This document shows positions 1 to 64,000 of a stretch of DNA of 64,000 nt, one piece after another. Within the stretch, counting starts at the first letter, position 1, and the number at the start of each line of letters is the position of its first letter. Below the pieces are notes generated by a model. The model made no database searches, had not been told where the DNA came from, and was given only the letters and a program-made list of their open reading frames with translations. The position numbers and the translations under genes were made by a program. This DNA comes from Candidatus Latescibacterota bacterium. GTDB taxonomy: Bacteria > Latescibacterota > UBA2968 > UBA8231. Location of the stretch: assembly GCA_965204725.1 (NCBI GenBank), contig OZ242005.1, positions 3,968,001 through 4,032,000 of the forward strand. The letters are read 5' to 3'.

Positions 1-2
1 TC

Positions 3-1514
3 TGTGGGTGCAACCGGAACGATGGCCGACCGTGCGACCGTCTGGTAGAAGAAGGTCGGGATCAGGGTGAGGGCGACTAGGAGGGCGATGATGAGGGTTA
101 GCCCTAGGGCCACTACAAACGGTTCGAAATAACCTTGTAATTCTCGGGAGAGGAAAAACACCGGCAGAAAGGCCCCCAAAGTGGTCAGGTTAGAGACGAC
201 GATAGGATGAACCCCATCGCGCAATCCCGCGGCCACCGCCGCCCGCAAATCCCCTTCGGGGCCGCAGGATTGGGTGCGGCGGTGGAGATAGTCGTAGATG
301 ACAATGGCGTTGTCCACGACCAGCCCAAAACCGATAGTAAAGCCGGCGAGGGTAGCGAGGTTTAGGTGAATGCCGAGGGCAAAGAACAACACGACTGCCC
401 CTAAGACGGACAACCAGATGGAGCTCAAGATGAGCAAGACCGTTTGAAGCCGCCTGAAAACCCCGATCAGCACCAACGCAATAAACGCGATGGAAAAGGC
501 CGACCAGCGCAGCAGAAAGCGGAAGTCCCGCTCTAGCTCGGCTCCCTTGTCGTGCAGTGCGATGATCTCAAAGCCCTCGGGCAGGTGCTGGGAGAGTTCG
601 GCTACTTTCTCCCGGATGTGCTGGGAGGCGCGGATCATGTCGCTACCGGGTGTTTTTTCAAATTGGATGGCAATTGCGTTGCGCCCGTTGATTCGGTAGA
701 GCGACGAAGGTGGGCCGGGCTGGTAGCGCACGGTCGCCACGTCCCCCGTGTACACGGGGCGGCCGTGCTCCAGCCGCTTGAGTGGCGCGTACTTGAGGGT
801 CTCCAAGTCTGCGAGGTTGCCGCGAAGCTGGATGCTACTGAGTGTGCCTTGGCTCGGTGTCTCGCCGAGGAAACGGGTCTGGATGCCCTGAGCGGCTAGT
901 GCTTGGCTCAGTACACCTTGGTCTATTTGCCAGTGCTGCGCCAAGAGGTGGTTCATTTCGAGGAGGATGTGCTGTTGGCTGCCGCCGCGCACGGTCACCT
1001 GCTCGACGCCCGGCACGGATTGCAAGGGCAGCCGCAAGTGCTCGTCTGCGTATTGGCGCAGGACCGCGGAGTCTTCGCGGCCAAGGAGCATTAAACGGAC
1101 GAAGTTTGGGTTGTTCAGCTGATCGGGATCGGTGTGCTGAATGCGGGGCGGCGAAGCACCGAGCGGCATTTGGCGGCGGAACGAATACACCTTTTCGGCT
1201 AGTGATAGCTCGGCCAGTTGTATGTCTGTATCGGGCGCGAATTCAGCGGCGATGTACGCACGCCCCTCGGAACTGGTTGAGCTCAACAGGACCACGCCCC
1301 GCAGACTCTGCACGAGCGACTCCAAGGGCGCGGTAATCTGCGACTCAACGGTGAAAGCAGAAACCCCAGGCCACTCAACGCTCACGGTGAGTTGGGGAGC
1401 GTCTAATGGGCCGCCGATGTCAATAGGTACCAGCCGAAAACAAACCAGCCCCAATGCCAACACCGCCACTCCGGCTACGCCCACGGTCACGGGCCTGTCC
1501 AGCAACTTGTGCAT
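3..1514 (-). CDS. AcrB/MdtC-type RND efflux permease subunit 2 (5' part; runs off window edge)
   Basis: Not in ORF track (no stop in window). Manual translation from ATG 1514: MHKLLDRPVTVGVAGVAVLALG...TVESQITAPLES...GFGLVVDNAIVI, matching RND N-terminal and TM4 motifs; starts 2 nt after stop of the upstream RND gene. Confidence 0.9.
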   Translation of the reverse strand, partial: MHKLLDRPVTVGVAGVAVLALGLVCFRLVPIDIGGPLDAPQLTVSVEWPGVSAFTVESQITAPLESLVQSLRGVVLLSSTSSEGRAYIAAEFAPDTDIQLAELSLAEKVYSFRRQMPLGASPPRIQHTDPDQLNNPNFVRLMLLGREDSAVLRQYADEHLRLPLQSVPGVEQVTVRGGSQQHILLEMNHLLAQHWQIDQGVLSQALAAQGIQTRFLGETPSQGTLSSIQLRGNLADLETLKYAPLKRLEHGRPVYTGDVATVRYQPGPPSSLYRINGRNAIAIQFEKTPGSDMIRASQHIREKVAELSQHLPEGFEIIALHDKGAELERDFRFLLRWSAFSIAFIALVLIGVFRRLQTVLLILSSIWLSVLGAVVLFFALGIHLNLATLAGFTIGFGLVVDNAIVIYDYLHRRTQSCGPEGDLRAAVAAGLRDGVHPIVVSNLTTLGAFLPVFFLSRELQGYFEPFVVALGLTLIIALLVALTLIPTFFYQTVARSAIVPVAPT

Positions 1515-1515
1515 G

Positions 1516-4500
1516 TCAGTCTCTCGCCCGAGCGACGACCGAGTAGAGAATGGGGACGGCGATCAGGATCAACAAGGTTGATAGAGAAATGCCGCCGACA
1601 ACCGCCCACGCCAAGGGACGGCGCAACTCGGCGCCACTGCCGCTAGACAAGGCCATGGGCAACAAGCCGCAGACCGTGGTCAAAGTCGTCATGCAGATGG
1701 GGCGCAAGCGCTTTTGTCCGGCTTCCACGATGGCTTGGCCTAGGTCGCCGCTGGCCCGGTAGTGCCGGTGGATAAAATCGGTTTTGACGATGGAATCGTT
1801 CACTACAATTCCCACGAGGACGATACATCCCAACAAGGACATGATATTTAGTGAGTTACCCGTTAGCCACAGGGTACAGACGACCCCAATGGACGCGAGG
1901 GGCACGGCCACGACGATCACAAAAGGAACGACGAGGGACTCAAACTGGGCGGCGAGAATGAAATAGACCAATACGATGGAAATGGAGAGAATGAGGTACA
2001 GGTTTTGATAGTGTCCCTGCAACTCGGTGTGCTGGGTGCCGATCTCAATCCAGTATCCGGCGGGGATGGCTAGCTGGGGCAGGAATTCGTTTAGCCGAGC
2101 CTTGGCTTCGGCAAAGTCGAGGCCCTGTAAGGAGGCCGTGACGGCGACGGTGCGTGCTTGGTTTTCGCGGTGGATGGCTTCGTAGCCCTCGCTCGGTTTG
2201 AGGCGGACCAACTGAGCAAGCGGAACGGCGACAAGGCGGCCTTGCGTTCTGACTGGGTACTGCATGTTGAGGACGCGCCACAAGTCGAGTTCGGCGCGGT
2301 GCTCAGCTCGCACCTTGATGTCTATGCGATCGGCAAAATTGACGAACTGGGTGGGCGTACTGCCTTGTAGTTGGCGGTTGATAAAGTCGGCAAGTTCGGC
2401 GAGGCGGATGCCGTACTGTAGGGCCGCTTCCCGCTGTACCTCGACGTTGAACACTTGCTTGCTGGCCTGCAAATTAGCGCGGGCGTTGGCAAAGCCGGCG
2501 TCCCGCTGCATAAAATCTGTGATCCGCTGGCTCAAATCGGCGAGGACGGTTAGCTGCGGCCCGATAATTTTCAAGTCGAATTGAGTCTGGTGCTGCTGAA
2601 AGAGCTGCTCAAAGGCCGATTCCGGTGGCGACAGGGAGAGGGTTAGGCGACTGAACTCCCCAAAGGCCGCTTCGATCCGCTCGGCGACGTTTGCGCTTTC
2701 GCGGCCCTCGGCAATCTCGATGTCTAGCACCGCTTTGTTCAGTCCGAGTCGGTACTGTCGGTCGAGGATTTCGCATGTGATGCCGATGGATGAGAGCACG
2801 GACGCGACGCCGTCCTCGCGCAGCAGGCGGCGTTCCAGTTTGGTAACTTCCGCCGCAGTGGTCGGCAGATTGGTCCCTGGCGGCAGTTCGGCGCGGAGGA
2901 CTAAATGCTTCCTATCGACGGTGGGTATGAGCTCTCGCTCTAGATCGGTGGCTAGATAGGTACTCAGTGCAAGGAGGACGAACAGTGTGCAGAAGACTTT
3001 CCAGCGATGGCGCAGGGCGCGGACGAGGCCGTACTCGTACAGCAAGAAAAACTTATTGAACAGGTATTGAAAGAGGTCTATGGTGAGGAGGAAAGGGGTG
3101 GCTGCTACGCGCCCAATGCGGTAAAGCCGCCCCGTTGTATTAGGTGCGTTCCAAGACCGAGCCGACAGCATGGGCAGTAGCATGATCGACACGATCAAAG
3201 AGGCTGCCAACGCCAGAGAGATGGTGACGGCCTGCTCGTAAAAGAGTGCCCCAGCGATCCCTTTGACGTACACCAAGGGCATGAAAACCGACATGGTGGT
3301 AAGGGTCGAAGCCGTGATGGCCAAGCCCACCTCGCGGGTGCCGCGGACTGCTGCTTCGCCCGGATCGTGAGACATTTCGCGGTAGCGGTAGATGTTTTCC
3401 AGCACGACGATGGAGTTGTCAACTAAGATGCCGATGCCTAAGGCGAGGCCCCCCAACGACACAACGTTAAAGTGGATGTCGAGAAAGTACATACAGATAA
3501 AGGTGGCAATAATGGAGATCGGTATGGACAGCCCCACGATGAGCGGGTTTTTGAGATCGCGAAGAAAGTAAATGAGAATGACAAAGGCAAAGAGTCCGCC
3601 CAAGTACAGAGATTGTAGGACGTTGTGTATGGATTCGCTGATGAACTCGGCTTGGTCGAAGACCGGCACGACGTCGAAGTCCGCGTACTCTTGCGAAAAG
3701 CGATAGAGGCTGTCATACACTTTTGCGGAGGCTTCCACGGTGTTGGTGCCGGCCTCCTTGAACACATACAGGGTAATAACTTCGTGTCCATTCAAACGGG
3801 TGTAGCCGGTGCGTTCCGCATAGCCTTCTTCGACGCGGGCCACGTCCTGTAAGCGGATTAGTTTGGGCGTTAGCTGCACCGGGGTTTGGCGGATTTGTTG
3901 TACGTCGGTGAACTCGGCTTGTATGCGCAGGGGAAACTGGGCAAAACCGTCGCGGATCGAGCCGCCGAAGTGGGTTATGTTGAACTGCTTGAGACTGGAT
4001 TCCACCTCTGCAAAGCCGACGTTATAGCGCAGGCTTTTCTCGGTGTCGAGATGGATTTGGATCTCGCGGTCTAGCCCGCCAGCGACCTGCACGTAGGCCA
4101 CGCCATCGATCTGCTCTAACCGGCGTTTGACGACGGCCTGCGCCACTTCCTTCAGTTCCATGAGGGCGGCTTGGTGGTCCCAGGTGGAGCGGGGCTGTTC
4201 GACCCGATCGCCGGTGACCACGAGCGTCATAATGGGGGCGGCCGAAGGATCGAAGCGCAAAATGGTAGGGCGGCCGGCCGTTTGCGGCAGGTGGCCTTGA
4301 TCGAGGCTGCTGCGTGCCTTGATGAAGCTGAGGTCCATGTCGCTGCCCCAGTTGAACTCGACCTCGACAAAAGAGATGCCGTCTTGCGAGATGGACTTGA
4401 GCCGCCGTACGCCGCTTATGGTGCTGAGAGATGCTTCGATGGGACGGGTGACATGTTCTTCTACGTCGCGGGCACTTAGGCTGGGTGCGTCCGTGCGGAC

Positions 4501-4638
4501 GATGAGCCGGGGAATGTCGATGTCGGGGAGGAAATCTACGCCTAGCCGAGAGAGAGAGTATAAACCCAAGAGGAGCGCGGCGAGAAAGCAAACCGTAGTG
4601 GCCACGGGTCGATAGACGGCAAAGCGCACGATACGCAT
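1516..4638 (-). CDS. AcrB/MdtB-type RND efflux permease subunit 1
   Basis: Likely start ATG 4638 (MRIVRFAVYRPVAT); motifs VEEHVTRPIE, GILVDNSIVVLENI, GIVVNDSI, RLRPICMTTLTT; about 1040 aa. Confidence 0.95.
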   Translation of the reverse strand: MRIVRFAVYRPVATTVCFLAALLLGLYSLSRLGVDFLPDIDIPRLIVRTDAPSLSARDVEEHVTRPIEASLSTISGVRRLKSISQDGISFVEVEFNWGSDMDLSFIKARSSLDQGHLPQTAGRPTILRFDPSAAPIMTLVVTGDRVEQPRSTWDHQAALMELKEVAQAVVKRRLEQIDGVAYVQVAGGLDREIQIHLDTEKSLRYNVGFAEVESSLKQFNITHFGGSIRDGFAQFPLRIQAEFTDVQQIRQTPVQLTPKLIRLQDVARVEEGYAERTGYTRLNGHEVITLYVFKEAGTNTVEASAKVYDSLYRFSQEYADFDVVPVFDQAEFISESIHNVLQSLYLGGLFAFVILIYFLRDLKNPLIVGLSIPISIIATFICMYFLDIHFNVVSLGGLALGIGILVDNSIVVLENIYRYREMSHDPGEAAVRGTREVGLAITASTLTTMSVFMPLVYVKGIAGALFYEQAVTISLALAASLIVSIMLLPMLSARSWNAPNTTGRLYRIGRVAATPFLLTIDLFQYLFNKFFLLYEYGLVRALRHRWKVFCTLFVLLALSTYLATDLERELIPTVDRKHLVLRAELPPGTNLPTTAAEVTKLERRLLREDGVASVLSSIGITCEILDRQYRLGLNKAVLDIEIAEGRESANVAERIEAAFGEFSRLTLSLSPPESAFEQLFQQHQTQFDLKIIGPQLTVLADLSQRITDFMQRDAGFANARANLQASKQVFNVEVQREAALQYGIRLAELADFINRQLQGSTPTQFVNFADRIDIKVRAEHRAELDLWRVLNMQYPVRTQGRLVAVPLAQLVRLKPSEGYEAIHRENQARTVAVTASLQGLDFAEAKARLNEFLPQLAIPAGYWIEIGTQHTELQGHYQNLYLILSISIVLVYFILAAQFESLVVPFVIVVAVPLASIGVVCTLWLTGNSLNIMSLLGCIVLVGIVVNDSIVKTDFIHRHYRASGDLGQAIVEAGQKRLRPICMTTLTTVCGLLPMALSSGSGAELRRPLAWAVVGGISLSTLLILIAVPILYSVVARARD

Positions 4639-4649
4639 GGCCGGTGCTC

Positions 4650-5816
4650 TCAGCGTTGGACGACCACGACCTTGGCGTCGTGGGCTAGATTGTAGTGCCC
4701 GAATACGATAAGTTCTTCGCCTGCTTCTACCCCTTCGGTAATCTCGATAAAGTCGTCGTTTTCGAGGCCGGTCTTGACGTAGCGCCATTGGGCTAGCCCG
4801 TCTTGGTGGATGAACACTAGCTTGCGGTCGTCGCGGGTTAGGAGCGCGTCGCGCGGTATGAGCAGCCGCTGCTGAAAGGCTTCGACGCCGATTTCGAGCC
4901 GGGCGAACATACCGGGTTTGATGCGCCGGTCGGGGTTGGCCACTTGGATCAAGATGCGGCAAGTTCCGCTTTCACTATCGACTACCGGACTGATGGCTTT
5001 GACCGCACCCACAAACGAGTCGTCGGGATACGCGTGCAACGCGATGGTTGCTTGGGCACCGACGTGTAGCAGGCGCAGTTCGCTTTCGAGGCTGCTGACT
5101 TCGAGCAGCAGCGGGTCGAGTGCCAAAAGCTGCATCAGGGACTGGCCTTGGGTGACCCAAGTGCCGAGGGTTACTTCCACTTCGGTAACAGTGCCGACAA
5201 AAGGTGCTGTAATAACTGCATTTTTGCGGTCGAGGTCGGCCTGCTTCAGGGCGAGTCGAGCGCGGGTTAGGCCCGTAGTGCTGGCGATCCATTCTTTGGG
5301 GGTGCCGCTGGCAAACAGCGATAGAGCTTCTACGTCGTTGATGTTGGTGGTGTCGGCTTTGGTCTTGATGAGGTCGCGTGCTTGGTGCCCGCGGTCCAAT
5401 TGGCCGCTCAACAAGGCTATGGAGGCGTATTCCCGTAGGGCGCGCGTCATCTGGTCCTTTGCCTGTAGGTACGCGATGGCATAGCGTTCCGCGTCTAGCT
5501 CCAAAATAGTATCTCCCTTGCTGACGAAGCGACCTTCCTCGACGTTGAGGCGGCGCACTTGGCCGGCTATTTGGGAGACGATAGCCGTCTCCATTTTGGC
5601 CTTGAAGACGCCTGTCGAGGTGATTTTCTGAACGAGGTCGCGGTGCTGGACGGTGTCTATGGCGACCGGAGTGTTGGGTGGTTCAAGTTCGGGGAGAGTG
5701 TCGAGGGATTCATCGCGGGGATTTTGCGATGGCGCGGAATCGCTGAAAATCGCAAATAATAGGGTGAGTAGCCCAAGCGCGAGAGCGATATATAGGAGTT
5801 TCTTTAGTGTCGTCAT
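4650..5816 (-). CDS. RND efflux periplasmic adaptor (membrane fusion protein)
   Basis: N-terminal TM, lipoyl-like halves (VEEGRFVSKGD; ITAPFVGTV), IKPGMFAR motif; directly upstream of RND genes. Confidence 0.93.
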   Translation of the reverse strand: MTTLKKLLYIALALGLLTLLFAIFSDSAPSQNPRDESLDTLPELEPPNTPVAIDTVQHRDLVQKITSTGVFKAKMETAIVSQIAGQVRRLNVEEGRFVSKGDTILELDAERYAIAYLQAKDQMTRALREYASIALLSGQLDRGHQARDLIKTKADTTNINDVEALSLFASGTPKEWIASTTGLTRARLALKQADLDRKNAVITAPFVGTVTEVEVTLGTWVTQGQSLMQLLALDPLLLEVSSLESELRLLHVGAQATIALHAYPDDSFVGAVKAISPVVDSESGTCRILIQVANPDRRIKPGMFARLEIGVEAFQQRLLIPRDALLTRDDRKLVFIHQDGLAQWRYVKTGLENDDFIEITEGVEAGEELIVFGHYNLAHDAKVVVVQR

Positions 5817-6871
5817 TTTGTAAGCTCGCGATCTTTGCCATGGACAAGATCAACGCTCAGTTGCGATCTGCTCAAGGTTTGAGAGTGAGCGGCTAGAACA
5901 TCTAGGGCCTTCCGTTCTTGGATGGCGATGGCGTGAAGCCGGGCCTGAATGCGCGGGATTAGCCTTGGCGTCTCCTTGACTACGCCTTTGAAGCACAGAT
6001 TTTTGGCGACAAACCAACTCTGAGAAATCGACTCGAATTCCCGGCCGAGAGCACTTAGGCCATCAAGGCCGCAGATCCGACTCGCATAGTGGAGAAAGGC
6101 ACCGTGTCCTTCTCGGTTCAGGGCGATCTCGAGGAACAGTTCAGTACATTGATTCAGGCGTGTTTTGAGAAGTTGCTTTTCGCATTCCGTCCATATTTCT
6201 ACGTCCTCGGCGAGCTGCTCAATCCCGGCCACGCCCGGTACGCAATTGGCCCGTATGCTGGTTGCAGACATACTGGCGATATTGCGTTGCAGAATGGCGA
6301 CTACATGGCGCAGACGCACCCTAGGCGGCTCGTCCGGTACGTCTAGCCAGAGCCAGTCAAAGCAGGGCTGGTCCGCGCCAGCAATAGCCCGCGTGTCCCA
6401 ACACGATAGAAAGAGGTCCAAGGGGATGTCTCGCGCCGAAGGCTGCCACGGCGAAGGATCTATCAAATGAACGGTCCCAGCCCCATCATCATACCCGGCG
6501 ACGATGCACTGATGGTCTGAGTGACGCTGGCGCGGATAGAACCCGGCTCCCGCTAGATGGAAGACGTCTAGATTGATGGATACAGGCGCATCTGCATCCA
6601 ATCGTTTTTTGACTTGGTTCCACGCCGCCCTACCATCATCAGAAGTCTCGTCGAATGGCTTAATGCCGAACCGCTGGATCATGGAAAAGAGGGGAGCTGG
6701 GCGACTCCTGATGTTGAACGATTCGCCTCTAAAGTAGAAAAAGTCCCAGTTGTAAAAAGCGGGCAGCGACGGTTCCCATTGGTAGTAGCGCAACAAGCTG
6801 TCGAGCATGACGTAGAGGCAGTTGTAGTGCCGATTAGTGCAGAAGGGAATACCGCTAATGCGCTTTTTCAC
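5813..6871 (-). CDS. BtrH-like protein (BtrH_N papain/C39-like fold plus DUF4872-like C-terminus), putative ACP-dependent acyltransferase or peptidase
   Basis: HYNCLY (Cys), HQCIVAGYDD (His), HLIDP (Asp) triad; C-terminal GVAGIEQLAE helix region. GTG 6871 overlaps upstream stop (GTGA); ORF track start is 6892. Confidence 0.75.
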   Translation of the reverse strand: MKKRISGIPFCTNRHYNCLYVMLDSLLRYYQWEPSLPAFYNWDFFYFRGESFNIRSRPAPLFSMIQRFGIKPFDETSDDGRAAWNQVKKRLDADAPVSINLDVFHLAGAGFYPRQRHSDHQCIVAGYDDGAGTVHLIDPSPWQPSARDIPLDLFLSCWDTRAIAGADQPCFDWLWLDVPDEPPRVRLRHVVAILQRNIASMSATSIRANCVPGVAGIEQLAEDVEIWTECEKQLLKTRLNQCTELFLEIALNREGHGAFLHYASRICGLDGLSALGREFESISQSWFVAKNLCFKGVVKETPRLIPRIQARLHAIAIQERKALDVLAAHSQTLSRSQLSVDLVHGKDRELTK

Positions 6872-7524
6872 AACGAACCTGCTTCTTGACACAAGGTCAA
6901 CGCGAATATGTGCATGGATGGATTATCCGGCATTACGAGATGCGATAGCAGCGGAGTTTCTTTCAATTCAATTACCTGATGCCAGATTCCTGCTTCAATA
7001 AGCGTCTCCTGCATCTGGTAGTCCTCGCCCGGCGGGGTTATGCCGAAGAGGAATACGTGGGGAGTGAGACTATCGGGAGAGATCAGTTGGCCCATAAATG
7101 CCTCGCGCTCTCCGTACTGAAGCCCTTTGTAATGCGAGGCGTCACTGAGCCCGAGAACTGCTTGAGTGCGGGAACCGTCCGGCGAGTGCAACAGGACGAT
7201 TTCGGCCGTGGCCCGCCAGTCGCATAGCCCCAGAACGTGGAGGGCGCGATAGCGTCCTATTGGCAGTGGGGTTTCTTGCACCTCGCAGGCGATGTTGTCG
7301 TGCGCTCCATCGCTTTTATCTGGAAAAACAAACGATGTGCCGTTGCAACGGACGGTCGCTCCCGACGCCGGGAGATCCTCCGCCCGAAGGATCGTCCCCA
7401 TCCCGTCGAGTCCGTCGGCGGCTGGGTCGCAGGAAGAGGCGATGCCGGCGTTGTTGAAATAAGGTGCTAGGTTCACAGTTACTTGACCATTAGATCGCAT
7501 ATCTGTTTCCGTTTTTCCACTCAA
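6868..7524 (-). CDS. Hypothetical protein (beta-sandwich-like module resembling accessory domains of glycosidases)
   Basis: Overlaps neighbours at both ends; motifs LAPYFNNAGI, DGLDG, FVFP, DNIAC, YRALHVLG; function not assignable. Confidence 0.6.
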   Translation of the reverse strand: MSGKTETDMRSNGQVTVNLAPYFNNAGIASSCDPAADGLDGMGTILRAEDLPASGATVRCNGTSFVFPDKSDGAHDNIACEVQETPLPIGRYRALHVLGLCDWRATAEIVLLHSPDGSRTQAVLGLSDASHYKGLQYGEREAFMGQLISPDSLTPHVFLFGITPPGEDYQMQETLIEAGIWHQVIELKETPLLSHLVMPDNPSMHIFALTLCQEAGSL

Positions 7525-7793
7525 GGCATAGGCGATCGGGCTGCCAACCGCTGTTCTATGTATGAGGTCAAGGTCCGAACTGAATCGAATAGGTCCACCC
7601 GCAGCTCTTCGTCCTCCACTTCAAACCCGAACTCTTCTTCAAGGGCAAAGACGATCTCTAACGCGGCAATGGAATCGGCGTCTAAACCCTCGCCAAATAG
7701 GGACTCGTCATCGGCGATGTCCTCGGGATTGATCTTGAGTTGGAGCCCTTGGACGAGGGCTTGTTTCACTCGTTGAGCTATATCGTCGCGCAT
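7521..7793 (-). CDS. Acyl carrier protein
   Basis: 90 aa, acidic, GLDADSIAALEIVFALEEEFGFEV with phosphopantetheine Ser in DSI. Confidence 0.93.
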   Translation of the reverse strand: MRDDIAQRVKQALVQGLQLKINPEDIADDESLFGEGLDADSIAALEIVFALEEEFGFEVEDEELRVDLFDSVRTLTSYIEQRLAARSPMP

Positions 7794-9685
7794 GGCTGCG
7801 CCTCTTCCTCGGCAAAGTAGTTGATGACCACCTCGATAGCCCGATGGACATCCGCTTCGTCTGCAATGGATACTGCGGGAAGGCCGAACGTCTGTTCCAA
7901 GCGATTCAGTTTGTCGCGCACCTCGGCCGCGGTCATGGGTCGCGGTTTAATAGAGGTTCGGCCATAGGCCGTGCGAATGTGCTTCGCTTGATTGCTCATG
8001 GCCAACAGGAGCGTCGGTGCTTGGCACAGGGCGCGAATGCCGTTGATGGTGTCTTGGATGTAGTCGTCAGTGTCCACGCTGTTGACCACCAATAGGCAGG
8101 CTTGGGGCTTGACGCCCATCAGGAACGCAAGGGTCGGCAGCGTATGGGTCTGCTGTTCCTCTACGTTATAGGGCACCGTGCCCGATTGAGTGCCGACTAA
8201 AATTAGGTCCGGCCGCTTGCGGTGGTTGATTTCCCGTATCTTGGCGTCGAGATAGAGCGCGTAGTAGTCTAGCGGCATCTCAATGGACGCCGCGTAGCCC
8301 ATGGGGAACGCGCATTCCATGCCAAAGAGGGCCGAGTGGTGTTCGGTGCCGATTTGCCCTATCTGGTAGCCTAGTTCCAGCAGCCGGCGGCGCAGGGCGA
8401 GTTGTAGGGTAAATTTACCTTGCTGTGAGCTGGTGCCTGTGACAGCTAAGACCGGCACATCCACTTGGGGCCAGTACTCGGCCGAACGGAGGGTTTGCCG
8501 TATTTCTTTGGAGGACAACGCTGGATAGTATAGCCGCAGGCCCTTGGCGTCAGCCTGTTCGTACAGACCGGCGTACCGCTCGTGCGGCAGGGCCAAGAGG
8601 CTGAATACATGGACGCCTTGGTCTATGGCGGTTTGAACGGCTTCGCGCAGCAGGTCTCTTTTGCGGATGCGGCTAAGTTCGTCCATATAGCCCAAAACGA
8701 GGGTATCGGCACCCCGTAGGGAGGCGGTCAGGCTGGGGGCAATCGGCAGGCCCGCTGGCGGCAGACCAATGGCCTCGCCCGCGTCTTGGCCAACCAAGCC
8801 CTTGCCGACCAGATCGCCGACCCCGACGATCTCAAAGCCGAGCAGGTCACGCCCGCGCACCAGCGAGTGCATCTCCTTGTTGTAGGGATAGAGGGCGGCT
8901 TTCTGAATGTGGGCGAACGAGTCATCAGCATGGGACAGAGAAGTGGTTTTGGGCACGGTGGTGCGGGCAGCTTCGGGTTGAGCATGCGTGCGGAGGATTT
9001 CGCGCACCTGTGCTAAGCCCACCTTGGGATGAGTTTGGCGGATGAGGGTGAGCAAGCCGGTGATGTGGGGCGCGGCAAAGCTGGTGCCCCTCAGCATGAC
9101 CTCGGGCGGCTCCAGCCAGCACAGCCGCTGGAGATCGCCCCAGGCCACGCACTCGATGGCGGCTCCTTGGCGATAGTAGTAATCGCACAGCCCCTGCAAT
9201 AGCCCCGCGCCCACGCCGATGACTTGGGGTAAGTGGGCCGGGTAGCTTTCGCGGCCTTCTTCGTGATCGGCGGCTACCATTAGAACGCCTTGGTCTGCGG
9301 CCTGTTGGCAGATGCGGGCCAAGGCGTCGCGCTGCGTTACTTCGGTGGTGCCCAAACTCAGGTTGATGATGTCTATACCTTGGTCTAAGGCCCATTCAAT
9401 GGCCTTGACTAGCAAGCGGTTGTCGGCTTGTAGCAATTCATCGAAGATGCGGACGCTGTAAAGATCCGCCTCGGATGCTTTGCGACGGATGATGCCGGCG
9501 CAGGCCGTGCCGTGGCCGGCGCAATCGGCGTGATCGGCACTTTGGCGGATCGCGCCATCTGGCCCGATAGTGAGGGCGACGCCACCGGCTATTGGGCCGA
9601 TTTTGGGGTGATTGGGCACGAGGCCGCTATCGACGATAGCGACTTTGACGCCGTGGCCGGTATGGTTCGCAAGGGAAAAGCTCAT
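7778..9685 (-). CDS. Subtilisin-like S8 peptidase fused to DUF1611/TIGR04066-like P-loop domain (peptide maturation protein)
   Basis: S8 triad VAIVDSG / GHGTACAG / GTSFAAP; C-terminal VLAVTGTSSQQGKFTLQL P-loop and LILVGTQSG; ATG 9685 overlaps upstream stop (ATGA); no signal peptide. Confidence 0.88.
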   Translation of the reverse strand: MSFSLANHTGHGVKVAIVDSGLVPNHPKIGPIAGGVALTIGPDGAIRQSADHADCAGHGTACAGIIRRKASEADLYSVRIFDELLQADNRLLVKAIEWALDQGIDIINLSLGTTEVTQRDALARICQQAADQGVLMVAADHEEGRESYPAHLPQVIGVGAGLLQGLCDYYYRQGAAIECVAWGDLQRLCWLEPPEVMLRGTSFAAPHITGLLTLIRQTHPKVGLAQVREILRTHAQPEAARTTVPKTTSLSHADDSFAHIQKAALYPYNKEMHSLVRGRDLLGFEIVGVGDLVGKGLVGQDAGEAIGLPPAGLPIAPSLTASLRGADTLVLGYMDELSRIRKRDLLREAVQTAIDQGVHVFSLLALPHERYAGLYEQADAKGLRLYYPALSSKEIRQTLRSAEYWPQVDVPVLAVTGTSSQQGKFTLQLALRRRLLELGYQIGQIGTEHHSALFGMECAFPMGYAASIEMPLDYYALYLDAKIREINHRKRPDLILVGTQSGTVPYNVEEQQTHTLPTLAFLMGVKPQACLLVVNSVDTDDYIQDTINGIRALCQAPTLLLAMSNQAKHIRTAYGRTSIKPRPMTAAEVRDKLNRLEQTFGLPAVSIADEADVHRAIEVVINYFAEEEAQPCATI

Positions 9686-10170
9686 GGGCCTGCCCCCGCG
9701 TCTGTGGCGACTGGGAATCTGGCCGCCTGCCAAGCTGGCCAACCGCCCGTCAGAACATAGACTTCACTGCGGATCGACTCTTTGACGAGCCGCTTGGCTA
9801 GTGTGTAGCTGCTCCGGCAACCGCCTCCTGAACAGTAAGTGATGACTCGGGTGTCAGCCGGGTAAGACGCCAGTGTTTGGCGCAAGCTATCCGCAGAAGC
9901 ATGGGAAGGCAGGTGCAATGCTCTAGGGATATGACCGTCCTCATAAGCGTGCGTTGAGCGTGCGTCCACAAACACTACGTCGCCTTGGTCGAAAGCCTGC
10001 TTGGCCACGGGCACGGCCAGCCGATGAACGCCCTGCATGGCCCCAAGAGTCACATCGGCCTCTAGTTCCGCTATAGAGAACTGCTTGGTATAGAACCAGA
10101 TCACCCATGCGCTGCCAGCCAGCACGACCAGCCAGAGGATCAGCCCCATTCTGAGTAGCAGGCGGCTCAT
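9682..10170 (-). CDS. Membrane-anchored rhodanese-like protein
   Basis: ATG 10170 with AGGAG RBS; N-terminal TM; FVDARS, YEDGHIPRA, YCSGGGC, LTGGWPAW. Confidence 0.88.
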   Translation of the reverse strand: MSRLLLRMGLILWLVVLAGSAWVIWFYTKQFSIAELEADVTLGAMQGVHRLAVPVAKQAFDQGDVVFVDARSTHAYEDGHIPRALHLPSHASADSLRQTLASYPADTRVITYCSGGGCRSSYTLAKRLVKESIRSEVYVLTGGWPAWQAARFPVATDAGAGP

Positions 10171-10181
10171 GCGGTTTGCTC

Positions 10182-11921
10182 CTAGGCAGCCTCTTGCTGG
10201 TGGTGAACAAACTGGGTGTAATAGCCCGGCTGTTGGCGCAGCACTTCCGGCGGCCCCTGCTCGACCACTTGACCGTTGGACAGGCAAATCACCTCATCCA
10301 CACCTTGTACCGCACTGAGCCGGTGGCTAATTAAGAGAATCGTTTGGTCGCGGTATAGGTGCTGGATGCGCTGGAAGAGGGCGGCCTCGCTTTCGGAGTC
10401 GAGTGCTGCGGTGGCTTCGTCCAAGATAAGCAGGTCCACTGGTTGCAGCAGGGTGCGAGCTAACGCAATGCGCTGGCACTGGCCGCCGGAAAGTTGGACG
10501 CCCTGTTCACCGATTTCCGCCTGCATGTCCAAGCCATTTAGCCCCACTTGCTCGCTCACCCGTTCGACTTCCGCTGGCTCGCACTTGAAGTTCCCGTAGA
10601 GGATGTTGTCTCCTACCGCATCGTTAAGTAGATGAACATGCTGACTGACTAAGCCGATGTGCGCTCTCAATTCGCGCAGGCTTATCTCTTCAAACGGCAC
10701 ACCGTCTATAAGGATGCGGCCTTGATCCGGCTGATAGAACCCACACAACATATTGGCTAGAGTTGTCTTGCCACTGCCGCTCATGCCGACTAAGGCGTAG
10801 CTTTTGCCCTTGACGAGCTTCAGGTTCACACCCTGCAAAATAGATTGGTCTCCGAAGCGGAAGTGAACATCTTGCAGTTCAATGGTGTGCTCATAGACGA
10901 AGGATTTGTGGCCGTTGTGCATCGCCTCTTGAGTGGGCAACTGCATGAATTCCAACACCCGTCGCATAGAGACCAAGCCCCGCACTAAGTCCATGTACAA
11001 ATCGTGTAGTCCGCTAACCGGACCAAACAAACGCGAAGTGTACTGAAGAAAGGCAATGAGAGTTCCGATCGTCATCGCGCCCTGCATTACTTGATAACTG
11101 CCCCAGCCCATGATGAATACTGGAGTTAGAGCCACTAGCCCCGACGAAATCGTGCGCATGGAAGCCGAGTATAGCACGTTGCGCATGGAGAATACGATCA
11201 GATCGTTAAGGGCCGAGCGAAAGCGATGCCTTTCATAGCTGTCGCTGTTGGAAAGTTGTATCAACGGGATGTGACTAAACCGCCCGATAACATAGCTAGA
11301 AAGTTTGGCCCCTTGTTGCTGAATGGATTCGACGACCCTTCTGATCTTGGGCTGAAAATAGAGCAGATTCGCCACAAATAAGGGGAGGACCACGATGGAA
11401 AGCAGAAAAAGGGTGACATCCAGCCAGCACAGGACGGCCACGAGACCTATCAAGGTCAGTACGCTATGTAGAAAACGCATGACACTTGCCGTCAACACCG
11501 ACTGGATTATGCCCACATCGCTGTTGAGGCGGAAGACGATGTCGCCGACGGTATGTCGATGGTGGAATCTGAGCGGCAAGTGCATGAGATGCTGGAACAG
11601 TTCGACGCGGATGTTCCGGACGATGCGGTTGCCGGCCCAAGCGTACAGGTAGTCAGAGGCGAAGGATAGGATCAAACGGGTGATGGTAATACCTAGTAGG
11701 ATGGCGAGGGCAACCAGCAGTGGGTAAAGCTGTTTGGCTGGCACAATTTTATCAATGACGGTTTTTAAAATGTAAGGAGGTGCTAGAGAACCGACTGTGA
11801 TACACAGTACACAGAACAGTACCACAATCCCTTGATACCAATAAGGAATTAGAAAATGCAGGAAAAAGCCGATAGTAAACCGGGCTGTTTTAGTTTTAGG
11901 CGTAGGCATGAGAGATCTCAA
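10182..11921 (-). CDS. ABC exporter, fused permease/ATPase (no C39 peptidase domain)
   Basis: Six-TM domain, Walker A GMSGSGKT, LSGGQ signature, LILDEAT, SHRL. Confidence 0.95.
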   Translation of the reverse strand: MRSLMPTPKTKTARFTIGFFLHFLIPYWYQGIVVLFCVLCITVGSLAPPYILKTVIDKIVPAKQLYPLLVALAILLGITITRLILSFASDYLYAWAGNRIVRNIRVELFQHLMHLPLRFHHRHTVGDIVFRLNSDVGIIQSVLTASVMRFLHSVLTLIGLVAVLCWLDVTLFLLSIVVLPLFVANLLYFQPKIRRVVESIQQQGAKLSSYVIGRFSHIPLIQLSNSDSYERHRFRSALNDLIVFSMRNVLYSASMRTISSGLVALTPVFIMGWGSYQVMQGAMTIGTLIAFLQYTSRLFGPVSGLHDLYMDLVRGLVSMRRVLEFMQLPTQEAMHNGHKSFVYEHTIELQDVHFRFGDQSILQGVNLKLVKGKSYALVGMSGSGKTTLANMLCGFYQPDQGRILIDGVPFEEISLRELRAHIGLVSQHVHLLNDAVGDNILYGNFKCEPAEVERVSEQVGLNGLDMQAEIGEQGVQLSGGQCQRIALARTLLQPVDLLILDEATAALDSESEAALFQRIQHLYRDQTILLISHRLSAVQGVDEVICLSNGQVVEQGPPEVLRQQPGYYTQFVHHQQEAA

Positions 11922-12706
11922 AGATCGGCTAAGATATGGCGGCCTTTTATAATGTCTAATAGGGACACGCCCTCCAGCGTTTTTAACGGCGAATCGGCGA
12001 AGCTGGCGGTCTTAATCTCAAGAGCCGGTAGGTGAATAGAGATGAGTTTCCAGAAAAAGAGTTGGGTGAATTGTTCTCGACCAACTAATGGGTAGTGGCA
12101 CTGGAGAATGGTCTGGCGTTCGTCAACGAGAAAAATCGCCGGCGTCCGCTCGAAGAGAGCCGCATAATCTTCCTCATAGTCCTGTATGGTTCCCACTTGG
12201 TATTTGAGCTTGAACGCCCGTGAAAATTGAGCAGCAGCCGATGGCACTGAGGACAGCGCATAGATGGGCAGTTGAGCTGGATTTTCTATATGGTCATAGA
12301 CATGTTGTAGAGTCTCTAATACTATTTCCAAGCATGGCTGACAGGAAGAGGGATTGAAGAGGACGACGATACAGCCTTGGGTTCCGGCGAAGTTGGTGTG
12401 CAGTGTGTCTTCTTTGACTTGAAATGGGATCGAGGGAAAAGACTGGCCAACCCATTGGCTAGCTTTGAAGGTGCTGATGGCGTAGGTGCGGTAATTCCGC
12501 ATATCTACGAGATAGATTTTGCCGAACCAAGCTACTACGGTAGTCAGGGCGACGAGTTGTAGTAAGTTGGTGGCGACCAACAGCTTCAGTAGTATTTTAT
12601 GTTGCATGGTAGCAACCGACGATTTGGGTGGCCCGGTCCCAGTGCTGGGACCGGACCGCTGCATGACCAAAGTATGGGCCTTGAAGTTAGAGGCCGATCC
12701 TAGCAC
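11918..12706 (-). CDS. Membrane-anchored thioredoxin-fold (AhpC/TSA/TlpA-like) protein
   Basis: Hydrophobic N-terminal segment, VVLFNPSSCQPC (CxxC), RTPAIFLVD cis-Pro region; true start may be ATG 12607 or 12664. Confidence 0.7.
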   Translation of the reverse strand: MLGSASNFKAHTLVMQRSGPSTGTGPPKSSVATMQHKILLKLLVATNLLQLVALTTVVAWFGKIYLVDMRNYRTYAISTFKASQWVGQSFPSIPFQVKEDTLHTNFAGTQGCIVVLFNPSSCQPCLEIVLETLQHVYDHIENPAQLPIYALSSVPSAAAQFSRAFKLKYQVGTIQDYEEDYAALFERTPAIFLVDERQTILQCHYPLVGREQFTQLFFWKLISIHLPALEIKTASFADSPLKTLEGVSLLDIIKGRHILADL

Positions 12707-12897
12707 TTATCGCTCGTTTTGGTTGCGGGAGGAGTGCAGTCATCCCAAATATCCCAGTAATCTATTACGCACTCGTACTCTTCCGTACAAGCGTCGAAAT
12801 ACACTAACTCCCAGTCGCCCCCGTGAGAGCCCTCACGCTCGTAGGCCTGAACCAAGGCGGTGCGCCTGTTTGGGGTTTTCTTGCTGAGTGTTTTCAT
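12700..12897 (-). CDS. Putative RiPP precursor peptide, 65 aa, CLI_3235-like leader
   Basis: ATG 12897 preceded by AAGGAG; MKTLSKKTPNRRTALVQAY followed by EREGSHGGDWELVYFDACTEEYECVIDYWDIWDDCTPPATKTSDKC; embedded in a protease/ACP/exporter operon. Confidence 0.8.
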   Translation of the reverse strand: MKTLSKKTPNRRTALVQAYEREGSHGGDWELVYFDACTEEYECVIDYWDIWDDCTPPATKTSDKC

Positions 12898-12969
12898 GAG
12901 ATTGCTCCTTAGTAAAGAGTGATGAATGATAGAACCAAGGCCCATAATACTGGTTCGTGATAGGATATC

Positions 12970-14130
12970 TTAGTTTATATCAAAGGACAGCGTATATGTC
13001 TCGACCGTGCCATTGGATATCTCCGCCCTTTCACTCGACGGTTCTCTCCATATATACAGATGCCCCTGCCAAGCGGCGACACTGTTCCAAGGGGCCATGT
13101 TGGACACGAGAGACTCTACCTTCGCTCTATCGAACGTATATGTCTCCATGTTAGACGAAGAGGTAAGATCGTAAAGTATCCACCATTGTGCATCTCTAGC
13201 CACTTGGTGAGAGACAAATAGATACCGATCGTCTATTAGGGTCATGTTTTTGAGCGTGGTCATCTCCAATCCATACATACCCTCAGACGAACCTCGCCCG
13301 ATGCTATGGTAGCGTTCAGGCAAGGAGACGAAGCCCTCTGGGCGCAGACCAAACTGCCGGATGATCTGTCCGGTGTCGGCGTCGATTTCCTTGACGAGGT
13401 AGTCGTTGGGGCCCAAGTAATACAGCCGATGCCGCGCTGGACTGTAGCGCACTTGGGCAAACGCGTTCATGCGGAAGGAGACAAACTGCTGTTCATCGGT
13501 GGACAGGGGGGTGCGATAGAGCGGTTCCCAAGTCGTGGGATCCAAACTCTGTATCTCCATGATCTTCATCGGGTTTGTTTTCAGCAGAAACACTTCGCCC
13601 GCCCGGCCGATTAAAAGCCGACTTCCCTTGAACGAACGCGTCCCATCTATGTACTGCCCTTGACGATCATAACGGACGATCTGGCCGAACGTCTTGTCAA
13701 GGATATATAGCCGGCCGTGTGAGTCTATGGCCATATTTCTAGGGGAACCATACTCGCCAGGGCCGCGTCCTTGCTGGCCAAAGGAGCGAATATAATGTCC
13801 ATCCGTGCGGCTAAACTCATGGGCTTGGTCACCGATGCTATCCGTGATCAGCAAGGTGCCCTCTGGCGAGAAGCTCAGCCAGCGTACACGTCCGATACCC
13901 GGGGAGTCCTCATCAAAGGCGAGTTCGATCTGCTGTTGAAAAATCACGTCGACCTCGCCGACATATTCAACGGGCGTTTGCGAAATGTTGGTCTCATCGA
14001 CTTCGCCGACTTGGTAGGCGGTGTACCACGCTTTGACGCTGTCGCGGATGTCGCTCCACAGTCCGGCGTCGGCTGCCGTGCTACCGAGGGCGACGAGGAA
14101 TGTGCAGATGTGAAAATTTCTGGCGTTCAT
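12970..14130 (-). CDS. Secreted 6-bladed beta-propeller (NHL-like) protein
   Basis: Signal peptide ending AADA; FGQQGRGPGEY motif; NHL-like repeats (MAIDSHGRLYILD, IVRYDRQGQYI). Confidence 0.8.
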   Translation of the reverse strand: MNARNFHICTFLVALGSTAADAGLWSDIRDSVKAWYTAYQVGEVDETNISQTPVEYVGEVDVIFQQQIELAFDEDSPGIGRVRWLSFSPEGTLLITDSIGDQAHEFSRTDGHYIRSFGQQGRGPGEYGSPRNMAIDSHGRLYILDKTFGQIVRYDRQGQYIDGTRSFKGSRLLIGRAGEVFLLKTNPMKIMEIQSLDPTTWEPLYRTPLSTDEQQFVSFRMNAFAQVRYSPARHRLYYLGPNDYLVKEIDADTGQIIRQFGLRPEGFVSLPERYHSIGRGSSEGMYGLEMTTLKNMTLIDDRYLFVSHQVARDAQWWILYDLTSSSNMETYTFDRAKVESLVSNMAPWNSVAAWQGHLYIWREPSSERAEISNGTVETYTLSFDIN

Positions 14131-14240
14131 AAGGTTTCGATCCTTTCGTTACTATAAAAATAGCAATCGTCGCGGTGCTTGTATATCGGGTGATCACCTG
14201 ATTTTTGGCTGATTCTTATCGGGTGATCACCTGATTTTTT
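14126..14240 (-). promoter_or_regulatory. Promoter/5'UTR copy 1 with two 18-bp palindromic operators (14185-14202, 14218-14235)
   Basis: ATCGGGTGATCACCTGAT twice with 33-bp period; on minus strand followed by TATACA-17bp-TATTTT (preceded by TG) and AAAGGA RBS. Confidence 0.75.
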
Positions 14241-14262
14241 AGCCAATCAGTACCGGCGAGCT

Positions 14263-14742
14263 TCAAGAGCCAGCCTCCGCGCCGGTTGCTGTAGGATACC
14301 CGGACTTCTTCCAAATCGGCCAGCCTCCCTTCAGGATGTAGATTTTCAGCTTGAACTCATCGGTTGATGCGCTGAAGAGGCGAGTGGTTAAGTTGCCGGT
14401 CTCGCAAACGGCTCGCTCGCAATAGACGATGATGCGAGCATCAGACGCTAAGACTTGGCGCAGGTGCTCAACAGGAGCATCATAAGGCAGATGCAACGCA
14501 CTGGGGATATGACCGGATTCGTATGCGGATGTTGAGCGCAAATCCACAAAGAGGGCGTCGCCGCGGTCAAGCTCCTGTTTGGCCTCGGCCGGGTCAATGC
14601 GGCTTGTTATAACTTCTGACGAGGGCTGACCTGAGCAGGACCAGAGGGCATACCCGCTGGCCAATGCGCCCAGCCATAGGAGGAAGCCGGCCTTGGTGAG
14701 GAGCCGCGGCCACGCTCGGCCTTTCTTGCTACGCTTTTTCAT
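14263..14742 (-). CDS. Second membrane-anchored rhodanese-like protein (paralog of 9682-10170)
   Basis: FVDLRS, YESGHIPSA, YCERAVC, LKGGWPIW; starts MKKRSKK at 14742 (TAAGGA RBS); in-frame upstream ATG at 14823. Confidence 0.82.
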   Translation of the reverse strand: MKKRSKKGRAWPRLLTKAGFLLWLGALASGYALWSCSGQPSSEVITSRIDPAEAKQELDRGDALFVDLRSTSAYESGHIPSALHLPYDAPVEHLRQVLASDARIIVYCERAVCETGNLTTRLFSASTDEFKLKIYILKGGWPIWKKSGYPTATGAEAGS

Positions 14743-14818
14743 GAGCTTGATCCTTAAAGAGGGAGGAGTGATGCAGGCGACGAGGAGCGTGCGGTCGTGA
14801 GAATGAGAATCGGTAGTG

Positions 14819-14930
14819 TTCATAAGGCTCCGGTCCTTTCGTTGTGATAAAAATAGCAATCGCCACGGTGCTTGTATATCGGGTGATCACCTGATTTTTG
14901 GCCGGTTCTTATCAGGTAAACACCTGAATT
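14819..14930 (-). promoter_or_regulatory. Promoter/5'UTR copy 2 with two palindromic operators (14878-14895, 14911-14928)
   Basis: Near-identical to 14126-14240; ATCGGGTGATCACCTGAT and ATCAGGTAAACACCTGAA with the same 33-bp period. Confidence 0.75.
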
Positions 14931-15125
14931 TTTCCGAGAAAACGCTGATATTGGCTTGTGGCTGTGTGCGCGTCAGGACATAGACCACGCCACGATAGGT
15001 GATGGTTTGGGTCGCCGCCGGAGTTTATCGCAGGCGAGCTGCATGGGAAGGGTACAGGGTGCGGGAGGGACTAAGACCTCGATGGCAGGAGGCCTAGGCG
15101 TAGTCTCAAATGACTGCTGCTGTGC

Positions 15126-15776
15126 TTAGAGCGGCTCGTCCTCCCCATCCATCAGCCCTTCTCGGATCGCGTACGCTGTCAACGCGGTCGCACTGTGCAA
15201 GTCGAGCTTATCCATTATGTGCTGGCGATGAGTGCTGATGGTCTTTTCACTCACGTGGAGTGCCTCGGCTATTTGCGCGGTTGTCTTTCCTTCGGCGACG
15301 CATCGCAGCACTATGCGCTCGCGTGCCGTCAGGGGAGAAGGTTTGCTGGGGATAGTAGCGTTATGCGCGTGACTGGGGACGATGGGGTTGGTCAAGTGCG
15401 AACTCACGTACTCGCGGCCGGCTTGGACCTCCCAGAGTGCTTCTACCAACTCGTTGATGAAATTCGTTTTCAGCAGGTACGCCGAGCCGCCTGCCTCGAA
15501 TAGGCCATCTACAAAACGCTTGTCCGCGTGTTCCGACAGCACGACGAACTTAATATGCGGATACGTGGCCCGTATCTGGCGCGTCACCTCGATGCCGCTC
15601 AGGTCGGGTAGTCCTATGTCCACGATCACAATGTCGGGTTGATAGGCGGTGATCAAGTCAATGGCCGTGCGACCATCGGCGGCCTCGCCGATTACCTCAA
15701 TCCCGCTTTCTCGTTCGAGATGCGCGTACATTACTTGGCGCACCATAATATGGTCTTCCACTAGAAAAATCTTCAT
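15126..15776 (-). CDS. NarL/LuxR-family response regulator
   Basis: REC domain (VEDH, DIGLPDLSG, YLLK) plus LuxR HTH (LTARE...GKTTAQIA...SEKTISTHR). Confidence 0.95.
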   Translation of the reverse strand: MKIFLVEDHIMVRQVMYAHLERESGIEVIGEAADGRTAIDLITAYQPDIVIVDIGLPDLSGIEVTRQIRATYPHIKFVVLSEHADKRFVDGLFEAGGSAYLLKTNFINELVEALWEVQAGREYVSSHLTNPIVPSHAHNATIPSKPSPLTARERIVLRCVAEGKTTAQIAEALHVSEKTISTHRQHIMDKLDLHSATALTAYAIREGLMDGEDEPL

Positions 15777-16846
15777 GAGGAATGGCCCTCCTCTTCAGCC
15801 AAGGTGCTCGGAAGCGTTATCAGACAGCGCGTACCTTTTCCGAGCGTCGATTCGATCGTCAAATGACCACCGATATGGAGCAGATGCTCTTGAATACTGA
15901 ACAGACCGAAGTGATTGCCTTGGATCATCTGGTCCAGATGCGCGACATTAAAGCCCGCGCCCGCGTCTTCTACCACCACCTGTAATTGGTCTCCGTCTCG
16001 ACGCAGGGAAACGGTGGCTTGGTCTGTGTTGGCGTGCCGAGCGACATTGACCAGCAACTCGCGAATGGACCTGTACACTAAGCCGCGTATGTCGTGGCTG
16101 TGTATCTCCCATTTATCCTCGGCTTCCACGCGCACGGTCAACCCGTCCTGGGAATGGACGAGGTCGCCAAGAGCCTCTAGGCCTGGTACGAACCCTATGC
16201 CGTAGAGCACGGGTGAACTGCTATCGAATGTCATGTCCCGGATGATGTGAGCCATCTCGTCAGTTTTTTTCTCCAATGCATCAATCAAGGCTTCGCGCTC
16301 TGTGTCGTCGGCCTGCCGCAGTGCAGCGATATTGACCTTCGACAGTACCAGCATCTGCCCGATTGAATCGTGGAGAGCACTCCCAAGGCTCACCCGCTCG
16401 TGCTCCCTGTCGATTAAGAGCTTGGCCGCCAGCGTCTGCAACTTCTGGATATGTCTCTCCATGCGCCTGTGCTGGCTGATTTTGCGAATAACGCCTTGAT
16501 AGTATATGGGGGTCCCGTCCGCGGCTCGCCAAATCGAGGCCGTTATTAGCGAATCGAAGTGGTGCCCGGTGCGGGTTCTAAACGTCGCGGTAAAGTCGCG
16601 CACGAACTCTTCCCGTTCAATCTCTTCCCGAAACCGCTCGTACTCGTCTAGACTCGCGCAGAGGCTGCGAATGTTCGAGCCGAGCAAGTCGGCGCGTTCG
16701 TAGGCAAACAGGACGTTGGCGGCCTTGTTGGCATCGACGATGGTCCCGTCCTGCTCGGCAATGACGAGAGCGTCGGGCGACGCTTCAAATAAGCCGCGAT
16801 AGAGGGCTGGGTCGCGTCTCAATTTCTTCAGCTTAGGCTTGCACAT
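15773..16846 (-). CDS. Cytoplasmic PAS sensor histidine kinase (HisKA_3/NarX-type)
   Basis: ATG 16846 with AAAAGGTGG RBS; PAS (LFEASPDA...ANKAA), H-box LHDSIGQ, ELLVNVARHA, EDAGAGF, FGLFSI; no TM segment. Confidence 0.9.
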   Translation of the reverse strand: MCKPKLKKLRRDPALYRGLFEASPDALVIAEQDGTIVDANKAANVLFAYERADLLGSNIRSLCASLDEYERFREEIEREEFVRDFTATFRTRTGHHFDSLITASIWRAADGTPIYYQGVIRKISQHRRMERHIQKLQTLAAKLLIDREHERVSLGSALHDSIGQMLVLSKVNIAALRQADDTEREALIDALEKKTDEMAHIIRDMTFDSSSPVLYGIGFVPGLEALGDLVHSQDGLTVRVEAEDKWEIHSHDIRGLVYRSIRELLVNVARHANTDQATVSLRRDGDQLQVVVEDAGAGFNVAHLDQMIQGNHFGLFSIQEHLLHIGGHLTIESTLGKGTRCLITLPSTLAEEEGHSS

Positions 16847-16904
16847 GGATCCACCTTTTATGAGTTCGGGTATCCTGCTGCTAGTCCCGCTAGCCGATTC
16901 AAAA

Positions 16905-17531
16905 CTATGTCGGTTCTTCTCCATCCGCCAACTTTTGCCCCGCGCCCCGCGCCGCCCCATAGCTTTCCCGCGTATCCACATCCACGAAAATACCCTCGTC
17001 CTCAACGGGCACTTCCACAATATGGGCTGCGTTTTTTGCTAAGACCGGCCGCGCCCCCCGGTCGCCCGTCAACGCGAGCAAGGCGTCTCGATAGGCCCGG
17101 CCGATGGCCACGGGATGGCCGCGTCGTCCAGCGCACACCGGCACGGCGATAGCGCGTCTGCTTTTTAACGCCCCAGCGACCTTTTCCATCGTTCCCCCAG
17201 CGACCTGCGGCATATCCCCCAGCGCAAACAAATACCCTTTCTCGCCGCCGGTCGCTTCCACGCCCACCCTGATAGAGGCGGCCATCCCCTCGGCAAAATT
17301 TGGATTGTGTACCAGCCGCACGGGATAGCGGCTCAACGTTTCCTCTACCGCTGCCCGCTGATGCCCGGTCACCACAACGACCTCCCCCAAACCCACCGCG
17401 CAGATTCGCTCCACCACGACTTGGAGGACGCATCGGCCCTCCCAAGGCAGCAGCAACTTATTGGCCCCCTCCATCCGTGCGGAACGCCCGGCCGCCAGTA
17501 CGATCCCGCTAAGGTCTGCGAATCCGGTCAT
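16905..17531 (-). CDS. mocA: Molybdenum cofactor cytidylyltransferase (MocA-like NTP transferase)
   Basis: LAAGRSARM, NKLLL, LGDMP, GHPV, GDRGAR, DVDT; divergent from cox-like operon. Confidence 0.85.
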   Translation of the reverse strand: MTGFADLSGIVLAAGRSARMEGANKLLLPWEGRCVLQVVVERICAVGLGEVVVVTGHQRAAVEETLSRYPVRLVHNPNFAEGMAASIRVGVEATGGEKGYLFALGDMPQVAGGTMEKVAGALKSRRAIAVPVCAGRRGHPVAIGRAYRDALLALTGDRGARPVLAKNAAHIVEVPVEDEGIFVDVDTRESYGAARGAGQKLADGEEPT

Positions 17532-17558
17532 CCCAAGTTGGCCCGGTCGGCTGTTTAA

Positions 17559-17588
17559 TTGACAAGGATAGACAAAATTTTTTAATAT
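17559..17588 (+). promoter_or_regulatory. Putative sigma70 promoter of the cox-like operon
   Basis: TTGACA at 17559-17564 and AT-rich TTTAATAT at 17581-17588, 45 nt upstream of coxG. Confidence 0.5.
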
Positions 17589-17632
17589 CCATCGCGTCAT
17601 CCGCTTCTGGCCCTCAACCACAGCATCAGCCC

Positions 17633-18067
17633 ATGCAGTTTGCAGGCTCTCATACCTTTAGTGCCCCGCGGCAAATCCTGTGGGACTTGCTCAACGACCC
17701 CGAGGTCTTGGCGCGCATCACGCCGGGCGTCGATACCTTGGAGCAGACCGGCCCCAGCCAGTACCGAGCCGTGCTGCACATCAAAATGGGGCCGATCAAC
17801 AGTGCCTTCAACGGCGCGCTACAAGTCGTCGATAGCAAGGAGCCAGAAAGCTATCGTCTGCTCATTGATGTCGATGGCAAGATCGGCCAGATCAGGGCCG
17901 AGGGCCGCGTCCGGCTGGCCGACCAAGGGCGCGAGACCACGGTGGCTGTCGAGGGCGGCTCCCAGTTGACGGGCCGATTGGCGAGCATGGGCCAGCGCCT
18001 GCTCTCGGGCGTGGCGCGGATGTTTACCAACCAGTTTTTCAAGGCGCTGGAGCGCGAGATACCTTAA
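17633..18067 (+). CDS. coxG: CoxG-like SRPBCC/START protein
   Basis: WDLLNDPEVLARITPG, GRLASMGQRL motifs; in cox operon. Confidence 0.88.
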   Translation: MQFAGSHTFSAPRQILWDLLNDPEVLARITPGVDTLEQTGPSQYRAVLHIKMGPINSAFNGALQVVDSKEPESYRLLIDVDGKIGQIRAEGRVRLADQGRETTVAVEGGSQLTGRLASMGQRLLSGVARMFTNQFFKALEREIP

Positions 18068-18089
18068 TCCGATTCGATAGGAGGCGACT

Positions 18090-18554
18090 ATGGCAGTAGC
18101 GATCAAGGTCACTGTCAATGGCCAGACCCACGAGCACGAGGTGGAGCCGCGCCTTATGCTCGTCAGCTATTTGCGCGAGGAGTTGGGCCTGACGGGCACC
18201 CACGTCGGCTGCGACACCAGCAACTGCGGTGCCTGTACCGCCATCGTCGATGGCCAAGCCGTCAAGGTCTGCACCATGCTCGCGGCGCAAGCCGACGGCA
18301 CGGAAATAACGACCATCGAAGAGCTTGCGGTCAACGGCGCGCTGCATCCGTTACAGGAAGCCTTCCGCGAGACCCACGGCTTGCAGTGCGGCTTTTGTAC
18401 GCCCGGCATGATTATGGCCGCTTGGCAGTTGCTAGACCGCAATGCAACGCCTAGCGACGCGGAAATCCGCCACGCGCTCGAAGGCAACTTTTGCCGCTGC
18501 ACGGGCTACGACAACATCATTAAGGCGGTCAAACGCGCCGCCGAGAGCGTCTAG
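18090..18554 (+). CDS. coxS: Molybdenum hydroxylase 2Fe-2S small subunit
   Basis: GCDTSNCGACT, QCGFCTPG, CRCTGY. Confidence 0.93.
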   Translation: MAVAIKVTVNGQTHEHEVEPRLMLVSYLREELGLTGTHVGCDTSNCGACTAIVDGQAVKVCTMLAAQADGTEITTIEELAVNGALHPLQEAFRETHGLQCGFCTPGMIMAAWQLLDRNATPSDAEIRHALEGNFCRCTGYDNIIKAVKRAAESV

Positions 18555-18563
18555 GAGGCCGCT

Positions 18564-20936
18564 ATGGGAGTCATAGGACAATCCGTCAAGCGCGTCGAAG
18601 ACCAGCGCTTTATCACCGGCAAGGGCCGCTACACCGATGACATTGCCCTGCCCAACTCGACCTTTGCGGCCATTGTGCGCAGCCCGCATGCCCACGCCGC
18701 GATTAAGGGCGTTGACACGACGGCCGCAGCCGCAGCCGCGGGCGTGGTCGCCATCTTTACGGGGGCCGACCTCGAAGCCGCGGGCGTCGGCGGCCTGCCC
18801 TGCGGCTGGCAGGTGGATTTCAAAAGCGGCGACACCATGAAGGAGCCGGCCCATCCGGTGCTGGCCGTGGCCAAGGTGCGCCACGTTGGCGACCCGGTTG
18901 CCATCGTCCTTGCCGAGAGCCGCGAGCAAGCGGCGGATGCCGCCGAGTTGGTGGCCGTGGAATACGAGGTCTTGGACGCGGTCGTCGCGGCGACTCAAGC
19001 AATAGCCGAGGGTGCGCCGCAGTTGTTCGACGATGTGCCCAACAACACGCCCTTCGACTGGGAGCTCGGCGATCGAGCGGCCACGGATGCGGCCTTAGCC
19101 CGTGCCGCGCACGTCACCACTTTGGAGTTCGACAACCAACGGCTCATTCCCAACGCGATTGAGCCGCGCTGCGCCCTTGGCGATTACGACGCCGCGCGCG
19201 ATCACTACACGCTCTACACCTCGTCGCAGAACCCCCATGTCATTCGCCTGCTGCTGACGGCGTTTGTCCTGAATCTGCCCGAGCACAAGGTGCGCGTGGT
19301 GTCGCCGGATGTGGGCGGTGGCTTTGGCTCCAAAATTTTTCACTATGCCGAAGAAGTCCTCGTCACGTGGTGTTCCCGCCAGATTGGTCGCCCGGTCAAG
19401 TGGACTTCCAGCCGCAGTGAGGCGTTCCTCACTGACGCCCACGGTCGTGATCACCACACCAAGGTCGAGCTCGGGCTCGACGCCGACGGCCACTTCGTCG
19501 GCCTGCGAGTCAAAACCGTCGCCAATCTCGGCGCGTACCTATCGACCTTTGCGCCCTGCGTACCCACGTATCTCTACGGCACACTCTTGCAGGGCCTGTA
19601 CACGACCCCGGCGGTTCACGTCGATGTCACGGGTGTTTTCACCAACACCACCCCGGTTGATGCGCTGCGCGGCGCGGGCCGTCCCGAGGCCACGTACGTC
19701 CTCGAGCGCACTGTCGAGCAGGCCGCCTTGGAGACGGGCCGCGACCCAGCCCAACTGCGGCGCAAAAACTTCATCCCACCCTTTGACGGCGTCGTGCAGG
19801 AAGGCTATCAGACCCAAGTGGCCCTGCAATACGACAGCGGCAACTACGAGCCCGCGCTCGAAAAAGCACTCGCGGCCGTGGGCTACGACGAACTGCGCGA
19901 AGAGCAGGCGGCGGCGCGCGCCGCCGGCAATGGCCGCTACCTCGGCATTGGCTTTTCGACCTATATCGAAGCCTGCGGCATCGCGCCCTCGGCCGTGGTC
20001 GGTGCCTTGGGTGCGCGCGCCGGCCTCTTTGAGAGCGCGGGCGTCCGCGTCCAGCCCACCGGCAAAGTCACCGTCTTCACCGGCAGCCACTCGCACGGGC
20101 AGGGCCACGAGACGACCTTCGCCCAAGTGGTAGCGGATGGGTTGGGCGTGGCGATCGCAGACGTGGACATCATTCACGGCGACACCGAGTCTGTGCCCTT
20201 TGGCATGGGCACTTACGGCTCGCGCTCGCTGGCCGTAGGCGGCACGGCCATCGTCAAGAGCATGGACAAGATCAAGGAGAAGGGGGCCAAGATCGCGGCC
20301 CACTTGCTCGAAGCCGCCGAAGAGGACCTCGAATTCGCCGAAGGGCGCTGGGCGGTCAAGGGCACCGACCAGTCGATTTCCTTCGCAGAGGTCGCGCTGG
20401 CCGCCTATGTGCCGCACAATTTTCCCGAAGGGCTGGAGCCGGGGCTGGAGTTTACCAGCTTCTACGACCCGGCCAATTTTACCTTTCCCTTTGGTGCTCA
20501 CATAGCCGTAGTGGAAGTGGATGCCGAAACGGGCGTGGTCGCGGTAAAGCGCTACGTCGCCGTTGACGACGTGGGCAATATCGTCAATCCCATGATCGTC
20601 GAGGGCCAAGTTCACGGCGGCATTACGCATGGCATTGGCCAAGCCCTATTTGAGGAGGCCGTGTACGACGACAGCGGCCAGCTCATTTCCGGCTCTTATA
20701 TGGACTACGTCCTGCCGCGCGCCGACGACCTGCCTTCCTTTGAAACCGATCACACTGTCACGCCCTGCCCACACAATCCCCTCGGCGTCAAGGGTGCTGG
20801 CGAGACCGGCACGATTGGCTCGCCGCCGGCCATTGTCAACGCCGTGCTCGACGCCCTGTGGCCTTTGGGCGTGCGCGACCTAGCGATGCCGCTGACGCCG
20901 CAGAAGGTGTGGCAGGCCATCCAGCAAGTTAGTTAA
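18564..20936 (+). CDS. coxL: Xanthine oxidase-family molybdopterin large subunit (form II CoxL-like)
   Basis: [18 protein letters not shown] (form II-type loop), GQGHET, GSRS, GVKGAGE. Confidence 0.9.
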
Positions 20937-20949
20937 GGAGAAGCCGACC

Positions 20950-21765
20950 ATGATACCTGTCGCGTTTGACTATCATCGTCCCTCTTCAGTAGATGAGGCG
21001 ATTCAGCTCCTCGCGGACGACGCCAAGCTCTTGGCGGGCGGCCACAGCCTGTTACCGGCCATGAAGCTCCGCCTGTCGGCCCCGGGTGCGCTAATCGACA
21101 TTGGGCGGCTCGCGGAGTGCAACTACATCCGCGAGGAGGGCGACGCCGTAGCCATCGGCGCGGTCACCACCCATCACCAGATTGCGACCTCGCCCCTGAC
21201 CAACGCTCGCGTCGCCGCACTGGCCCAAGCGGCCGCGGTCATCGGCGATCCCCAAGTACGCAATAAGGGGACCATTGGCGGCTCTTTGGCGCACGCCGAC
21301 CCGGCCGCCGACTACCCGGCTGCGATCTTGGCACTGGGTGCTGAGATCAAGGTCAAGAGCGAGGAGGGCGAGCGCGTGATTCCCGCGGACGAGTTCTTTA
21401 TCGACTTGTTTTTGACCGCACTCGCGCCGGACGAAATCATCACCGAGGTGCGAGTCCCGGCCGCGGAAAGGTCAGCGTACTGCAAGTTTCCGCATCCGGC
21501 CTCGCGCTTTGCCGTCGTCGGCTGCGCCGCAGCTTCGGCCAGAGGCGCGGTTCAGGTGGCCTTTACAGGCGTGGCCAATGCGGCCTTCCGCGATACCGGG
21601 GTTGAAGCGGCCCTCAGCGGCGGCTTGAGTGAGGAGGCGATCGCCGCGGCCGCGGCTCGGGCGGCCGACGGGCAAGACGTGCTCTCCGACCACTTTGCCG
21701 GCGAAGAGTACCGCCGCCACTTGGCTAAAGTTTTCGCCCGCAAGGCGCTGGCGACCATCGCTTGA
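20950..21765 (+). CDS. coxM: Molybdenum hydroxylase FAD medium subunit
   Basis: LAGGHSL, QVRNKGTIGGS, ADPAAD. Confidence 0.92.
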   Translation: MIPVAFDYHRPSSVDEAIQLLADDAKLLAGGHSLLPAMKLRLSAPGALIDIGRLAECNYIREEGDAVAIGAVTTHHQIATSPLTNARVAALAQAAAVIGDPQVRNKGTIGGSLAHADPAADYPAAILALGAEIKVKSEEGERVIPADEFFIDLFLTALAPDEIITEVRVPAAERSAYCKFPHPASRFAVVGCAAASARGAVQVAFTGVANAAFRDTGVEAALSGGLSEEAIAAAAARAADGQDVLSDHFAGEEYRRHLAKVFARKALATIA

Positions 21766-21786
21766 GTACCAATCGCGCCTAACAGG

Positions 21787-21828
21787 ATAGCCCCCGATGC
21801 CGGTTGAGCGTCGGGGGCTATTTTTATT
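21787..21828 (+). terminator. Rho-independent terminator
   Basis: ATAGCCCCCGATGC / GCGTCGGGGGCTAT hairpin followed by T tract, just after coxM. Confidence 0.85.
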
Positions 21829-21928
21829 GAGTCAGCTATGTCGTCCCGGTCAGCAGGTGTTGATCTTTTAGGATGGGACATCCTATCATTTTTCTTAAAG
21901 TTACAGCAATATACAACATCTCTTAAAT

Positions 21929-21946
21929 GATTTAGGATTGCTATAT
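21929..21946. repeat. Solo MITE/IS-like terminal repeat
   Basis: GATTTAGGATTGCTATAT, same motif as ends of the 58793-58938 element and the copy at 35246. Confidence 0.55.
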
Positions 21947-22032
21947 CACAACAAGGCGATTTCTTTACACGGGTTGACCCGGTAGCCTATCTTGTCGGCT
22001 GTAAAGCCCTATTCGGGATATGGAGCAAGACC

Positions 22033-23598
22033 ATGCTAAAGGTGAAACCCGATTCGTCACAGCCAGCCAAGCGCAAACTGCCCATCGGCATTCAGACCTT
22101 CCGCGAGATTCGCGAGGACAACTGCTACTACGTCGATAAGACCGCGTACATAGCGCGGCTGGTCACCGAGGGCAAGCACTACTTCCTGTCGCGTCCCCGC
22201 CGGTTTGGCAAGAGCCTGTTTCTCGATACGCTGAAGGAGGTGTTCGAGGGCAACGAGCCGCTGTTTAAGGGGCTGGCCATTTACGACCAGTGGGATTGGT
22301 CGGTGCGCCACCCCGTGCTGCGACTGAGCTTTGGCAGCGGCAACTTCAAGGAGCCGGGCAATCTGCACAAGGAGGCGATGGCCCAATTGGGCACCATAGA
22401 GAAAGTTGACGGCTGCGACACCGCACCGGCTTACTTTCGGCATTTGCTTCGGACGCTGCACCAACGGACCGGCCAGCCGGTGGCGGTGCTGATTGACGAG
22501 TACGACAAGCCCATTCTAGACGCGCTGGAGGAACCAGAAGTCGCTCGCGCCAACCGCGACTATTTGCGCAGCTTGTACGCAACGATCAAGGACAGCGACG
22601 CACACATCGCTTTTACCTTCCTCACCGGCGTGAGCAAGTTTTCCAAGGTCAGCTTGTTCTCCGGCCTCAACAACCTCATCGACATCACCCTAAACCCGCA
22701 CTACTCCGCCATCTGCGGCTACACCGAGGCGGACTTAGACGCGGTGTTCGCCCCGGAGTTGCCCGGCTTGAACCGAGATGAAATACGCACGTGGTACAAC
22801 GGCTACAACTGGTTGGGCGAGGAAGCTGTGTACAACCCCTTTGACGTGTTGCTGCTGTTCTACAACCGTCGATTCGGGGCCTACTGGTTTGAGACGGGTA
22901 CGCCGACGTTTCTGCTTGAGATGTTGTTGGAGCGCGGGATCAGTGCTCTAACCTTAGACGACATGCTCGGCAGCGAGGAGTTGCTGTCGGCGTTTGACGT
23001 GGACCACATTGCGACCGAGGCACTGCTGTTCCAGACCGGCTACCTGACCATTCGCCGCAGTGAGTTGCGCGGCGGGGAGATGTTCTATCGGCTGGGCTAT
23101 CCCAACCGGGAGGTGCAGCAGAGCCTGAACAAGAGCTTGCTGAGTCACCTGACGGGCAACCCATCGCGCCAAGTTGAGCACAGTGCTCGGCTGTACGATC
23201 TGCTGTTGGTCAACGATTTCGATGGCTTGAAAAAGCTGTTCGAGGCGTTCTTTGCCAGCATTCCCTACCAATGGCATACGAATAATGAGATTGCCAACTA
23301 CGAAGGCTATTACGCCAGCGTGTTCTACTCATACTTCGCGTCGCTGGGGCTGGCGATCACCGTGGAGGACAGCAGCCGGGAGGGTCGCCTCGACATGGCG
23401 GTTGAGTTCAATGGGAACGTGTACCTGTTCGAGTTCAAGGTGGTGGAACGGGCGTCATCGGGGGCGGCGATCAAGCAATTGAAGGAGCGGGACTACGCGG
23501 CCAAGTATCGCGGGCGAGGCGAGGCGATTTTCCTGATTGGGGTGGAGTTCAGTCGGGAGACCCGCACTTTAGCGGCTTTCGAGGTGGAGAGTACGTGA
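22033..23598 (+). CDS. AAA-ATPase-like protein with C-terminal PD-(D/E)XK nuclease (DUF1703 type)
   Basis: LPIGIQTF, YYVDKT, RPRRFGKS, LIDEYDKP, GRLDM...FEFK. Confidence 0.92.
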   Translation: MLKVKPDSSQPAKRKLPIGIQTFREIREDNCYYVDKTAYIARLVTEGKHYFLSRPRRFGKSLFLDTLKEVFEGNEPLFKGLAIYDQWDWSVRHPVLRLSFGSGNFKEPGNLHKEAMAQLGTIEKVDGCDTAPAYFRHLLRTLHQRTGQPVAVLIDEYDKPILDALEEPEVARANRDYLRSLYATIKDSDAHIAFTFLTGVSKFSKVSLFSGLNNLIDITLNPHYSAICGYTEADLDAVFAPELPGLNRDEIRTWYNGYNWLGEEAVYNPFDVLLLFYNRRFGAYWFETGTPTFLLEMLLERGISALTLDDMLGSEELLSAFDVDHIATEALLFQTGYLTIRRSELRGGEMFYRLGYPNREVQQSLNKSLLSHLTGNPSRQVEHSARLYDLLLVNDFDGLKKLFEAFFASIPYQWHTNNEIANYEGYYASVFYSYFASLGLAITVEDSSREGRLDMAVEFNGNVYLFEFKVVERASSGAAIKQLKERDYAAKYRGRGEAIFLIGVEFSRETRTLAAFEVEST

Positions 23599-23655
23599 AT
23601 GTTGCCTCATAGCACCTGTTGCGCTGCCACCGCCGAGCACTTAGCGTAGCCCGTT

Positions 23656-24669
23656 ATGTCCAGCACATCGGCCATCCAGACCACGACCGTCGGCTCCTAT
23701 CCCGTCCCGGACTGGCTCCAAGCCCTGCCCTCCGAGCAGGCCCTCGTCGATGCCACCCGCGTAGTGTTCGACACCCAGCGCCAAGCCGGCATTGACCTGC
23801 CCACCGACGGCGAGCTATACCGCTTCGACATCAACCACCCAGACACCAACGGCATGATCGAGTACTTCGTCCGGCCCATGGGCGGCACCCGCGCGGAATT
23901 TGGCCGCCGTGAGGCCGAGGAGTTCGCCGCCAAACAAAGCATGGGTTTCCGGGCCAAGCCCGCGGCCGTAGTAGAGGCCGAACTCAGCGCGGGCGGCCTC
24001 AACCTGCTTGCCGACTGTGCCCGCGCCGCAGCCGTGGCCGGCGGCCCCTTCAAGTTCACCCTGACTAGCCCCTACATGCTAGCTCGCACCCTCCTCGATC
24101 GCCACTACGGCGACTTTGCCGCGCTCTTGATGGCCGTTGCCCATGTCCTCGCCGATCAGGTCCGCGGCCTGCCCTGCGCCTGCGTCCAAATCGACGAGGC
24201 CAACATCCCCGGCAACCCAGCCGATGGCCCGCTCGCGGCCCGCGCCATCAACGCCGTACTCGACAGCATCAACGCGAGCACCCAAAAGGCGGTCCACTTC
24301 TGCTTTGGCAACTACGGCGGCCAGACCATCCAGCAGGGCGAGTGGCGCACTCTGCTCGACTTTCTCAACGAACTGCGCGCCGATCACTTGGTGCTCGAGC
24401 TCGCCCATCGCCCGGCGAGCGACCTGAACGCCCTGCAACACGTCAACCCGCGCCTCGGCCTCGGCCTCGGCGTGATCGACATCAAGGTCAACCACATCGA
24501 AACGGCCGAAGAGATCGCCCGCCGCATAGAAGCCGCGGTCGCCGCGGTCGGACCCGACCGCATTCGCTTCATCCACCCAGACTGCGGCTTTTGGATGCTC
24601 AAACGCTCCATCGCCGACCGCAAAATCGCAGCACTGGCCCAAGGGCGCGATCTGTACTTGGGGCTTTAA
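23656..24669 (+). CDS. Cobalamin-independent methionine synthase catalytic-domain protein (Meth_synt_2)
   Basis: TTVGSYP, TDGE, QIDEA, HFCFGNY and PDCG zinc ligands. Confidence 0.88.
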   Translation: MSSTSAIQTTTVGSYPVPDWLQALPSEQALVDATRVVFDTQRQAGIDLPTDGELYRFDINHPDTNGMIEYFVRPMGGTRAEFGRREAEEFAAKQSMGFRAKPAAVVEAELSAGGLNLLADCARAAAVAGGPFKFTLTSPYMLARTLLDRHYGDFAALLMAVAHVLADQVRGLPCACVQIDEANIPGNPADGPLAARAINAVLDSINASTQKAVHFCFGNYGGQTIQQGEWRTLLDFLNELRADHLVLELAHRPASDLNALQHVNPRLGLGLGVIDIKVNHIETAEEIARRIEAAVAAVGPDRIRFIHPDCGFWMLKRSIADRKIAALAQGRDLYLGL

Positions 24670-24676
24670 GTAGGAG

Positions 24677-25411
24677 TTAAGGACCGGTGGGGCGCATGAT
24701 GCTGAGAATCTGGCCGGTCATGCCGCTGGCCGGGGGTTGCGCGGCGAGGAAGAGCGCCGTGGCAACGACCTGTTCTGGCTCCTTCCACGGGTCGCTTGCG
24801 GCGCGAAAGCTGCTGGCTTCTTGCCAAGCTGGTTTTGACAGCTCCGTCCTGACCGGGCCGGGTATGAAAACGTTGGCGATAATGCCCTCGCTCCACACTT
24901 CTTCTGCAATAGCTTGAGTCAATCCGTGCAAGGCCGCTTTGGACGCACAATAGACGCTGATATCCGCGTGGCCGACTTGGCCCATGCCAGAGCCGACGTT
25001 GATGATGTTCCCGCAGCCCTGCCGCCGCATAATGGGCAATACCGCACGGCAACAGCGCACGACACCCATGACGTTAATTTGCCACGCCTGCTCCCACTGT
25101 TCATCGGTCGCGTCCAAAAACAGCCCGCGCGGATTGACGCCGGCGTTGTTGACGAGAATATCGATCCGGCCGAATCGCTCTACTGTTTTCTGTACGAGGC
25201 GTTCCACCTCGGCGCGCACCCGCAAATCGGTCGGCACCGCAAGGGACTCGCCGCCCTGCGCGGCAATAGCGGCTTCTACTTCGTCGAGCTGAGCCGCGCT
25301 GCGCGCCGCAATGGCGACCTGTGCGCCCTCGGCAGCATAGCCCATGGCGATAGCGCGGCCAATGCCGCGACCCCCGCCTGTGACGAGGGCGACTTTGTCT
25401 TTGAGTTGCAT
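24677..25411 (-). CDS. Short-chain dehydrogenase/reductase
   Basis: TGGGRGIG, NNAG, YCASK. Confidence 0.93.
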   Translation of the reverse strand: MQLKDKVALVTGGGRGIGRAIAMGYAAEGAQVAIAARSAAQLDEVEAAIAAQGGESLAVPTDLRVRAEVERLVQKTVERFGRIDILVNNAGVNPRGLFLDATDEQWEQAWQINVMGVVRCCRAVLPIMRRQGCGNIINVGSGMGQVGHADISVYCASKAALHGLTQAIAEEVWSEGIIANVFIPGPVRTELSKPAWQEASSFRAASDPWKEPEQVVATALFLAAQPPASGMTGQILSIMRPTGP

Positions 25412-25418
25412 GGTTGCG

Positions 25419-26396
25419 TTATGCGCGCAAGTACCCGGCGACCTCTTTGGCGAAATAAGTCAAAATCATGTCCGCACCGGCTCGCTTGATCCCAGTCAAC
25501 ACTTCCATGATGGCCTGCTCGCGCTCGACCCACCCCCGCTCTGCGGCCGCCACAATCATCCCGAACTCGCCGGAGACGTTGTACGCGGCAATGGGCACGT
25601 CAAAGGCTTGGCGAGCGGCGGCGATTACGTCGAGATAGGCCAGCGCTGGCTTGACCATCACCACATCGGCTCCTTCCGCAATATCGAGCGCGATCTCCTT
25701 GAGCGCCTCGCGGCCATTGGCTGGGTCCATCTGATAGCTCTTCTTGTCGCCCTTCTTGGGTGCCGACTGGAGCGCGTCGCGGAACGGGCCGTAAAAGCAC
25801 GAAGCATACTTGGCCGAATACGCCAAGATGCCGACGTTTTTATAACCGGCCGCGTCGAGGGCTTGGCGGATCCCGCCGACCCGGCCATCCATCATGTCTG
25901 AAGGCGCGACCCAATCGACGCCCGCTTCGGCGTGCGAAAGAGCCATCTTGCACAACACCTCTACGGTCTCGTCGTTGACGACCTCGCCATTGACGACCAA
26001 GCCGTCGTGGCCGTGGTAGGTATAAGGGTCGAGGGCCACATCGGTCTGCACACAGAGCGCGGGCACTGCGGCTTTGAGGCTGCGAATCGCTCGTTGGATC
26101 AAGCCCTGCGGGTCGTAGGACTGGGTGGCTTGATCGTCCTTTTGATCCGAGTAGCCGAAGAGGTTGACCGCAGGGACGCCCAACTCCCACAGCGCACGGC
26201 ATTCATCAACCAACTCGTCGATCGAAAAGCGATATTGGCCGGGCATGTCGTCGATGGGAACGCGCATTTTTTCGCCTTCAGTGACAAACAGCGGGCAGAT
26301 TAGGTCATCAACGCGCAAATGGGTCTCGCGCACCAAGCTACGCACCGCTGCTGAGCACCGGAGTCGTCGAGGTCTTTTCCTCAATTCCACGGCCAT
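25419..26396 (-). CDS. hemB: Porphobilinogen synthase (ALA dehydratase), Asp-rich Mg-type metal site
   Basis: RPRRLR, DVALDPYTYHGHDG, APSDMMDGR, YGPFRDA, MVKPA, AYNVSGE. Confidence 0.97.
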   Translation of the reverse strand: MAVELRKRPRRLRCSAAVRSLVRETHLRVDDLICPLFVTEGEKMRVPIDDMPGQYRFSIDELVDECRALWELGVPAVNLFGYSDQKDDQATQSYDPQGLIQRAIRSLKAAVPALCVQTDVALDPYTYHGHDGLVVNGEVVNDETVEVLCKMALSHAEAGVDWVAPSDMMDGRVGGIRQALDAAGYKNVGILAYSAKYASCFYGPFRDALQSAPKKGDKKSYQMDPANGREALKEIALDIAEGADVVMVKPALAYLDVIAAARQAFDVPIAAYNVSGEFGMIVAAAERGWVEREQAIMEVLTGIKRAGADMILTYFAKEVAGYLRA

Positions 26397-26399
26397 CTC

Positions 26400-26507
26400 C
26401 TACGCGCCGCGCACGAGACGGTGCCATTCAGCGATGGCCCGCGAATGTTCATCGTCGTCGGCGTCGAGAACTGCGTAAAGCGCGGAGGTATCGACGAGGA
26501 CGCTCAC
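26400..26507 (-). pseudogene. Truncated VapC/PIN toxin remnant (35 aa)
   Basis: GTG 26507 overlaps antitoxin stop; VSVLVDTSALYAVLDADDDEHSRAIAEWHRLVRGA* is a PIN N-terminus only. Confidence 0.75.
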
Positions 26508-26755
26508 CTGCGGTAAGCCTCCTGCAGGTAGAGGTCGTGTTGCGAAGCCCCATCGCCGCGGCCGGATCGGAATTGGCCGGCCACCGCGATCGCACGTTCG
26601 ATGCGTTCGTCATCGGTCGCGGCTGTCTCCGCCGAACGCAAAAGGAGGTCAACCCCTTGGCGAATCACCGTCGCCATCGAAACCTGCCGCTCAGCGGCGA
26701 TCCGCTTGACGTGCCGCGCCTGTTCGTCGGTCAGTTGAATCTGTGTGCGAATCAC
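26504..26755 (-). CDS. CopG/ribbon-helix-helix antitoxin (VapB-like)
   Basis: RTQIQLT...SMATVIRQGVD; C-terminal SQHDLYL typical of VapB partners. Confidence 0.85.
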   Translation of the reverse strand: MIRTQIQLTDEQARHVKRIAAERQVSMATVIRQGVDLLLRSAETAATDDERIERAIAVAGQFRSGRGDGASQHDLYLQEAYRR

Positions 26756-26768
26756 TTGAATAGCTCCA

Positions 26769-26797
26769 TGTTATCACATCATGTCACAATGATAACA
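26769..26797. promoter_or_regulatory. Inverted repeat, likely antitoxin autoregulatory operator
   Basis: TGTTATCA-N13-TGATAACA just upstream of the antitoxin start. Confidence 0.55.
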
Positions 26798-26897
26798 AAT
26801 CGCCTAGCGGAAGCAATCCGACGCTTGGTTGGCAAGTTGATCTAACGTTTCTGACTGTGCATCTTCTGCAAACTTCAGTATCGAATCTCGAAAGCCA

Positions 26898-27587
26898 ATG
26901 AGCCATTCCGTCCGACGCCATCTGCGCGTTGAAATTGATGCGTACGATAAGATCATCCGCGCCTTTGTTCCCGCCTACGAGGAGATGCTGGCACGTGCCG
27001 CGGATGCCGTTGCCGAAATCGAGCCGAAAAAAGTGATTGATCTCGGCGCGGGCACCGGCGCGTTGGCGCAAGCTGTATTGCGGCGATGTGAGGGGGCCAA
27101 GGTCGAGCTAATCGACGCCGATGCCGAGATGCTCGCGCAGGCCCGCGAGCGGCTCGCCCCTTTTGCGGGCCGAGTGCAGTACACAGTGCGAGCGTTCCAA
27201 GGCCCGCTACCTACCTGCGACGCAGTGGTCGCCTCCCTCGCGCTACACCACGTTCCCACAATGGCTGAAAAACGAACGATCTTCGGCGCGATTTACGCCG
27301 CGTTGCGACCGGGCGGCGTATTCGTCAACGCGGATGCGACCATGCCCCCCGATCCATCCGCTCGCCAAGCCGAATACGAGGCTTGGGCGGCCCACCTCGT
27401 CTCCTGCGGCATCGCCGAAGAGTGCGCCTATAGCCATTTTGAGAAATGGGCCGACGAGGACACCTACTTTCCGGTGGAAGACGAACTCGCCGCGCTGACG
27501 GACGCCGGTTTCGACACGGCCTGTCTATGGCGCGTCGTGCCTGTCACAGTCATAAAAGCGGCTAAAGCCCCTAAGAAGCGTTCTTAA
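26898..27587 (+). CDS. Class I SAM-dependent methyltransferase
   Basis: IDLGAGTG, SLALHH, LRPGGVFVNAD. Confidence 0.9.
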   Translation: MSHSVRRHLRVEIDAYDKIIRAFVPAYEEMLARAADAVAEIEPKKVIDLGAGTGALAQAVLRRCEGAKVELIDADAEMLAQARERLAPFAGRVQYTVRAFQGPLPTCDAVVASLALHHVPTMAEKRTIFGAIYAALRPGGVFVNADATMPPDPSARQAEYEAWAAHLVSCGIAEECAYSHFEKWADEDTYFPVEDELAALTDAGFDTACLWRVVPVTVIKAAKAPKKRS

Positions 27588-27630
27588 CACTCCTGTTGCT
27601 TTTGGCTCGTCGTGCCTGACGACGCGAGGG

Positions 27631-27657
27631 GTCATTCCCGCGAACGCGGGAATCCAG
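27631..27657. repeat. REP-like palindrome
   Basis: GTCATTCCCGCGAACGCGGGAATCCAG, intergenic; related to composite copies at 56787 and 58858. Confidence 0.7.
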
Positions 27658-27805
27658 AAAAGGACCCAGCCCAATCAGAATAAGAACGCTTCTAAGTGAG
27701 TGCGGCTTGGCATCGCCGCTGATGATTGGCCACAAATTTGGCCTCGGCCCGTCGCGCCCTTACTTTTTCAGGCCACCATTCACCGCAGCCCCGAGCCGAG
27801 CTATT

Positions 27806-29551
27806 ATGACAGCCCAAGCCTTCGCCGTCCTCCTCCTATTCGCCTTACCCCTGCAAGCCAAAACTCGGATTGAAGCAGCTTATGCAGCCGGCGAACTCGA
27901 CTTGGAAACGGCCTTGATCTACCAAGTTCTCAGCGTACGCGCTCCCGACCAACTGCCGGCCGTGTACCGAGAGTCTGGCGAGCGGGCGGTTTGCGGAACC
28001 CCGCACCTAGTCCAAGCCATGAGCGCGGCCCCCGAGCTGAGTGCCGAGTACCGCACGCGCTTGGGCAAGCTGGCGCAGCGTCGGCCGGATGTCCAACACA
28101 ATCTCCTCTCGCCATCCGGGCGCTTTCGCGTCCATTACGATACCCAAGGCGTCAACGCGGTTTCGCCTACGGACGACGACGCCAACAACATCCCGGACTA
28201 CATCGACCTCACTATGGCCGTCCTCGACAGCATTTGGGTCCTCGAAATCGAGCAACTCGGCTACAATCCACCTCCTTCGGACAACGGCTTGGGCGGTGGA
28301 GACGAATACGACGCTTACGTCGTCGAGCTAAACGGGAGCTATTACGGGTTCGCCTATCCTCAGACGGCCGGCGCGATCACTACCCACAGCTACCTCGAAA
28401 TCGACAACGACTTTACCGATCCGGGCTATAAGCAGACTCGGGGGCTGGACGCCCTGCGGGTGACCATCGCCCACGAGTTCCACCACGCCATTCAGTTCGG
28501 CTACTACGCGAAATTCGACGGCAGTTGGTGGCAGGAATCAACCTCGACTTGGATGGAGGAAGTGGCCTATCCGCACATCGACGATTATCTCCAGTACTTG
28601 ACCTACTTCCTCAGCGAACCCCAACGCGCCTTCAACTCCGGCGTTTATCGCAGCCTCCACACCTACGGCTCGGCGATCTTTTCTTATTTCCTCGATCAGC
28701 GCTACGGCCGCGCACTCAACCGCCAGATCTGGGAGGAAATAGGCGAGCGCAAAAGCGTCCACCTCGACCACTTCGACCGCGTCCTCCGCCAAGTCGAGCC
28801 GGGCGGCCTCGGCGTCGCCGTGGGCGAATTTGCCGTGTGGAACTATTTCACGAACAACCGACACCGAGACCAATTCTACGCCGAAGGAGACAAATACCCC
28901 ACCGTCCCCACCCGCGACATTGCCGTCGCAGCCGAATCAGTCAGCCGCGACACCAGCCTGATCCATCCCACCGGCAGCGTCTATCTGCGTCTTCAGCCGC
29001 ACCTGCGCCCGGGCGGCGTCAACCTGTTCTGGGACGCCGACCAAGGGGCGTGGCGTCGCCATTTGCTCTTGATCAGCCCCGACAGCGTCGCCGTGCAAGC
29101 GATCTCCGAGCCGACGACCCAAATCATCGACTGGGATCGGTTCGACGAGATCGTCCTCGTCGCCTCGTCGGCCGAGCACACGGGCTTGGCCTACCAGCAC
29201 TTCTTTACCGCGCAGTTCGACCCCAGCCTGACCGACCCCGGCCAATCAGCCCCCCTCGCCACCCTACTCCAGCCCAACTACCCCAACCCTTTCCGCCCCG
29301 GCCACCACCAGCACACCCGATTGGCCTTCGACTTAGCTTTCCCCAGCCGAAAAACCCGCCTCGCGCTCTTTACCGCCAACGGCACACTCGTCTGGGAGCA
29401 AGACTTAGGTGAGCGGCGGGCAGACGAACACGCCGTGCTGTGGGATGGGCGCAACGCCGCCGGCCATCCCGTCGCCAGCGGCATCTATCACCTGCTCCTC
29501 GAAGCCGACGGCACAGCCGCCAAGCGCACGATAGCGGTAGTGCGCGATTGA
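27806..29551 (+). CDS. Secreted zinc metalloprotease (MXAN_6640-like) with C-terminal FlgD Ig-like domain, paralog 1
   Basis: Signal peptide, CGTP, AHEFHHAIQ, WWQES; C-terminal NYPNPF...WDGRN...ASGIY. Confidence 0.85.
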   Translation: MTAQAFAVLLLFALPLQAKTRIEAAYAAGELDLETALIYQVLSVRAPDQLPAVYRESGERAVCGTPHLVQAMSAAPELSAEYRTRLGKLAQRRPDVQHNLLSPSGRFRVHYDTQGVNAVSPTDDDANNIPDYIDLTMAVLDSIWVLEIEQLGYNPPPSDNGLGGGDEYDAYVVELNGSYYGFAYPQTAGAITTHSYLEIDNDFTDPGYKQTRGLDALRVTIAHEFHHAIQFGYYAKFDGSWWQESTSTWMEEVAYPHIDDYLQYLTYFLSEPQRAFNSGVYRSLHTYGSAIFSYFLDQRYGRALNRQIWEEIGERKSVHLDHFDRVLRQVEPGGLGVAVGEFAVWNYFTNNRHRDQFYAEGDKYPTVPTRDIAVAAESVSRDTSLIHPTGSVYLRLQPHLRPGGVNLFWDADQGAWRRHLLLISPDSVAVQAISEPTTQIIDWDRFDEIVLVASSAEHTGLAYQHFFTAQFDPSLTDPGQSAPLATLLQPNYPNPFRPGHHQHTRLAFDLAFPSRKTRLALFTANGTLVWEQDLGERRADEHAVLWDGRNAAGHPVASGIYHLLLEADGTAAKRTIAVVRD

Positions 29552-29584
29552 AGGGATCAAACTCGCCAGCCGACATCTAAGAGT

Positions 29585-29636
29585 CCGGGAGGGAGGGCGT
29601 CCCGCCCTCCACGAGGACAGGATGTCCTCGATCCTT
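29585..29636. repeat. REP-like double hairpin
   Basis: GAGGGCGTCCCGCCCTC and GAGGACAGGATGTCCTC; inverse copy at 41571-41625. Confidence 0.65.
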
Positions 29637-29666
29637 AGGAAGGCGGGTATCGCGGGGAATTATTCC

Positions 29667-31373
29667 ATGCTTCTGACGCTGGTTATCGGAATAGTGCTCT
29701 TTACAGCACATAGCAATCACGCGGAAGCACCGACGCAGCACTCCCCGACCGCGCTGCGCTGCGGCACCCCCTACTTGCTCCAAGCTATGGACGAGATCAG
29801 CGAGCACCAGCGTCTAAAACTCGTGCAGCAGCGACCTAGCACTCAGCACAGCTTGCTAACGCCCTCCGGCCATTTCCGCGTCCACTACGACACTGAGGGC
29901 AGCGACGCGGTTGATCCCGACGATGACGATACCAACGGCATCCCGGACTACATCGACCTAGCGGCCACTGTCCTTGATAGCACTTGGGCGTTGGAAGTCG
30001 AACAACTCGGCTACAACTCGCCTCCTTCGGACAACGGCTTGGGCGGTGGCGACGAATACGATGTTTACGTTATAGACTTAAACGGCGTCGTTTACGGCTA
30101 CACCTATAGAGGAGAACAAAGCGGATACACCTCCCACAGCTACATTGAAATCGACAACAACTTTACCGATCCGGGCTACAAGCAGACTCGCGGGCTAGAC
30201 GCTCTGCGCGTGACCATCGCCCACGAGTTTCACCACGCCATCCAATTTGGTTACTACGCGAAGGCCGACGGCTGTTGGTGGCAGGAATCGACCGCAACGT
30301 GGATGGAGGAAATGGCCTATCCGCACATCGACGATTATCTCCAGTACTTGCCCCACTTTCTCGATGAACCCTACCTCGCCCTCAACTCCGGTGCGTGTGG
30401 CAGCAACCACACCTACGGCTCTGCCATATTTTCCCACTTCCTCGATCAGCACTACGGCCCCGCGCTCAAACCCCTGATCCGGGAAGAGTTGAAACAGCAC
30501 CCACCGAATCGCATCGCGCTACGGGCACGGTCGCATCTCAACCGCCTGATCTGGGAGGAAATAGGCGAGCGCAAAAGCGTCCACCTCGACCACTTCGACC
30601 GCGTCCTCCGCCAAGTCGAGCCGGGCGGACTCGGCGTCGCCGTGGGCGAATTTGCCGTCTGGAACTATTTCACCAACAACCGCCACCGAGACCAATTCTA
30701 CGCCGAAGGGGACAAATACCCCACCGTCCCCACCCGCGACATTGCCGTCGCAGCCGAAGCGGTCAGCCGCGACACCAGCCTAATCCATGCCACCGGCAGC
30801 GTCTATCTGCGTCTTCAGCCGCACCTGCGCCCGGGCGGCGTCAACCTGTTCTGGGACGCCGACCAAGGGGCGTGGCGTCGCCATTTGCTCTTGATCGGCC
30901 CCGACAGCGTCGCCATCCAAGCGGTCTCCGAGCCGACAGTCCAAATCATCGACTGGGACCGGTTCGACGAGATCGTCCTCGTCGCCTCGTCGGCCGAGCG
31001 CACGGGCTTGGCCTACCAGCACTTCTTTGCCGCACAGTTCGACCCCAGTCTGACCGACCCCGGCCAATCAGCCCCTCTCGCCACCCTCCTCCAGCCCAAC
31101 TACCCCAACCCCTTCCGCCCCGGCCACCACCAGCACACTCGGCTGGCCTTCGACTTAGCCTTCCCCAGCCAAAAAACCCGCCTCGCGCTCTTTACCGCCA
31201 ACGGCACACTCGTCTGGGAGCAAGACTTAGGCGAGCGTCGGGCGGACGAACACGCCGTGCTGTGGGATGGGCGCAACGCCGCCGGCCATCCTGTCGCCAG
31301 CGGCATCTACCACCTGCTCCTTGAAGCCGACGGCACCGCCGCCAAGCGCACGATAGCGGTAGTGCGCGATTGA
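29667..31373 (+). CDS. Secreted zinc metalloprotease (MXAN_6640-like) with FlgD Ig-like domain, paralog 2
   Basis: Same motifs as paralog 1; last 837 nt near-identical to 28715-29551. Confidence 0.85.
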   Translation: MLLTLVIGIVLFTAHSNHAEAPTQHSPTALRCGTPYLLQAMDEISEHQRLKLVQQRPSTQHSLLTPSGHFRVHYDTEGSDAVDPDDDDTNGIPDYIDLAATVLDSTWALEVEQLGYNSPPSDNGLGGGDEYDVYVIDLNGVVYGYTYRGEQSGYTSHSYIEIDNNFTDPGYKQTRGLDALRVTIAHEFHHAIQFGYYAKADGCWWQESTATWMEEMAYPHIDDYLQYLPHFLDEPYLALNSGACGSNHTYGSAIFSHFLDQHYGPALKPLIREELKQHPPNRIALRARSHLNRLIWEEIGERKSVHLDHFDRVLRQVEPGGLGVAVGEFAVWNYFTNNRHRDQFYAEGDKYPTVPTRDIAVAAEAVSRDTSLIHATGSVYLRLQPHLRPGGVNLFWDADQGAWRRHLLLIGPDSVAIQAVSEPTVQIIDWDRFDEIVLVASSAERTGLAYQHFFAAQFDPSLTDPGQSAPLATLLQPNYPNPFRPGHHQHTRLAFDLAFPSQKTRLALFTANGTLVWEQDLGERRADEHAVLWDGRNAAGHPVASGIYHLLLEADGTAAKRTIAVVRD

Positions 31374-31412
31374 GGAGCCATCTGCAAGTTCCAGCGTTGA
31401 CTATCGCGCTGT

Positions 31413-31447
31413 GATGACATACAGTAATGCCCAAATTATATGTCATC
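31413..31447. promoter_or_regulatory. Inverted repeat upstream of TA operon
   Basis: GATGACATA (31413-31421) and TATGTCATC (31439-31447). Confidence 0.5.
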
Positions 31448-31461
31448 TATGGAGGCAACTG

Positions 31462-31812
31462 ATGCAAACCAAGATCACTCTACGCCTAGAGGAGCAATTG
31501 ATCGAACGCGCTAAGGCTCACGCCAAAAAGCGGGGCAAGTCCGTATCGCAGATGGTGGCCGACTATTTCGCGCTGCTGGACCGGGACGATCAACCGGAGA
31601 CCTTGGCACCGATCACTCGTTCTTTATACGGCACCTTAGGGGGCACTGCGGTCAACGAGAATACATACCGCGAACATCTCGAGGAAAATGTCCAGCCACA
31701 GGCCCACCATACTCACCGCACCAAGGAAGTCCGGTTGGGAGGTTGCCTGATCGATAGCATTGACGATGTTGCTCAAGCCCTGTCCATCGCAGAGGGAGAA
31801 GACGCTCAGTGA
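31462..31812 (+). CDS. Antitoxin (DUF6364-like N-terminus, VapB-like C-terminal extension)
   Basis: ATG 31462 with GGAGG; TKITLRLEEQLIERAKAHAKKRGKSVSQMV; overlaps vapC start (GTGA). Confidence 0.75.
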   Translation: MQTKITLRLEEQLIERAKAHAKKRGKSVSQMVADYFALLDRDDQPETLAPITRSLYGTLGGTAVNENTYREHLEENVQPQAHHTHRTKEVRLGGCLIDSIDDVAQALSIAEGEDAQ

Positions 31813-32249
31813 GGCTGGTCGATGCCAACCTCTTGGTATATGCTCATGTCGTCGACTTTGCCCAACACCGCGCTGCACTCACTTGGCTCGACGACAAGCT
31901 AAACGACACAACGCCACTCGGTCTGCCGTGGTCCAGCCTGCTGGCATTCGCCCGTCTAGTATCCAATCCCCGCATTTTTGAACGCCCCGAATCCATAGAA
32001 ATAGCTTGGCAACAGGTCGAGTCTTGGCTCGACGCTCCCGCTAGCTGGATACCGCCAGCCACCGACCACCACCGGAAAGTCCTAGCCCAGTTGCTTAAAA
32101 CACAGGGCCTGCGTGCCAACCACATACCCGACGTCCATCTCGCTGCACTCGCCATTGAGCACGGCTTGACCCTTTGCTCTACCGACACTGTCTTCGCCCG
32201 CTTTCCCGGCCTGAGTTGGGAAAATCCCCTCGTCAATCTAGAGTTCTGA
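31809..32249 (+). CDS. vapC: VapC-family PIN ribonuclease toxin
   Basis: LVDANLLVYA, PDVHLAALAIEHG, STDTVFARF. Confidence 0.9.
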   Translation: MRLVDANLLVYAHVVDFAQHRAALTWLDDKLNDTTPLGLPWSSLLAFARLVSNPRIFERPESIEIAWQQVESWLDAPASWIPPATDHHRKVLAQLLKTQGLRANHIPDVHLAALAIEHGLTLCSTDTVFARFPGLSWENPLVNLEF

Positions 32250-32252
32250 ATT

Positions 32253-34184
32253 TTGTCTGCACCCCCACGTCGCGTCTCCCTCCGCGCCATTGCCATTGGA
32301 GCCATCGGTTGCCTCGCCATCGCCGTGGGCGAACCTTTTGGCGTCTTGGTGATGCAAAGCTCGCCCATGGCCGCCGACTACTCGACCGGCGCGGCCCTCT
32401 TCTTGTTTTTTCTTTTTACCCTGCTCATCAACCCGCTCGCCCAATGGCTCACCGGCTCCAGCCTGCACACCGGCGAATTGGCCACCGTGTACATAATGAT
32501 GGTCGTGGGGGCCGCCATTCCCTCTTGGGGCCTGACCATGAACCTGATCCCGCTCCTCGGCGGGTTCTTTTACTACGCCACCCCGGAAAACGACTGGGTC
32601 AACACCATCCAGCCCTATATCTCGCGGCTCCTCGTGCCGGAAGACAGCGCGGCCATCCAAAAGCTGTTTGAAGGCAAGGCCCAAGGCGAACGCATTCCTT
32701 GGGGCGCTTGGGCAACGCCGCTCATGGCGTGGAGCTTGTTTGTCGTCAACATGTACTTCTCCACGCTGTGCGTGCTCGTCGTGCTGCGCAAGCAGTGGGT
32801 CGAGCGCGAGCGGCTCAATTTCCCGCTGGCCACCTTGCCCATAGCAATGAGTACGCACGCCAAGGACCGAGCCGTCGCGCCCTTTTACCGCAATTACCTG
32901 ACTTGGGTCGGCTTTGCCATCCCCGCGCTCATCGGCTCGGTCAACGCCCTGCACCGCTATTTCAACTTCGTCCCACCGATCGACCTAAACCTCTGGGTGC
33001 CCTTTTTGCGCCGCTCTATCTGGGTCAACTTTCGCCCGCACTTCGAGGTCATCGGTCTCTCCTACTTGCTCAACCTCGACATCTCTATGGGCGTGTGGTT
33101 TTTCGCCCTGCTCAACATGCTGGCTATCGGCTTGTGCCGCATGACCGGGTGGAACATCGGCCCGGAGCAGCCCTATTCCTCGCCCTCCCCGCCCAGCCTC
33201 GCCCACATTGCCCTCGGTGCGTTGTTCTTTCTCGTGCTGTCCAGCTTGTGGAGCGGGCGGCAGCATGTGCGCCAAGTCTGGCGCAAGGCCCTGCGCGGCG
33301 ACGACTCCATCGACGACAGCGGGGAATTGCTCTCGTACCGGGTCGCGGTTTTTGGATTTATCGCCAGCTTTCTCCTCGGCCTGTTCGCGCTCTACGCGAC
33401 CAACATGAACCTGCCGACCGCCTTTGTCTTTCAGCTTTCGGCCCTCGTGATCTTCGTCGGCTTGGCGCGCATCATCTCGCAGGCCGGGCTGGCCTATTGC
33501 CGCGCTCCAGTGGCTCCGGCCGTGTTTACCGTCAACACGCTCGGATCGTCGTCGGTGGGGGCTCCAGGACTGACAGCGCTGGCCCTCAACTTCCCGTGGT
33601 CGGCCGACATCCGCACCTTTGTCATGGCCTCGGCCGCTACGGGCCTCAAGCTGGCGGAAGTGACGCGCTTGGAGTATCGGCGCGTGTTCTGGGCCATTGC
33701 CACGGCCATTGTCGTCACCCTCGTCGGCTCAATCGCCGCGGTCATCCACCTCGCGTACACCTACGGCGGCATCAACCTGAGCAGTTGGCAATTCGGCTAT
33801 ATGACGACCTATACCGGCAACTGGATTACCAACAACATCAACAACATGCAGCCCACCCACGTATGGCACCTATCCTTTGCCGGCCTCGGCGCGTTCTTGA
33901 TGGGGCTGTTGACGTTTGTGAAGAATCGCTTCGTCGGCTTTCCCATTCACCCCATCGGCTTGGCCATCGGGCTGCCGCATCCCGTGCAGCTAATCTGGCC
34001 GTCGGTCTTTATGGCTTGGCTGCTCAAGGCACTCATTCTCAAATACGGCGGCCCCCGGCTCTACACGCGCCTGCGACCATTCTTTTTGGGGCTGGTGCTA
34101 GGCGCGTTTGGCACAGCCGGCCTCTGGCTCATCATCGACTCCTTCACCGGCCTGACGGGCAACCGGCTGATTACCATTACCTAG
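32253..34184 (+). CDS. Polytopic membrane protein (DUF6785/DUF6784-like putative transporter)
   Basis: Many TM segments; LRKQWVERERLNFPL, PIHPIG, LKYGG...RPFFLGL. Confidence 0.75.
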   Translation: MSAPPRRVSLRAIAIGAIGCLAIAVGEPFGVLVMQSSPMAADYSTGAALFLFFLFTLLINPLAQWLTGSSLHTGELATVYIMMVVGAAIPSWGLTMNLIPLLGGFFYYATPENDWVNTIQPYISRLLVPEDSAAIQKLFEGKAQGERIPWGAWATPLMAWSLFVVNMYFSTLCVLVVLRKQWVERERLNFPLATLPIAMSTHAKDRAVAPFYRNYLTWVGFAIPALIGSVNALHRYFNFVPPIDLNLWVPFLRRSIWVNFRPHFEVIGLSYLLNLDISMGVWFFALLNMLAIGLCRMTGWNIGPEQPYSSPSPPSLAHIALGALFFLVLSSLWSGRQHVRQVWRKALRGDDSIDDSGELLSYRVAVFGFIASFLLGLFALYATNMNLPTAFVFQLSALVIFVGLARIISQAGLAYCRAPVAPAVFTVNTLGSSSVGAPGLTALALNFPWSADIRTFVMASAATGLKLAEVTRLEYRRVFWAIATAIVVTLVGSIAAVIHLAYTYGGINLSSWQFGYMTTYTGNWITNNINNMQPTHVWHLSFAGLGAFLMGLLTFVKNRFVGFPIHPIGLAIGLPHPVQLIWPSVFMAWLLKALILKYGGPRLYTRLRPFFLGLVLGAFGTAGLWLIIDSFTGLTGNRLITIT

Positions 34185-35232
34185 TGCTGTCTCCCGCTCC
34201 ATGATCAATGCCGAGCTTGATCGAACGCTCGGGATGCTGGTTGATCTCCATATAAGCGTCGGCCGCCTGCACAAAGGGCACAATCGGGTCAATGAGGTCG
34301 TCGGCCTGCAACCGGCCTTCGACCAACAGGGCCAGCGACTCCGCACGGATGCGGGCGAAATTCCAGCTCGCCTGCGGCAAAGGCTCGCTGCAAGCGCGGC
34401 TGGAGACGACCTGAATGCGGTTGCGGTGCCACTCGCCAGCCAAGCGCAAGCCCTGCTCGCCGTGGTAATACGCGGTTGAGACCAAGGTGCCGGCGTAGCA
34501 AGTGGCGCGCAGGGCGTCTTCAAAGGCTCGGTAGGAACCGCTCGTTTCAAAGGCGATATCCGCGCCGATTTTGTCGGTGTGCTGCTTGATTTCCAAGCCG
34601 GCGTCCATGGTCACCGGGTCCAGCGCCAAGTCGGCGCGGTGGCGCAGGGCCGCGGCGCGCCGGCGCTCAATGGGATCGACGACCGCGACCCAACGCGCTC
34701 CGCACAGGCGTGCGGCTTGGGCGACCATCAGCCCGATGGCACCGAGTCCAAAGACCGCGACGCGATCCCCCAAGCGCACGGCACCATCGCGCACCGCGCC
34801 GACGGCAAAATCGGCCGGGTCCCAATACATGACGGCTTGCGGCGAGATCCCGTCTGGGGCCTTTTGCACACGCGCCGCCGCTACGGTGTGCGTTTCGCGG
34901 ATGGGCAAATGCGCGAAGACCCGGTCGCCTTCTCGCAGCGTAGCGACCTCGGCCCCCACTTGGACGACCGCGCCCAAGCATATATTGCCGAGGCGACGGG
35001 GGAAGCCACCGGCGGCCGATTCGCCGCGGCGGTGCAGCCGCAGTTCGCCATCCCAGCGGTCAGATGCGTCGGGCGTGTCGGCGCGGAAGCCGCGTAACTC
35101 GGTGCCGTGCTTAACCGAACTGAAGAGGCTTTGGACGCGGATTTCGTCCGGGGCTAAGGGCGGTTCTTGGTACGAGCTGAAGACCACGTGGCCGGGGCGG
35201 TCGGCGATCAATTCGAGCGGCATGAGGTACAC
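34177..35232 (-). CDS. Medium-chain (zinc-binding ADH-like) dehydrogenase
   Basis: HGTE, GLGAIG Rossmann motif, FETSGS. Confidence 0.85.
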   Translation of the reverse strand: MYLMPLELIADRPGHVVFSSYQEPPLAPDEIRVQSLFSSVKHGTELRGFRADTPDASDRWDGELRLHRRGESAAGGFPRRLGNICLGAVVQVGAEVATLREGDRVFAHLPIRETHTVAAARVQKAPDGISPQAVMYWDPADFAVGAVRDGAVRLGDRVAVFGLGAIGLMVAQAARLCGARWVAVVDPIERRRAAALRHRADLALDPVTMDAGLEIKQHTDKIGADIAFETSGSYRAFEDALRATCYAGTLVSTAYYHGEQGLRLAGEWHRNRIQVVSSRACSEPLPQASWNFARIRAESLALLVEGRLQADDLIDPIVPFVQAADAYMEINQHPERSIKLGIDHGAGDSTR

Positions 35233-35245
35233 TCCTGTTTTTGTG

Positions 35246-35364
35246 ATATAGCAGTCCTAAATGACTCGAAGGCATGTAGAGATGCTTCGACTGCGCTCAG
35301 CATGACACACAGACGGGCGCTTCGTCCCCCAGCCCTTGTCATACTGAGCAAAGCGAAGTATCTC
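35246..35364. repeat. MITE-like terminal repeat followed by inverted REP-like pair
   Basis: ATATAGCAGTCCTAAATGACTCGAA (identical to 58793-58817), then GAGATGCTTCGACTGCGCTCAGCATGAC (35279-35306) and GTCATACTGAGCAAAGCGAAGTATCTC (35338-35364). Confidence 0.7.
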
Positions 35365-35456
35365 ATACCCAAAACTCCATAAGGAGCATTGACGATGGCA
35401 AATGCAGGGCAGAACGATATTGTATTGGCGAAGGTCCTCCAACGAGATCCTATATA

Positions 35457-36575
35457 ATGAGCGCATACCAACGCTTCGCCCGCCCCCTCCTGTTCCGCTG
35501 CGATCCTGAGCGCGTCCACGAGCAAACCCTCGCGCTGGGCGAGCGGGTCGGTTCTTCCGCGCTGGGCCGCCATCTGCTTTCGAGTCTCTTTGCCTTTGCG
35601 GATGCGCGGCTGACGACCCAAGTGGGCGGCTTGCGCTTTGCCAATCCGCTGGGCATGGCGGCGGGGTTTGACAAAAATGGCCGGATGATCCAAGCACTTG
35701 CGGCCATGGGCTTTGGGTTCGTGGAGGTGGGATCGGTATCGGCCCATCCTTCGGCTGGAAATCCGCGGCCTCGGCTGTTTCGCCTGCCCTTAGACGAGGC
35801 CATCGTCGTCAACTATGGGGTGCCCAACGACGGGGCTGCGGCCGTGGCGGCCCGCGTTGCCCAACAACCGACCGCCGCCCCTGTGGGGATCAATCTCGTC
35901 GAAACCAATACCGGGCGGGCCATCGCGCCGGACGCCGTCGTCGCCGAACTGGCCTCGGCCATCGCGCCCTTTGTCGGGCGAGCCTCCTACATCGCGTTCA
36001 ACCTCAACTGCCCGAACACCTCGGCCGGGGCCAGTCCATTCAACAGCGGCCATGCCTTGGGCGACTTGCTCCGAGAATGCGCTGCCATCGACAACTTGCC
36101 GCCAATCTTTCTCAAGCTCACCGCGCACACCGATCCGGCGCGGCTCGACTGGATGCTGGAGGCGGTCGATCCGTTTGCTTTCGTCAAGGGCTTCATCTTC
36201 AACCTGCCGCCGGGAACGAATTATCCGCTTAAGTCGCCAGCCCATCTCCTCGCCTCTCTGCCCGGAACCTTGTGCGGCCGGCCCGTTCAAGCCCTGATCG
36301 ACGAAACCGTGCGCTTCTGGTACGAGCGGATCGACCGCCAGCGACACGCGATCATCGGCGTGGGCGGGATTTCATCGGCCGAGGACGCCTATCGCAAAAT
36401 TCGCCTCGGGGCTTCGCTCGTGCAGCTATATTCAGCGTTAATTTTCAAGGGTCCGGGAATCGTGCGGCAAATCAACGCGGGGTTGGCACACCTGTTAGAG
36501 CGGGATGGGTTTGCGCGGGTGGGCGACGCGGTCGGAATCGACAATCAAGCAACCACTAACCAACGTGGGCATTGA
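35457..36575 (+). CDS. pyrD: Quinone-dependent dihydroorotate dehydrogenase
   Basis: DPERVH, NPLGMAAGFDKN, GNPRPRLFRL, NLNCPNT, IIGVGGI, GASLVQLYS. Confidence 0.9.
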   Translation: MSAYQRFARPLLFRCDPERVHEQTLALGERVGSSALGRHLLSSLFAFADARLTTQVGGLRFANPLGMAAGFDKNGRMIQALAAMGFGFVEVGSVSAHPSAGNPRPRLFRLPLDEAIVVNYGVPNDGAAAVAARVAQQPTAAPVGINLVETNTGRAIAPDAVVAELASAIAPFVGRASYIAFNLNCPNTSAGASPFNSGHALGDLLRECAAIDNLPPIFLKLTAHTDPARLDWMLEAVDPFAFVKGFIFNLPPGTNYPLKSPAHLLASLPGTLCGRPVQALIDETVRFWYERIDRQRHAIIGVGGISSAEDAYRKIRLGASLVQLYSALIFKGPGIVRQINAGLAHLLERDGFARVGDAVGIDNQATTNQRGH

Positions 36576-37452
36576 CCTGCAAATCCCACTTCCGCCAGTA
36601 GTACTTGAGCGGATCGCCCTCGTCCCACTCGGCGTAAATGTTCTCCCAATCCGTAAAGTGCATGTGCGGCTCTAGCGAGTCTTCGCGCACCGGATGGCTC
36701 ATGGGCTGATAGCGGTAGTCGAGCGAGACGCGCAGGCGGTCGCCGGTTTGGTTGTCTTGGCCCTGATGAGCGGTCAGACTGTGGCATATAAGCACGTCGC
36801 CCGCCAAAAAGTCGCCGCCCGCCCACAGCGTATCCTCGGGCAGCGCGACAGCGTGGCCCCCCGCGCCCGTCGCCCTTGTAACGCCTAACTTGCCCAGCTT
36901 GTGGCTGCCGGGTGCCACCGCCAAGCTGCCCAGCGCGGCCGGGCAGTCGCCGGCCGGGATCCAAGCGGTCCACGTCTCGTCGGTGCCGCCAATGTAGAAA
37001 TTGTCTTGGTGCGGCGGGGTGGTGTGCGCGAGGGCATTGGGAAAAATTACTCGGCATATATTGCGGCTGTGGGGCAGGGCCTTCTCGCCGAAGAGCGTTG
37101 CGAACATCGCCAAGATCGCCGGATGCAAAGCCAAGGCGTTGAAGGAGCGCAACCGCTGGACATCAATGTAAAAGGCGATCCACTCGGGCGACTGGCCTTC
37201 GATGAAAAGCTGCCCGTCGCGAGCGACTCCATCCATCAAAGGTGCGCTGCGGTCGAGCCAGCCGTGCTTCCGACAAACTTCGAGGATCTGACGACGCAGG
37301 CTGAGCACCGGCTCCGAGTCCAGCAACGAGCGGAAGAACAAATAGCCCTGCTCGGCCGCACGCTCGCGCAATGCGCTGGGCGCGTCGAGCAGGGGGGTGG
37401 AATCGACGAAAGGTTCGATGTTAGTCATGGTCTGTTGGGCCATTGTGATCAC
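36556..37452 (-). CDS. PhyH-family Fe(II)/2-oxoglutarate dioxygenase
   Basis: PHQDN, TAWIP, PGSH, GDVL...H. Confidence 0.88.
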   Translation of the reverse strand: MITMAQQTMTNIEPFVDSTPLLDAPSALRERAAEQGYLFFRSLLDSEPVLSLRRQILEVCRKHGWLDRSAPLMDGVARDGQLFIEGQSPEWIAFYIDVQRLRSFNALALHPAILAMFATLFGEKALPHSRNICRVIFPNALAHTTPPHQDNFYIGGTDETWTAWIPAGDCPAALGSLAVAPGSHKLGKLGVTRATGAGGHAVALPEDTLWAGGDFLAGDVLICHSLTAHQGQDNQTGDRLRVSLDYRYQPMSHPVREDSLEPHMHFTDWENIYAEWDEGDPLKYYWRKWDLQVNAHVG

Positions 37453-37901
37453 TCCTCTGGTCTGTCTCTAAAGGCGTATAAAGTTTGAATGTACTCAGCG
37501 GAAAGTCCGTGTTCGGTAGCTCCTTGGATGACGGCGTTGAGGTATTCCTCCGAGGGCGGGTAGTGATGCCCCTGATCGAGGCGAGAAAAATACGTCCACA
37601 CTAGGCCAATCGCGGGTATTTCCAACTCGACCCGCCGGTACTTGGTCCCCTCGCTTTCGTAGTGGTCAAGGCGGGAAAAATCGCGCTCGGTCATCTCGTA
37701 CACGACGCCTTCAACGTAAGCGTCCTCGTTGAGCCGGATGCTGGCCACGCCCATGCCGCCGCGCGTGAAAGAGATCATCGGAAAGCACAACTCATAGCCT
37801 GCTAGACGCACCACAGAGTGCAGCCGGGCACCCGGGCAGCGGGCCTGCATTTGCCGCCAGAGCAAGTTGGACCCATAAGCAAAGTAGAGCAGATCAGCCA
37901 T
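37449..37901 (-). CDS. Gamma-glutamylcyclotransferase family protein
   Basis: YFAYGSNL, LDHYE, PSEEYL. Confidence 0.88.
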   Translation of the reverse strand: MADLLYFAYGSNLLWRQMQARCPGARLHSVVRLAGYELCFPMISFTRGGMGVASIRLNEDAYVEGVVYEMTERDFSRLDHYESEGTKYRRVELEIPAIGLVWTYFSRLDQGHHYPPSEEYLNAVIQGATEHGLSAEYIQTLYAFRDRPEE

Positions 37902-37995
37902 GACCAGCCTCTTGGGATTTCAAGATAAGGTGGTAGGACTTTAATGTTTTATATTACTTCGCTCAACCCACCCCTCTCATCTCCTCGGAGGAATC

Positions 37996-39084
37996 ATGGC
38001 CCAACAACGCTTCCAACGCACCGCACCCGGCGACCTGCTCCGCGTGGGAATGATCACCGGCCCCGGCGGCCACACCTACGGCATCTGGGGCGAAAAGATG
38101 AATCCCCCGCCCGGTGCCCTCCGCACGACGGGCATGCTGATGACCCACGCTTGGTGCCTCGACGCGGGGATGCGCCAACGCTTTGCGGAAAAGTATCCCG
38201 AGGTCCATATAGTCGCCGATCCTCGGGACATGATCGGCCAGATCGACGGGATATACATCGACGACATCAACGCGATTTCGCTCTATCCCCTGTTGGCCCG
38301 GCCCTTTCTAGCGGCCGGCATCCCGACCTTTGTCAATCGCCCCTTTGCCACCTCTATGGCCAAGGGACGAGAGATGGTAGAAACGGCCGCTCGGCACGGC
38401 ACGGCCCTGTTGACCGCCTCGACGTGGGAATTTTCCGAGAGCGCGGGCGACTTGCGCGCCAAGGCCGCGGACCTGCCCGACATCAAGGGCTACGTAGCGC
38501 ACAACTCCATGAGCGACTACTACACCCACGGCCTACACGGCGTCTGGTACATCCACTCAATTTTGCGCGACGAGATCGCCAAGGGGCGGGGCCGGCTGCG
38601 CGCCGCAGCGTACCACACCCCCAACTGGCGAGTGCCCGGCGGGATGATCGCCTATGAGCACGAGAGTCCGACGCACCCGTACTACGGGGCACTGCACCAG
38701 AGTTCGGGTGCCGATGGCAACGCTTACATGCGAATCTTCGGCGACCACCGGGGCGACGCCGAGGGGCGAATTCCAGCCCGGGCCGGCTACTTCATGTACA
38801 ACGCTTGGAACGCGCTCCAACTCGGCATTCAGGAAATGTTCGAGACGGGGCAGTCGCCGGAGACGGGCGAGCAACTCTTGGAAAAGCTGCTGATGTTTCT
38901 CCTGCCCTTCTACTCGGCGTTGGAGCGCGGCGGCGCCCTAGTACAGCGGGAGGACTTGGGCGATTGGGAAGTGCCGCCTCCGTCGGCCGTGCTCATGGAA
39001 AACGGCGAGCCGACCGACAGCGCCTTTGCATCGCCCTACACCCAAGCCCAGCTCGAAGAAGCGACGCGGATGCTGGGTGGGTAG
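37996..39084 (+). CDS. Gfo/Idh/MocA-like oxidoreductase (divergent)
   Basis: ARPFLAAGIPTFVNRPFA, YYTHGLH; GGAGG RBS. Confidence 0.65.
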   Translation: MAQQRFQRTAPGDLLRVGMITGPGGHTYGIWGEKMNPPPGALRTTGMLMTHAWCLDAGMRQRFAEKYPEVHIVADPRDMIGQIDGIYIDDINAISLYPLLARPFLAAGIPTFVNRPFATSMAKGREMVETAARHGTALLTASTWEFSESAGDLRAKAADLPDIKGYVAHNSMSDYYTHGLHGVWYIHSILRDEIAKGRGRLRAAAYHTPNWRVPGGMIAYEHESPTHPYYGALHQSSGADGNAYMRIFGDHRGDAEGRIPARAGYFMYNAWNALQLGIQEMFETGQSPETGEQLLEKLLMFLLPFYSALERGGALVQREDLGDWEVPPPSAVLMENGEPTDSAFASPYTQAQLEEATRMLGG

Positions 39085-39116
39085 CGCGGTAATGACGCAG
39101 TTGAAGAATCCGGCCC

Positions 39117-39971
39117 CTAGGGAACGTCTGGATAATTCAACGGCATCCCCGTCTTGCCTAGCTCGTAGTGCGCTATGTGCCAACGCCCCAAGTTGGCGCT
39201 GAGGAAGAGCGACCGATCTGCGCCGCAGAAGGCGATATTGGTCGGGGCCGCCATGGCCGTGCCCTCGTAATCGTCGGCCAAAACGTCAAGTTGGCCATCG
39301 GCATACCGATAGATGCGGTCTGGGCGATAGCAGGAGCAGTAGAGGGTGCCCTCGTCGTCGAAGGCGAGGCCATCGGGGACGGTCTGCGGGAGGTCGAACA
39401 CGGTTTCGGCCGCACCAGCGCGGCCATCGGCCTCGATTTTGATGCGGGCCACGCGGGGTTGAATGCTCATGGCCACATAGAGGTATTCGCCGGTTGCATC
39501 TAGTGCCGTGCCGTTGGGGAACTCGGGTAGGGCGCGGCTCCACACCTCGCCGACACCGCCCGGGGCGATTTTGCAAATCCAACCGTCGTTTTTGTGCCAG
39601 CCGCCAGAATTGGACACATAGAGGTTGCCAGCCGCGTCAAAAACCGGGTAGTTGGCCCCGGCCAGCGGCACCTCGCCGGCGCGGTCGCAATACGTGCTGA
39701 CCGCGCCATCCGGCTCGACGCGCTTGACGCCGCCGCTACACACGTACAGGCGGTGCTGAGCATCCTGACAGATGCCGCCGACAAAGCCGCCGACTTGAGT
39801 GAACTCCTCGAACTCGCGCCGGGTCAAGTCAATGCGGTAGATCTGGCCCGCTTCGCCGCCGGCATAGGCATAGCCATCGCAGCCCCAAGCAATGCACTCG
39901 GGGTGGTCAAGGCCGCTGCCAAAGTCGCCGATAATCGCTGAAATTTGGGTGTGAGTATCAAGAAGAGCCAT
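39117..39971 (-). CDS. SMP-30/gluconolactonase family protein
   Basis: DHPEC, ANYPVFD, FPNG, VPDGLAFD, PTNIAF. Confidence 0.9.
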   Translation of the reverse strand: MALLDTHTQISAIIGDFGSGLDHPECIAWGCDGYAYAGGEAGQIYRIDLTRREFEEFTQVGGFVGGICQDAQHRLYVCSGGVKRVEPDGAVSTYCDRAGEVPLAGANYPVFDAAGNLYVSNSGGWHKNDGWICKIAPGGVGEVWSRALPEFPNGTALDATGEYLYVAMSIQPRVARIKIEADGRAGAAETVFDLPQTVPDGLAFDDEGTLYCSCYRPDRIYRYADGQLDVLADDYEGTAMAAPTNIAFCGADRSLFLSANLGRWHIAHYELGKTGMPLNYPDVP

Positions 39972-40105
39972 GCAATTTGCTAACCTCCTTTATCATTTTG
40001 CATGGATAATAGCCGAATTGGGACAAAATTTCAAGTAGGGCCGCTGCTGTCTTCTTTTTATATTGAGACGCACCCCAACGGCTTCGCCGCGGTACAAATG
40101 TCTCC

Positions 40106-41533
40106 ATGAAAATCCGCTCCTCCAGCCCGGCACGTCTTTTGCCCTGTCTCCTAATCAGCCTCGTCACAGGCTGCAACGCATCGTCCGCGCCCATGGACCA
40201 CTCAGACCGCATCCAGCCCTATGCCGCCAATCCGCGCTACTGGCAGTACAAAGGCCAGCCCGTGCTCTTGCTAGGCGGAACGATCAAAGACTGCCTATTC
40301 CAAATACCCGATCTCAAAGCTCATCTCGACCTCCTGCAATCGGTCGGCGGCAACTACGTGCGCAATACCATGAGCGACCGCCGCTTCTACGGCTATGAGA
40401 TCAAAGCCTTTCACCAAGCGGCCGACGGCCTGTACGACCTCGGTCGCTGGAACCCGGCTTATTGGCAGCGCTTGGCCGATTTTTTGCGCTGGACCGCCGA
40501 GCGCGACATCATCGTCCAACTAGAGATGTGGGACCGCTTTGACCACAGCCGCGAGTATTGGCAAGAAGACCCCTTCAATCCGGCCAACAACATCAACTAC
40601 ACGGTCGAGGAATCGGGCCTAAAAACGGCCTATCCCGCCCATCCGGGCGGCAACGAGCAGCCTTTTTTCTACACGGTGCCCACCCTGCGCGACAACCAAG
40701 TCGTGCTGCCCTACCAACGGGCCTTTGTCGATCAAGTCCTCGCGCATACCCTCGCCTACGACCACGTGCTCTACTGCATGAACAACGAAACCAGCGGCGA
40801 CCCTAAGTGGAGCATCTATTGGAACGACTATATCAAGGAGCGGGCGCAACGAGCGGGTAAGCGCGTTGAAACCACCGAAATGTGGGACGAGTGGGACGTG
40901 CGGGGGCAAACGCATCGCGCGACCTTCGACCACCCAGCGCGCTATTCTTTTATCGACATTTCGCAGAATAGCTGGCAGCGCGAGCAGACCAATTGGGACC
41001 ACGCGCAGTGGGTGTGGCAGTACATCGCCGCCCAGACGCGGCCGATCAATTCGACCAAAATTTACGGTGCCCAGACGCACCGGGACCACGCCCGCGGCAT
41101 AGACGCCCGCCACGCCACCGAGTGCTTTTGGCGCAACCTCATCGGCGGCTTCGCTTCCAGCCGTTTTCACCGGCCAGCCTCCGGCCTAGGGCTAGGCCCG
41201 CAAGCCCAAGCTCACATTCGCAGCGGGCGGCTGCTCGCCGACAGCTTCGATTTTTTTAACGCCGAGCCGGATTCCGACAGCACCCTGCTGCACAACCGCG
41301 CTGCCAACGAGGCGTATCTCAGCCGCGTCCCCGGCCGCCAGTACGCGCTCTATTTTACCGACAGCGGCACGGTGGGGCTCGACCTGACGGGGGCAACAGG
41401 CACCTTTGCGGTCCAATGGCTCGACGTTGCGGCCAGCACTTGGGCATCCGCGGCCGACATCGACAGCGGCCCCATCGTCCAACTCGCTCCTCCACACGGC
41501 GGCCCCGCGGTCGCCCTGCTGACGCAACGGTAG
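40106..41533 (+). CDS. Secreted/lipoprotein glycoside hydrolase-like TIM-barrel protein with C-terminal beta domain
   Basis: Lipobox LVTGC; NPRYWQYKGQPVLLLG, YDLGRWNPAYWQRL, MNNET. Confidence 0.65.
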   Translation: MKIRSSSPARLLPCLLISLVTGCNASSAPMDHSDRIQPYAANPRYWQYKGQPVLLLGGTIKDCLFQIPDLKAHLDLLQSVGGNYVRNTMSDRRFYGYEIKAFHQAADGLYDLGRWNPAYWQRLADFLRWTAERDIIVQLEMWDRFDHSREYWQEDPFNPANNINYTVEESGLKTAYPAHPGGNEQPFFYTVPTLRDNQVVLPYQRAFVDQVLAHTLAYDHVLYCMNNETSGDPKWSIYWNDYIKERAQRAGKRVETTEMWDEWDVRGQTHRATFDHPARYSFIDISQNSWQREQTNWDHAQWVWQYIAAQTRPINSTKIYGAQTHRDHARGIDARHATECFWRNLIGGFASSRFHRPASGLGLGPQAQAHIRSGRLLADSFDFFNAEPDSDSTLLHNRAANEAYLSRVPGRQYALYFTDSGTVGLDLTGATGTFAVQWLDVAASTWASAADIDSGPIVQLAPPHGGPAVALLTQR

Positions 41534-41570
41534 CATTGGAGTTTACTACACGACACCAGCCCTCGGCCTT

Positions 41571-41625
41571 CCCGGGATCGAGGGCATCTTGCCCTCGTCG
41601 AGGGCGGGACGCCCTCGATCCCAGG
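41571..41625. repeat. REP-like double hairpin
   Basis: GGGATCGAGGGCATCTTGCCCTCG / CGAGGGCGGGACGCCCTCGATCCC; inverse of the 29585 copy. Confidence 0.7.
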
Positions 41626-41690
41626 CGCAACGGCAACACCAGAAAAGGCCGACTCAAAGCAAGGGTCGCGTACTTAGGCATTGGAGCACC

Positions 41691-42611
41691 ATGAACGATA
41701 GCAACCGCGTCTTCTTCGGGCAGACCGATCTACAGGTCTCGCGTTTGTGCCAAGGCACCGCCTTCCGGCACCTGCCCCGCGCCGACAGCCCCCAGTCCCT
41801 AGCCGTGCTCCACCACTGCTTGGACCGCGGCATCAACTTTTTCGACACCGCTCAGGCCTACGGTTGGGGCGGGGCCGAGGAGGTGCTGGGGCGGGCGGTC
41901 GCAGGTCGGCGCGACGAGGTCGTCATTTGCACCAAGGTTCCGGCGTCGCTGGCCACTGGAAAGCGCGTCCGCTACACCCGTGCTCATCTCACCGCTCGCC
42001 TCGAAGAAAGCCTTCGTCGCCTACGCACTTCCTACGTCGATCTCTACCTTTTGCACTACCGCGACGAGGATACGCCGCCGGAGGCCATCGCCGAGGTCAT
42101 GGAGGACTTGGTGCAGGCGGGCAAGGCCCGCTATTGGGGCGTCTCCAACCATCGCGCCGCCGAAGTCGAAGCCTTTCTAGCCCGAGCCCCCATCGCGGGT
42201 GTCGAGGACTACTACAATATCGCCGGCAGCCACTGCGACGGAGCGGGGCGTTCGCGAGTGGCGATTTACGAGGCGGAAATGCTGCCGCTGCTGCGGCGCA
42301 CCGGCCTAGGGTGCCTAGCCTTCAGCCCGCTGGACACCGGCCTCCTAGCCCGCCCCGACACCCCAGCCCTCGCCGCTTTGGTCGCCGCCATCGACCAAGT
42401 CGCCGCCAACTTGGGCACCTCCCGCGCGGCCGTCTGCGTCGCTTGGGTCCTGCATCAGGGCCTTACCTGTGTGCTCGCTGGGGCCGAGAGCACCGCGCAC
42501 GTCAACGCCAATCTCCAAGGGACTGACCTCCAGCTTCCCGCGGACGCCCTCGCCGCCCTCAACCAAGCGCGTCAGACCTACCGCGCCAGCCAACCGGAGC
42601 AACGCCCGTGA
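41691..42611 (+). CDS. Aldo/keto reductase
   Basis: GINFFDTAQAYG, ICTK, DLYLLH, GVSN. Confidence 0.9.
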   Translation: MNDSNRVFFGQTDLQVSRLCQGTAFRHLPRADSPQSLAVLHHCLDRGINFFDTAQAYGWGGAEEVLGRAVAGRRDEVVICTKVPASLATGKRVRYTRAHLTARLEESLRRLRTSYVDLYLLHYRDEDTPPEAIAEVMEDLVQAGKARYWGVSNHRAAEVEAFLARAPIAGVEDYYNIAGSHCDGAGRSRVAIYEAEMLPLLRRTGLGCLAFSPLDTGLLARPDTPALAALVAAIDQVAANLGTSRAAVCVAWVLHQGLTCVLAGAESTAHVNANLQGTDLQLPADALAALNQARQTYRASQPEQRP

Positions 42612-43489
42612 ACATCGTCGATGCCCATATCCACGTCTGGTCCTCCGACTTCGACCGGTATCCACTGGCCCCCGGCTTTGCGCCCGCGGACCTGTGGCTG
42701 CCCTCCTTTACGCCGGCCGATCACTTTGCGTATAGCCGCAAGGTCGGCAAGGTCCGCCTCAACCTCGTGCAGATGACTTGGTACGGGCTCGACCACCGCT
42801 ACATCCTCGACCTAATCGCCTCTGATCCTGCGACCTACGCAGGCACCGGCATTGTCCCGGGGGTCTCCGACGTGTCGCTGGCCGATCCGGGCAAGACCAT
42901 GCTCGCCTTGGCCGAAGGAGGCATTCGCGCCTTTCGCGTCCGCGGCGGCAAGACCGGGCGTCCGACCGCCTTTGGCCGGTTGGACCGCTGGCTCGACTAT
43001 CCGGGCTACGAGTCGATGTTCCGCACCGGGGCCGAGCACAATTTGGCCCTCAGCTTCCTCATGGGCCTCGCGGATCTGCCCGGGCTGATCCGCCTCTGCC
43101 GCCGCTTCCCGGAGACCCCGGTCATCCTCGACCATCTCTGCGGAGTTCGCCTCCGCGATGGCATTTGGCCCGAAGACGACATCAGCACTCTCTGCTCCAT
43201 GGCTCGCTACCCGCGCGTCATGGTCAAACTCGGTCCGTTCCAAGCCCTCGGCGACGGCGAGGCCCCCTATCTAGACCTCCTGCCCCTCATCAAGCGCGTC
43301 GTCGATGCCTTTGGCCCTGAGCGCGTTATGTGGGAAAGCGACAGCGGCGGCCCCGTCCGTATGAAAAACCCCGCAACCGACTTTGCTGCGGCGGTCGCCC
43401 TGATCCGCGACCACGCCGATTTTCTCAGCCCACGCGACAAGGAATACATCCTCGGCAAGACGGCCGAGGACTTCTTCTTTAACCACTAG
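42608..43489 (+). CDS. Amidohydrolase (Amidohydro_2)
   Basis: DAHIH, ILDH, FGPERVMWESD. Confidence 0.88.
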   Translation: MNIVDAHIHVWSSDFDRYPLAPGFAPADLWLPSFTPADHFAYSRKVGKVRLNLVQMTWYGLDHRYILDLIASDPATYAGTGIVPGVSDVSLADPGKTMLALAEGGIRAFRVRGGKTGRPTAFGRLDRWLDYPGYESMFRTGAEHNLALSFLMGLADLPGLIRLCRRFPETPVILDHLCGVRLRDGIWPEDDISTLCSMARYPRVMVKLGPFQALGDGEAPYLDLLPLIKRVVDAFGPERVMWESDSGGPVRMKNPATDFAAAVALIRDHADFLSPRDKEYILGKTAEDFFFNH

Positions 43490-43508
43490 GAAATCGCGCC
43501 TCCTACCC

Positions 43509-44342
43509 ATGCTGCTAATTTTCGTATCGGCATTTTTAATAAGCACCGTCCACGCGGCCACGAGACCCAAAGTGGAAGTGTCCTTTGCCAATTACGGACG
43601 GGCGCTGGTGGAGTATCAGGGTGAGCAGCCGGGCTACTATTGGAATTATCACGCTGTCGGATTGGTTTCCTTCCAATGGCGGCTATCCCATCAATGGCAG
43701 GGCCGCCGCGACACGCTCGCGCTGGCCTTCTTGGGAAAGCGCATTGGCTTTGACGAAGAAGGGAGTAGGTTTTTTCAGTCGGGACATCGCATCGCCTTGT
43801 TTCCAGGGCACTTTGAATTGGGTTGGACGCGCCGGTGGGGCCGCTCCTTTCAGACCCGACTGCTCCTGATGCCAGCCATTACCGCCGAGGATAGTGCCCG
43901 CAAGAATCGCTATACGGCTTGGGGGGAACTGTTGGTTCAGCACAAAGGACTCGGCTTAGGAGCAGGACGCCTTGAGGTATCGGGGCGGTTGCGTTGGTGG
44001 CCGCTTCTTTTTTTGCGCCAGCAATGGCACGGTATCCGCGTTGAAGGTCTCATCCCGCGCTATCTGGATATACAAAAGGGACTGCTTGCGCTAAGGGCGC
44101 GTCTTGAGGGAGCGACTTATCTGATGCGACCAGACCTTGAGGAGGAGTTTCTAACGCTCTACTTCTCCCAATTGGATTTGGGGGTGGCCCTCGTTGCGTC
44201 GGAAGGACCCCTGGCGATTGACCTTGAGGTCGGGCGGACCATACAGCGCCGATTTGAAGTAGAGCAGTGCCGGTTTGAAGTAGAGTGCTATCGGGGTATC
44301 GACGACGGGTGGTACATTCGCACCAACCTGAAAGGAGAATAG
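43509..44342 (+). CDS. Putative outer-membrane beta-barrel protein (DUF6268-like)
   Basis: Signal peptide, alternating amphipathic strands, WPLL motif. Confidence 0.5.
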   Translation: MLLIFVSAFLISTVHAATRPKVEVSFANYGRALVEYQGEQPGYYWNYHAVGLVSFQWRLSHQWQGRRDTLALAFLGKRIGFDEEGSRFFQSGHRIALFPGHFELGWTRRWGRSFQTRLLLMPAITAEDSARKNRYTAWGELLVQHKGLGLGAGRLEVSGRLRWWPLLFLRQQWHGIRVEGLIPRYLDIQKGLLALRARLEGATYLMRPDLEEEFLTLYFSQLDLGVALVASEGPLAIDLEVGRTIQRRFEVEQCRFEVECYRGIDDGWYIRTNLKGE

Positions 44343-44457
44343 ACCCGTCTGTGCAGACTGCGTGGTATAGAAACTGTTCTTGTCAAAGGGGACTTTTTTA
44401 CTAGATTACCCCCGTACTCAATCAATCTTCTCCATCGTCCTCAAAGGAGTCTCAATC

Positions 44458-45264
44458 GTGAAAATCGGCCTCTACGCCTCCATGTTCGGCAAAGACGATC
44501 CACCCACCCTGCAAAGCATCGAAAGTTACATCGACCACGCCTACGACCTCCGTCTCGACTTGATCGACTTCCGCCGCGACCGCGGCTTTAGCTCCGAAGA
44601 CGCTTCCTACCTCATCAAGACCAAGCTGGCCTGCATTGAAAAGGGGCTTGCCATCGGCTACTTGGCGTCCGGGGGGCACTTTGTCGGCAGCGACGAGGAC
44701 CTGCGCGCCAAGGTCGCCACCGCCAAGGCCGACATGGACATCGCGCTGATTTTGGGCGCGCCCATGATCCGCCTGTTCTGCGGCCAACCCCTCACCGACC
44801 CGCAGGAGCGCGCCCGCGAAATTCGCTGTTTCCAAGAAGTGGCCGACTACGGCCTCGAAATAGGCATCGCCATCGGCTTGCAGAACCATCCTTCCACTGG
44901 CGACGACGTCCTACGCATCATTGAGGGAACCGACCGGCCCAACTTTAGCTTTCTGCTCGACACCGGCCAGTGGTGTGGCTCGCCGGCCCGCAACCGCGGC
45001 ATTCCCGACCCAGATCACGACATCTACGCTTACATGCAGCAGACCGCCCACCTAGCCACCCACGTCCGCGCCAAGTTCTACAAGATCGACAGCGGCAAGG
45101 AGGAGTGGATCGACTACGAGCGCATCGTCCCCATCCTCGCCGAGGCTGGGTACAACGGCCCGCTCTCCGTCGTCTTTGAGGGCCAAGCCATCAACGATTG
45201 CGACGACAAAGAGGTCATGCGCTTGGCAGCCGCACACCTGCGGGATGTGACGGCTCGGCTCTAA
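44458..45264 (+). CDS. Sugar phosphate isomerase/epimerase (xylose isomerase-like TIM barrel)
   Basis: GTG 44458 with AAGGAG; LQNH, LDTG, HVRAK, SVVFEG. Confidence 0.85.
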   Translation: MKIGLYASMFGKDDPPTLQSIESYIDHAYDLRLDLIDFRRDRGFSSEDASYLIKTKLACIEKGLAIGYLASGGHFVGSDEDLRAKVATAKADMDIALILGAPMIRLFCGQPLTDPQERAREIRCFQEVADYGLEIGIAIGLQNHPSTGDDVLRIIEGTDRPNFSFLLDTGQWCGSPARNRGIPDPDHDIYAYMQQTAHLATHVRAKFYKIDSGKEEWIDYERIVPILAEAGYNGPLSVVFEGQAINDCDDKEVMRLAAAHLRDVTARL

Positions 45265-45404
45265 ATCGTCTAGCCGTCCCAAGAGCGCAATCTCTAGACG
45301 GTTCGCCCCCTGCTGAGGCCGCATCCGCTGCAAGTCGAAGTGTGTCCCCTGTTTCCGTTTACTAGTTGAATCCGAGCAACTTTGGGATGTCGTCAGGCAG
45401 GAGC

Positions 45405-46286
45405 TCACTCCGCGGCTAACCCCTCGTGAGCGTAGTGCCAGTCCTCCAAGTGGTTGAGCAACACGCCTGAGGTCCAAGTCGGGGGACGCTGCAAGGTGGC
45501 GTGTATTTCGGCCTGCTTGGCGGCGATGTGATCGCGCTCAAGCAGACGCTGGTTGAAGGCCGCCACTGCCTCTTGCTCGATAGTGCCTTTCCGGCGCACC
45601 CAGCCCTCAAATGCGAGATAGGTCGGCATCTCCGTGCGGAGAAACCCAAGGGCCGCATCTTGATCCACCTGCAAGGTCTGCAAACAGCGCTGGTCGAGGC
45701 TGCCCTCGGCGCAGTCGGGGTAGTCGAGATGCAGCAGGCCCTTAGCGCGCAGGCAGGTCTTGAGCCAAGTACGGGGAAGCTGACAGATGCCCAAAGGGCC
45801 TCGGTCAATGCTGCTGAGGGTTGGAGCCACAGGCTTGGACAGGCCCGGAGCATCAGGCGCGAAGACGCGGCCATGGAAAAGAGACCAGTCCTGTAGGCAG
45901 TTGAGCAACACGGCCGATACTTCGGTCGTCTCCTCCAGCGACCAGCCTATATCTCTATAGGTCTCGTCGATTTTGGCCGGGATATAGTGAGTGCGCTGCA
46001 CCAGCGACTTATTCCAGCGCACGATGCGGGGGGCCTCGTAGGAGCCTTCGGCGGCTACCCACTCCTCGAATTGTAGATAGGTAGGCCGCTGGTCCCCCAA
46101 AAAGCGCAAGGCACGGTCTGGGTCGAGACGCAGCACTCCCAGCACGTATTGGTCGAGACCGCTACTGCAAAAGGGGTAGTCCCCGTCGAGTTGCCCGGCC
46201 TGGTGGAGGCGGTTCTTCCACCACAGACGCGGTAGCTGGGCCACGCCTAGCGGGCCTTGACAGAGGGTGCTGACCAATGGGATCAC
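45405..46286 (-). CDS. Protein of two tandem DUF5069-like domains
   Basis: GPLGVAQLPRLWWK...DYPFC / GPLGICQLPRTWLK...DYPDC internal duplication. Confidence 0.65.
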   Translation of the reverse strand: MIPLVSTLCQGPLGVAQLPRLWWKNRLHQAGQLDGDYPFCSSGLDQYVLGVLRLDPDRALRFLGDQRPTYLQFEEWVAAEGSYEAPRIVRWNKSLVQRTHYIPAKIDETYRDIGWSLEETTEVSAVLLNCLQDWSLFHGRVFAPDAPGLSKPVAPTLSSIDRGPLGICQLPRTWLKTCLRAKGLLHLDYPDCAEGSLDQRCLQTLQVDQDAALGFLRTEMPTYLAFEGWVRRKGTIEQEAVAAFNQRLLERDHIAAKQAEIHATLQRPPTWTSGVLLNHLEDWHYAHEGLAAE

Positions 46287-46298
46287 GGGTTGCTCCTT

Positions 46299-47153
46299 TC
46301 AGGTGGCCGCCAACTCAAACAGCGGCGCGTTCCCCTCGGCACGGCCCCGCAAGTCCTCCACTTCGGCGACCGTGAGCGGCGCGAGGCGGTCGGCCATGTC
46401 CAAGGCCATTTCAAAGAGAGGGGCCTCGCCGGGCGGCAGGGCGGCAGTGATGGGTTGCGATAGGGCGAAGCGCAGAGCCAGTTCGGCTAGTTCTGGCTCG
46501 TCAATGGGATCGTACCAGCATTTGGCGTAGCGTTTCGCTGCCCCTTGGGGCAGGCGCGAGCGGGCCATGGCTTTGAGCGCTAGACAGGCGACGCCGCGCT
46601 CTTGGGCCTTGGCCACGACTTGGGGGCCGAAGTCGGCTTGGAAGTAATTGACCCAGTTGACGGGGAAGAGCACCGAGTCAAAGGGGAAATAATCCAGCAG
46701 TTGCAGGGCGATTTCAGCCGAGTGTGCTGAAAAACCTATATAGCGCACCAAGCCTTGGTCGCGGGCCTCCACAAACGCGGCCAAGGCGCCGTCGGGGCCA
46801 GTCGCCGCGGCAAAATCTTCGGCTGTCGTCATGGCGTGCAACTGGTATAGGTCGAAGTGGTCGGTGCGCAAGGTTTTGAGGGATTGGCGCAACTCGGCCG
46901 CAGCCCCGGCTCGCGTGCGCTCGGTAGTCTTGCAGGCGAGGAATACATCGCGGCGATATGGCTCCAAGGCCGGTCCCAGCCGCTCCTCGGCGTTGCCGTA
47001 GCTCGGGGCCACGTCAAAGTAATTGACGCCGCGCTCAACGGCCCGCCGCACCAAGCGAGCGGCCTCGGCCGCTTCCACTTGGCTGACGACGATGCCGCCA
47101 AAGCCGATTGCGGAAAGGTGTTCACCCGTGGTGCCGTAGGGACGTCGCTGCAT
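46299..47153 (-). CDS. Aldo/keto reductase
   Basis: GVNYFDVAPSYG, ACKT, DLYQLH, IGFSAH. Confidence 0.92.
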   Translation of the reverse strand: MQRRPYGTTGEHLSAIGFGGIVVSQVEAAEAARLVRRAVERGVNYFDVAPSYGNAEERLGPALEPYRRDVFLACKTTERTRAGAAAELRQSLKTLRTDHFDLYQLHAMTTAEDFAAATGPDGALAAFVEARDQGLVRYIGFSAHSAEIALQLLDYFPFDSVLFPVNWVNYFQADFGPQVVAKAQERGVACLALKAMARSRLPQGAAKRYAKCWYDPIDEPELAELALRFALSQPITAALPPGEAPLFEMALDMADRLAPLTVAEVEDLRGRAEGNAPLFELAAT

Positions 47154-47228
47154 GGATATTCTCCTTTTCCAATGGTCGCAATGAGCGCGACAAGGTTTTA
47201 CGTATTGTAGGTAATGAGCACGACCCCT

Positions 47229-49856
47229 TCAATAGGTGACGGCCACAGTGCGCAGGATGGTCTTGTCTTTGACGTTGGCTCCGGCCGTATTGGTATGGAT
47301 GTGCAGGCGTACGCAGTACAGGCCCGGCGGCACTAGGGCTCCGTACTCGTCCCGTCCATCCCAGCCCATTTTATAGGAGCCGGCACTCAGGGGTCGCCGC
47401 TCGGTGAGGACGCGCACCCGTCGGCCATCGAGATGGCAAATTGCGGCCTCCACCGGACTATCGTCTTCCACCCTCACCACCTTAAAAAAGAAAAAGGTCA
47501 AGTCGTTGATCCCGTCCCTGTTGGGCGAAAACACAGCAGGGCGCACGGCCACATCCGTCAGCAGGGCTTGGGGCTTAGAGACGCTGATCAAGGTCGTGGT
47601 ATTGCCGGGGATATGCGATAGGACAGCACCCGGGTCAACCCGCTGCCAAGTACCCCCGTCGTCCGCATGGCTGTTGCGCAGGAACGCCTGCAAAACGGCA
47701 CCCGTGGCAAAGAGGGCGGCGGTAAAATCGAGCCGTAGAATCTCGATTGCGCTGTCGGGGCCGATGCTGGGGAAGCGCACTAGCAGCGAGTCCGGTGCCG
47801 TCGGCATCACCTCCGCGTGATCTAGCGCTGGCACCCCACCGGCCTCTGCCTTGAACTCATCCGCCCGCCCGCCAAAAACCCCGACTGGACTCAGCGCCAT
47901 GTTGGCCGGGGCGGTGAGGAGCAACTCGTCAAAGCCAGGGTCTAGGCGCTCGAAATGAGGCTGCACATAGAGCGAAAAAGAACGCTCGACGCCGAGCCGG
48001 TCCACCGCAAAAGGATCGATCTCCGCCCGCAAACTTTGCGCCACCGGGTCCGAAAAGCGGAGCCGGACTGAGCGCAGGGTCGGACTGAACGCAGGGTCGG
48101 CCGACAGCAAGGTCGCCCGAATTTTGAGGAATCGCCGTGGTGATGGCGAGGTAACAGGGCTACCCTCGGCCCGGGAATAGGGCGCGCTCCAATCGCTCCA
48201 GTTGCCTTTGGGCACTTCCTCGGCGACGATATCGCCCTTAAAGATCGACAGCAGCTTGCCATACTGCGCCTCGGTCACTTCAGTACCGTCGTTTTTGAAA
48301 TAGTGGAGCACTTGGCCCAACTCGTCGCCCGTCCGAGTCTGAATCAGGACGCGCGTCCCCGGTGGCTCGTCGGCGTCCCACTCAATGGAGTGTAGATTGC
48401 GGCTGCCGCCCAGCCGAATCAACTCGGATTCTAGGCTCACTTCCGGCTGGAAACCCTCCCCGTATAGCTGCATCTCCGCCATGGTGGCGATCTGACTACC
48501 AATGGGTTCCATCGTCCATTGAATGCGGGCGAAGCGGGCCTTGATCGGCTCGAACTGGGTGCCTTCAAAGCGGGCTTTCGGGGCCACGCCGCGGGAAGTT
48601 TGGTGCTGGCTCTTGGTCGCCCGGGTGGTCCATTTGAGCGCGCCATCGGCCGCTAGGGAGCCGTCGGAAAAGTCGATCCGATAGTTGAGAAAAGAGCCGA
48701 AGCGAGTCCCTCCGAGGCCGCTATAGGCCAGCCGATAGGTATCGATCCAATAAAAAGCCCCGAGATCAAAAACCAACTCCTTTTCGGGATCGGCCACCGC
48801 AGATTCGACGCCGAAGTAAATGCCGCTGAAACTGGCCAAGTCGCCATCGATCAAACTCTTAAAGGCCAAGGTCTGCGCGGCTGTGGTGGCGATGACCCCG
48901 CCGCGGTCCAGCAGGCCAGCGACGAGTTCGTCCCCGGCGTTCCACACCTCCAATTCGGCTAGGCGGGGCCGCTCGCGGCGGAAGTAGCGAATGGTCCCCC
49001 GGCGCTCCGCGTCGAGGAGCTCGTACACTTTTTGCGCGACGGGCACCTCGCGGCCGTCTAACTGCCGCTTGAAATGCTGGACGGCACCCTGATCCGCGGC
49101 CAGTGCTTCATACTCCGCACGGGAGATTTCCGCGCCCAGCAGACCATCGGTGCCCGTCACCAGCAACTGCACAAAGCGCACCGGAGCGGCCGCTAGCGCG
49201 GGTATCTGTCCAGTCAGGTCAACCTCAAAGACCCGCTGGCTCTTGTTTCTGCTCAAGGTGCGCAGTACGGTCGCAAAGGATCGCGTTCCGCTCCCCTGCA
49301 AGCGCTTTGGTTCAAGGCCGTCAGACACTAAGACCTCAAAGAGGAGAAAGGGGTCGCCTAAGCCCTCCTCGACAAAGCGCACGACGAGTTTCTTGGCAAA
49401 GACCAAGCGACCCAAATCGACGACAAACCACCACTGCGAGGCCAAATCAAGCGCATCGCTGGGGGGCGCAGGTTCCCAATAGGTGGCCATATCGCCATCG
49501 AATACCTTGGCCATGTCGGCGACATTAGAGCCGCCCTCAATCGCGTCGGCCAAGGCGATGGTCGCGGGATCTTTGTCGCCTAGCGAGGCGGGGGGATTGA
49601 AGCGCAGGTAATCGACGATATCTAAGGCCGCATTGGTATCTTTCTCAATGCGCCGAGTTTGCACCGCGCCTGTGGGAGAAATGGCTAGGGTCCCGGGGGG
49701 AAAGGTCCAGTTTTGCCAGTGGTTGCGGCTGTTTACGACGACTTGATTGTCGCGGACTCGGTGGCCGGCACTCTGGGGCCAGACCTCTTGGATATCGGCC
49801 AGCGCTAGGACCAACCCGAGGGGGCTTGCAGACAGGAGGCGTGCCAATCCCGTCAT
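47229..49856 (-). CDS. Large secreted protein with discoidin-like modules and C-terminal FlgD Ig-like domain
   Basis: Signal-like N-terminus; FDGDMATYW; FSPNRDGIND...WDGRD...VPPGLY. Confidence 0.75.
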   Translation of the reverse strand: MTGLARLLSASPLGLVLALADIQEVWPQSAGHRVRDNQVVVNSRNHWQNWTFPPGTLAISPTGAVQTRRIEKDTNAALDIVDYLRFNPPASLGDKDPATIALADAIEGGSNVADMAKVFDGDMATYWEPAPPSDALDLASQWWFVVDLGRLVFAKKLVVRFVEEGLGDPFLLFEVLVSDGLEPKRLQGSGTRSFATVLRTLSRNKSQRVFEVDLTGQIPALAAAPVRFVQLLVTGTDGLLGAEISRAEYEALAADQGAVQHFKRQLDGREVPVAQKVYELLDAERRGTIRYFRRERPRLAELEVWNAGDELVAGLLDRGGVIATTAAQTLAFKSLIDGDLASFSGIYFGVESAVADPEKELVFDLGAFYWIDTYRLAYSGLGGTRFGSFLNYRIDFSDGSLAADGALKWTTRATKSQHQTSRGVAPKARFEGTQFEPIKARFARIQWTMEPIGSQIATMAEMQLYGEGFQPEVSLESELIRLGGSRNLHSIEWDADEPPGTRVLIQTRTGDELGQVLHYFKNDGTEVTEAQYGKLLSIFKGDIVAEEVPKGNWSDWSAPYSRAEGSPVTSPSPRRFLKIRATLLSADPAFSPTLRSVRLRFSDPVAQSLRAEIDPFAVDRLGVERSFSLYVQPHFERLDPGFDELLLTAPANMALSPVGVFGGRADEFKAEAGGVPALDHAEVMPTAPDSLLVRFPSIGPDSAIEILRLDFTAALFATGAVLQAFLRNSHADDGGTWQRVDPGAVLSHIPGNTTTLISVSKPQALLTDVAVRPAVFSPNRDGINDLTFFFFKVVRVEDDSPVEAAICHLDGRRVRVLTERRPLSAGSYKMGWDGRDEYGALVPPGLYCVRLHIHTNTAGANVKDKTILRTVAVTY

Positions 49857-49866
49857 GTAGATGCCT

Positions 49867-51804
49867 TTAGTACACCAACGAAACAACTCGGCTGACGCGC
49901 TCCCTTCCCTTATCGGTCTCTACCGCTAGGCGCAGCACGTAAACTCCCGGCGGCAGTAGCAAGCCGCTGTCGTCGCGGCCGTCCCAAGCCACAGCAAAGC
50001 GGCCGCTTGAGTGAACCATTCGGTCTATGGCCCACAGTTTGCGGCCGCTCAAGTCGCACAAGTCAATGTACACCAGCACCGCGCCGGCCAGATTGAGCAA
50101 GTCGTATTCGAGGCGCACCGCGTCGTTGACGCCATCGCTGTTGGGCGTACAAATCGACGAGCCCAATTCCACCCGACCGATGGCCTCGCGGCCGACATCC
50201 GCTAGGACCACCTGCAACGTCGCGCCGTCGTTTTGCACATCTACATCCCCTGCGACCACCGACTGGGGCACCTCGTGGGGCCGAGTACTGTTGGAAACCC
50301 GTCCCGAAAAAACAGTGCCGTACTGGAATATCTGCGCCTTGAAGTCGATTTCAATGCGATCTAAGGTCCGCCGCACGTCAACGTGGGGAATCTGCACGAC
50401 AAAGCCCGACGGGTCCAGCCTGACCACGGCAAAAGCCTCGGCCCGCCCGTCAATGCGCACAGCATCTACGCTCACAGCGCGCCCGGGCGTGCCGATCTCC
50501 ACTCGGTCGAATCCCGGTTCATCGCCCTCAAATTGGGGCAGCAGCTTGTAGGTGAAAGACGTGGTCTGGCCGGGACGGGCCTGTGTCGGCTCAATCTCCG
50601 CAGCAATGTGTGTCGCCCACGGTTGGGAAGCGGCGAATTGCAGGTAACTTAGGCGTCCCCCGGCCTCGGGCCGCGAGTGAAAATCGGCCCGCACCTGAGC
50701 AAAACGCCGCGGGCGGTCCCCAATCGGATTCCCGGTCTCGGCAGCTAAGGAGATGGGGGCACTCCAATCGCTCCAGTTGCGGGTATCGTGGGTCGTGCCG
50801 GCGCGTTCCCCCGATTGCAGGGCCGCGTACGTCTCCCGCGTCAGGAGCTGGCCTTGGCGATCAAAAAGGGTCTTCTCGTCGCCGCGAAACGTGGCGCGCC
50901 AGTACAGGTTGGGATCGGGATCGTCACCCAACCGGGTCCGCACTTCAATGCTCGCTCCCAGAGGCTGGTCGCCGGCCCAGACCAAGGGGCCTAAGACGAA
51001 GGGCTGGCCTAGATCAATGATCGTGGATTCGTAGCGGGCAAAGGCACTAAAGCCGGTCCCGTACACTTCGATTTCGGCAATCTCCCAGAAACTGCGGATA
51101 TTGCGGCGCACCGCAAAAAAGAGCTGGCGCACCGATGGTTGGCGGAATTCCAAGTCAACTACGGCGTTTGTGTTTTCGCGGATATTGTGAATCGGGTCGA
51201 AGTCCAATTCCTCGGTGGCCTTGAGCTCCCGAGTCCCGTCCTTGGTGGGATCGCCATCGCTGACGCCGACGATGAAACTTTCCGCAAAACGCTCAAAGCG
51301 AAAGCGGTCCCTCGGGTAGAAGCGGATATTCTTGAGGGTGAAGCGCCCCCCCAGATCGAAAACCCAGTACTTGAAGGACCTGTACGACCTGTTTTCTCGG
51401 CGGTTGAAGATCCCGCTCCACGAGACCGACTCGTCTCCTTGGTACGCAGTCTCAATGTCGCCATCCCAAGCGGCCAACTCGCTGACGCCGGGCTCGATTA
51501 AGCCATCGTAGCCGCCAGTGGTGAGGATCAAACCACCGTTTTCGACGAGGGACGGGATGATATTGACAGAGGCCTCTAACTGCTTAGGCTCGATGTATTC
51601 CGCCTGCAATTGCAGGGATTGGGTTTGGCCTCTCGCGGTCCCGACAATTGCACTCCAAGGTATCTGCACAAATTCATAGGCCACGTCCAGCGCGGGCGGC
51701 GGTTGGTCCGCTCCACCAATGCGGTAAATGGTCAGCCCCTGCACGGGCGAGGACGGGCAAAGACCGAGTAGGAGTAGGAGCGGATACGATCTCGCCATTT
51801 TCAT
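49867..51804 (-). CDS. Secreted protein with C-terminal FlgD Ig-like domain (distant paralog of neighbour)
   Basis: Signal peptide; DGDIETAY; TPNSDGVND...WDGRD...LPPGVY. Confidence 0.75.
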   Translation of the reverse strand: MKMARSYPLLLLLGLCPSSPVQGLTIYRIGGADQPPPALDVAYEFVQIPWSAIVGTARGQTQSLQLQAEYIEPKQLEASVNIIPSLVENGGLILTTGGYDGLIEPGVSELAAWDGDIETAYQGDESVSWSGIFNRRENRSYRSFKYWVFDLGGRFTLKNIRFYPRDRFRFERFAESFIVGVSDGDPTKDGTRELKATEELDFDPIHNIRENTNAVVDLEFRQPSVRQLFFAVRRNIRSFWEIAEIEVYGTGFSAFARYESTIIDLGQPFVLGPLVWAGDQPLGASIEVRTRLGDDPDPNLYWRATFRGDEKTLFDRQGQLLTRETYAALQSGERAGTTHDTRNWSDWSAPISLAAETGNPIGDRPRRFAQVRADFHSRPEAGGRLSYLQFAASQPWATHIAAEIEPTQARPGQTTSFTYKLLPQFEGDEPGFDRVEIGTPGRAVSVDAVRIDGRAEAFAVVRLDPSGFVVQIPHVDVRRTLDRIEIDFKAQIFQYGTVFSGRVSNSTRPHEVPQSVVAGDVDVQNDGATLQVVLADVGREAIGRVELGSSICTPNSDGVNDAVRLEYDLLNLAGAVLVYIDLCDLSGRKLWAIDRMVHSSGRFAVAWDGRDDSGLLLPPGVYVLRLAVETDKGRERVSRVVSLVY

Positions 51805-51871
51805 CTGGTTGCAGACCGCTTCTCAGGTTGAAGCGCACAATTAGCGCGGCGAGGTTTTGGCGGCGACCTAT

Positions 51872-53230
51872 TTAATACGGCGTGTGTTGGGTCGTGATGG
51901 GACACCAGCGGGCGGCGAACAAATAGTCGAACAAAACCTCGGTCGCCTCCGGCGTACCAATGCGTTCCAAGGTCTTGGCCGCCTTGGCACTGACGTAGCG
52001 GTTTGGATCGTCTAGGGCTGCCACCACCGCTGGCTGCACGGCCTCGGCAGCCGACCCCAGCCGCGCCAAGCCCAAGGCGGCATTGCGCCGCACCCATTCG
52101 TCGCCATCGCCCAAAACTCCGGCCAATTCCTCCAGCACCGCTGGGGGCAAGGTGCCCATGGCACCCAAGGCTTCGGCCGCGTGGCCCCGCACCTCGCCCG
52201 ACGCATCGCCCAGCGCCCGCTGCAATGCCGACATGGCTGGGGCACCGGCCCGACCCATATCGCCCAAACTATCGACCGCGGCTAGCCGCACGGCCGGATC
52301 GTCGTCAGCACAGGCTTGCGCTAGCGCCTCGACAGCGGCCGGGCCGGCCGCGGCCAAACCGTAGCCAGCATTGCGCCGCACAGGTTCCGGTCCTTGGCGC
52401 AAACAGTCGATGAGCGGCCCCACGGCGGGTTCCCCAGCGCAACCGAGGGCATAGGCCGCCGCTTGACTCGCCGCCTCGGAATCGCCCATCAGCACTTGCA
52501 TCAGCACCGACCGCTCGTCGGTATCCGCAGCAAAGCCCTCGGACTGGCCGCCGTACCATTCCCACATACTGTGCCAGATGGGGGCCTCGGCATGTCCATT
52601 CCCGGCCCAAGGCGCTCCGGTCGCGTTCCAACTAGGCCCGTCCGGTTCTTCGAGGCGGACAAAGAGGAACTTGACCATGTAGCGCGCCTGCTCGGTGCTG
52701 TTGGGCGTGGCTCGGTGCCACAAGTCGTAGTGGACAATGGCGACCGTCCCGGCCTCTCCCGCAAGCGCGATCTCTCGCTCGTCAGCTTTTTGGTCAAGGC
52801 GGTTGTGGTAGTGGCTGCCGGGGACAACGCCGGTGGGGCCGCGCTCGGCCGGCGTGTCCTGCGGATAGTAAAAGGCCATGGCCCAGCGCAGCCGGTGATG
52901 CCGCCGACTCCAGCTATCCTTGTGCAGCTTCTGCCCTTCCGAACCCGGCTTGTTGAAATGGCAGAAACGGTGCGGATGCAAATAGTACCCCGGCCCCAAG
53001 ATACTGGTTAGGGCACCCGCCACTTGGGGTTGGTCGAACACCTGCTGCAAGTCGGGGATGCGGGGCAATAGGTTGTTGCCCGGATTGCCCTCGGTGGCCA
53101 AGAGCGTCTCTATTTGCCGATAGATGGATTGGTGAAAATCCGCGGGCAAATCCGTTTTGACCACTGTATAACCATCGGCGATGAAAGACTGCATGCGGCG
53201 ATCGTCCAGCAAGATCGAGTTGGCAGGCAT
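51872..53230 (-). CDS. PhyH-family dioxygenase fused to HEAT/PBS repeats
   Basis: LHKDS, PGSH, LWHR; C-terminal VRRNAGYGL / VRLAAVDSL / VRGHAAEAL repeats. Confidence 0.85.
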   Translation of the reverse strand: MPANSILLDDRRMQSFIADGYTVVKTDLPADFHQSIYRQIETLLATEGNPGNNLLPRIPDLQQVFDQPQVAGALTSILGPGYYLHPHRFCHFNKPGSEGQKLHKDSWSRRHHRLRWAMAFYYPQDTPAERGPTGVVPGSHYHNRLDQKADEREIALAGEAGTVAIVHYDLWHRATPNSTEQARYMVKFLFVRLEEPDGPSWNATGAPWAGNGHAEAPIWHSMWEWYGGQSEGFAADTDERSVLMQVLMGDSEAASQAAAYALGCAGEPAVGPLIDCLRQGPEPVRRNAGYGLAAAGPAAVEALAQACADDDPAVRLAAVDSLGDMGRAGAPAMSALQRALGDASGEVRGHAAEALGAMGTLPPAVLEELAGVLGDGDEWVRRNAALGLARLGSAAEAVQPAVVAALDDPNRYVSAKAAKTLERIGTPEATEVLFDYLFAARWCPITTQHTPY

Positions 53231-53245
53231 AGCAAAGCTCCTCGT

Positions 53246-54088
53246 TTAGTGAGTGAGTGCCTCGCCCGGCATCCGGTTCCAAGGCACGGGCGCGGCGGTC
53301 CCCTCGTAGGTAGGCAGCAGATCGGCAACTCGTGCTCGTGCTTCGTCGTCCCAACCGACCCATTCGCGGGGGCGGGCGATGGCGGCGCGGAGGCCGTTGG
53401 AGAGCAGGTCGAAGTACGGGAAATACCACAGGGTAATGACGGTGCGACGCTGGGCCGACTTATTGGCGTGGGCCGAATGCAACAGCCGCGCGTCGCCGAT
53501 GACCACATCGCCGGCCGCCACCGGTACATCCACCTCTTCGGGAAGCGATTGATAGGCTGGATGGTCGGGGTCGGCTACGCGGCGAAGTTCGTCGGTGTGG
53601 GCGTTGGGCACTGCGTCGTGCATGCGATGACGCTTGAGATGCGAGCCGCGCAACAGGCGCAGGCAGCCGTTGTGGGGCGTGGTATCGACGAGGTAGTACA
53701 TCAGGAAAAGCTGCTGAGGCAAGGGTGTGTAACTCGAAGGATCGTCCCAGCCCCACCAGTCCTGATGCCAGAAAAGAGCCGGGCTGTTGGGCGGTTTGCT
53801 GATGACGTAGCCGGACATCCACCGAGGGCGCAGAAAGCCCAAGAGGTCGAGCGCGGCGCGGGCGGGCGGGTACGCGACGAGTTCGGCGAAGATGGGGTGG
53901 ACGCCGACATCAATCATGCTGCCGGTGGAGCGTTGTAGGGCGCGGTTTTCTCGGCTTTGGGCGTCGAGGAGTTGGTCGGTTACTTGGCGCAGCCGGTGGA
54001 GCATATCATCGCCGAGGACGTCTCCTACCAAGCAGTAGCCGTCGCGGATGAGCTGGTCAAAGTTTTCTTTGGGATCTTGTTGGGACAT
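53246..54088 (-). CDS. PhyH-family dioxygenase
   Basis: WHQDW, NGCLRLLRGSH, GDVV...LLH. Confidence 0.9.
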   Translation of the reverse strand: MSQQDPKENFDQLIRDGYCLVGDVLGDDMLHRLRQVTDQLLDAQSRENRALQRSTGSMIDVGVHPIFAELVAYPPARAALDLLGFLRPRWMSGYVISKPPNSPALFWHQDWWGWDDPSSYTPLPQQLFLMYYLVDTTPHNGCLRLLRGSHLKRHRMHDAVPNAHTDELRRVADPDHPAYQSLPEEVDVPVAAGDVVIGDARLLHSAHANKSAQRRTVITLWYFPYFDLLSNGLRAAIARPREWVGWDDEARARVADLLPTYEGTAAPVPWNRMPGEALTH

Positions 54089-54132
54089 CGATGTTGTCTC
54101 CTCGTTTCACTTTGCCACACGCTTTATGGCTC

Positions 54133-54375
54133 CTATTGTGAGGGATTCTGTTGAAAGCGAGTTCGAGCATTGGGGAGCGTAATGCCAACAAGACGGCGGT
54201 CGCGATAGTGGTAGATATTCCCGTCCTCTTCCATCACGCTGTCATTGGCGCACTGAGGTTTTGCAAAACTGAGGTATAATACGTCAGCCCCTTCATCATA
54301 GTCGCTCCAAACTTGTGAATAGGGCAAGCGCAACAGCTCGGGGACAAATGTCAGGTCAATGGTTGACGCATCCAT
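54133..54375 (-). CDS. DUF2283-family small protein (putative antitoxin)
   Basis: YDEGADVLYLSF, LVGITL. Confidence 0.8.
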   Translation of the reverse strand: MDASTIDLTFVPELLRLPYSQVWSDYDEGADVLYLSFAKPQCANDSVMEEDGNIYHYRDRRLVGITLPNARTRFQQNPSQ

Positions 54376-54424
54376 ATCGCATCTCTCCTGCGAGTAATGC
54401 CAACAGACAGAAGCCCAAAGCGAA

Positions 54425-55099
54425 TTAAAAATGGAGCGTCAGTCTAGTCCCCAAACTTTTGTGAGAAACGACCGGATCGACACCAAGCGTAGCTCGGCTG
54501 CCGCCAAGCTCAATCAGATGTCCGTACGAAGGTTGCTGATTTTGCCGATTGATTCTATTGGCAGAGATCGGTGCGTCAATCATTGACCATAGAGAGCTGC
54601 CTAAGAAAAGCAAAACCCCAAAGACAGCTTTTCCATCATCATCATCATCAGGATCAGTATCAACCCGAACAACGGAAACATTGATCAAGACCTGGTTATC
54701 CGCTGTACCACTGAGCATAAATCCTAAACCTAGGATACTTCCGCCTAATTGAGCCACTCCCTTACTGTGCTGCCCATTGTAGAATTGTCCGCCCCCAGGG
54801 ATTAGAGCCGATAGGCCAAAAGCGAGCCAAGGATTTTTCTTTTCAGCCCCAATATGCCCTTGAATCCTCATCACAGGTTCCTTGGATATCTTGGCAATCT
54901 CGTCCATCGGATAGACGAACACACTCCCGTCTCGCGTCTGTATCTTCAGCGATTCGCCCGGAATCTGCTCAATGATAATTCCGCGAATGAGTCCGCCATT
55001 TTTTAAGTGAACTACATCTTCCATTTGCTGGATTTGCTGCGCGAGTGCTGGCGAGGTCATTAAAGCCGTCAGGCATGTGAGTAAAACAAAACGCGACAT
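54425..55099 (-). CDS. Secreted/membrane hypothetical protein with TM2-like motif
   Basis: Signal peptide; DVVHLKNG; KNPWLAFGLSALIPGGGQFYNG; AT-richer than flanks. Confidence 0.65.
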   Translation of the reverse strand: MSRFVLLTCLTALMTSPALAQQIQQMEDVVHLKNGGLIRGIIIEQIPGESLKIQTRDGSVFVYPMDEIAKISKEPVMRIQGHIGAEKKNPWLAFGLSALIPGGGQFYNGQHSKGVAQLGGSILGLGFMLSGTADNQVLINVSVVRVDTDPDDDDDGKAVFGVLLFLGSSLWSMIDAPISANRINRQNQQPSYGHLIELGGSRATLGVDPVVSHKSLGTRLTLHF

Positions 55100-55146
55100 G
55101 ATTTTCTCCTATTGGGTTGCGGCTAATTTTCGTCAAGGTTTGGATT

Positions 55147-56004
55147 CTAACCGGCCAGCACCTCCCCTTGGCGCGAGCGTTCCTGCAAGTCGTAGAGCGA
55201 GGAAATGGCGTCCTTGTACAGCGGGATGGGAAAAGAGCGGTCCTCAAAGCGTGCGGCGAGCGGGATCCGGCCACGCACCAAGCGCGCATTCGCCTCGGTC
55301 TTGTACGTCATCTCGCCGGTGTAGATCGGGAAGGCATCGGCTGCACGGTAGCTGAGGATTAGGGTGCGCCGCGGCGTGTCGGAAACATTGGCGATGGAAG
55401 CATGAGGGGTCATCGCATGCATGAAGATGACCGTGCCCGCCGCGCCCGGAATCGGCACGGCCAGCGATTGATCGACCGCTTCGGTCACTCGGCCTTGAAA
55501 AAAGCCGTCGGTGCTGTGCGACAGCAGTTCGCTTTGATGGCGGCGGGGAATGACTTGCAGACAGCCGTTTTCAACGGTGGCGTCGTCGAGATAAAAGAGG
55601 ATGCTCACCGAGCCGCGATGGGTCAGCGGGTAGTAGGAAAGGTCTTGGTGCCACTCAACGGGCGATCCAACGCCGGCCGGTTTCATGTTGATCTTGCTGT
55701 AGTGGAAGACCAAGTCCGGGCCGAGCAGGGCCGCGACCGCGTCGAGCAGCCGCTCCGATTCGGAGAACGCCCGGAAAACCTCGTAGTGGCTACAAGGCTC
55801 GTACAGACGGCGCACCTGAGTCCCGTCGGGAGGCTGATTGGGCTCCATCTCCATGCGGGTGGCGTCGTGGTCGGCGAGCGTATTGCCGGCACTGGCCGCG
55901 TCCATCTCGCTCAGGAACGCCGCGATCTCCTCGGCACTGAGAAAGCTAGGGACAGCGACGTACCCTTCAGTGTGGTAGTGTTCAACTTGTGCGGGGGTCA
56001 ACAT
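55147..56004 (-). CDS. PhyH-family dioxygenase
   Basis: WHQDL, NGCLQVIP, TPH. Confidence 0.9.
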   Translation of the reverse strand: MLTPAQVEHYHTEGYVAVPSFLSAEEIAAFLSEMDAASAGNTLADHDATRMEMEPNQPPDGTQVRRLYEPCSHYEVFRAFSESERLLDAVAALLGPDLVFHYSKINMKPAGVGSPVEWHQDLSYYPLTHRGSVSILFYLDDATVENGCLQVIPRRHQSELLSHSTDGFFQGRVTEAVDQSLAVPIPGAAGTVIFMHAMTPHASIANVSDTPRRTLILSYRAADAFPIYTGEMTYKTEANARLVRGRIPLAARFEDRSFPIPLYKDAISSLYDLQERSRQGEVLAG

Positions 56005-56016
56005 GTTGGTTCCTCC

Positions 56017-56747
56017 TTACCATTTCTCTATGGCACCCATGAGCATTTTTTGCTGGTCAGTGCCCGTGGCGCGAACCTTCTGCGCGAAAGGGCCGTCAAA
56101 AGGCTCGCGAGATTTCATCCAAGCGGTCTGGTAGCACATCAAGCAGACGCGGCGGCGCACGGACGAGCGATTGGCCGCGCCGCGATGATAGAGGCAGCCA
56201 TCGAACATCACCGCCTGACCCGGCCGGGCAAAAACCCACTTCTCTTCGGGGAAGCGCGGATGGCCGGCCGGCGGGCGGAAGGGGGCGCGATGGCTGCCGG
56301 GGACGATGACGATCGCGCCGTTGTCCGCGTCTAATTCGTCCAAGTAGTAGCCGCAGTTGATCTGGCCGGGCAACGCCCCGTATGGCGTACCATCGGGATC
56401 AACCGGCCAAGGCACATCGCGGTGCCAGTTTTGATCCTCCTGCCCCGGCGCGGTGACGCGAGCGGTAGCACTGTGGAGCTGGACGCAGGTGCCCAGAATG
56501 GCCTGCATCCTCGCCAACACGGGCGGGTTGTCGAGCAGGAAGGCGAAGGCTTCGTCCTCTTCGAGAAGCTGGTGGATAAACTGCTCCCCGGTCCCGCGCA
56601 CAAAGGCCGCATCGAGGGCCGCACGCAAGGTCTCGACCTGCCCCTCGCTGACGGCGTATAGCCCCACTTGCGGAAAAAGGCCACATCCTCGGCGATTTCG
56701 GGCGTCAGCTTGGGGTTGAGGTGCTGAGGGTAAGGCGGTTGCGCCAT
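56017..56747 (-). pseudogene. PhyH-family dioxygenase split by a frameshift near 56657
   Basis: MAQPPY...FFRKWGY (ATG 56747) in one frame; AVSEGQVETLR...WHRDV...PGSH in another. Confidence 0.7.
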
Positions 56748-56786
56748 GGTTTTCTCAGAACTCCTGTGTACATTGCGGTCGGGGTC

Positions 56787-56840
56787 CGTCCTCCCGCAAA
56801 AGAACGTCACCCCGTGCCCCGACACGGGGCGGGAATCCAG
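56787..56840. repeat. Composite (nested) REP-like element
   Basis: CGTCCTCCCGC-AAAAGAAC-GTCACCCCGTGCCCCGACACGGG-GCGGGAATCCAG; near-identical copy at 58858-58912. Confidence 0.75.
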
Positions 56841-57017
56841 CCGGTATCGCTTAGCCCCAAAGGACGACCACCAGAGTTTGCAGACAGCTTCTAACGACAA
56901 ATACATTGCACAGCAGGCCCTTTGTCAACGCAATGAGCATTGACCCTGCGCTATCCATGATGCTCATTACTTGGGTCAATGCCCGCACACAGCCCATTTA
57001 CCACAAAGGAGCGATCC

Positions 57018-58775
57018 ATGAGCCATCTAAATCCCCGCGCCATCGCCATTGACCAGCCCATGCCCCCGCCCGCTTGGGCGCTGCTCGAATGGGAATTGAT
57101 TCGGGCGCAGACGAGAGGATGCACGGAATTTTTCGCCAAGTACTTTGACGAGCGGGGATATTTGGAGTGCATTCCGCGCTGGGGTGGCAACGACGGGCCG
57201 GACGACGCCATCGAGAACCTAGTCCACTGGCCAGTGCTCTATGTGCTGGGAGGTGGGGGCCATCTGTACGATATGTGCCAGTTGGCTTGGGAGGGGCATC
57301 TCAAGCAATACACCGAGGCCAAGACCACGGAGGTGCCCTTTGCCCGAGACGGGATGTACTACCGCGAATTTCCGGTGATGTTCGACTGGGTCCACAACGG
57401 CGAGGGGCTGACGACGTTCAACCTACACGGGTTGATGAACCCACGCGAGCGGGCATTTGAGCAGCGAGTGCGGCGCTACGCCGGATTTTACATGGGACGC
57501 GACCCTCAGGCACCCAACTACGATCCCGAACACAAAATCATCAAGAGCCTGTTCAACGGCAGCCGCGGGCCGCTGCTGCGCCAAGCAACAGCACTCGACT
57601 GGGCCGGCGACCCGCTCGACGAGGTTGAAGAGCGCTTTATACCCCTGCACGGGGAGCGCACCTTCGAGGAGATGCTGGCCCACTTCAAAGACTACACCGA
57701 CATCGTCGGCGACCATCCGCAGAACATGGTGGCGACGGCATTAGGGCTGAACGCATACGCGCTGACGGGCGAGGCCCCGTACAAAGACTGGGTGCTCGAA
57801 TACGTCGAAGCGTGGCGGCAGCGGACGCTGGCCAACGACGGAATCATCCCCACCAATATCGGACTCGACGGGACCATCGGCGGCGAGTGCAACGGCAAGT
57901 GGTACGGGGGGTGTTACGGCTGGGCCTTTACGGTTGAGGTCCCCCAGACCGGCAAACTAGCCAGCCGCAACACGCACGGGCTGGGGATTTCGGGCTTTGG
58001 CAACGCGCTGTTGCTGTCGGGCGAGCAGAAATTCGTCGATGTGTGGCGGCTTATGATCGACAAGATCAACGCCAACGGGAAAGAAATCAACGGGCTTATG
58101 ATGTACCCGCAGATGTACGGAGACGAGGGCTGGTACGAATTTCGACCGGGCCGCTATGCCCAAGGAGCGCAAGAGGTGTACTACTGGTCAATGGACCGGG
58201 CCGATCTGAGCCGACTCGATACAGACAGCGGCTGGTTCGGCTTCTTGGAGGGACGCGACCCCACCTATCCAGAAGCGGCTCTACGGGCCGACTTTGCCCG
58301 CCTCCGCGAGCAGATGGACAAGGTGCGCCGGGATCCAACCACACCGGACACCCGGCTTTCGGACAATCCCAACCCATTCAACCCGGCCATTCCGGGCGGG
58401 CTAACCCAGCTCATGTTGGGCGGGCTGACGCCGCGTCACGGCTCGCCGCTGCACTGCCGGGTGCGCTACTTCGACCCGCAGGCCGGGCGATCGGGGATGC
58501 CCGAGGGGGTGGGGGCGTTGGTGGAGCGGCTAGGCGCGGACTCCATGACGCTGACGCTGGTAAATACAGACCCGGTGGCGGGGCGCGAGGTAATCGTGCA
58601 GGGCGGCGCCTATGCCGAGCACCAGTTTACGAGTGTGCGCGTGGGGGGAAAAGAAACCGCGATAGATGATTCGGCCTTTGCCGTGGAGCTAGCGCCGGGG
58701 GCCGGGGAGACTTTGGAGATTGGGATGCGGCGATATGCCAATGGGCCGACGTTTGCGTTCCCGTGGGATCGGTGA
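57018..58775 (+). CDS. Conserved hypothetical protein, probable alpha/alpha-barrel enzyme
   Basis: ATG 57018 with AAGGAG; long ORF with typical codon use; DGPDD, DWVHNGE motifs; function unknown. Confidence 0.7.
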   Translation: MSHLNPRAIAIDQPMPPPAWALLEWELIRAQTRGCTEFFAKYFDERGYLECIPRWGGNDGPDDAIENLVHWPVLYVLGGGGHLYDMCQLAWEGHLKQYTEAKTTEVPFARDGMYYREFPVMFDWVHNGEGLTTFNLHGLMNPRERAFEQRVRRYAGFYMGRDPQAPNYDPEHKIIKSLFNGSRGPLLRQATALDWAGDPLDEVEERFIPLHGERTFEEMLAHFKDYTDIVGDHPQNMVATALGLNAYALTGEAPYKDWVLEYVEAWRQRTLANDGIIPTNIGLDGTIGGECNGKWYGGCYGWAFTVEVPQTGKLASRNTHGLGISGFGNALLLSGEQKFVDVWRLMIDKINANGKEINGLMMYPQMYGDEGWYEFRPGRYAQGAQEVYYWSMDRADLSRLDTDSGWFGFLEGRDPTYPEAALRADFARLREQMDKVRRDPTTPDTRLSDNPNPFNPAIPGGLTQLMLGGLTPRHGSPLHCRVRYFDPQAGRSGMPEGVGALVERLGADSMTLTLVNTDPVAGREVIVQGGAYAEHQFTSVRVGGKETAIDDSAFAVELAPGAGETLEIGMRRYANGPTFAFPWDR

Positions 58776-58792
58776 ACGCTACGTGGCTACTC

Positions 58793-58938
58793 ATATAGCA
58801 GTCCTAAATGACTCGAAAGCATGGAATGTCGATCGGCACCGTTTTTTGCATACAAAGCGTCATTCCCGCAAAAGAACGTCACCCCGTGCCCCGACACGGG
58901 GCGGGAATCCAGTCTTGAAGGGTGTAGGATTGCTATAT
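58793..58938. mobile_element. 146-bp MITE-like element containing a nested REP-like repeat
   Basis: Terminal inverted repeats ATATAGCAGTCCTA / TAGGATTGCTATAT (13 of 14 match) with TA ends; no ORF. Confidence 0.6.
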
Positions 58939-58945
58939 CATAAGC

Positions 58946-60493
58946 CTATTGGTTGCGCCAATCGCTTATCTTGTCCTCCAAGTCATTGACAAATTCAATG
59001 ATTTCGCCACCATCTTTTGTGTTTTGACGTGCGACGAGACGCGCTACTTCGGTTATCTCTTTCTGCAACCGTTCCGCCAAAAACCGCAACTGCTCCTTTT
59101 GACGTTCTGATTCCGCTGCGGTCGTTCCGGCCATTATCGCTTGGGCCTCCTGCATGGCCTTTTCCAACTGCGTCTGACCAATAGCCAGCAATCCGCCGTA
59201 TTTTGCGGTATCTCTTGCGATCGTGTCCCACAACCACTTCTCTGGGCAAAATTCGCCCGGCAGAAAGAGTAGCTGCACTTTTACATTATCTGCATCTGCG
59301 GCTTGCTCAATCGGCCTGATCATGTCTCTCCCATCGCCATCGAGCACAAAGATAAAGTCTTGCAATTGTTGGATTCGTGCCAATGTCCGCACATGAGCAG
59401 GAAATTCATTCTTGCCAGTGTTTTTGCCGATAAACAAATCTTCGGGACGCAGATTAATTTTCTCACTGAGCGCGTCCACAACGCCCCTAATAATAAATTC
59501 TGCAACATCGTCCTCACATAGTACTGATAGCTTGTCCTTGGATTGCCCGTACATTGCTTTCTGTAAAATATCCCTCATTGGCGATTCAACTCTTACATCA
59601 TGTTTGTTATCCCGGGTTAGAAAAACTCGTCCTTCGAGCGGTACACTTTCCAACACCACTGGGCTATGGGTGGTCACTATAATCTGGAGTTTTTCTCGCA
59701 GTGATAATCTTTGTAGGTGTAACATGAGCTGCTTTTGAATGTATGGATGCAAGCCCGTCTCCACTTCATCGATCAAAACTAGCGCATTATTTAGGGAAGA
59801 AACTTCTATCGACAGCCGCAAAATTGATCGCTCTCCCGATGCCATGTGGAACTCTGAGTAAGCACTGTTATTTTTTAATTCTGCAAGCAATAAATCGCCC
59901 CGCCCTTGGCTCTTCTTGGCTTGTTGTACACTTTGATAATCAAAGGGAAGGGTCCGCTTTGCCAACACTAATAGACCGGGATTTACATTGTCAATTATGG
60001 GGTCGCGTCGCTTAATTTGCAGCATACTTCTAACCTCAGAGGGATTTGTAAAATTGGCTAATGTTCGCAAATACACCTTCCGTTCCGGCTGCGTTGCACC
60101 TTTACGACCAAAAAAACTTCTATTCCATGCCTTTCCTCGCCGCCACACCATGTTCATGCGCCGACCATTGTCTATATAGGCGTATTCCAATTCTGTTTTA
60201 TCCATTGAATCCATCTTTCCTATCGTGAAATTGGGAAATAATGTCGTCGGTACGTACTCTTTATTACTTGCGCCCGGCACTTTATATGCACAAGCACAAC
60301 CAAATAATACAGTGGATTTACCACAGGCGTTTTCACCAGCCAGCACCGTAACTGGAAATTCCAGAGGAACCCGCAAGTTGGTGATACCTCGCATATTTCG
60401 GATAGTAATCTCTTCCAGAAATGTTTGCCGGTGAGGTTTGTCTCCCCGCAATTGATCCCAAACTCTCTTCAATTCATTGTCAATTATTGACAT
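58946..60493 (-). CDS. ABC-type ATPase fused to TOPRIM-like domain (OLD-family-like ATP-dependent nuclease), candidate defence gene
   Basis: Walker A GENACGKST, HMASGE signature, LIDEVETGLHP, TTHS; TOPRIM-like LCEDD and LDGD; visibly AT-richer than flanks. Confidence 0.78.
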   Translation of the reverse strand: MSIIDNELKRVWDQLRGDKPHRQTFLEEITIRNMRGITNLRVPLEFPVTVLAGENACGKSTVLFGCACAYKVPGASNKEYVPTTLFPNFTIGKMDSMDKTELEYAYIDNGRRMNMVWRRGKAWNRSFFGRKGATQPERKVYLRTLANFTNPSEVRSMLQIKRRDPIIDNVNPGLLVLAKRTLPFDYQSVQQAKKSQGRGDLLLAELKNNSAYSEFHMASGERSILRLSIEVSSLNNALVLIDEVETGLHPYIQKQLMLHLQRLSLREKLQIIVTTHSPVVLESVPLEGRVFLTRDNKHDVRVESPMRDILQKAMYGQSKDKLSVLCEDDVAEFIIRGVVDALSEKINLRPEDLFIGKNTGKNEFPAHVRTLARIQQLQDFIFVLDGDGRDMIRPIEQAADADNVKVQLLFLPGEFCPEKWLWDTIARDTAKYGGLLAIGQTQLEKAMQEAQAIMAGTTAAESERQKEQLRFLAERLQKEITEVARLVARQNTKDGGEIIEFVNDLEDKISDWRNQ

Positions 60494-60687
60494 CCTCGAC
60501 TCCTTATCTCATCCGAGAAATCTACCAGCGGTATGGACAATATAAAAAACTACTTGGCTCTTTCAAAGGGAGTAAATTCGTCGTATTATTGTGAGAAAAC
60601 AGCCTAGAGAGGGATGCAATGGACTTAGAGTCCCTATCAACACCCGAGGACGAAATTCCGCGGAACGCGGGCGGCTTGCAGCCCTTC

Positions 60688-62901
60688 ATGCCCTATTTAC
60701 TGTCCTTTTTACTTACGCTTTCGGCTAGCTACGCCGTCGCGCTCTCGCCACAGGAAAGCCATCGGCAAATGGTGGCTTTCCTGGCGGAGGTTCGCGCCCA
60801 CAATCTCGACGACAACCCCTATCAGGGCGAAGGTCCAGTACGACAGTTAGAAGCCCAGCTACAGGCACTGCCCGAAGCAGCCCCCATCCAAGAGCGAATT
60901 CGCCTCCGTTTTCGCCTCGGGCTAGCCGAACTTTTCTTGGGACAAGAACGCCGCGCCCTAGACCATCTCGCCGCGGCCAAAGCCTTGCTCACCGGCCAGC
61001 ACTCGGTCCCCTCTCAGGTCGTCAACGAGATACACTTTCGCCTCGGGCTGGCGTGGCTGCGCTTGGGGGAAACCCAAAACTGCGTCCTCAACCCCAACGC
61101 CGACCACTGCATCCTGCCCATTCGCCCCGGCGGCGTCCATACCCTTCCCGAAGGGTCGCGCCGAGCCATCCCCTATTTCCAAGCCGTGCTCGATAATACC
61201 GCCGCCGAGGAGTGCTTGTACCTAAGTGCCCGCTGGCTGCTCAACATCGCCTATATGACCTTGGGGCAGTATCCCGAGGCGGTGCCGCCCGCTCATCGGA
61301 TTCCCCCCCAAGCCTTTGCGTCCCAAGCCGCGTTCCCGCGTTGGGTCAATGTGGCTCCTGCGCTTGGGCTGGACACCTTCAGCCTCTCTGGTGGGGCCGT
61401 GGCCGACGACTTCGATGGCGACGGATACCTCGATTTCTTCGTCTCGACATCGGACTTGGCCGGACCACTGCGCTTTTTCCGCAACGGGGGGGACGGCACC
61501 TTTGAGGACCGGACCGAGGCGGCCAACCTCAACGGGCTGCTGGGGGGACTCAACTTGGTGCAAGCCGACTACGACAACGACGGCCATCTCGACCTGCTCG
61601 TCTTGCGCGGGGCTTGGTTCGGTGAACACGGCCAGCACCCCAATTCGCTGTTGCGGAATGCGGGCGATGGCACCTTCCTCGATGCGACCTTTGCCGCCGG
61701 TTTGGGGCAAGACCACTACCCAACTCAAACCGCCGCCTGGGGCGACTACGATCTCGATGGCGACCTCGACCTCTACATCGGCAACGAAACCACCGACACC
61801 TATGTAGCCCCCGGCCAACTCTTTCAAAACCAAGGCGATGGCACCTTCGCCGATGTGGCCCCCGACGCCGGTGTTGACCAATACGCCCACGCCAAGGCCG
61901 TCGTCTGGGGCGACTACGACGGGGACCGCTGGCCCGATCTGTACGTGTCCAACCTCGGCCAGCCCAACCGACTCTACCGCAACCAAGGCGACGGCACCTT
62001 TGCCGATGTGGCCCCCGACGCCGGCGTCGTCGCCCCTCGCGCCAGCTTCCCGGCTTGGTTTTGGGACTTTGACAACGACGGCCACCTCGACCTGTTCGTG
62101 GCCGCCTACGCGGCTACCGTCGCCGACATCGCCGCCGCGTATATGGGCCAGCCAGTGTCCGTGGAGAAGGCGCGGCTGTATCGCGGCGATGGCCAAGGCG
62201 GCTTTGCGGAGGTGTCCCAAGGCCGCCACCTCGCGCAGCCGACTAAGCCGATGGGGGCCAATTTTGGCGACGTGGATAGCGACGGGTTTTTGGATTTCTA
62301 CTTGGGCACTGGCGATACCGATTACGCCGAGTTGATGCCCAATGTGCTGTATTGGAACCAAGCGGGTCAGCACTTTGTCGATGTGACGTTTGCCAGCGGA
62401 TTGGGGCATTTGCAGAAGGGGCATGGGGTCGTGTTCGCCGATGTGGACCACGACGGCGATTTAGACCTATTTGAGCAGATGGGCGGGGCCTATCGCGGCG
62501 ACGGATTCGCCGATGTGCTATACGAGAACCCAGGGTTTGGTCGCGGCTGGCTAGCAGTTGAGGTCGTCGGGGTGGAGTCGAATCGGTCGGGGATCGGGAC
62601 GCAGCTACGGGTAGATGTGGTGGAGGGCGGCCAAAGGCGGTCGCTGTACCGCTGGGTGGGCAGCGGCGGCAGCTTTGGCGGCAATCCGCTGCGTCAATAT
62701 GTAGGGTTGGGTTCAGCGGAACGGGTGGCGCAGCTAGCGGTTTTTTGGCCGAAAAGCGGCCTAGAGCAGGCGTTTGCTGAAGTGCCATTAAACGCAATCA
62801 TCCGAGTCACCGAGGGACGAGACCAACTGGAGATTTTAGCGTTGCCCTCTTTTAGGTTCAACGTCGAACATTCAAAACGAGCCGAACACCATCTACACTA
62901 A
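60688..62901 (+). CDS. Secreted TPR plus FG-GAP repeat protein with C-terminal ASPIC/UnbV domain (CRTAC1-like)
   Basis: Multiple DxDxDGxxD repeats, NRSGIG, GLGSA; signal peptide from MPYLL (ORF track start 60619). Confidence 0.85.
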   Translation: MPYLLSFLLTLSASYAVALSPQESHRQMVAFLAEVRAHNLDDNPYQGEGPVRQLEAQLQALPEAAPIQERIRLRFRLGLAELFLGQERRALDHLAAAKALLTGQHSVPSQVVNEIHFRLGLAWLRLGETQNCVLNPNADHCILPIRPGGVHTLPEGSRRAIPYFQAVLDNTAAEECLYLSARWLLNIAYMTLGQYPEAVPPAHRIPPQAFASQAAFPRWVNVAPALGLDTFSLSGGAVADDFDGDGYLDFFVSTSDLAGPLRFFRNGGDGTFEDRTEAANLNGLLGGLNLVQADYDNDGHLDLLVLRGAWFGEHGQHPNSLLRNAGDGTFLDATFAAGLGQDHYPTQTAAWGDYDLDGDLDLYIGNETTDTYVAPGQLFQNQGDGTFADVAPDAGVDQYAHAKAVVWGDYDGDRWPDLYVSNLGQPNRLYRNQGDGTFADVAPDAGVVAPRASFPAWFWDFDNDGHLDLFVAAYAATVADIAAAYMGQPVSVEKARLYRGDGQGGFAEVSQGRHLAQPTKPMGANFGDVDSDGFLDFYLGTGDTDYAELMPNVLYWNQAGQHFVDVTFASGLGHLQKGHGVVFADVDHDGDLDLFEQMGGAYRGDGFADVLYENPGFGRGWLAVEVVGVESNRSGIGTQLRVDVVEGGQRRSLYRWVGSGGSFGGNPLRQYVGLGSAERVAQLAVFWPKSGLEQAFAEVPLNAIIRVTEGRDQLEILALPSFRFNVEHSKRAEHHLH

Positions 62902-62912
62902 CTGAAACGAGC

Positions 62913-64000
62913 TTAAGGCGCGCACTCGACCTGCACCGCAATGATGTCTAGATCGTGGTATTTCTGGTGACGCACCGAAGAGGCGTAGTGCCGCAGCAGG
63001 CGGAACGAAATCTCGCTTTCGTCTATTATCTCGGGCTGTTCGCTCAGGAACGCCAGCCGGTCTTCGAGATTTTCCCCCGCGGCCGCGGCTAAAAACTCCA
63101 ACTCGACCGCCCCTTCGGTGGGCCGGGCGGTGAGGATCAAGTGCCGACCATTCGCGGACGCATCGTCCCCCGCCTGTTGTACCAGAATCGCCAAGGTCTC
63201 TTCTCCTGTGGCGCACAGCCGCTCGGTCGCCGGACCGTCCCAGCCGACTTTTGCGGCAACGGCGCGGAGGAACTCGTCAATTTTGGGCATTGACGGAACG
63301 GCTAACTCAACCTCTAGGCGTCGGCGGCGCGCAGCCGTCAGCTCCATGAATGCGGTCAACACAATCGCCGTAAGACAACCAGCGGTCATGCCGTTGCCGA
63401 GCAGGGTGCCCCACGTCCCGCCCAGCAAGTCGGCGAAAATTACCTGATTCTGGAAGCCTACGCCCAGCCAGAACGACAGCCCGACCACCACGGCCTTGCG
63501 GTGATTGATCCCGTCCTCAACGACCAGTTTCATGCCTTGTACGAAAAGCAGGCCTATTAGCAGGGTGACATAGGCCGCACCTACGGGATTGGGAATGGCG
63601 ATCAGGAGGGCTGTCACCTTGGGCGACAAGGCCAGTACCGCAAAGATGACCCCGACATACACCCCGACGCGCCGCGCGGCGACCCCGGTGAGTTCGGCGA
63701 GCGATATACTACTAGAGTAGGTCGTATTGGGGGGCGTCCCAATCAGCCCGGACAACAGGTTGCCCATTCCATCGGCGTTGAGAGCACCTTGGACCAAGCG
63801 GAAATCCGTGGCCCGTGGCCGACGCCGCGAGACCCGCTGGATGGCAACGCCGTCGCCAATGGTCTCGATCGCGCCGACCATGGTAACGACCACAAACGCC
63901 GGCAGCAGCGCCCAGAACTCTGCACTGAACGTCAGGTCCAACCCCGGCCACGCGCTAGTGGGAAAGCCGATCCAAGGTGCTTCGATTACGGGCTGAATGT
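62913..64000 (-). CDS. NCS2 (xanthine/uracil) permease with extra C-terminal soluble domain (5' end outside window)
   Basis: ETIGD, ADGMGNLL, PNTTYSS, GVAARRVG, SPKV; C-terminal domain of about 140 aa. Confidence 0.85.
   Translation of the reverse strand, partial: IQPVIEAPWIGFPTSAWPGLDLTFSAEFWALLPAFVVVTMVGAIETIGDGVAIQRVSRRRPRATDFRLVQGALNADGMGNLLSGLIGTPPNTTYSSSISLAELTGVAARRVGVYVGVIFAVLALSPKVTALLIAIPNPVGAAYVTLLIGLLFVQGMKLVVEDGINHRKAVVVGLSFWLGVGFQNQVIFADLLGGTWGTLLGNGMTAGCLTAIVLTAFMELTAARRRRLEVELAVPSMPKIDEFLRAVAAKVGWDGPATERLCATGEETLAILVQQAGDDASANGRHLILTARPTEGAVELEFLAAAAGENLEDRLAFLSEQPEIIDESEISFRLLRHYASSVRHQKYHDLDIIAVQVECAP

Follow-up and report, generated by a model that had tools for sequence, protein, structure and literature searches.

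We found that a minus-strand operon of this Latescibacterota genome has about an even chance of encoding a leader-guided system that makes and secretes a small, Cys-rich, bacteriocin-like peptide, which is probably modified. Judged by homology, four proteins make up its conserved machine: an ABC exporter, a fusion of an S8 protease with DUF1611, a BtrH-fold protein, and an acyl carrier protein (ACP) in which one Ser is invariant. From this set we infer an ACP-dependent acyl transfer to the peptide, resulting in N-acylation or another modification. The enzymes of the operon have never been studied in such a leader-cutting, ACP-linked role in peptide modification.

The window, which is the whole 64-kb stretch of DNA analyzed, comes from the genome of a sponge-associated Latescibacterota. 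It shows 15 co-oriented genes on the minus strand, where all features of the window described below are located, and 12 of these genes are tightly packed. Stop and start codons overlap by 4 to 25 nt at the redoxin/ABC exporter, ABC exporter/rhodanese, rhodanese/S8-DUF1611, S8-DUF1611/ACP, ACP/218-aa protein, 218-aa protein/BtrH-like protein and BtrH-like protein/membrane fusion protein (MFP) junctions. At the left edge, the second RND gene (N-terminal 504 aa at 3 to 1514, from ORFs) runs out of the window to L001:18155, where the operon ends, and the next gene beyond it is a convergent M10 peptidase with a T9SS tail. Upstream of the propeller gene of the operon lie a second rhodanese (14263 to 14859, start codon uncertain; PF00581 1.7e-15), a LuxR/NarL-type response regulator (15126 to 15776; Response_reg 3.4e-23, GerE 3.7e-20) and a PAS histidine kinase (15773 to 17020, start codon uncertain; PAS 1.4e-13, HATPase_c 3.2e-13, HisKA_3 7.3e-5); this two-component system may regulate the operon. 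The order S8-DUF1611, ACP, 218-aa protein, BtrH-like protein, MFP, RND, RND was found again in nine related loci (L002 to L009 and L021). Since the same gene order recurs there, the arrangement is not due to chance.

Pfam, NCBIfam and ORF checks found every gene named in the original prediction to be present and correctly called. The searches also agreed with its statement that the window holds no radical SAM enzyme, acyl ligase or PPTase, as radical SAM, AMP-ligase and PPTase models gave no match within the 64 kb. No radical SAM maturase belongs to the operon, the nearest radical SAM protein being MoaA, and no acyl-activating enzyme (AMP-ligase, ketosynthase or FabD-like) was found in it. Outside the window, the genome encodes one PPTase.

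In the predicted precursor peptide of 65 aa (12700 to 12897), roughly the first 20 aa form a leader whose last residues are Ala-Tyr, and the core that follows is acidic, rich in Trp and contains four Cys; AAGGAG lies 7 nt upstream of the ATG. No match was obtained for it in NCBIfam or Pfam. The leader HMM matched it at E 1.1e-7, the sole match below E 1 among the 53,113 small ORFs of the genome. Searching both strands of the related loci, we recovered 36 leader-bearing ORFs, which are spread over 30 of 61 loci and without exception share the strand of the enzyme, so that the conserved short peptide on which the original prediction depended is present at homologous S8-DUF1611 loci. An alignment of 20 leaders shows no variation at Met1 and Tyr19 and a conservation of at least 90% at Ala18. 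The cores are hypervariable, have no fixed Cys-Trp pair, and at sister loci reach 120 to 140 aa with a very different composition. By its sequence features, the 65-aa ORF is a genuine leader-bearing precursor with relatives. With the predicted cut, P1 would be Tyr, P2 Ala and P4 a hydrophobic residue.

The putative leader protease is a cytoplasmic fusion of S8, DUF1611_N and DUF1611 domains (7778 to an upper end at 9685–9742), recognized by Pfam (PF00082 1.2e-26, PF17396 2.2e-6, PF07755 2.7e-12), NCBIfam (QhpE 5.9e-43 and TIGR04066 2e-33, both below cut-off) and fold matches. Only about 19 residues precede the catalytic Asp, which leaves no room for a signal peptide or prodomain. Across 55 fusion sequences, the Asp/His/Ser triad is conserved, as is a Walker-A-like motif. 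Among 8000 candidates scored, 626 proteins belong to the family at E ≤ 1e-3, the best 120 of these all combine S8 with DUF1611, and a match occurs in 83 of 168 Latescibacterota genomes. The S8 domain would cut the leader in the cytoplasm, probably after Tyr. Complex prediction lends weak support to the pairing of fusion protein and precursor: its runs share at least 74% of contacts with a partner pLDDT of at least 44, and the score is 0.39 against 0.01 for the best of three controls. Of 80 solved complexes, 58 reach the mark for such scores, as do 2 of 110 mismatched pairs; at scores up to 0.60, it is reached by only 7 of the 80 solved complexes but by both passing mismatches. The DUF1611 domain matched the folds of 2G0T (E 1.2e-14) and 7XRJ (E 3.9e-13), of which the latter entry, titled N-acetyltransferase DgcN, is the sole named enzyme among these matches. 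Extrapolating from this one characterized relative, our guess is that the domain charges the ACP with an acyl group or presents the group on it.

The ACP (7521 to 7793; PF00550 2.6e-10) is present at 47 of the 61 related loci, and Ser41, its phosphopantetheine serine, is invariant in 39 of 39 sequences. The BtrH/AziU3-like papain-fold protein (5813 to 6892; BtrH_N 5e-12, DUF4872 2.1e-8, Peptidase_C39_2 4.4e-5) belongs to a family in which, by a 15-row alignment, Cys25 and His124 are retained wherever the row is full-length (14 rows, the remaining one being a fragment) and Asp136 in 12 of the 15. According to excerpts of PMC12865890, BtrH, AsbE and CtaG are Cys-His-Asp enzymes that use carrier-protein-bound acyl donors, and they have in common with our protein BtrH_N plus DUF4872, a neighboring carrier protein, and the Cys and His that all full-length relatives retain. 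Their acceptors are small-molecule or carrier-bound and belong to non-ribosomal pathways, whereas the only evident acceptor in the Latescibacterota operon is a ribosomal peptide, and the Latescibacterota enzyme has an AziU2-like partner. By analogy, we regard the BtrH-like protein as a candidate carrier-protein-dependent transacylase, which together with this partner would pass the acyl group on to a peptide amine, in the simplest case that of the new N-terminus.

The logic that we propose, in which the leader is removed and a peptide amine is then acylated, is the same as that of N-terminally acylated RiPP lipopeptides (lipolanthines, goadvionins, lipoavitides and aphotorhaptins) and of selidamides. 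The acyltransferases described in the available part of PMC13647313 are GNAT enzymes only, whereas in the Latescibacterota operon a papain-fold enzyme, accompanied by an ACP and a DgcN-like domain, is the candidate. A GNAT also occurs at some sister loci (10 of 50 loci with full flanks). A BtrH-like or U344 protein occurs at 34 of these 50, U344 being distantly BtrH-like (hhalign 94.3%, E 1e-7).

An alternative that we consider possible, though rather unlikely, is that the product is an unmodified, disulfide-bonded, class-II-like bacteriocin. S8 would then remove the leader and no acyl group would reach the peptide; DUF1611 and ACP would serve the ABC exporter as a module that binds the leader, acts as a chaperone or gates transport, and the BtrH-like protein could be a second protease of C39 type, since BtrH_N resembles C39 peptidases and the Peptidase_C39_2 match overlaps it. 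Hypervariable cores of sometimes 120 to 140 aa fit such bacteriocins as well as they fit a generic end-capping step, and immunity-like CAAX and small Zn-ribbon membrane genes occur at sister loci. The missing acyl-activating enzyme points the same way, as does the ACP: no match to it is found at 14 of the 61 loci, so S8-DUF1611 can work without an adjacent ACP. However, a mere scaffold would not need the invariant Ser41, the ACP gene lies directly downstream of the fusion gene at 41 of 54 eligible loci, and a BtrH-fold protein or GNAT recurs nearby. The characterized BtrH-fold enzymes, as excerpted from PMC12865890, are moreover carrier-protein-using transacylases.

The 218-aa all-beta protein (6868 to 7524) had no match in Pfam or NCBIfam. 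Its AF2 model (pLDDT 92.5) matched the AziU3/U2 complex entries 7WUW and 8GS1 in Foldseek (E 2e-14, TM 0.78–0.83), and the family profiles matched AziU2 at E 1e-47 and, for the BtrH-like family, AziU3 at E 5e-11. There is a 25-nt overlap between the two genes, and the 218-aa domain is fused to BtrH_N in P0125, P0155 and P0171. The 218-aa protein is likely the partner subunit of the BtrH-like enzyme, and by profile and fold the two are an AziU2/AziU3-type pair, which the first reading had not recognized. AziU3/AziU2 of azinomycin (Azi29/Azi28) is likewise encoded by a gene pair, one product being all-beta and about 200 aa long, the other a BtrH-fold protein of some 350 aa. AziU3/U2 forms an aziridine, as the titles of its PDB entries also indicate, and in the original paper this reportedly happens by sulfate elimination. 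The Latescibacterota pair might perform AziU-type chemistry, an intramolecular substitution or cyclization with the peptide or an ACP-bound intermediate as substrate, instead of acyl transfer. The profile and Foldseek matches, the gene overlap and the fusions favor this. Against a transacylase role of the pair stand excerpts of PMC12865890 and PMC12559475, in which AziU2/U3, its closest solved relatives, are described as an aziridine synthase and not as a transacylase. We nevertheless judge it improbable, as no sulfotransferase, amino-group carrier protein or other azinomycin pathway gene was found in the operon, all 14 full-length BtrH-like relatives share their conserved Cys25 and His124 with the transacylases, and most related loci have U344 without an AziU2-like partner.

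Following acyl transfer, the ABC pump, an MsbA/HlyB-type exporter without a peptidase domain (10182 to 11921; PF00664 2.3e-44, PF00005 2.5e-34; matched at 49 of 61 related loci), would take the peptide to the periplasm. There, its disulfides would be formed by the membrane-anchored rhodanese (9682 to an upper end at 10170–10287; PF00581 8.8e-19, N-terminal hydrophobic helix in the translation) and a membrane-anchored, thioredoxin-fold CxxC redoxin (11918 to 12706, start codon uncertain; CQPC motif, N-terminal hydrophobic helix). The latter had no Pfam match and was aligned by hhalign to an AhpC/TSA-type cluster carrying PF00578 (probability 97.4%, E 1.2e-11). The MFP (4650 to 5816; HlyD_D23 3.7e-28) and the RND transporters (the first at 1516 to 4638, ACR_tran 5.4e-222; the second 83–89% identical to the same-position RND genes in L002 to L005 and L021), with a TolC-type channel encoded elsewhere, would then expel the peptide. 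This gene content is consistent with the proposal, made at the outset, of export by ABC plus RND with periplasmic thiol chemistry.

The secreted 6-bladed beta-propeller (12970 to 14130; DUF5128 2.4e-11, signal-like N-terminus) may be the cognate partner of the core, either an immunity protein or a folding helper. It occurs at 13 of 13 loci with Cys-rich precursors versus 1 of 17 with other cores, the rhodanese at 11 of 13 versus 1 of 17, and CAAX or Zn-ribbon membrane genes at 0 of 13 versus 14 of 17, counts drawn from mutually related loci whose p-values overstate the signal. Cys-rich cores travel with propeller, rhodanese, thioredoxin-fold protein and RND genes, and propeller, rhodanese and redoxin make up a cassette tied to these cores that had likewise gone unrecognized.

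Propeller and precursor genes alternate 1:1 (L021, L036 and L038), as would suit an operon that matures a periplasmic two-subunit protein in the manner of quinohemoprotein amine dehydrogenase, its S8-cut, ABC-exported small Cys/Trp/acid-rich peptide joining the Sec-exported propeller. Among NCBIfam models, QhpE matches the S8 domain best (146.8 bits, cut-off 165), L010 and L011 additionally encode a SPASM radical SAM enzyme scoring 228 bits against the QhpD model, related loci contain MauE genes, and the propeller is constant at Cys-rich-core loci. In the part of PMC7876137 available, QhpE cuts the leader before export by the QhpF ABC transporter; cytoplasmic, subtilisin-like leader removal from a small Cys/acid-rich peptide (QhpC) and ABC export to the periplasm are what we propose for the Latescibacterota operon as well. 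We hold the two-subunit reading to be very improbable, however: the cores are hypervariable without a fixed Cys-Trp pair, QhpA, QhpD and QhpG equivalents were not found in the window, the propeller matches DUF5128 and not QhpB, which the operon also lacks, the RND pump suggests that the peptide exits the cell, and the DUF1611, ACP and BtrH-like genes have no qhp counterpart. Least probable of all is that a separate small molecule, unrelated to the peptide, is the product of the ACP, DUF1611 and AziU2/AziU3-like genes, for although AziU3/U2, BtrH, AsbE and DgcN all act on small molecules, DUF1611 is fused to a leader-type protease in the best 120 of the 626 matches, leader-bearing ORFs lie on the same strand at 30 of 61 loci, and other small-molecule biosynthetic genes were not found in the operon.

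The leader-guided, ACP-linked system that we favor was originally thought to be kin to the clostridial Cys-rich peptide systems; the known system, of clostridia and Paenibacillus, comprises TIGR04065, TIGR04066, CcpM TIGR04068 and TIGR04069 (e.g., the SacP23 cluster). Membership is ruled out by the NCBIfam cut-offs, which all four models missed: TIGR04066 scored 115.9 bits against the fusion protein (cut-off 200), TIGR04065 and TIGR04069 gave no match at all, and the best TIGR04068 score in the genome was 82 bits (cut-off 500). As far as excerpts of PMC10731318 go, the two systems share, besides an ABC exporter, a precursor rich in Cys whose leader is short, a subtilisin, a TIGR04066-like protein of DUF1611 type and a small protein resembling ACP; the functions of TIGR04066 and TIGR04069 are themselves putative. 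Unlike that system, the Latescibacterota operon has no radical SAM maturase, fuses protease and DUF1611, and adds the AziU2/AziU3-type pair, rhodanese, thioredoxin-fold protein, propeller and RND genes. The kinship is nonetheless supported by the match of the DUF1611 part to TIGR04066 and by two Firmicute loci, L060 and L062, which carry a radical SAM gene, an ACP-like gene and the same S8-DUF1611 fusion.

Every gene named in the original prediction is present on the minus strand where it had been placed (ORF list, translations, Pfam and NCBIfam scans), and adjoining genes of the operon overlap by 4-25 nt at seven junctions. The window (G000:C1:3968001-4032000) is part of a 5.4-Mb assembly of two contigs. 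The same DNA is contained in sequencing runs labelled as sponge metagenomes, one of which may be where it came from; no RNA run is listed for it. The second RND gene crosses the left window edge and terminates at L001:18155, L001 being the operon region extended leftward. To its left lies a convergent gene for an M10 metallopeptidase with a Por/T9SS C-terminal sorting domain (L001:16477-18153), then a penicillin amidase gene; therefore, no operon genes are concealed there, and inspection of the contig left of the window revealed no radical SAM, ligase or TolC gene. Genome-wide, we found 15 radical SAM, 4 AMP-binding, 12 OEP and one PPTase (C1:2716302) matches. The reported absence of a radical SAM enzyme, an acyl ligase and a PPTase from the window was borne out, as all of their matches fall outside it; the window likewise holds none of the 12 OEP matches.

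The precursor gene (12700..12897) starts with an ATG at 12897, with AAGGAG 7 nt before it. Its 65-residue product has a basic N-terminal third ending in Ala-Tyr, followed by an acidic part with many Trp and Tyr residues and four Cys. It matched no NCBIfam family at E <= 0.01, TIGR04065 included. In close relatives, short ORFs at the same position have the N-terminal third in common and not the rest. We built a leader HMM from nine leaders and iterated it over the 30-260-aa ORFs on both strands of 61 related loci that carry the S8-DUF1611 fusion gene. The model matched 36 ORFs in 30 of the 61 loci, all on the strand of the fusion gene, and in the alignment (n = 20) Met1 and Tyr19 are invariant and Ala18 is conserved in at least 90%. 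Among 53,113 small ORFs of the G000 genome, the precursor was the sole match below E 1 (E 1.1e-7). Several of the 31 loci without a match are shortened by contig ends, and others hold visibly related, weaker leaders, such as cluster 50 in L018 and L045. In the Erysipelotrichaceae locus L060, a 39-aa ORF (3510-3629) combines a Lys-rich leader, whose last two residues are Gly-Tyr, with a tail rich in Cys; it lies downstream of a radical SAM gene, with the ACP-like gene on one side and the fusion gene on the other. Given this ORF, the leader logic may be common to different phyla. The leader family is newly defined here, and the operon has the gene-encoded precursor with conserved leader and variable core expected of a RiPP. 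It also has a leader peptidase in the cluster, the S8 domain with its conserved Asp/His/Ser triad, by which cleavage is predicted.

The fusion gene (7778..9685) belongs to a family of 626 proteins at E <= 1e-3 among 8000 candidates scored, and all 120 of the 120 family proteins listed contain both S8 and DUF1611. Matches occur in 83 of 168 Latescibacterota genomes (25 of 52 high-quality ones; 22 of 49 genera), with up to seven in one genome. By record title, 54 of the 61 related loci are Latescibacterota or Latescibacteria, and the other seven are Gemmatimonas, Palauibacter, Bacteroidetes, Kryptoniota, Erysipelotrichaceae, Clostridia and 'uncultured bacterium'. Conservation across 55 fusion sequences extends to the S8 triad (Asp, His, Ser), to the oxyanion Asn motif and, in the DUF1611 part, to a Walker-A-like motif. 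Only about 19 residues precede the catalytic Asp, so that the protein lacks both a signal peptide and a prodomain. In 49 of the 61 loci an ABC exporter was matched. Taken together, the operon is a real, widespread and previously uncharacterised peptide maturation and secretion system, whose central chemistry we infer from sequence. The genes observed by the original prediction stand and its interpretation is supported in part; the chemistry it placed at the centre is still a proposal.

We compared the operon with the clostridial system defined by TIGR04065, TIGR04066, TIGR04068 and TIGR04069. TIGR04066 matched the DUF1611 part (residues 281-644) with 115.9 bits and E 2e-33, below its cut-off of 200. 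Neither a CLI_3235 precursor (TIGR04065) nor a TIGR04069 ACP-related protein was recognised, the latter model being absent from the NCBIfam matches of the ACP at E <= 0.01. The genome's best match to CcpM (TIGR04068), at a distance of about 64 kb, scored 82.4 bits, where the cut-off is 500. Since the scores lie below the cut-offs and CcpM is lacking, the operon is a relative of the clostridial system and, by curated models, not a member; the kinship proposed on these four families holds through TIGR04066, and membership does not. Unlike the clostridial TIGR04066 system, this operon is free of radical SAM genes, has protease and DUF1611 fused, and resides in a diderm host. The published Paenibacillus SacP23 cluster combines a CLI_3235 precursor, an ABC transporter, a TIGR04068 radical SAM protein, TIGR04066, TIGR04069 and a separate subtilisin, with protein roles assigned by analogy only (PMC10731318). 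In the literature covered, which took in few subscription journals and was judged mainly by titles, no experimental role is apparent for TIGR04065, TIGR04066, TIGR04068, TIGR04069, CLI_3235 or DUF1611 proteins. The papers that mention DUF1611 deal, going by their titles, with Dickeya phages and cell length and are unrelated, and those that name its Pfam family are listings from genome mining.

Among the related loci, L053 (Bacteroidetes) and the Firmicute loci L060 and L062 are the only ones in which a radical SAM/SPASM gene adjoins the fusion gene. Loci L010 and L011 have such a gene just upstream of the propeller gene, 8 kb from the fusion gene, and none of these five attains the TIGR04068 cut-off. 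The L010 protein scores best with thioether-forming maturases (SCIFF 247 bits, PapB 239, QhpD 228). These radical SAM/SPASM peptide maturase genes (L010:1796-3403 and L011:2275-3882) are on the propeller's strand, in loci with the same gene order and a fusion enzyme 61% identical; their best scores are with SCIFF, nif11, PapB and QhpD-type models, all below cut-off. Some members of the L010/L011 subfamily may add thioether cross-links.

The DUF1611 part exceeds the Pfam cut-offs with both DUF1611_N (28.4 bits) and DUF1611 (47 bits), and the fold agrees. Its AlphaFold2 model (residues 262-636, mean pLDDT 88.3) matched in Foldseek the structural-genomics DUF1611 entries 2G0T (E 1.2e-14) and 2OBN (E 1.9e-13), as well as 7XRJ, titled N-acetyltransferase DgcN (E 3.9e-13). 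Far weaker matches were G-domains, succinyl-CoA synthetase alpha subunits and Mur ligases. Judged by PDB title, the sole named enzyme among the matches with the DUF1611 fold is thus an N-acyltransferase using acyl-CoA; DgcN presumably catalyses the N-acetyl transfer that its title names.

The 218-aa protein (6868..7524), which the original prediction had left as unknown, is now assigned as AziU2-type. It had no Pfam or NCBIfam match, and an ESM Atlas search returned unnamed clusters only. A full HMMER search recovered 482 representative clusters at E <= 1e-3, in which the family occurs as free-standing proteins of about 190 aa, as the C-terminal domain of proteins of about 520-540 aa, and as an accessory domain of large proteins. 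The model (mean pLDDT 92.5, nearly all beta) matched the AziU3/U2 complex entries 7WUW and 8GS1 (E 2e-14, TM 0.78-0.83) and nothing else closely, and the family profile (65 members) matched AziU2 (Azi28) at E 1e-47. This assignment of the gene is new. For the BtrH-like protein (5813..6892), a single-sequence PDB search gave nothing below E 0.2, and AziU3 was found by family profile only: the profile matched AziU3 (Azi29) at E 5e-11, in an alignment of 200 residues that takes in the His and Asp motifs. From the fold and profile matches, the overlapping genes at 5813-7524 are an AziU2/AziU3-type pair. We scanned ten larger proteins with the AziU2-like domain: BtrH_N is present in three (P0125, P0155, P0171) and glycoside hydrolase domains in four. 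In these four (P0135, P0144, P0185 and P0192) the domain sits inside large proteins with GH10, GH92, GH2 and GH38. Rather than a catalytic domain, the AziU2-like domain may be a binding module of general use.

The BtrH-like protein exceeds the Pfam cut-offs for BtrH_N (46.6 bits; cut-off 29.7) and DUF4872 (34.5 bits; cut-off 28). None of the 14 full-length rows lacks Cys25 or His124 (the 15th row is a fragment), and 12 of 15 have Asp136, giving the Cys-His-Asp triad of a BtrH-fold transacylase, as assigned from the spacing in CtaG (Cys11/His128/Asp144; PMC12865890). In the CtaG paper, CtaG, BtrH and AsbE are described as having this triad in common and as using acyl donors bound to carrier proteins, and AziU2/U3 as the closest solved fold to CtaG, yet functionally unrelated (PMC12865890).

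The ACP was matched in 47 of the 61 loci; all 39 sequences compared have Ser41, which belongs to the usual Asp-Ser motif. Acyl transfer from the carrier protein is a candidate activity, for which this adjacent ACP with its invariant serine is the one indication. Twenty-four loci have, after or near the ACP gene, a 344-aa protein without a Pfam match (U344), and none of the 24 has the BtrH-like protein as well. By hhalign, U344 aligned with the BtrH-like protein around the His motif (41% probability, E 2.7e-4, 228 columns) and with a wider BtrH alignment (94.3%, E 1e-7, 52 columns); its profile had no match in PDB, so that the link to BtrH comes from hhalign only. Among the 50 loci having at least 3 kb on each side, 34 contain a BtrH-fold candidate (BtrH-like or U344), and 10 contain a GNAT gene, mostly directly preceding the fusion gene. 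With U344 counted in, a putative BtrH-fold protein is widespread in loci of the S8-DUF1611 family. For known acylated RiPPs, a 2026 paper names GNAT enzymes only as N-acyltransferases, and its main text has no mention of BtrH, papain or 'acyl carrier protein' (PMC13647313).

We then considered how these parts may work together. The S8 domain would remove the leader in the cytoplasm, and a cut after Tyr would place Tyr at P1, Ala at P2 and a hydrophobic residue at P4. Such residues suit the pockets of subtilisin. The BtrH-fold enzyme would carry out ACP-dependent acyl transfer to the peptide, with DUF1611 acting as a loader or donor-binding module. The ABC exporter would carry the peptide out after acyl transfer, the membrane-anchored CxxC protein and rhodanese would form disulfides, and the MFP-RND pump would expel the peptide through an outer-membrane channel encoded elsewhere. 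Complex prediction for the fusion protein with the precursor scored 0.39 (runs 0.39, 0.48 and 0.30; contact agreement at least 74%, partner pLDDT at least 44), against 0.01 for the best of three controls. Of 80 solved complexes 58 attain the mark used, as do 2 of 110 mismatched pairs; at scores of 0.60 or less, it is attained by only 7 of the 80 solved complexes and by both passing mismatches. The prediction thus lends weak support to a complex of fusion protein and precursor.

Other readings were weighed against this one. The peptide might be a plain, unmodified bacteriocin; for core modification the operon offers candidate enzymes only, as read from their sequences, and the leader and its predicted peptidase would fit either case. 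The pair at 5813-7524 might instead perform AziU-type chemistry, as both subunit homologues of the aziridine synthase stand side by side in overlapping genes; no sulfotransferase or amino-group carrier protein for supply of a sulfated amino alcohol was found among the operon genes. Under a Qhp-like periplasmic complex, the fusion protein would correspond to QhpE; that model scored 146.8 bits against a cut-off of 165, and a radical SAM gene as the QhpD-type neighbour is absent from the window. The remaining reading was a separate small molecule. The ACP matched 17 generic ACP models at E <= 0.01, and in 41 of the 54 loci with room an ACP gene starts directly after the fusion gene.

Returning to ACP-dependent acylation of the peptide, we tentatively propose, with distinctly less than even confidence, that S8-DUF1611, ACP and BtrH/AziU3-fold enzyme together act as a general 'cut-and-cap' machine, which would recognise and remove one leader and then immediately cap almost any cargo sequence, at its new N-terminus, with an acyl or aminoacyl group carried by the ACP. 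If so, ribosomal peptide biosynthesis would have its first papain-fold transacylase that depends on a carrier protein, and the untested TIGR04066 and TIGR04069 families of Firmicutes would gain a function. Should the ACP-dependent step act on the peptide, it would represent new enzymology for modifying ribosomal peptides, and a leader tolerating very different cargo would be attractive for engineering. The fusion family reaches Gemmatimonadota, Bacteroidota and Firmicutes, and the source bacteria are uncultured. The analysis offers first concrete, testable roles for DUF1611-type TIGR04066 proteins, their ACP partners and the AziU2-like domains fused to BtrH_N in many genomes.

To describe the cargo, we divided the 30 leader-matched loci by core. 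Thirteen have short cores (54-84 aa in total, at least 3 Cys), and 17 have other cores, mostly of 120-140 aa and rich in Gly, Ala or acidic residues. The propeller gene is present in 13 of 13 Cys-rich-core loci versus 1 of 17 others, and rhodanese in 11 of 13 versus 1 of 17. Conversely, CAAX-protease or small Zn-ribbon membrane genes occur in 0 of 13 versus 14 of 17, and HlyD genes in 0 of 13 versus 10 of 17. The association of core type with cassette genes is clean, with Fisher p-values of 1e-7 to 1e-3 that overstate the signal owing to the kinship among the loci. In L021, L036 and L038, propeller genes alternate with precursor genes. The propeller shows 37-64% identity to its closest kin and the fusion enzyme 83-85%; therefore, the propeller diverges along with the core. 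The stretch at window 11001-14000, which covers the ABC, redoxin, precursor and propeller genes, is the part of the operon diverging fastest among relatives, and its G+C is 0.49-0.54 versus 0.56-0.64 on either side.

Some further observations concern the fusion gene. The Latescibacterota genome with seven fusion matches (G089) holds loci L012, L018, L036, L041, L048 and L052 with differing cargo types, which points to a large, diversified arsenal within a single genome. Distant homologues with a single in-frame TGA were considered for selenocysteine; in the three examined, the TGA is the gene's own stop, read through, and the idea was rejected. Some open frames reach about 900 aa; in one of them, L077, the 260 residues added at the N-terminus contain no Pfam domain. 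The G000 genome carries two partial paralogues, one at G000:C1:4843040-4844281 (L064; residues 6-421, 54% identity) and one at G000:C1:3754276-3754911 (L065; residues 418-630, 64% identity) followed by ACP-like and AziU2-like ORFs, and no leader-bearing ORF was found in the genome outside the operon. L064 and L065 may have arisen from one locus through rearrangement, or may be an artefact of the assembly, for which contamination is estimated at 9.97%.

The nearest radical SAM gene, 15 kb to the left (L001:4628-5677), was considered as a possible missing maturase and rejected, as it encodes MoaA (348 bits; cut-off 284). To the right, window 16905-20936 contains a MobA-like NTP transferase gene and ORFs of 144, 154 and 790 aa. 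The neighbourhood of the operon looks like one of molybdenum-cofactor enzyme genes.

What the first reader, a model, noticed from the sequence alone, without database searches (positions are those of the whole stretch)
12700..12897. Precursor peptide with CLI_3235-like leader and an atypical acidic, aromatic core
Seen: strong RBS, a basic 19-aa leader MKTLSKKTPNRRTALVQAY, then a 46-aa core with 13 Asp/Glu, 4 Cys, 3 Trp, 3 Tyr and an internal pseudo-repeat (YFDACT / IWDDCT). The leader resembles the MKKLxKK...T(V/I)EAY pattern I recall for CLI_3235 precursors, but those cores are CxC-rich, so the chemistry may be new. Inferred cleavage is after AY; a GG at core positions 7-8 is a possible second site.
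Basis: partly seen in the sequence, partly recalled or inferred. Interest (0 to 1): 0.85.

Follow-up and report, generated by a model that had tools for sequence, protein, structure and literature searches.

The report
Cysteine-rich precursor peptide, uncharted maturation system
This is a real gene for a 65-residue peptide with a removable leader and a variable, acidic, cysteine-rich body; it founds an undescribed peptide family that sits beside its own protease, carrier protein, export pumps and a matching binding protein in an uncultured bacterial phylum.

Summary
It belongs to an undescribed family: 45 distinct members of 62-82 aa collected here. They share a basic leader ending in hydrophobic-x-A-Y, then x-x-E-(G)-x-W, then a variable acidic core with two invariant Cys. 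It is not a CLI_3235 (TIGR04065) member: no hit for the peptide, for 54 leader-bearing peptides, or over cut-off in 168 genomes of the phylum, and no CcpM-type radical SAM in the genome. The surrounding system does share a parts list with CLI_3235 loci. It has a subtilase fused to a TIGR04066-like/DgcN-like DUF1611 domain, a carrier-protein gene (7793..7524) absent from the finding, and an ABC exporter. The cluster also holds an AziU2/AziU3-like pair with its Cys-His-Asp kept, membrane-anchored thioredoxin-like (CxPC) and rhodanese (CX4C) proteins, RND efflux genes and a signal-peptide NHL propeller. The propeller is predicted to bind the core (score 0.80, best control 0.00). The same leader motif heads other core classes beside S8-DUF1611-ACP genes across Candidatus Latescibacterota. 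The chemistry is unknown. My best model is leader removal after AY, ABC export, periplasmic Cys pairing, propeller binding and RND efflux, possibly with carrier-dependent acylation.

The parts
12700..12897 (-). Precursor peptide gene, 65 aa + stop: leader about 1-19 (ends V-Q-A-Y), conserved E-x-E-G...W29, core Cys 37/43/54/65
12905..12910 (-). Shine-Dalgarno AAGGAG, 7 nt before the ATG
   Evidence: the same in all 13 other genes checked (12 family genes and the L064 ORF)
12630..12657 (-). 12-bp G+C-rich stem-loop without U tract, about 45 nt after the peptide stop and before the likely thioredoxin-like start
   Evidence: 110 nt fold at -41.5 kcal/mol, z -4.9; a strong hairpin (z <= -3.8) follows 8 of 13 family genes, with different sequences
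12970..14130 (-). Signal-peptide 6-bladed NHL-type beta-propeller (DUF5128), 386 aa; predicted partner of the peptide core
14186..14234 (.). Two copies of the palindrome TCAGGTGATCACCCGA, 33 bp apart, 55-105 nt upstream of the propeller start: likely operator
14879..14927 (.). Second pair of the same palindrome, upstream of the second rhodanese gene
11918..12606 (-). Membrane-anchored thioredoxin-like protein with invariant C-(Q/K)-P-C; the listed ORF runs to GTG 12706, the likely start is ATG 12606
   Evidence: Redoxin, only E 0.079; motif invariant in 10 of 10
10182..11921 (-). ABC exporter (fused permease-ATPase, no C39 peptidase domain)
9682..10170 (-). Membrane-anchored rhodanese-domain protein with invariant active-site C-x4-C
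7778..9685 (-). Subtilase (S8; Asp/His/Ser invariant) fused to a DUF1611 / TIGR04066-like / DgcN-like P-loop domain; 635 aa by the public gene call
7521..7793 (-). Acyl/peptidyl carrier protein, 90 aa, LDADS serine motif; not mentioned in the finding
   Evidence: (PP-binding 40.8 bits, cut-off 20.8)
6868..7524 (-). AziU2/Azi28-like protein, 218 aa
   Evidence: E 1.2e-8 to PDB 8gs1_A and 1.4e-8 to 7wuw_A
5813..6892 (-). BtrH_N + DUF4872 papain-fold protein (AziU3/CtaG/BtrH class), candidate triad Cys25-His127-Asp145 invariant
   Evidence: profile to AziU3 7wuw_C, E 5.5e-4
3..5816 (-). HlyD-type adaptor (4650-5816) and two RND pump genes; syntenic with the cluster in related loci
14263..14859 (-). 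Second rhodanese-domain protein (C-x4-C)
15126..17020 (-). LuxR-type response regulator (15126-15776) and histidine kinase (15773-17020); syntenic in the closest loci. These two names are my own reading of the translations; no family search was run on them

Best explanation
The ORF is the structural gene of a ribosomal precursor peptide of an undescribed family centred on Candidatus Latescibacterota. Proposed route: (1) the basic leader, whose last shared element is hydrophobic-x-Ala-Tyr, is recognised and cut off in the cytoplasm by the subtilase half of the S8-DUF1611 fusion, most likely after Tyr19. (2) The DgcN-like DUF1611 half, the adjacent carrier protein and the AziU3/AziU2-like papain-fold pair add or move an acyl-type group. 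This is the least certain step. (3) The ABC exporter moves the peptide to the periplasm. (4) The membrane-anchored CxPC thioredoxin-like and CX4C rhodanese proteins pair its cysteines. (5) The cognate periplasmic NHL propeller binds the core, as immunity protein, chaperone or modifier. (6) The HlyD/RND pump expels it. The operon is probably controlled by the adjacent kinase/LuxR pair through paired palindromic operators. Shown here: gene, family, synteny, domain identities, motif conservation. Inferred: every biochemical step.
For: Gene and family. Leader conserved, core variable: 45 of 45 members have [AT]Y in the first 30 residues, 44 of 45 have a hydrophobic residue three before the Tyr, and the two central Cys are invariant; 24 of 45 have 4 Cys after the [AT]Y. 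The same leader motif heads other core classes beside S8-DUF1611: 58 ORFs in 40 of 78 loci, 64 matching start variants against 12 after shuffling, of 42,263. S8 Asp38/His77/Ser221 are invariant in 8 of 8. Its best curated family is QhpE (5.9e-43), the protease that cuts the QhpC leader before ABC export (PMC7876137, passages). The DUF1611 half matches TIGR04066 at 2e-33; its model (pLDDT 86.9) matches 2g0t, 2obn and the N-acetyltransferase DgcN 7xrj at TM 0.56-0.65. A carrier-protein hit is found in 67 of 78 loci and lies directly downstream in 57; 6 of the 11 without a hit end within 367 nt. AziU2/AziU3 homology and kept Cys/His/Asp; papain-like carrier-dependent ligases of this fold are described in PMC12865890 (passages). 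Cys handling: CxPC invariant in 10 of 10, CX4C invariant in 7 of 7. Rhodanese hits occur in 10 of 21 loci whose peptide has 2 or more core Cys and in 0 of 15 others (relatives are not independent). Propeller: present in 11 of 11 family loci. Its similarity is uncoupled from S8 similarity (r about 0) and highest between loci of the same core class. The complex model scores 0.80 against a best control of 0.00; that mark was reached by 58 of 80 solved complexes and 2 of 110 mismatched pairs; partner pLDDT is at least 51 and the runs agree in at least 18% of contacts. Regulation and transcript design.
Against: Nothing bears directly on expression or on the mature product. TIGR04065 and all other Pfam/NCBIfam models are silent on the peptide. 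TIGR04066 and QhpE scores are below their curated cut-offs (115.9 vs 200; 146.8 vs 165), and the carrier protein does not hit TIGR04069 at E<=1. The AziU2/AziU3-like pair is not universal: both are detected in 8 of 11 family loci, one of the two in 2, neither in 1, so the peptide family does not strictly need them. The Redoxin match of the CxPC protein is only E 0.079. Peptide-propeller co-variation depends on the identity measure: r = -0.03 (2803 of 5000 permutations reach it) with free end gaps, against r = 0.43, partial 0.44 (28 of 5000) with matches over the longer length. The complex score is a model's confidence and was obtained with my own alignments. Conservation runs past AY to Trp29, so the cut could lie further downstream.
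Confidence: 0.6

Rival explanations
1. Same gene and family, but the only maturation is leader removal and disulfide formation, as for a class-II-like bacteriocin or a signal peptide. The carrier protein, DUF1611 domain and AziU-like pair would then serve something else, such as a co-produced small molecule or self-protection.
For: No classical RiPP core-modifying enzyme was found among the cluster proteins scanned. Cys-handling proteins track Cys-rich cores. The AziU-like pair is missing or partial in 3 of 11 family loci.
Against: The carrier protein sits directly after S8-DUF1611 in 57 of 78 loci whatever the core class, and the CLI_3235 parts list also pairs TIGR04066 with a carrier-related protein. 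That argues the carrier works on the peptide pathway.
Confidence: 0.2
2. The peptide is not an exported product but the small subunit of a periplasmic two-chain protein with the propeller. It would be built like the gamma subunit of quinohaemoprotein amine dehydrogenase or the light chain of methylamine dehydrogenase, perhaps with a cross-link or cofactor made from the invariant Trp29 and Cys.
For: The best curated match of the S8 half is QhpE. The QHNDH route is leader peptide, then S8 cut, then ABC export to the periplasm (PMC7876137). Peptide and propeller genes lie next to each other (11 of 11 family loci hold a propeller) and the interface is confidently predicted. Trp29 is invariant in the 15-row family alignment and the core is rich in Cys, Asp and Glu. 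A paralogous cluster carries MauE/DoxX.
Against: The cluster has no QhpD-type radical SAM, QhpG-type flavoprotein, MauG or haem subunit. The core is hypervariable between close relatives (about 40% identity where neighbouring genes keep 70-92%), which is unlike an enzyme subunit. An RND efflux system is syntenic. The propeller is 6-bladed NHL type; the QHNDH and MADH partners being 7-bladed is recalled, not checked.
Confidence: 0.1
3. It is a divergent CLI_3235-family (TIGR04065) precursor matured by a radical SAM enzyme encoded elsewhere.
Against: TIGR04065 silent (0 of 54; 0 of 168 over cut-off). The best TIGR04068 match in the genome is 82.4 bits against a cut-off of 500 and lies about 64 kb away. 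The cores are not CxC-rich.
Confidence: 0.04
4. Chance ORF; the real gene is the overlapping plus-strand ORF 12519..12887.
For: A 122-aa TTG ORF overlaps it on the other strand.
Against: Conserved peptide family with ribosome sites, matching lengths and synteny.
Confidence: 0.01

Closest known systems
CLI_3235 bacteriocin system of Firmicutes (TIGR04065 precursor, TIGR04066, TIGR04068 CcpM radical SAM, TIGR04069 carrier-related protein, subtilase, ABC); example SacP23 of Paenibacillus polymyxa (PMC10731318, passages only)
   Same: A short basic leader (19 aa predicted there) on a roughly 60-aa Cys-containing peptide. A subtilase, a TIGR04066-type DUF1611 protein, a small carrier(-related) protein and an ABC exporter in one locus.
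   Different: The leader does not score with TIGR04065. There is no radical SAM maturase. Subtilase and DUF1611 are fused. The carrier is a generic PP-binding protein, not TIGR04069. The core is acidic with 2-7 spaced Cys, not CxC-rich. Extra parts here are propeller, rhodanese, CxPC protein, AziU2/U3-like pair and RND pump. The host is a Gram-negative-type uncultured phylum.
QHNDH gamma-subunit maturation (QhpC/QhpD/QhpE/QhpF/QhpG; PMC7876137, passages)
   Same: A leader-bearing small Cys/Trp/Asp/Glu-rich polypeptide, a cytoplasmic subtilisin-like leader protease (closest curated family of the S8 half), then ABC export to the periplasm where a larger partner binds it.
   Different: No QhpD, QhpG or cytochrome subunit. 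The S8 score is below the QhpE cut-off. The core is hypervariable. An RND pump is present.
AziU3/AziU2 (PDB 7wuw, 8gs1) and the CtaG/BtrH/AsbE papain-like carrier-dependent ligases (PMC12865890, passages)
   Same: A two-gene pair homologous to AziU2 (E 1e-8) and AziU3 (profile E 5.5e-4). BtrH_N + DUF4872 architecture with Cys/His/Asp kept. A carrier-protein gene directly upstream.
   Different: Those enzymes act on small-molecule or carrier-bound intermediates of non-ribosomal pathways. Here they sit in a leader-peptide locus, and the substrate is unknown.
DgcN, DUF1611-family N-acetyltransferase (PDB 7xrj by entry title; its substrate D-glutamate and its use of acetyl-CoA are recalled)
   Same: Fold of the C-terminal half of the fusion (TM 0.56-0.65 to 2g0t, 2obn, 7xrj) and a G-T-S-S-Q-Q-G-K-F-T P-loop-like motif, of which G, T, Q, G, K, F and T are invariant and the rest nearly so, in 36 of 36.
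   Different: Only about 16% identity; fused to a protease; the partner is a carrier protein, not (as far as known) free CoA.
Small peptide genes beside 6-bladed propellers (DUF5128/BF3164-type) in Bacteroidota, e.g. NVEALA proteins (recalled, not tested beyond Pfam)
   Same: Signal-peptide 6-bladed propeller of the same Pfam family next to a small peptide gene.
   Different: The peptide has no Pfam match at E<=1. The function of the Bacteroidota pairs is also unknown.

Membership tests
TIGR04065 (CLI_3235 bacteriocin precursor) | Leader scores at or above 26 bits with the 34-position model | tested here: not met
   No hit at E<=1 for the peptide; none in the genome at E<=10; 0 of 54 leader-bearing peptides at E<=10; 0 of 168 genomes of the phylum over cut-off, best 19.2 bits, at the noise level of the control genomes
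CLI_3235 system | [quoted passage not shown] | tested here: not met
   No radical SAM match among the cluster proteins that were scanned. Best genome match 82.4 bits against cut-off 500, about 64 kb from the window
CLI_3235 system | TIGR04066 maturation protein | tested here: inconclusive
   Residues 281-644 match model positions 2-360 of 361 at E 2e-33, but 115.9 bits is below the cut-off of 200: a homologue, not the equivalog
CLI_3235 system | TIGR04069 carrier-related protein | tested here: not met
   The window carrier protein has no TIGR04069 hit at E<=1. It matches generic ACP models (7e-14) and Pfam PP-binding above cut-off. A paralogous locus's carrier scores 13.7 bits against cut-off 70
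CLI_3235 system | Subtilase and ABC exporter in the locus | tested here: met
   Peptidase_S8 1.2e-26; ABC_membrane + ABC_tran
RiPP-type precursor (general) | Conserved leader, variable core, next to the processing genes | tested here: met
RiPP-type precursor (general) | Post-translational modification of the core | not testable with these tools
   Needs mass spectrometry of the product
AziU3/AziU2 pair | Sequence homology of both partners, adjacent genes | tested here: met
   AziU2/Azi28 E 1.2e-8 to 1.4e-8; AziU3 with an 8-row profile E 5.5e-4; the two genes overlap at 6868-6892
AziU3/AziU2 pair | Aziridine formation by sulfate elimination | not testable with these tools
   No sulfotransferase match among the cluster proteins that were scanned. 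Activity as described in a reference cited in PMC12865890; that paper was not read
QhpE (NF049966) | Score at or above 165 bits, with QhpC/QhpD/QhpG neighbours | tested here: not met
   146.8 bits. No radical SAM or flavoprotein match among the cluster proteins that were scanned
Pfam NVEALA or any other Pfam peptide family | Pfam match | tested here: not met
   0 families at E<=1

The most novel reading that the evidence does not exclude
The S8-DUF1611-carrier module is the hub of a new, phylum-wide class of leader-guided peptide natural products. In it a ribosomal peptide is handed to thiotemplate-style chemistry: a DgcN-like acyltransferase domain, a dedicated carrier protein and, in this cluster, an AziU3/AziU2-like papain-fold enzyme. 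The product would be an acylated or cyclised, disulfide-locked peptide, each variant with its own cognate propeller partner. That would be a hybrid of RiPP and carrier-protein logic, using enzymes never seen on ribosomal peptides.
Probability: 0.27. Interest if true: 0.85.

Novelty: new variant of a known kind. Interest (0 to 1): 0.68.

Why it matters
Candidatus Latescibacterota has no cultured member that I know of (recalled). Its genomes carry up to seven places per genome that match this S8-DUF1611 protein. The sources that name these proteins at all call them 'S8 family serine peptidase', 'DUF1611 domain-containing protein' or 'epimerase/dehydratase family protein'. This work defines the leader motif, the family of this peptide, at least five further core classes, and a conserved protease-DUF1611-carrier module. 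Together these give a direct handle for mining and for heterologous expression. They also bear on the never-characterised TIGR04066/TIGR04069 pair of the Firmicute CLI_3235 systems. A papain-fold AziU3/CtaG-type enzyme acting on a ribosomal peptide would be new enzymology. The peptide-propeller pairs are a testable case of a variable ligand with a co-varying binder.

Tried and rejected
1. Peptide-based scans of genome contigs and metagenome contigs found no relative; relatives were then found through the S8-DUF1611 neighbour.
3. No RNA holder was listed for the locus. Contigs of four runs laid on 4600-17100 show the same locus nearly unchanged in other runs but cannot speak to expression.
4. 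The ESM Atlas gave no usable hit for the peptide.
5. PDB sequence search of the BtrH-like protein alone found nothing below E 0.24; only a profile reached AziU3.
6. PDB sequence search of the DUF1611 half gave only 2g0t at E 0.023; the fold search was needed.
7. The propeller fold search gave generic NHL propellers (Thin, Brat, TRIM2), a Bacteroides exported protein 4raa, PAL and virginiamycin B lyase. None singles out a function.
8. The first peptide-propeller correlation (identity with free end gaps) was null. It is reported beside the positive second measure.
9. The sigma-70 promoter scan found 0 sites in 12300-15000.
10. Literature: 'DUF1611'+'RiPP' 0 papers; 'DUF1611' 2 unrelated papers; 'DgcN' with two other terms 0; 'NVEALA'+'beta-propeller' 0; TIGR04065/66/68/69 terms only annotation-level mentions; 'Latescibacterota'+'RiPP' 18 papers, and the one I opened (passages) lists only antiSMASH classes. 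So I found no description of this family in that library; subscription journals are not covered.
11. Considered and dropped: the rhodanese as a CX5R phosphatase-type loop, because the Arg is not conserved.
Full report
**1. What is there**

A script confirms the counts:
- Residues 1-19 are basic (net +5).
- Residues 20-65 carry 7 Asp + 6 Glu, Cys at 37, 43, 54 and 65, 3 Trp and 3 Tyr (net -10).

AAGGAG lies 7 nt before the ATG. An in-frame upstream ATG (12945) would give 81 aa, but every homologue begins at the MK.L.KK methionine.

**2. It is a gene, and a member of a family**

- A search of 5.8 billion clustered proteins found three homologues besides itself: 70, 62 and 62 aa, at E 2e-23, 4e-15 and 8e-13. 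Leader, YEREGSHGGDW and the C-terminal CV[IV]D.WD.WDDCTP are invariant in them; the stretch between is free.
- Scanning the 168 species genomes of the same phylum with the large neighbouring gene gave many loci. I fetched 20 of them at about 19 kb each where the contig allowed, three being shorter. In these, a family profile picked 12 further small ORFs in 10 loci at E <= 1.2e-5. One search checked 13 genes: these 12 plus the weaker, different-class ORF of L064. All 13 have a Shine-Dalgarno site, and 12 start with ATG and 1 with GTG.
- A profile of 15 members, run against 1.84 billion representatives, found 36 proteins at E <= 1e-3. Of these, 34 are 62-82 aa and matched end to end; 2 are long proteins of about 1,880 aa hit in a short stretch, which I set aside.
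- Merged and de-duplicated, this gives 45 distinct members.

Features of the 45:
- All have [AT]-Y within the first 30 residues (42 have A-Y).
- 44 have V/I/L/M/A three residues before the Tyr.
- The pattern is M-x-x-L-x-K-K-x-P-x-R-R-...-(V/I)-x-A-Y-x-x-E-(G)-x-W.
- A variable acidic stretch follows, with ...G-C...(Y/W)-x-C-x(6-10)-C-x-(P/G)-G... and often a last Cys at the C-terminus.
- 24 of 45 have four Cys after the [AT]Y.

The window peptide belongs to a sub-type with C-x-x-(D/E/Q)-x-W-(D/E)-x-W-(D/N)-x-C. By my reading of the printed sequences, this sub-type is also seen in P0003-5, P0011, P0014, P0016, P0024 and the L056 peptide.

**3. Not CLI_3235 by the family's own test**

TIGR04065 (34 positions, cut-off 26 bits) gives nothing:
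- nothing for the peptide at E <= 1;
- nothing in the whole genome at E <= 10;
- nothing for 54 diverse leader-bearing peptides at E <= 10;
- no match over cut-off in 168 genomes. The best is 19.2 bits, and control genomes give similar noise.

The genome's best match to the CcpM-type radical SAM model TIGR04068 is 82.4 bits against a cut-off of 500, about 64 kb outside the window. Pfam is silent on the peptide.

**4. The neighbourhood (all on the minus strand)**

In order of transcription:
- a histidine kinase and a LuxR-type regulator (named from my reading of the translations; no family search was run on them);
- a rhodanese;
- a signal-peptide 6-bladed propeller (DUF5128);
- the peptide;
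- a membrane-anchored thioredoxin-like protein;
- an ABC exporter without a C39 domain;
- a membrane-anchored rhodanese;
- a subtilase fused to DUF1611;
- a 90-aa ORF absent from the finding (7793..7524), which is a carrier protein with an LDADS serine motif (ACP models to 7e-14; Pfam PP-binding 40.8 bits, cut-off 20.8);
- a 218-aa protein without any family;
- a BtrH_N + DUF4872 protein;
- a HlyD adaptor and two RND pumps.

The order is kept in related loci.

Details of the parts:
- The 218-aa protein is a homologue of AziU2/Azi28 (PDB 7wuw_A and 8gs1_A, E about 1e-8).
- A profile of the BtrH-like protein reaches AziU3 (7wuw_C, E 5.5e-4).
- Cys18, Cys25, His124, His127, Asp135, Asp136 and Asp145 are invariant in 8 of 8. 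Cys25/His127/Asp145 are spaced much like the Cys11/His128/Asp144 triad that PMC12865890 reports for the papain-like, carrier-dependent ligase CtaG. That paper names AziU2/U3, BtrH and AsbE as the same fold (passages).
- The S8 half keeps Asp38/His77/Ser221. Its best curated family is QhpE (5.9e-43, below cut-off).
- The DUF1611 half matches TIGR04066 over its whole length (2e-33, below cut-off). It carries a G-T-S-S-Q-Q-G-K-F-T loop, of which G, T, Q, G, K, F and T are invariant and the others nearly so, in 36 of 36. It folds with pLDDT 86.9 onto TM0796, Ava_3511 and the N-acetyltransferase DgcN (TM 0.56-0.65).

**5. A wider system**

Record titles of 78 related loci name Candidatus Latescibacterota MAGs, with a few labelled Gemmatimonadota, KSB1 or otherwise.

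In the 78 loci:
- The carrier protein is detected in 67 and lies directly downstream of the fusion in 57. Of the 11 without a hit, 6 end within 367 nt.
- The AziU2/AziU3-like pair is found in 15, the propeller in 15, and a rhodanese in 15.

A simple leader expression (M..L.K...hydrophobic-x-[AST]-Y..[ED]) matches 58 small ORFs in 40 of the 78 loci. That is 64 start variants against 12 after shuffling, of 42,263. By my reading of that listing they fall into other core classes:
- hydrophobic Gly/Ala-rich;
- about 130-aa Ser/Thr/Asp-rich;
- Cys-rich with '...AGDC'-type motifs;
- and others.

So the leader goes with the S8-DUF1611-carrier module, and the core and the accessory genes vary. The P. 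polymyxa CLI_3235 locus lists the same kinds of parts as separate genes, plus the radical SAM (PMC10731318, Table 3 as quoted in passages).

At least 368 clusters of such proteins exist. Of the top 120, 119 carry both Pfam domains. Sources name them only generically.

**6. How it probably works**

*Leader removal.* The only motif shared by all core classes ends in hydrophobic-x-Ala-Tyr. This fits the hydrophobic S4 and S1 pockets of subtilisins (textbook knowledge; an inference). The S8 half has no signal peptide. QhpE is a precedent for cytoplasmic leader removal followed by ABC export (PMC7876137). Conservation continues to Trp29, so a later cut is possible.

*Cysteine handling.*
- The thioredoxin-like protein has an N-terminal hydrophobic anchor (by eye) and an invariant C-(Q/K)-P-C in 10 of 10.
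- Both rhodaneses have an invariant C-x4-C in 7 of 7.
- Among 36 loci with a same-strand leader ORF, rhodanese hits occur in 10 of 21 whose core has two or more Cys and in 0 of 15 others. Relatives are not independent, and the thioredoxin-like query is too divergent to count.

*Propeller.*
- It is present in all 11 family loci.
- Between the closest clusters it is only 37-47% identical by tblastn (42-52% by global alignment), while their other genes keep about 70-93% (the thioredoxin-like protein of L054 is lower, 49%).
- It is 62-65% identical to that of L056, whose cluster is otherwise more distant and whose peptide shares the D-W-x-x-W motif.
- Propeller identity does not follow S8 identity (r about 0).
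- Its correlation with core identity is nil with one measure (r -0.03; 2803 of 5000 permutations reach it) and positive with a stricter one (r 0.43, partial 0.44; 28 of 5000). I rate this as suggestive only.

*Predicted complex.* The complex model of propeller 24-386 with peptide 20-65 supports binding:
- median score 0.80, best control 0.00;
- partner pLDDT at least 51, and runs agreeing in at least 18% of contacts;
- the mark was reached by 58 of 80 solved complexes and 2 of 110 mismatched pairs, and these counts hold only roughly with my own alignments;
- contacts involve peptide residues 28-36, 39, 41-49, 51, 53, 56-57 and 62.

The propeller model (pLDDT 91.2) is a generic NHL fold.

*Carrier-dependent step.* The carrier is almost always glued to the DgcN-like domain, and here it is followed by a papain-fold pair of the carrier-dependent ligase class. 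This argues for acyl-type chemistry on the peptide. Nothing shows it, and both AziU-like partners are detected in only 8 of the 11 family loci.

*Expression design.*
- A 12-bp G+C-rich hairpin follows the stop (12630-12657).
- Strong hairpins of unrelated sequence follow 8 of 13 family genes (z <= -3.8).
- Two pairs of the palindrome TCAGGTGATCACCCGA, 33 bp apart, lie upstream of the propeller-peptide unit and of the second rhodanese. They give 8 matches on both strands, against a mean of 0.88 in shuffles, with 0 of 100 shuffles reaching 8.
- Paired copies recur in the four closest loci, in L055 directly upstream of the peptide gene.

**7. Limits**

- No RNA run was listed, and laid contigs only show the locus in other runs.
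- DgcN's substrate, the 7-bladed partners of QHNDH and MADH, NVEALA-propeller pairs in Bacteroidota, the lack of cultured Latescibacterota and subtilisin pocket preferences are recalled, not tested here.
- Papers were read as passages only. The AziU3/U2 paper was seen only as a citation.

**8. Verdict**

The precursor reading is supported, CLI_3235 membership is refuted, and system-level kinship is found. It is a new variant of a known kind: a leader-guided peptide with protease and exporter. It has an unusual and uncharacterised enzyme set and a cognate propeller, in an uncultured phylum.

Noticed in passing
window 7521-7793 (-): A 90-aa carrier-protein gene between the S8-DUF1611 fusion and the AziU2-like gene. 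It overlaps both neighbours by a few bases and is easy to miss.
   Followed up: yes
L081-L143 (e.g. L081:645-884, L089:6149-6559, L111:11920-12147, L118:6691-7095, L121:7781-8140): At least five other peptide classes carry the same leader motif next to S8-DUF1611-carrier genes: hydrophobic Gly/Ala-rich, about 130-aa Ser/Thr/Asp-rich without Cys, and Cys-rich acidic with '...AGDC'-type motifs.
   Followed up: partly
The genome search: G074, G076, G080, G086, G089, G090 (36-38% identity matches); also G073, G074, G081, G089: Distant S8-DUF1611 paralogues in several genomes each show one in-frame TGA, and another group one in-frame TAG, at full-length coverage. Recurrence across species suggests either two adjacent in-frame genes or a recoded codon (selenocysteine?). 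The rhodaneses here resemble a '(seleno)protein' family.
   Followed up: no
L052 / L071 (G131:C1 about 1208000-1229000): An orthologous cluster (S8-DUF1611 84% identical) looks decayed: the ABC match covers only 331 residues, there are no thioredoxin-like or rhodanese hits, and the only leader-like ORF is a 40-aa fragment.
   Followed up: partly
L051 (G138) 11319-14570; L060 (G164) 11751-17792: Some loci carry two peptide-propeller pairs in tandem. In L060 each pair has its own LuxR-type gene.
   Followed up: partly
L063 (G089:C1:832000-851000): A paralogous S8-DUF1611-carrier cluster holds TPR, AhpC/TSA-redoxin, Yip1, GT28-like and MauE/DoxX genes and a second ABC system, instead of propeller, rhodanese and AziU-like genes.
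   Followed up: partly
G000:C1:4843040-4844281 (-) and G000:C1:3754276-3754911 (+): The same genome has two partial S8-DUF1611 matches elsewhere (residues 24-439 at 54%; residues 436-648 at 64%), possibly split or truncated copies.
   Followed up: no
window 14186-14234 and 14879-14927: Four copies of a 16-bp palindrome in two pairs spaced 33 bp apart. They are the only such sites in the 64-kb window.
   Followed up: partly
window 18090-21765 (+): Three ORFs that by my reading of the translations look like a CoxS/CoxL/CoxM-type molybdenum hydroxylase set (small 2Fe-2S, large, FAD-binding subunits), preceded on the other strand by a MobA-like gene (16905-17621). Not run against any family library.
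   Followed up: no
The locus is held nearly complete (share of sampled words 0.99-1.00) by 7 runs of 3 coded studies, one of them labelled sponge metagenome; the further sponge-metagenome rows hold only 0.13-0.35. One run may be the source of the assembly.
   Followed up: no
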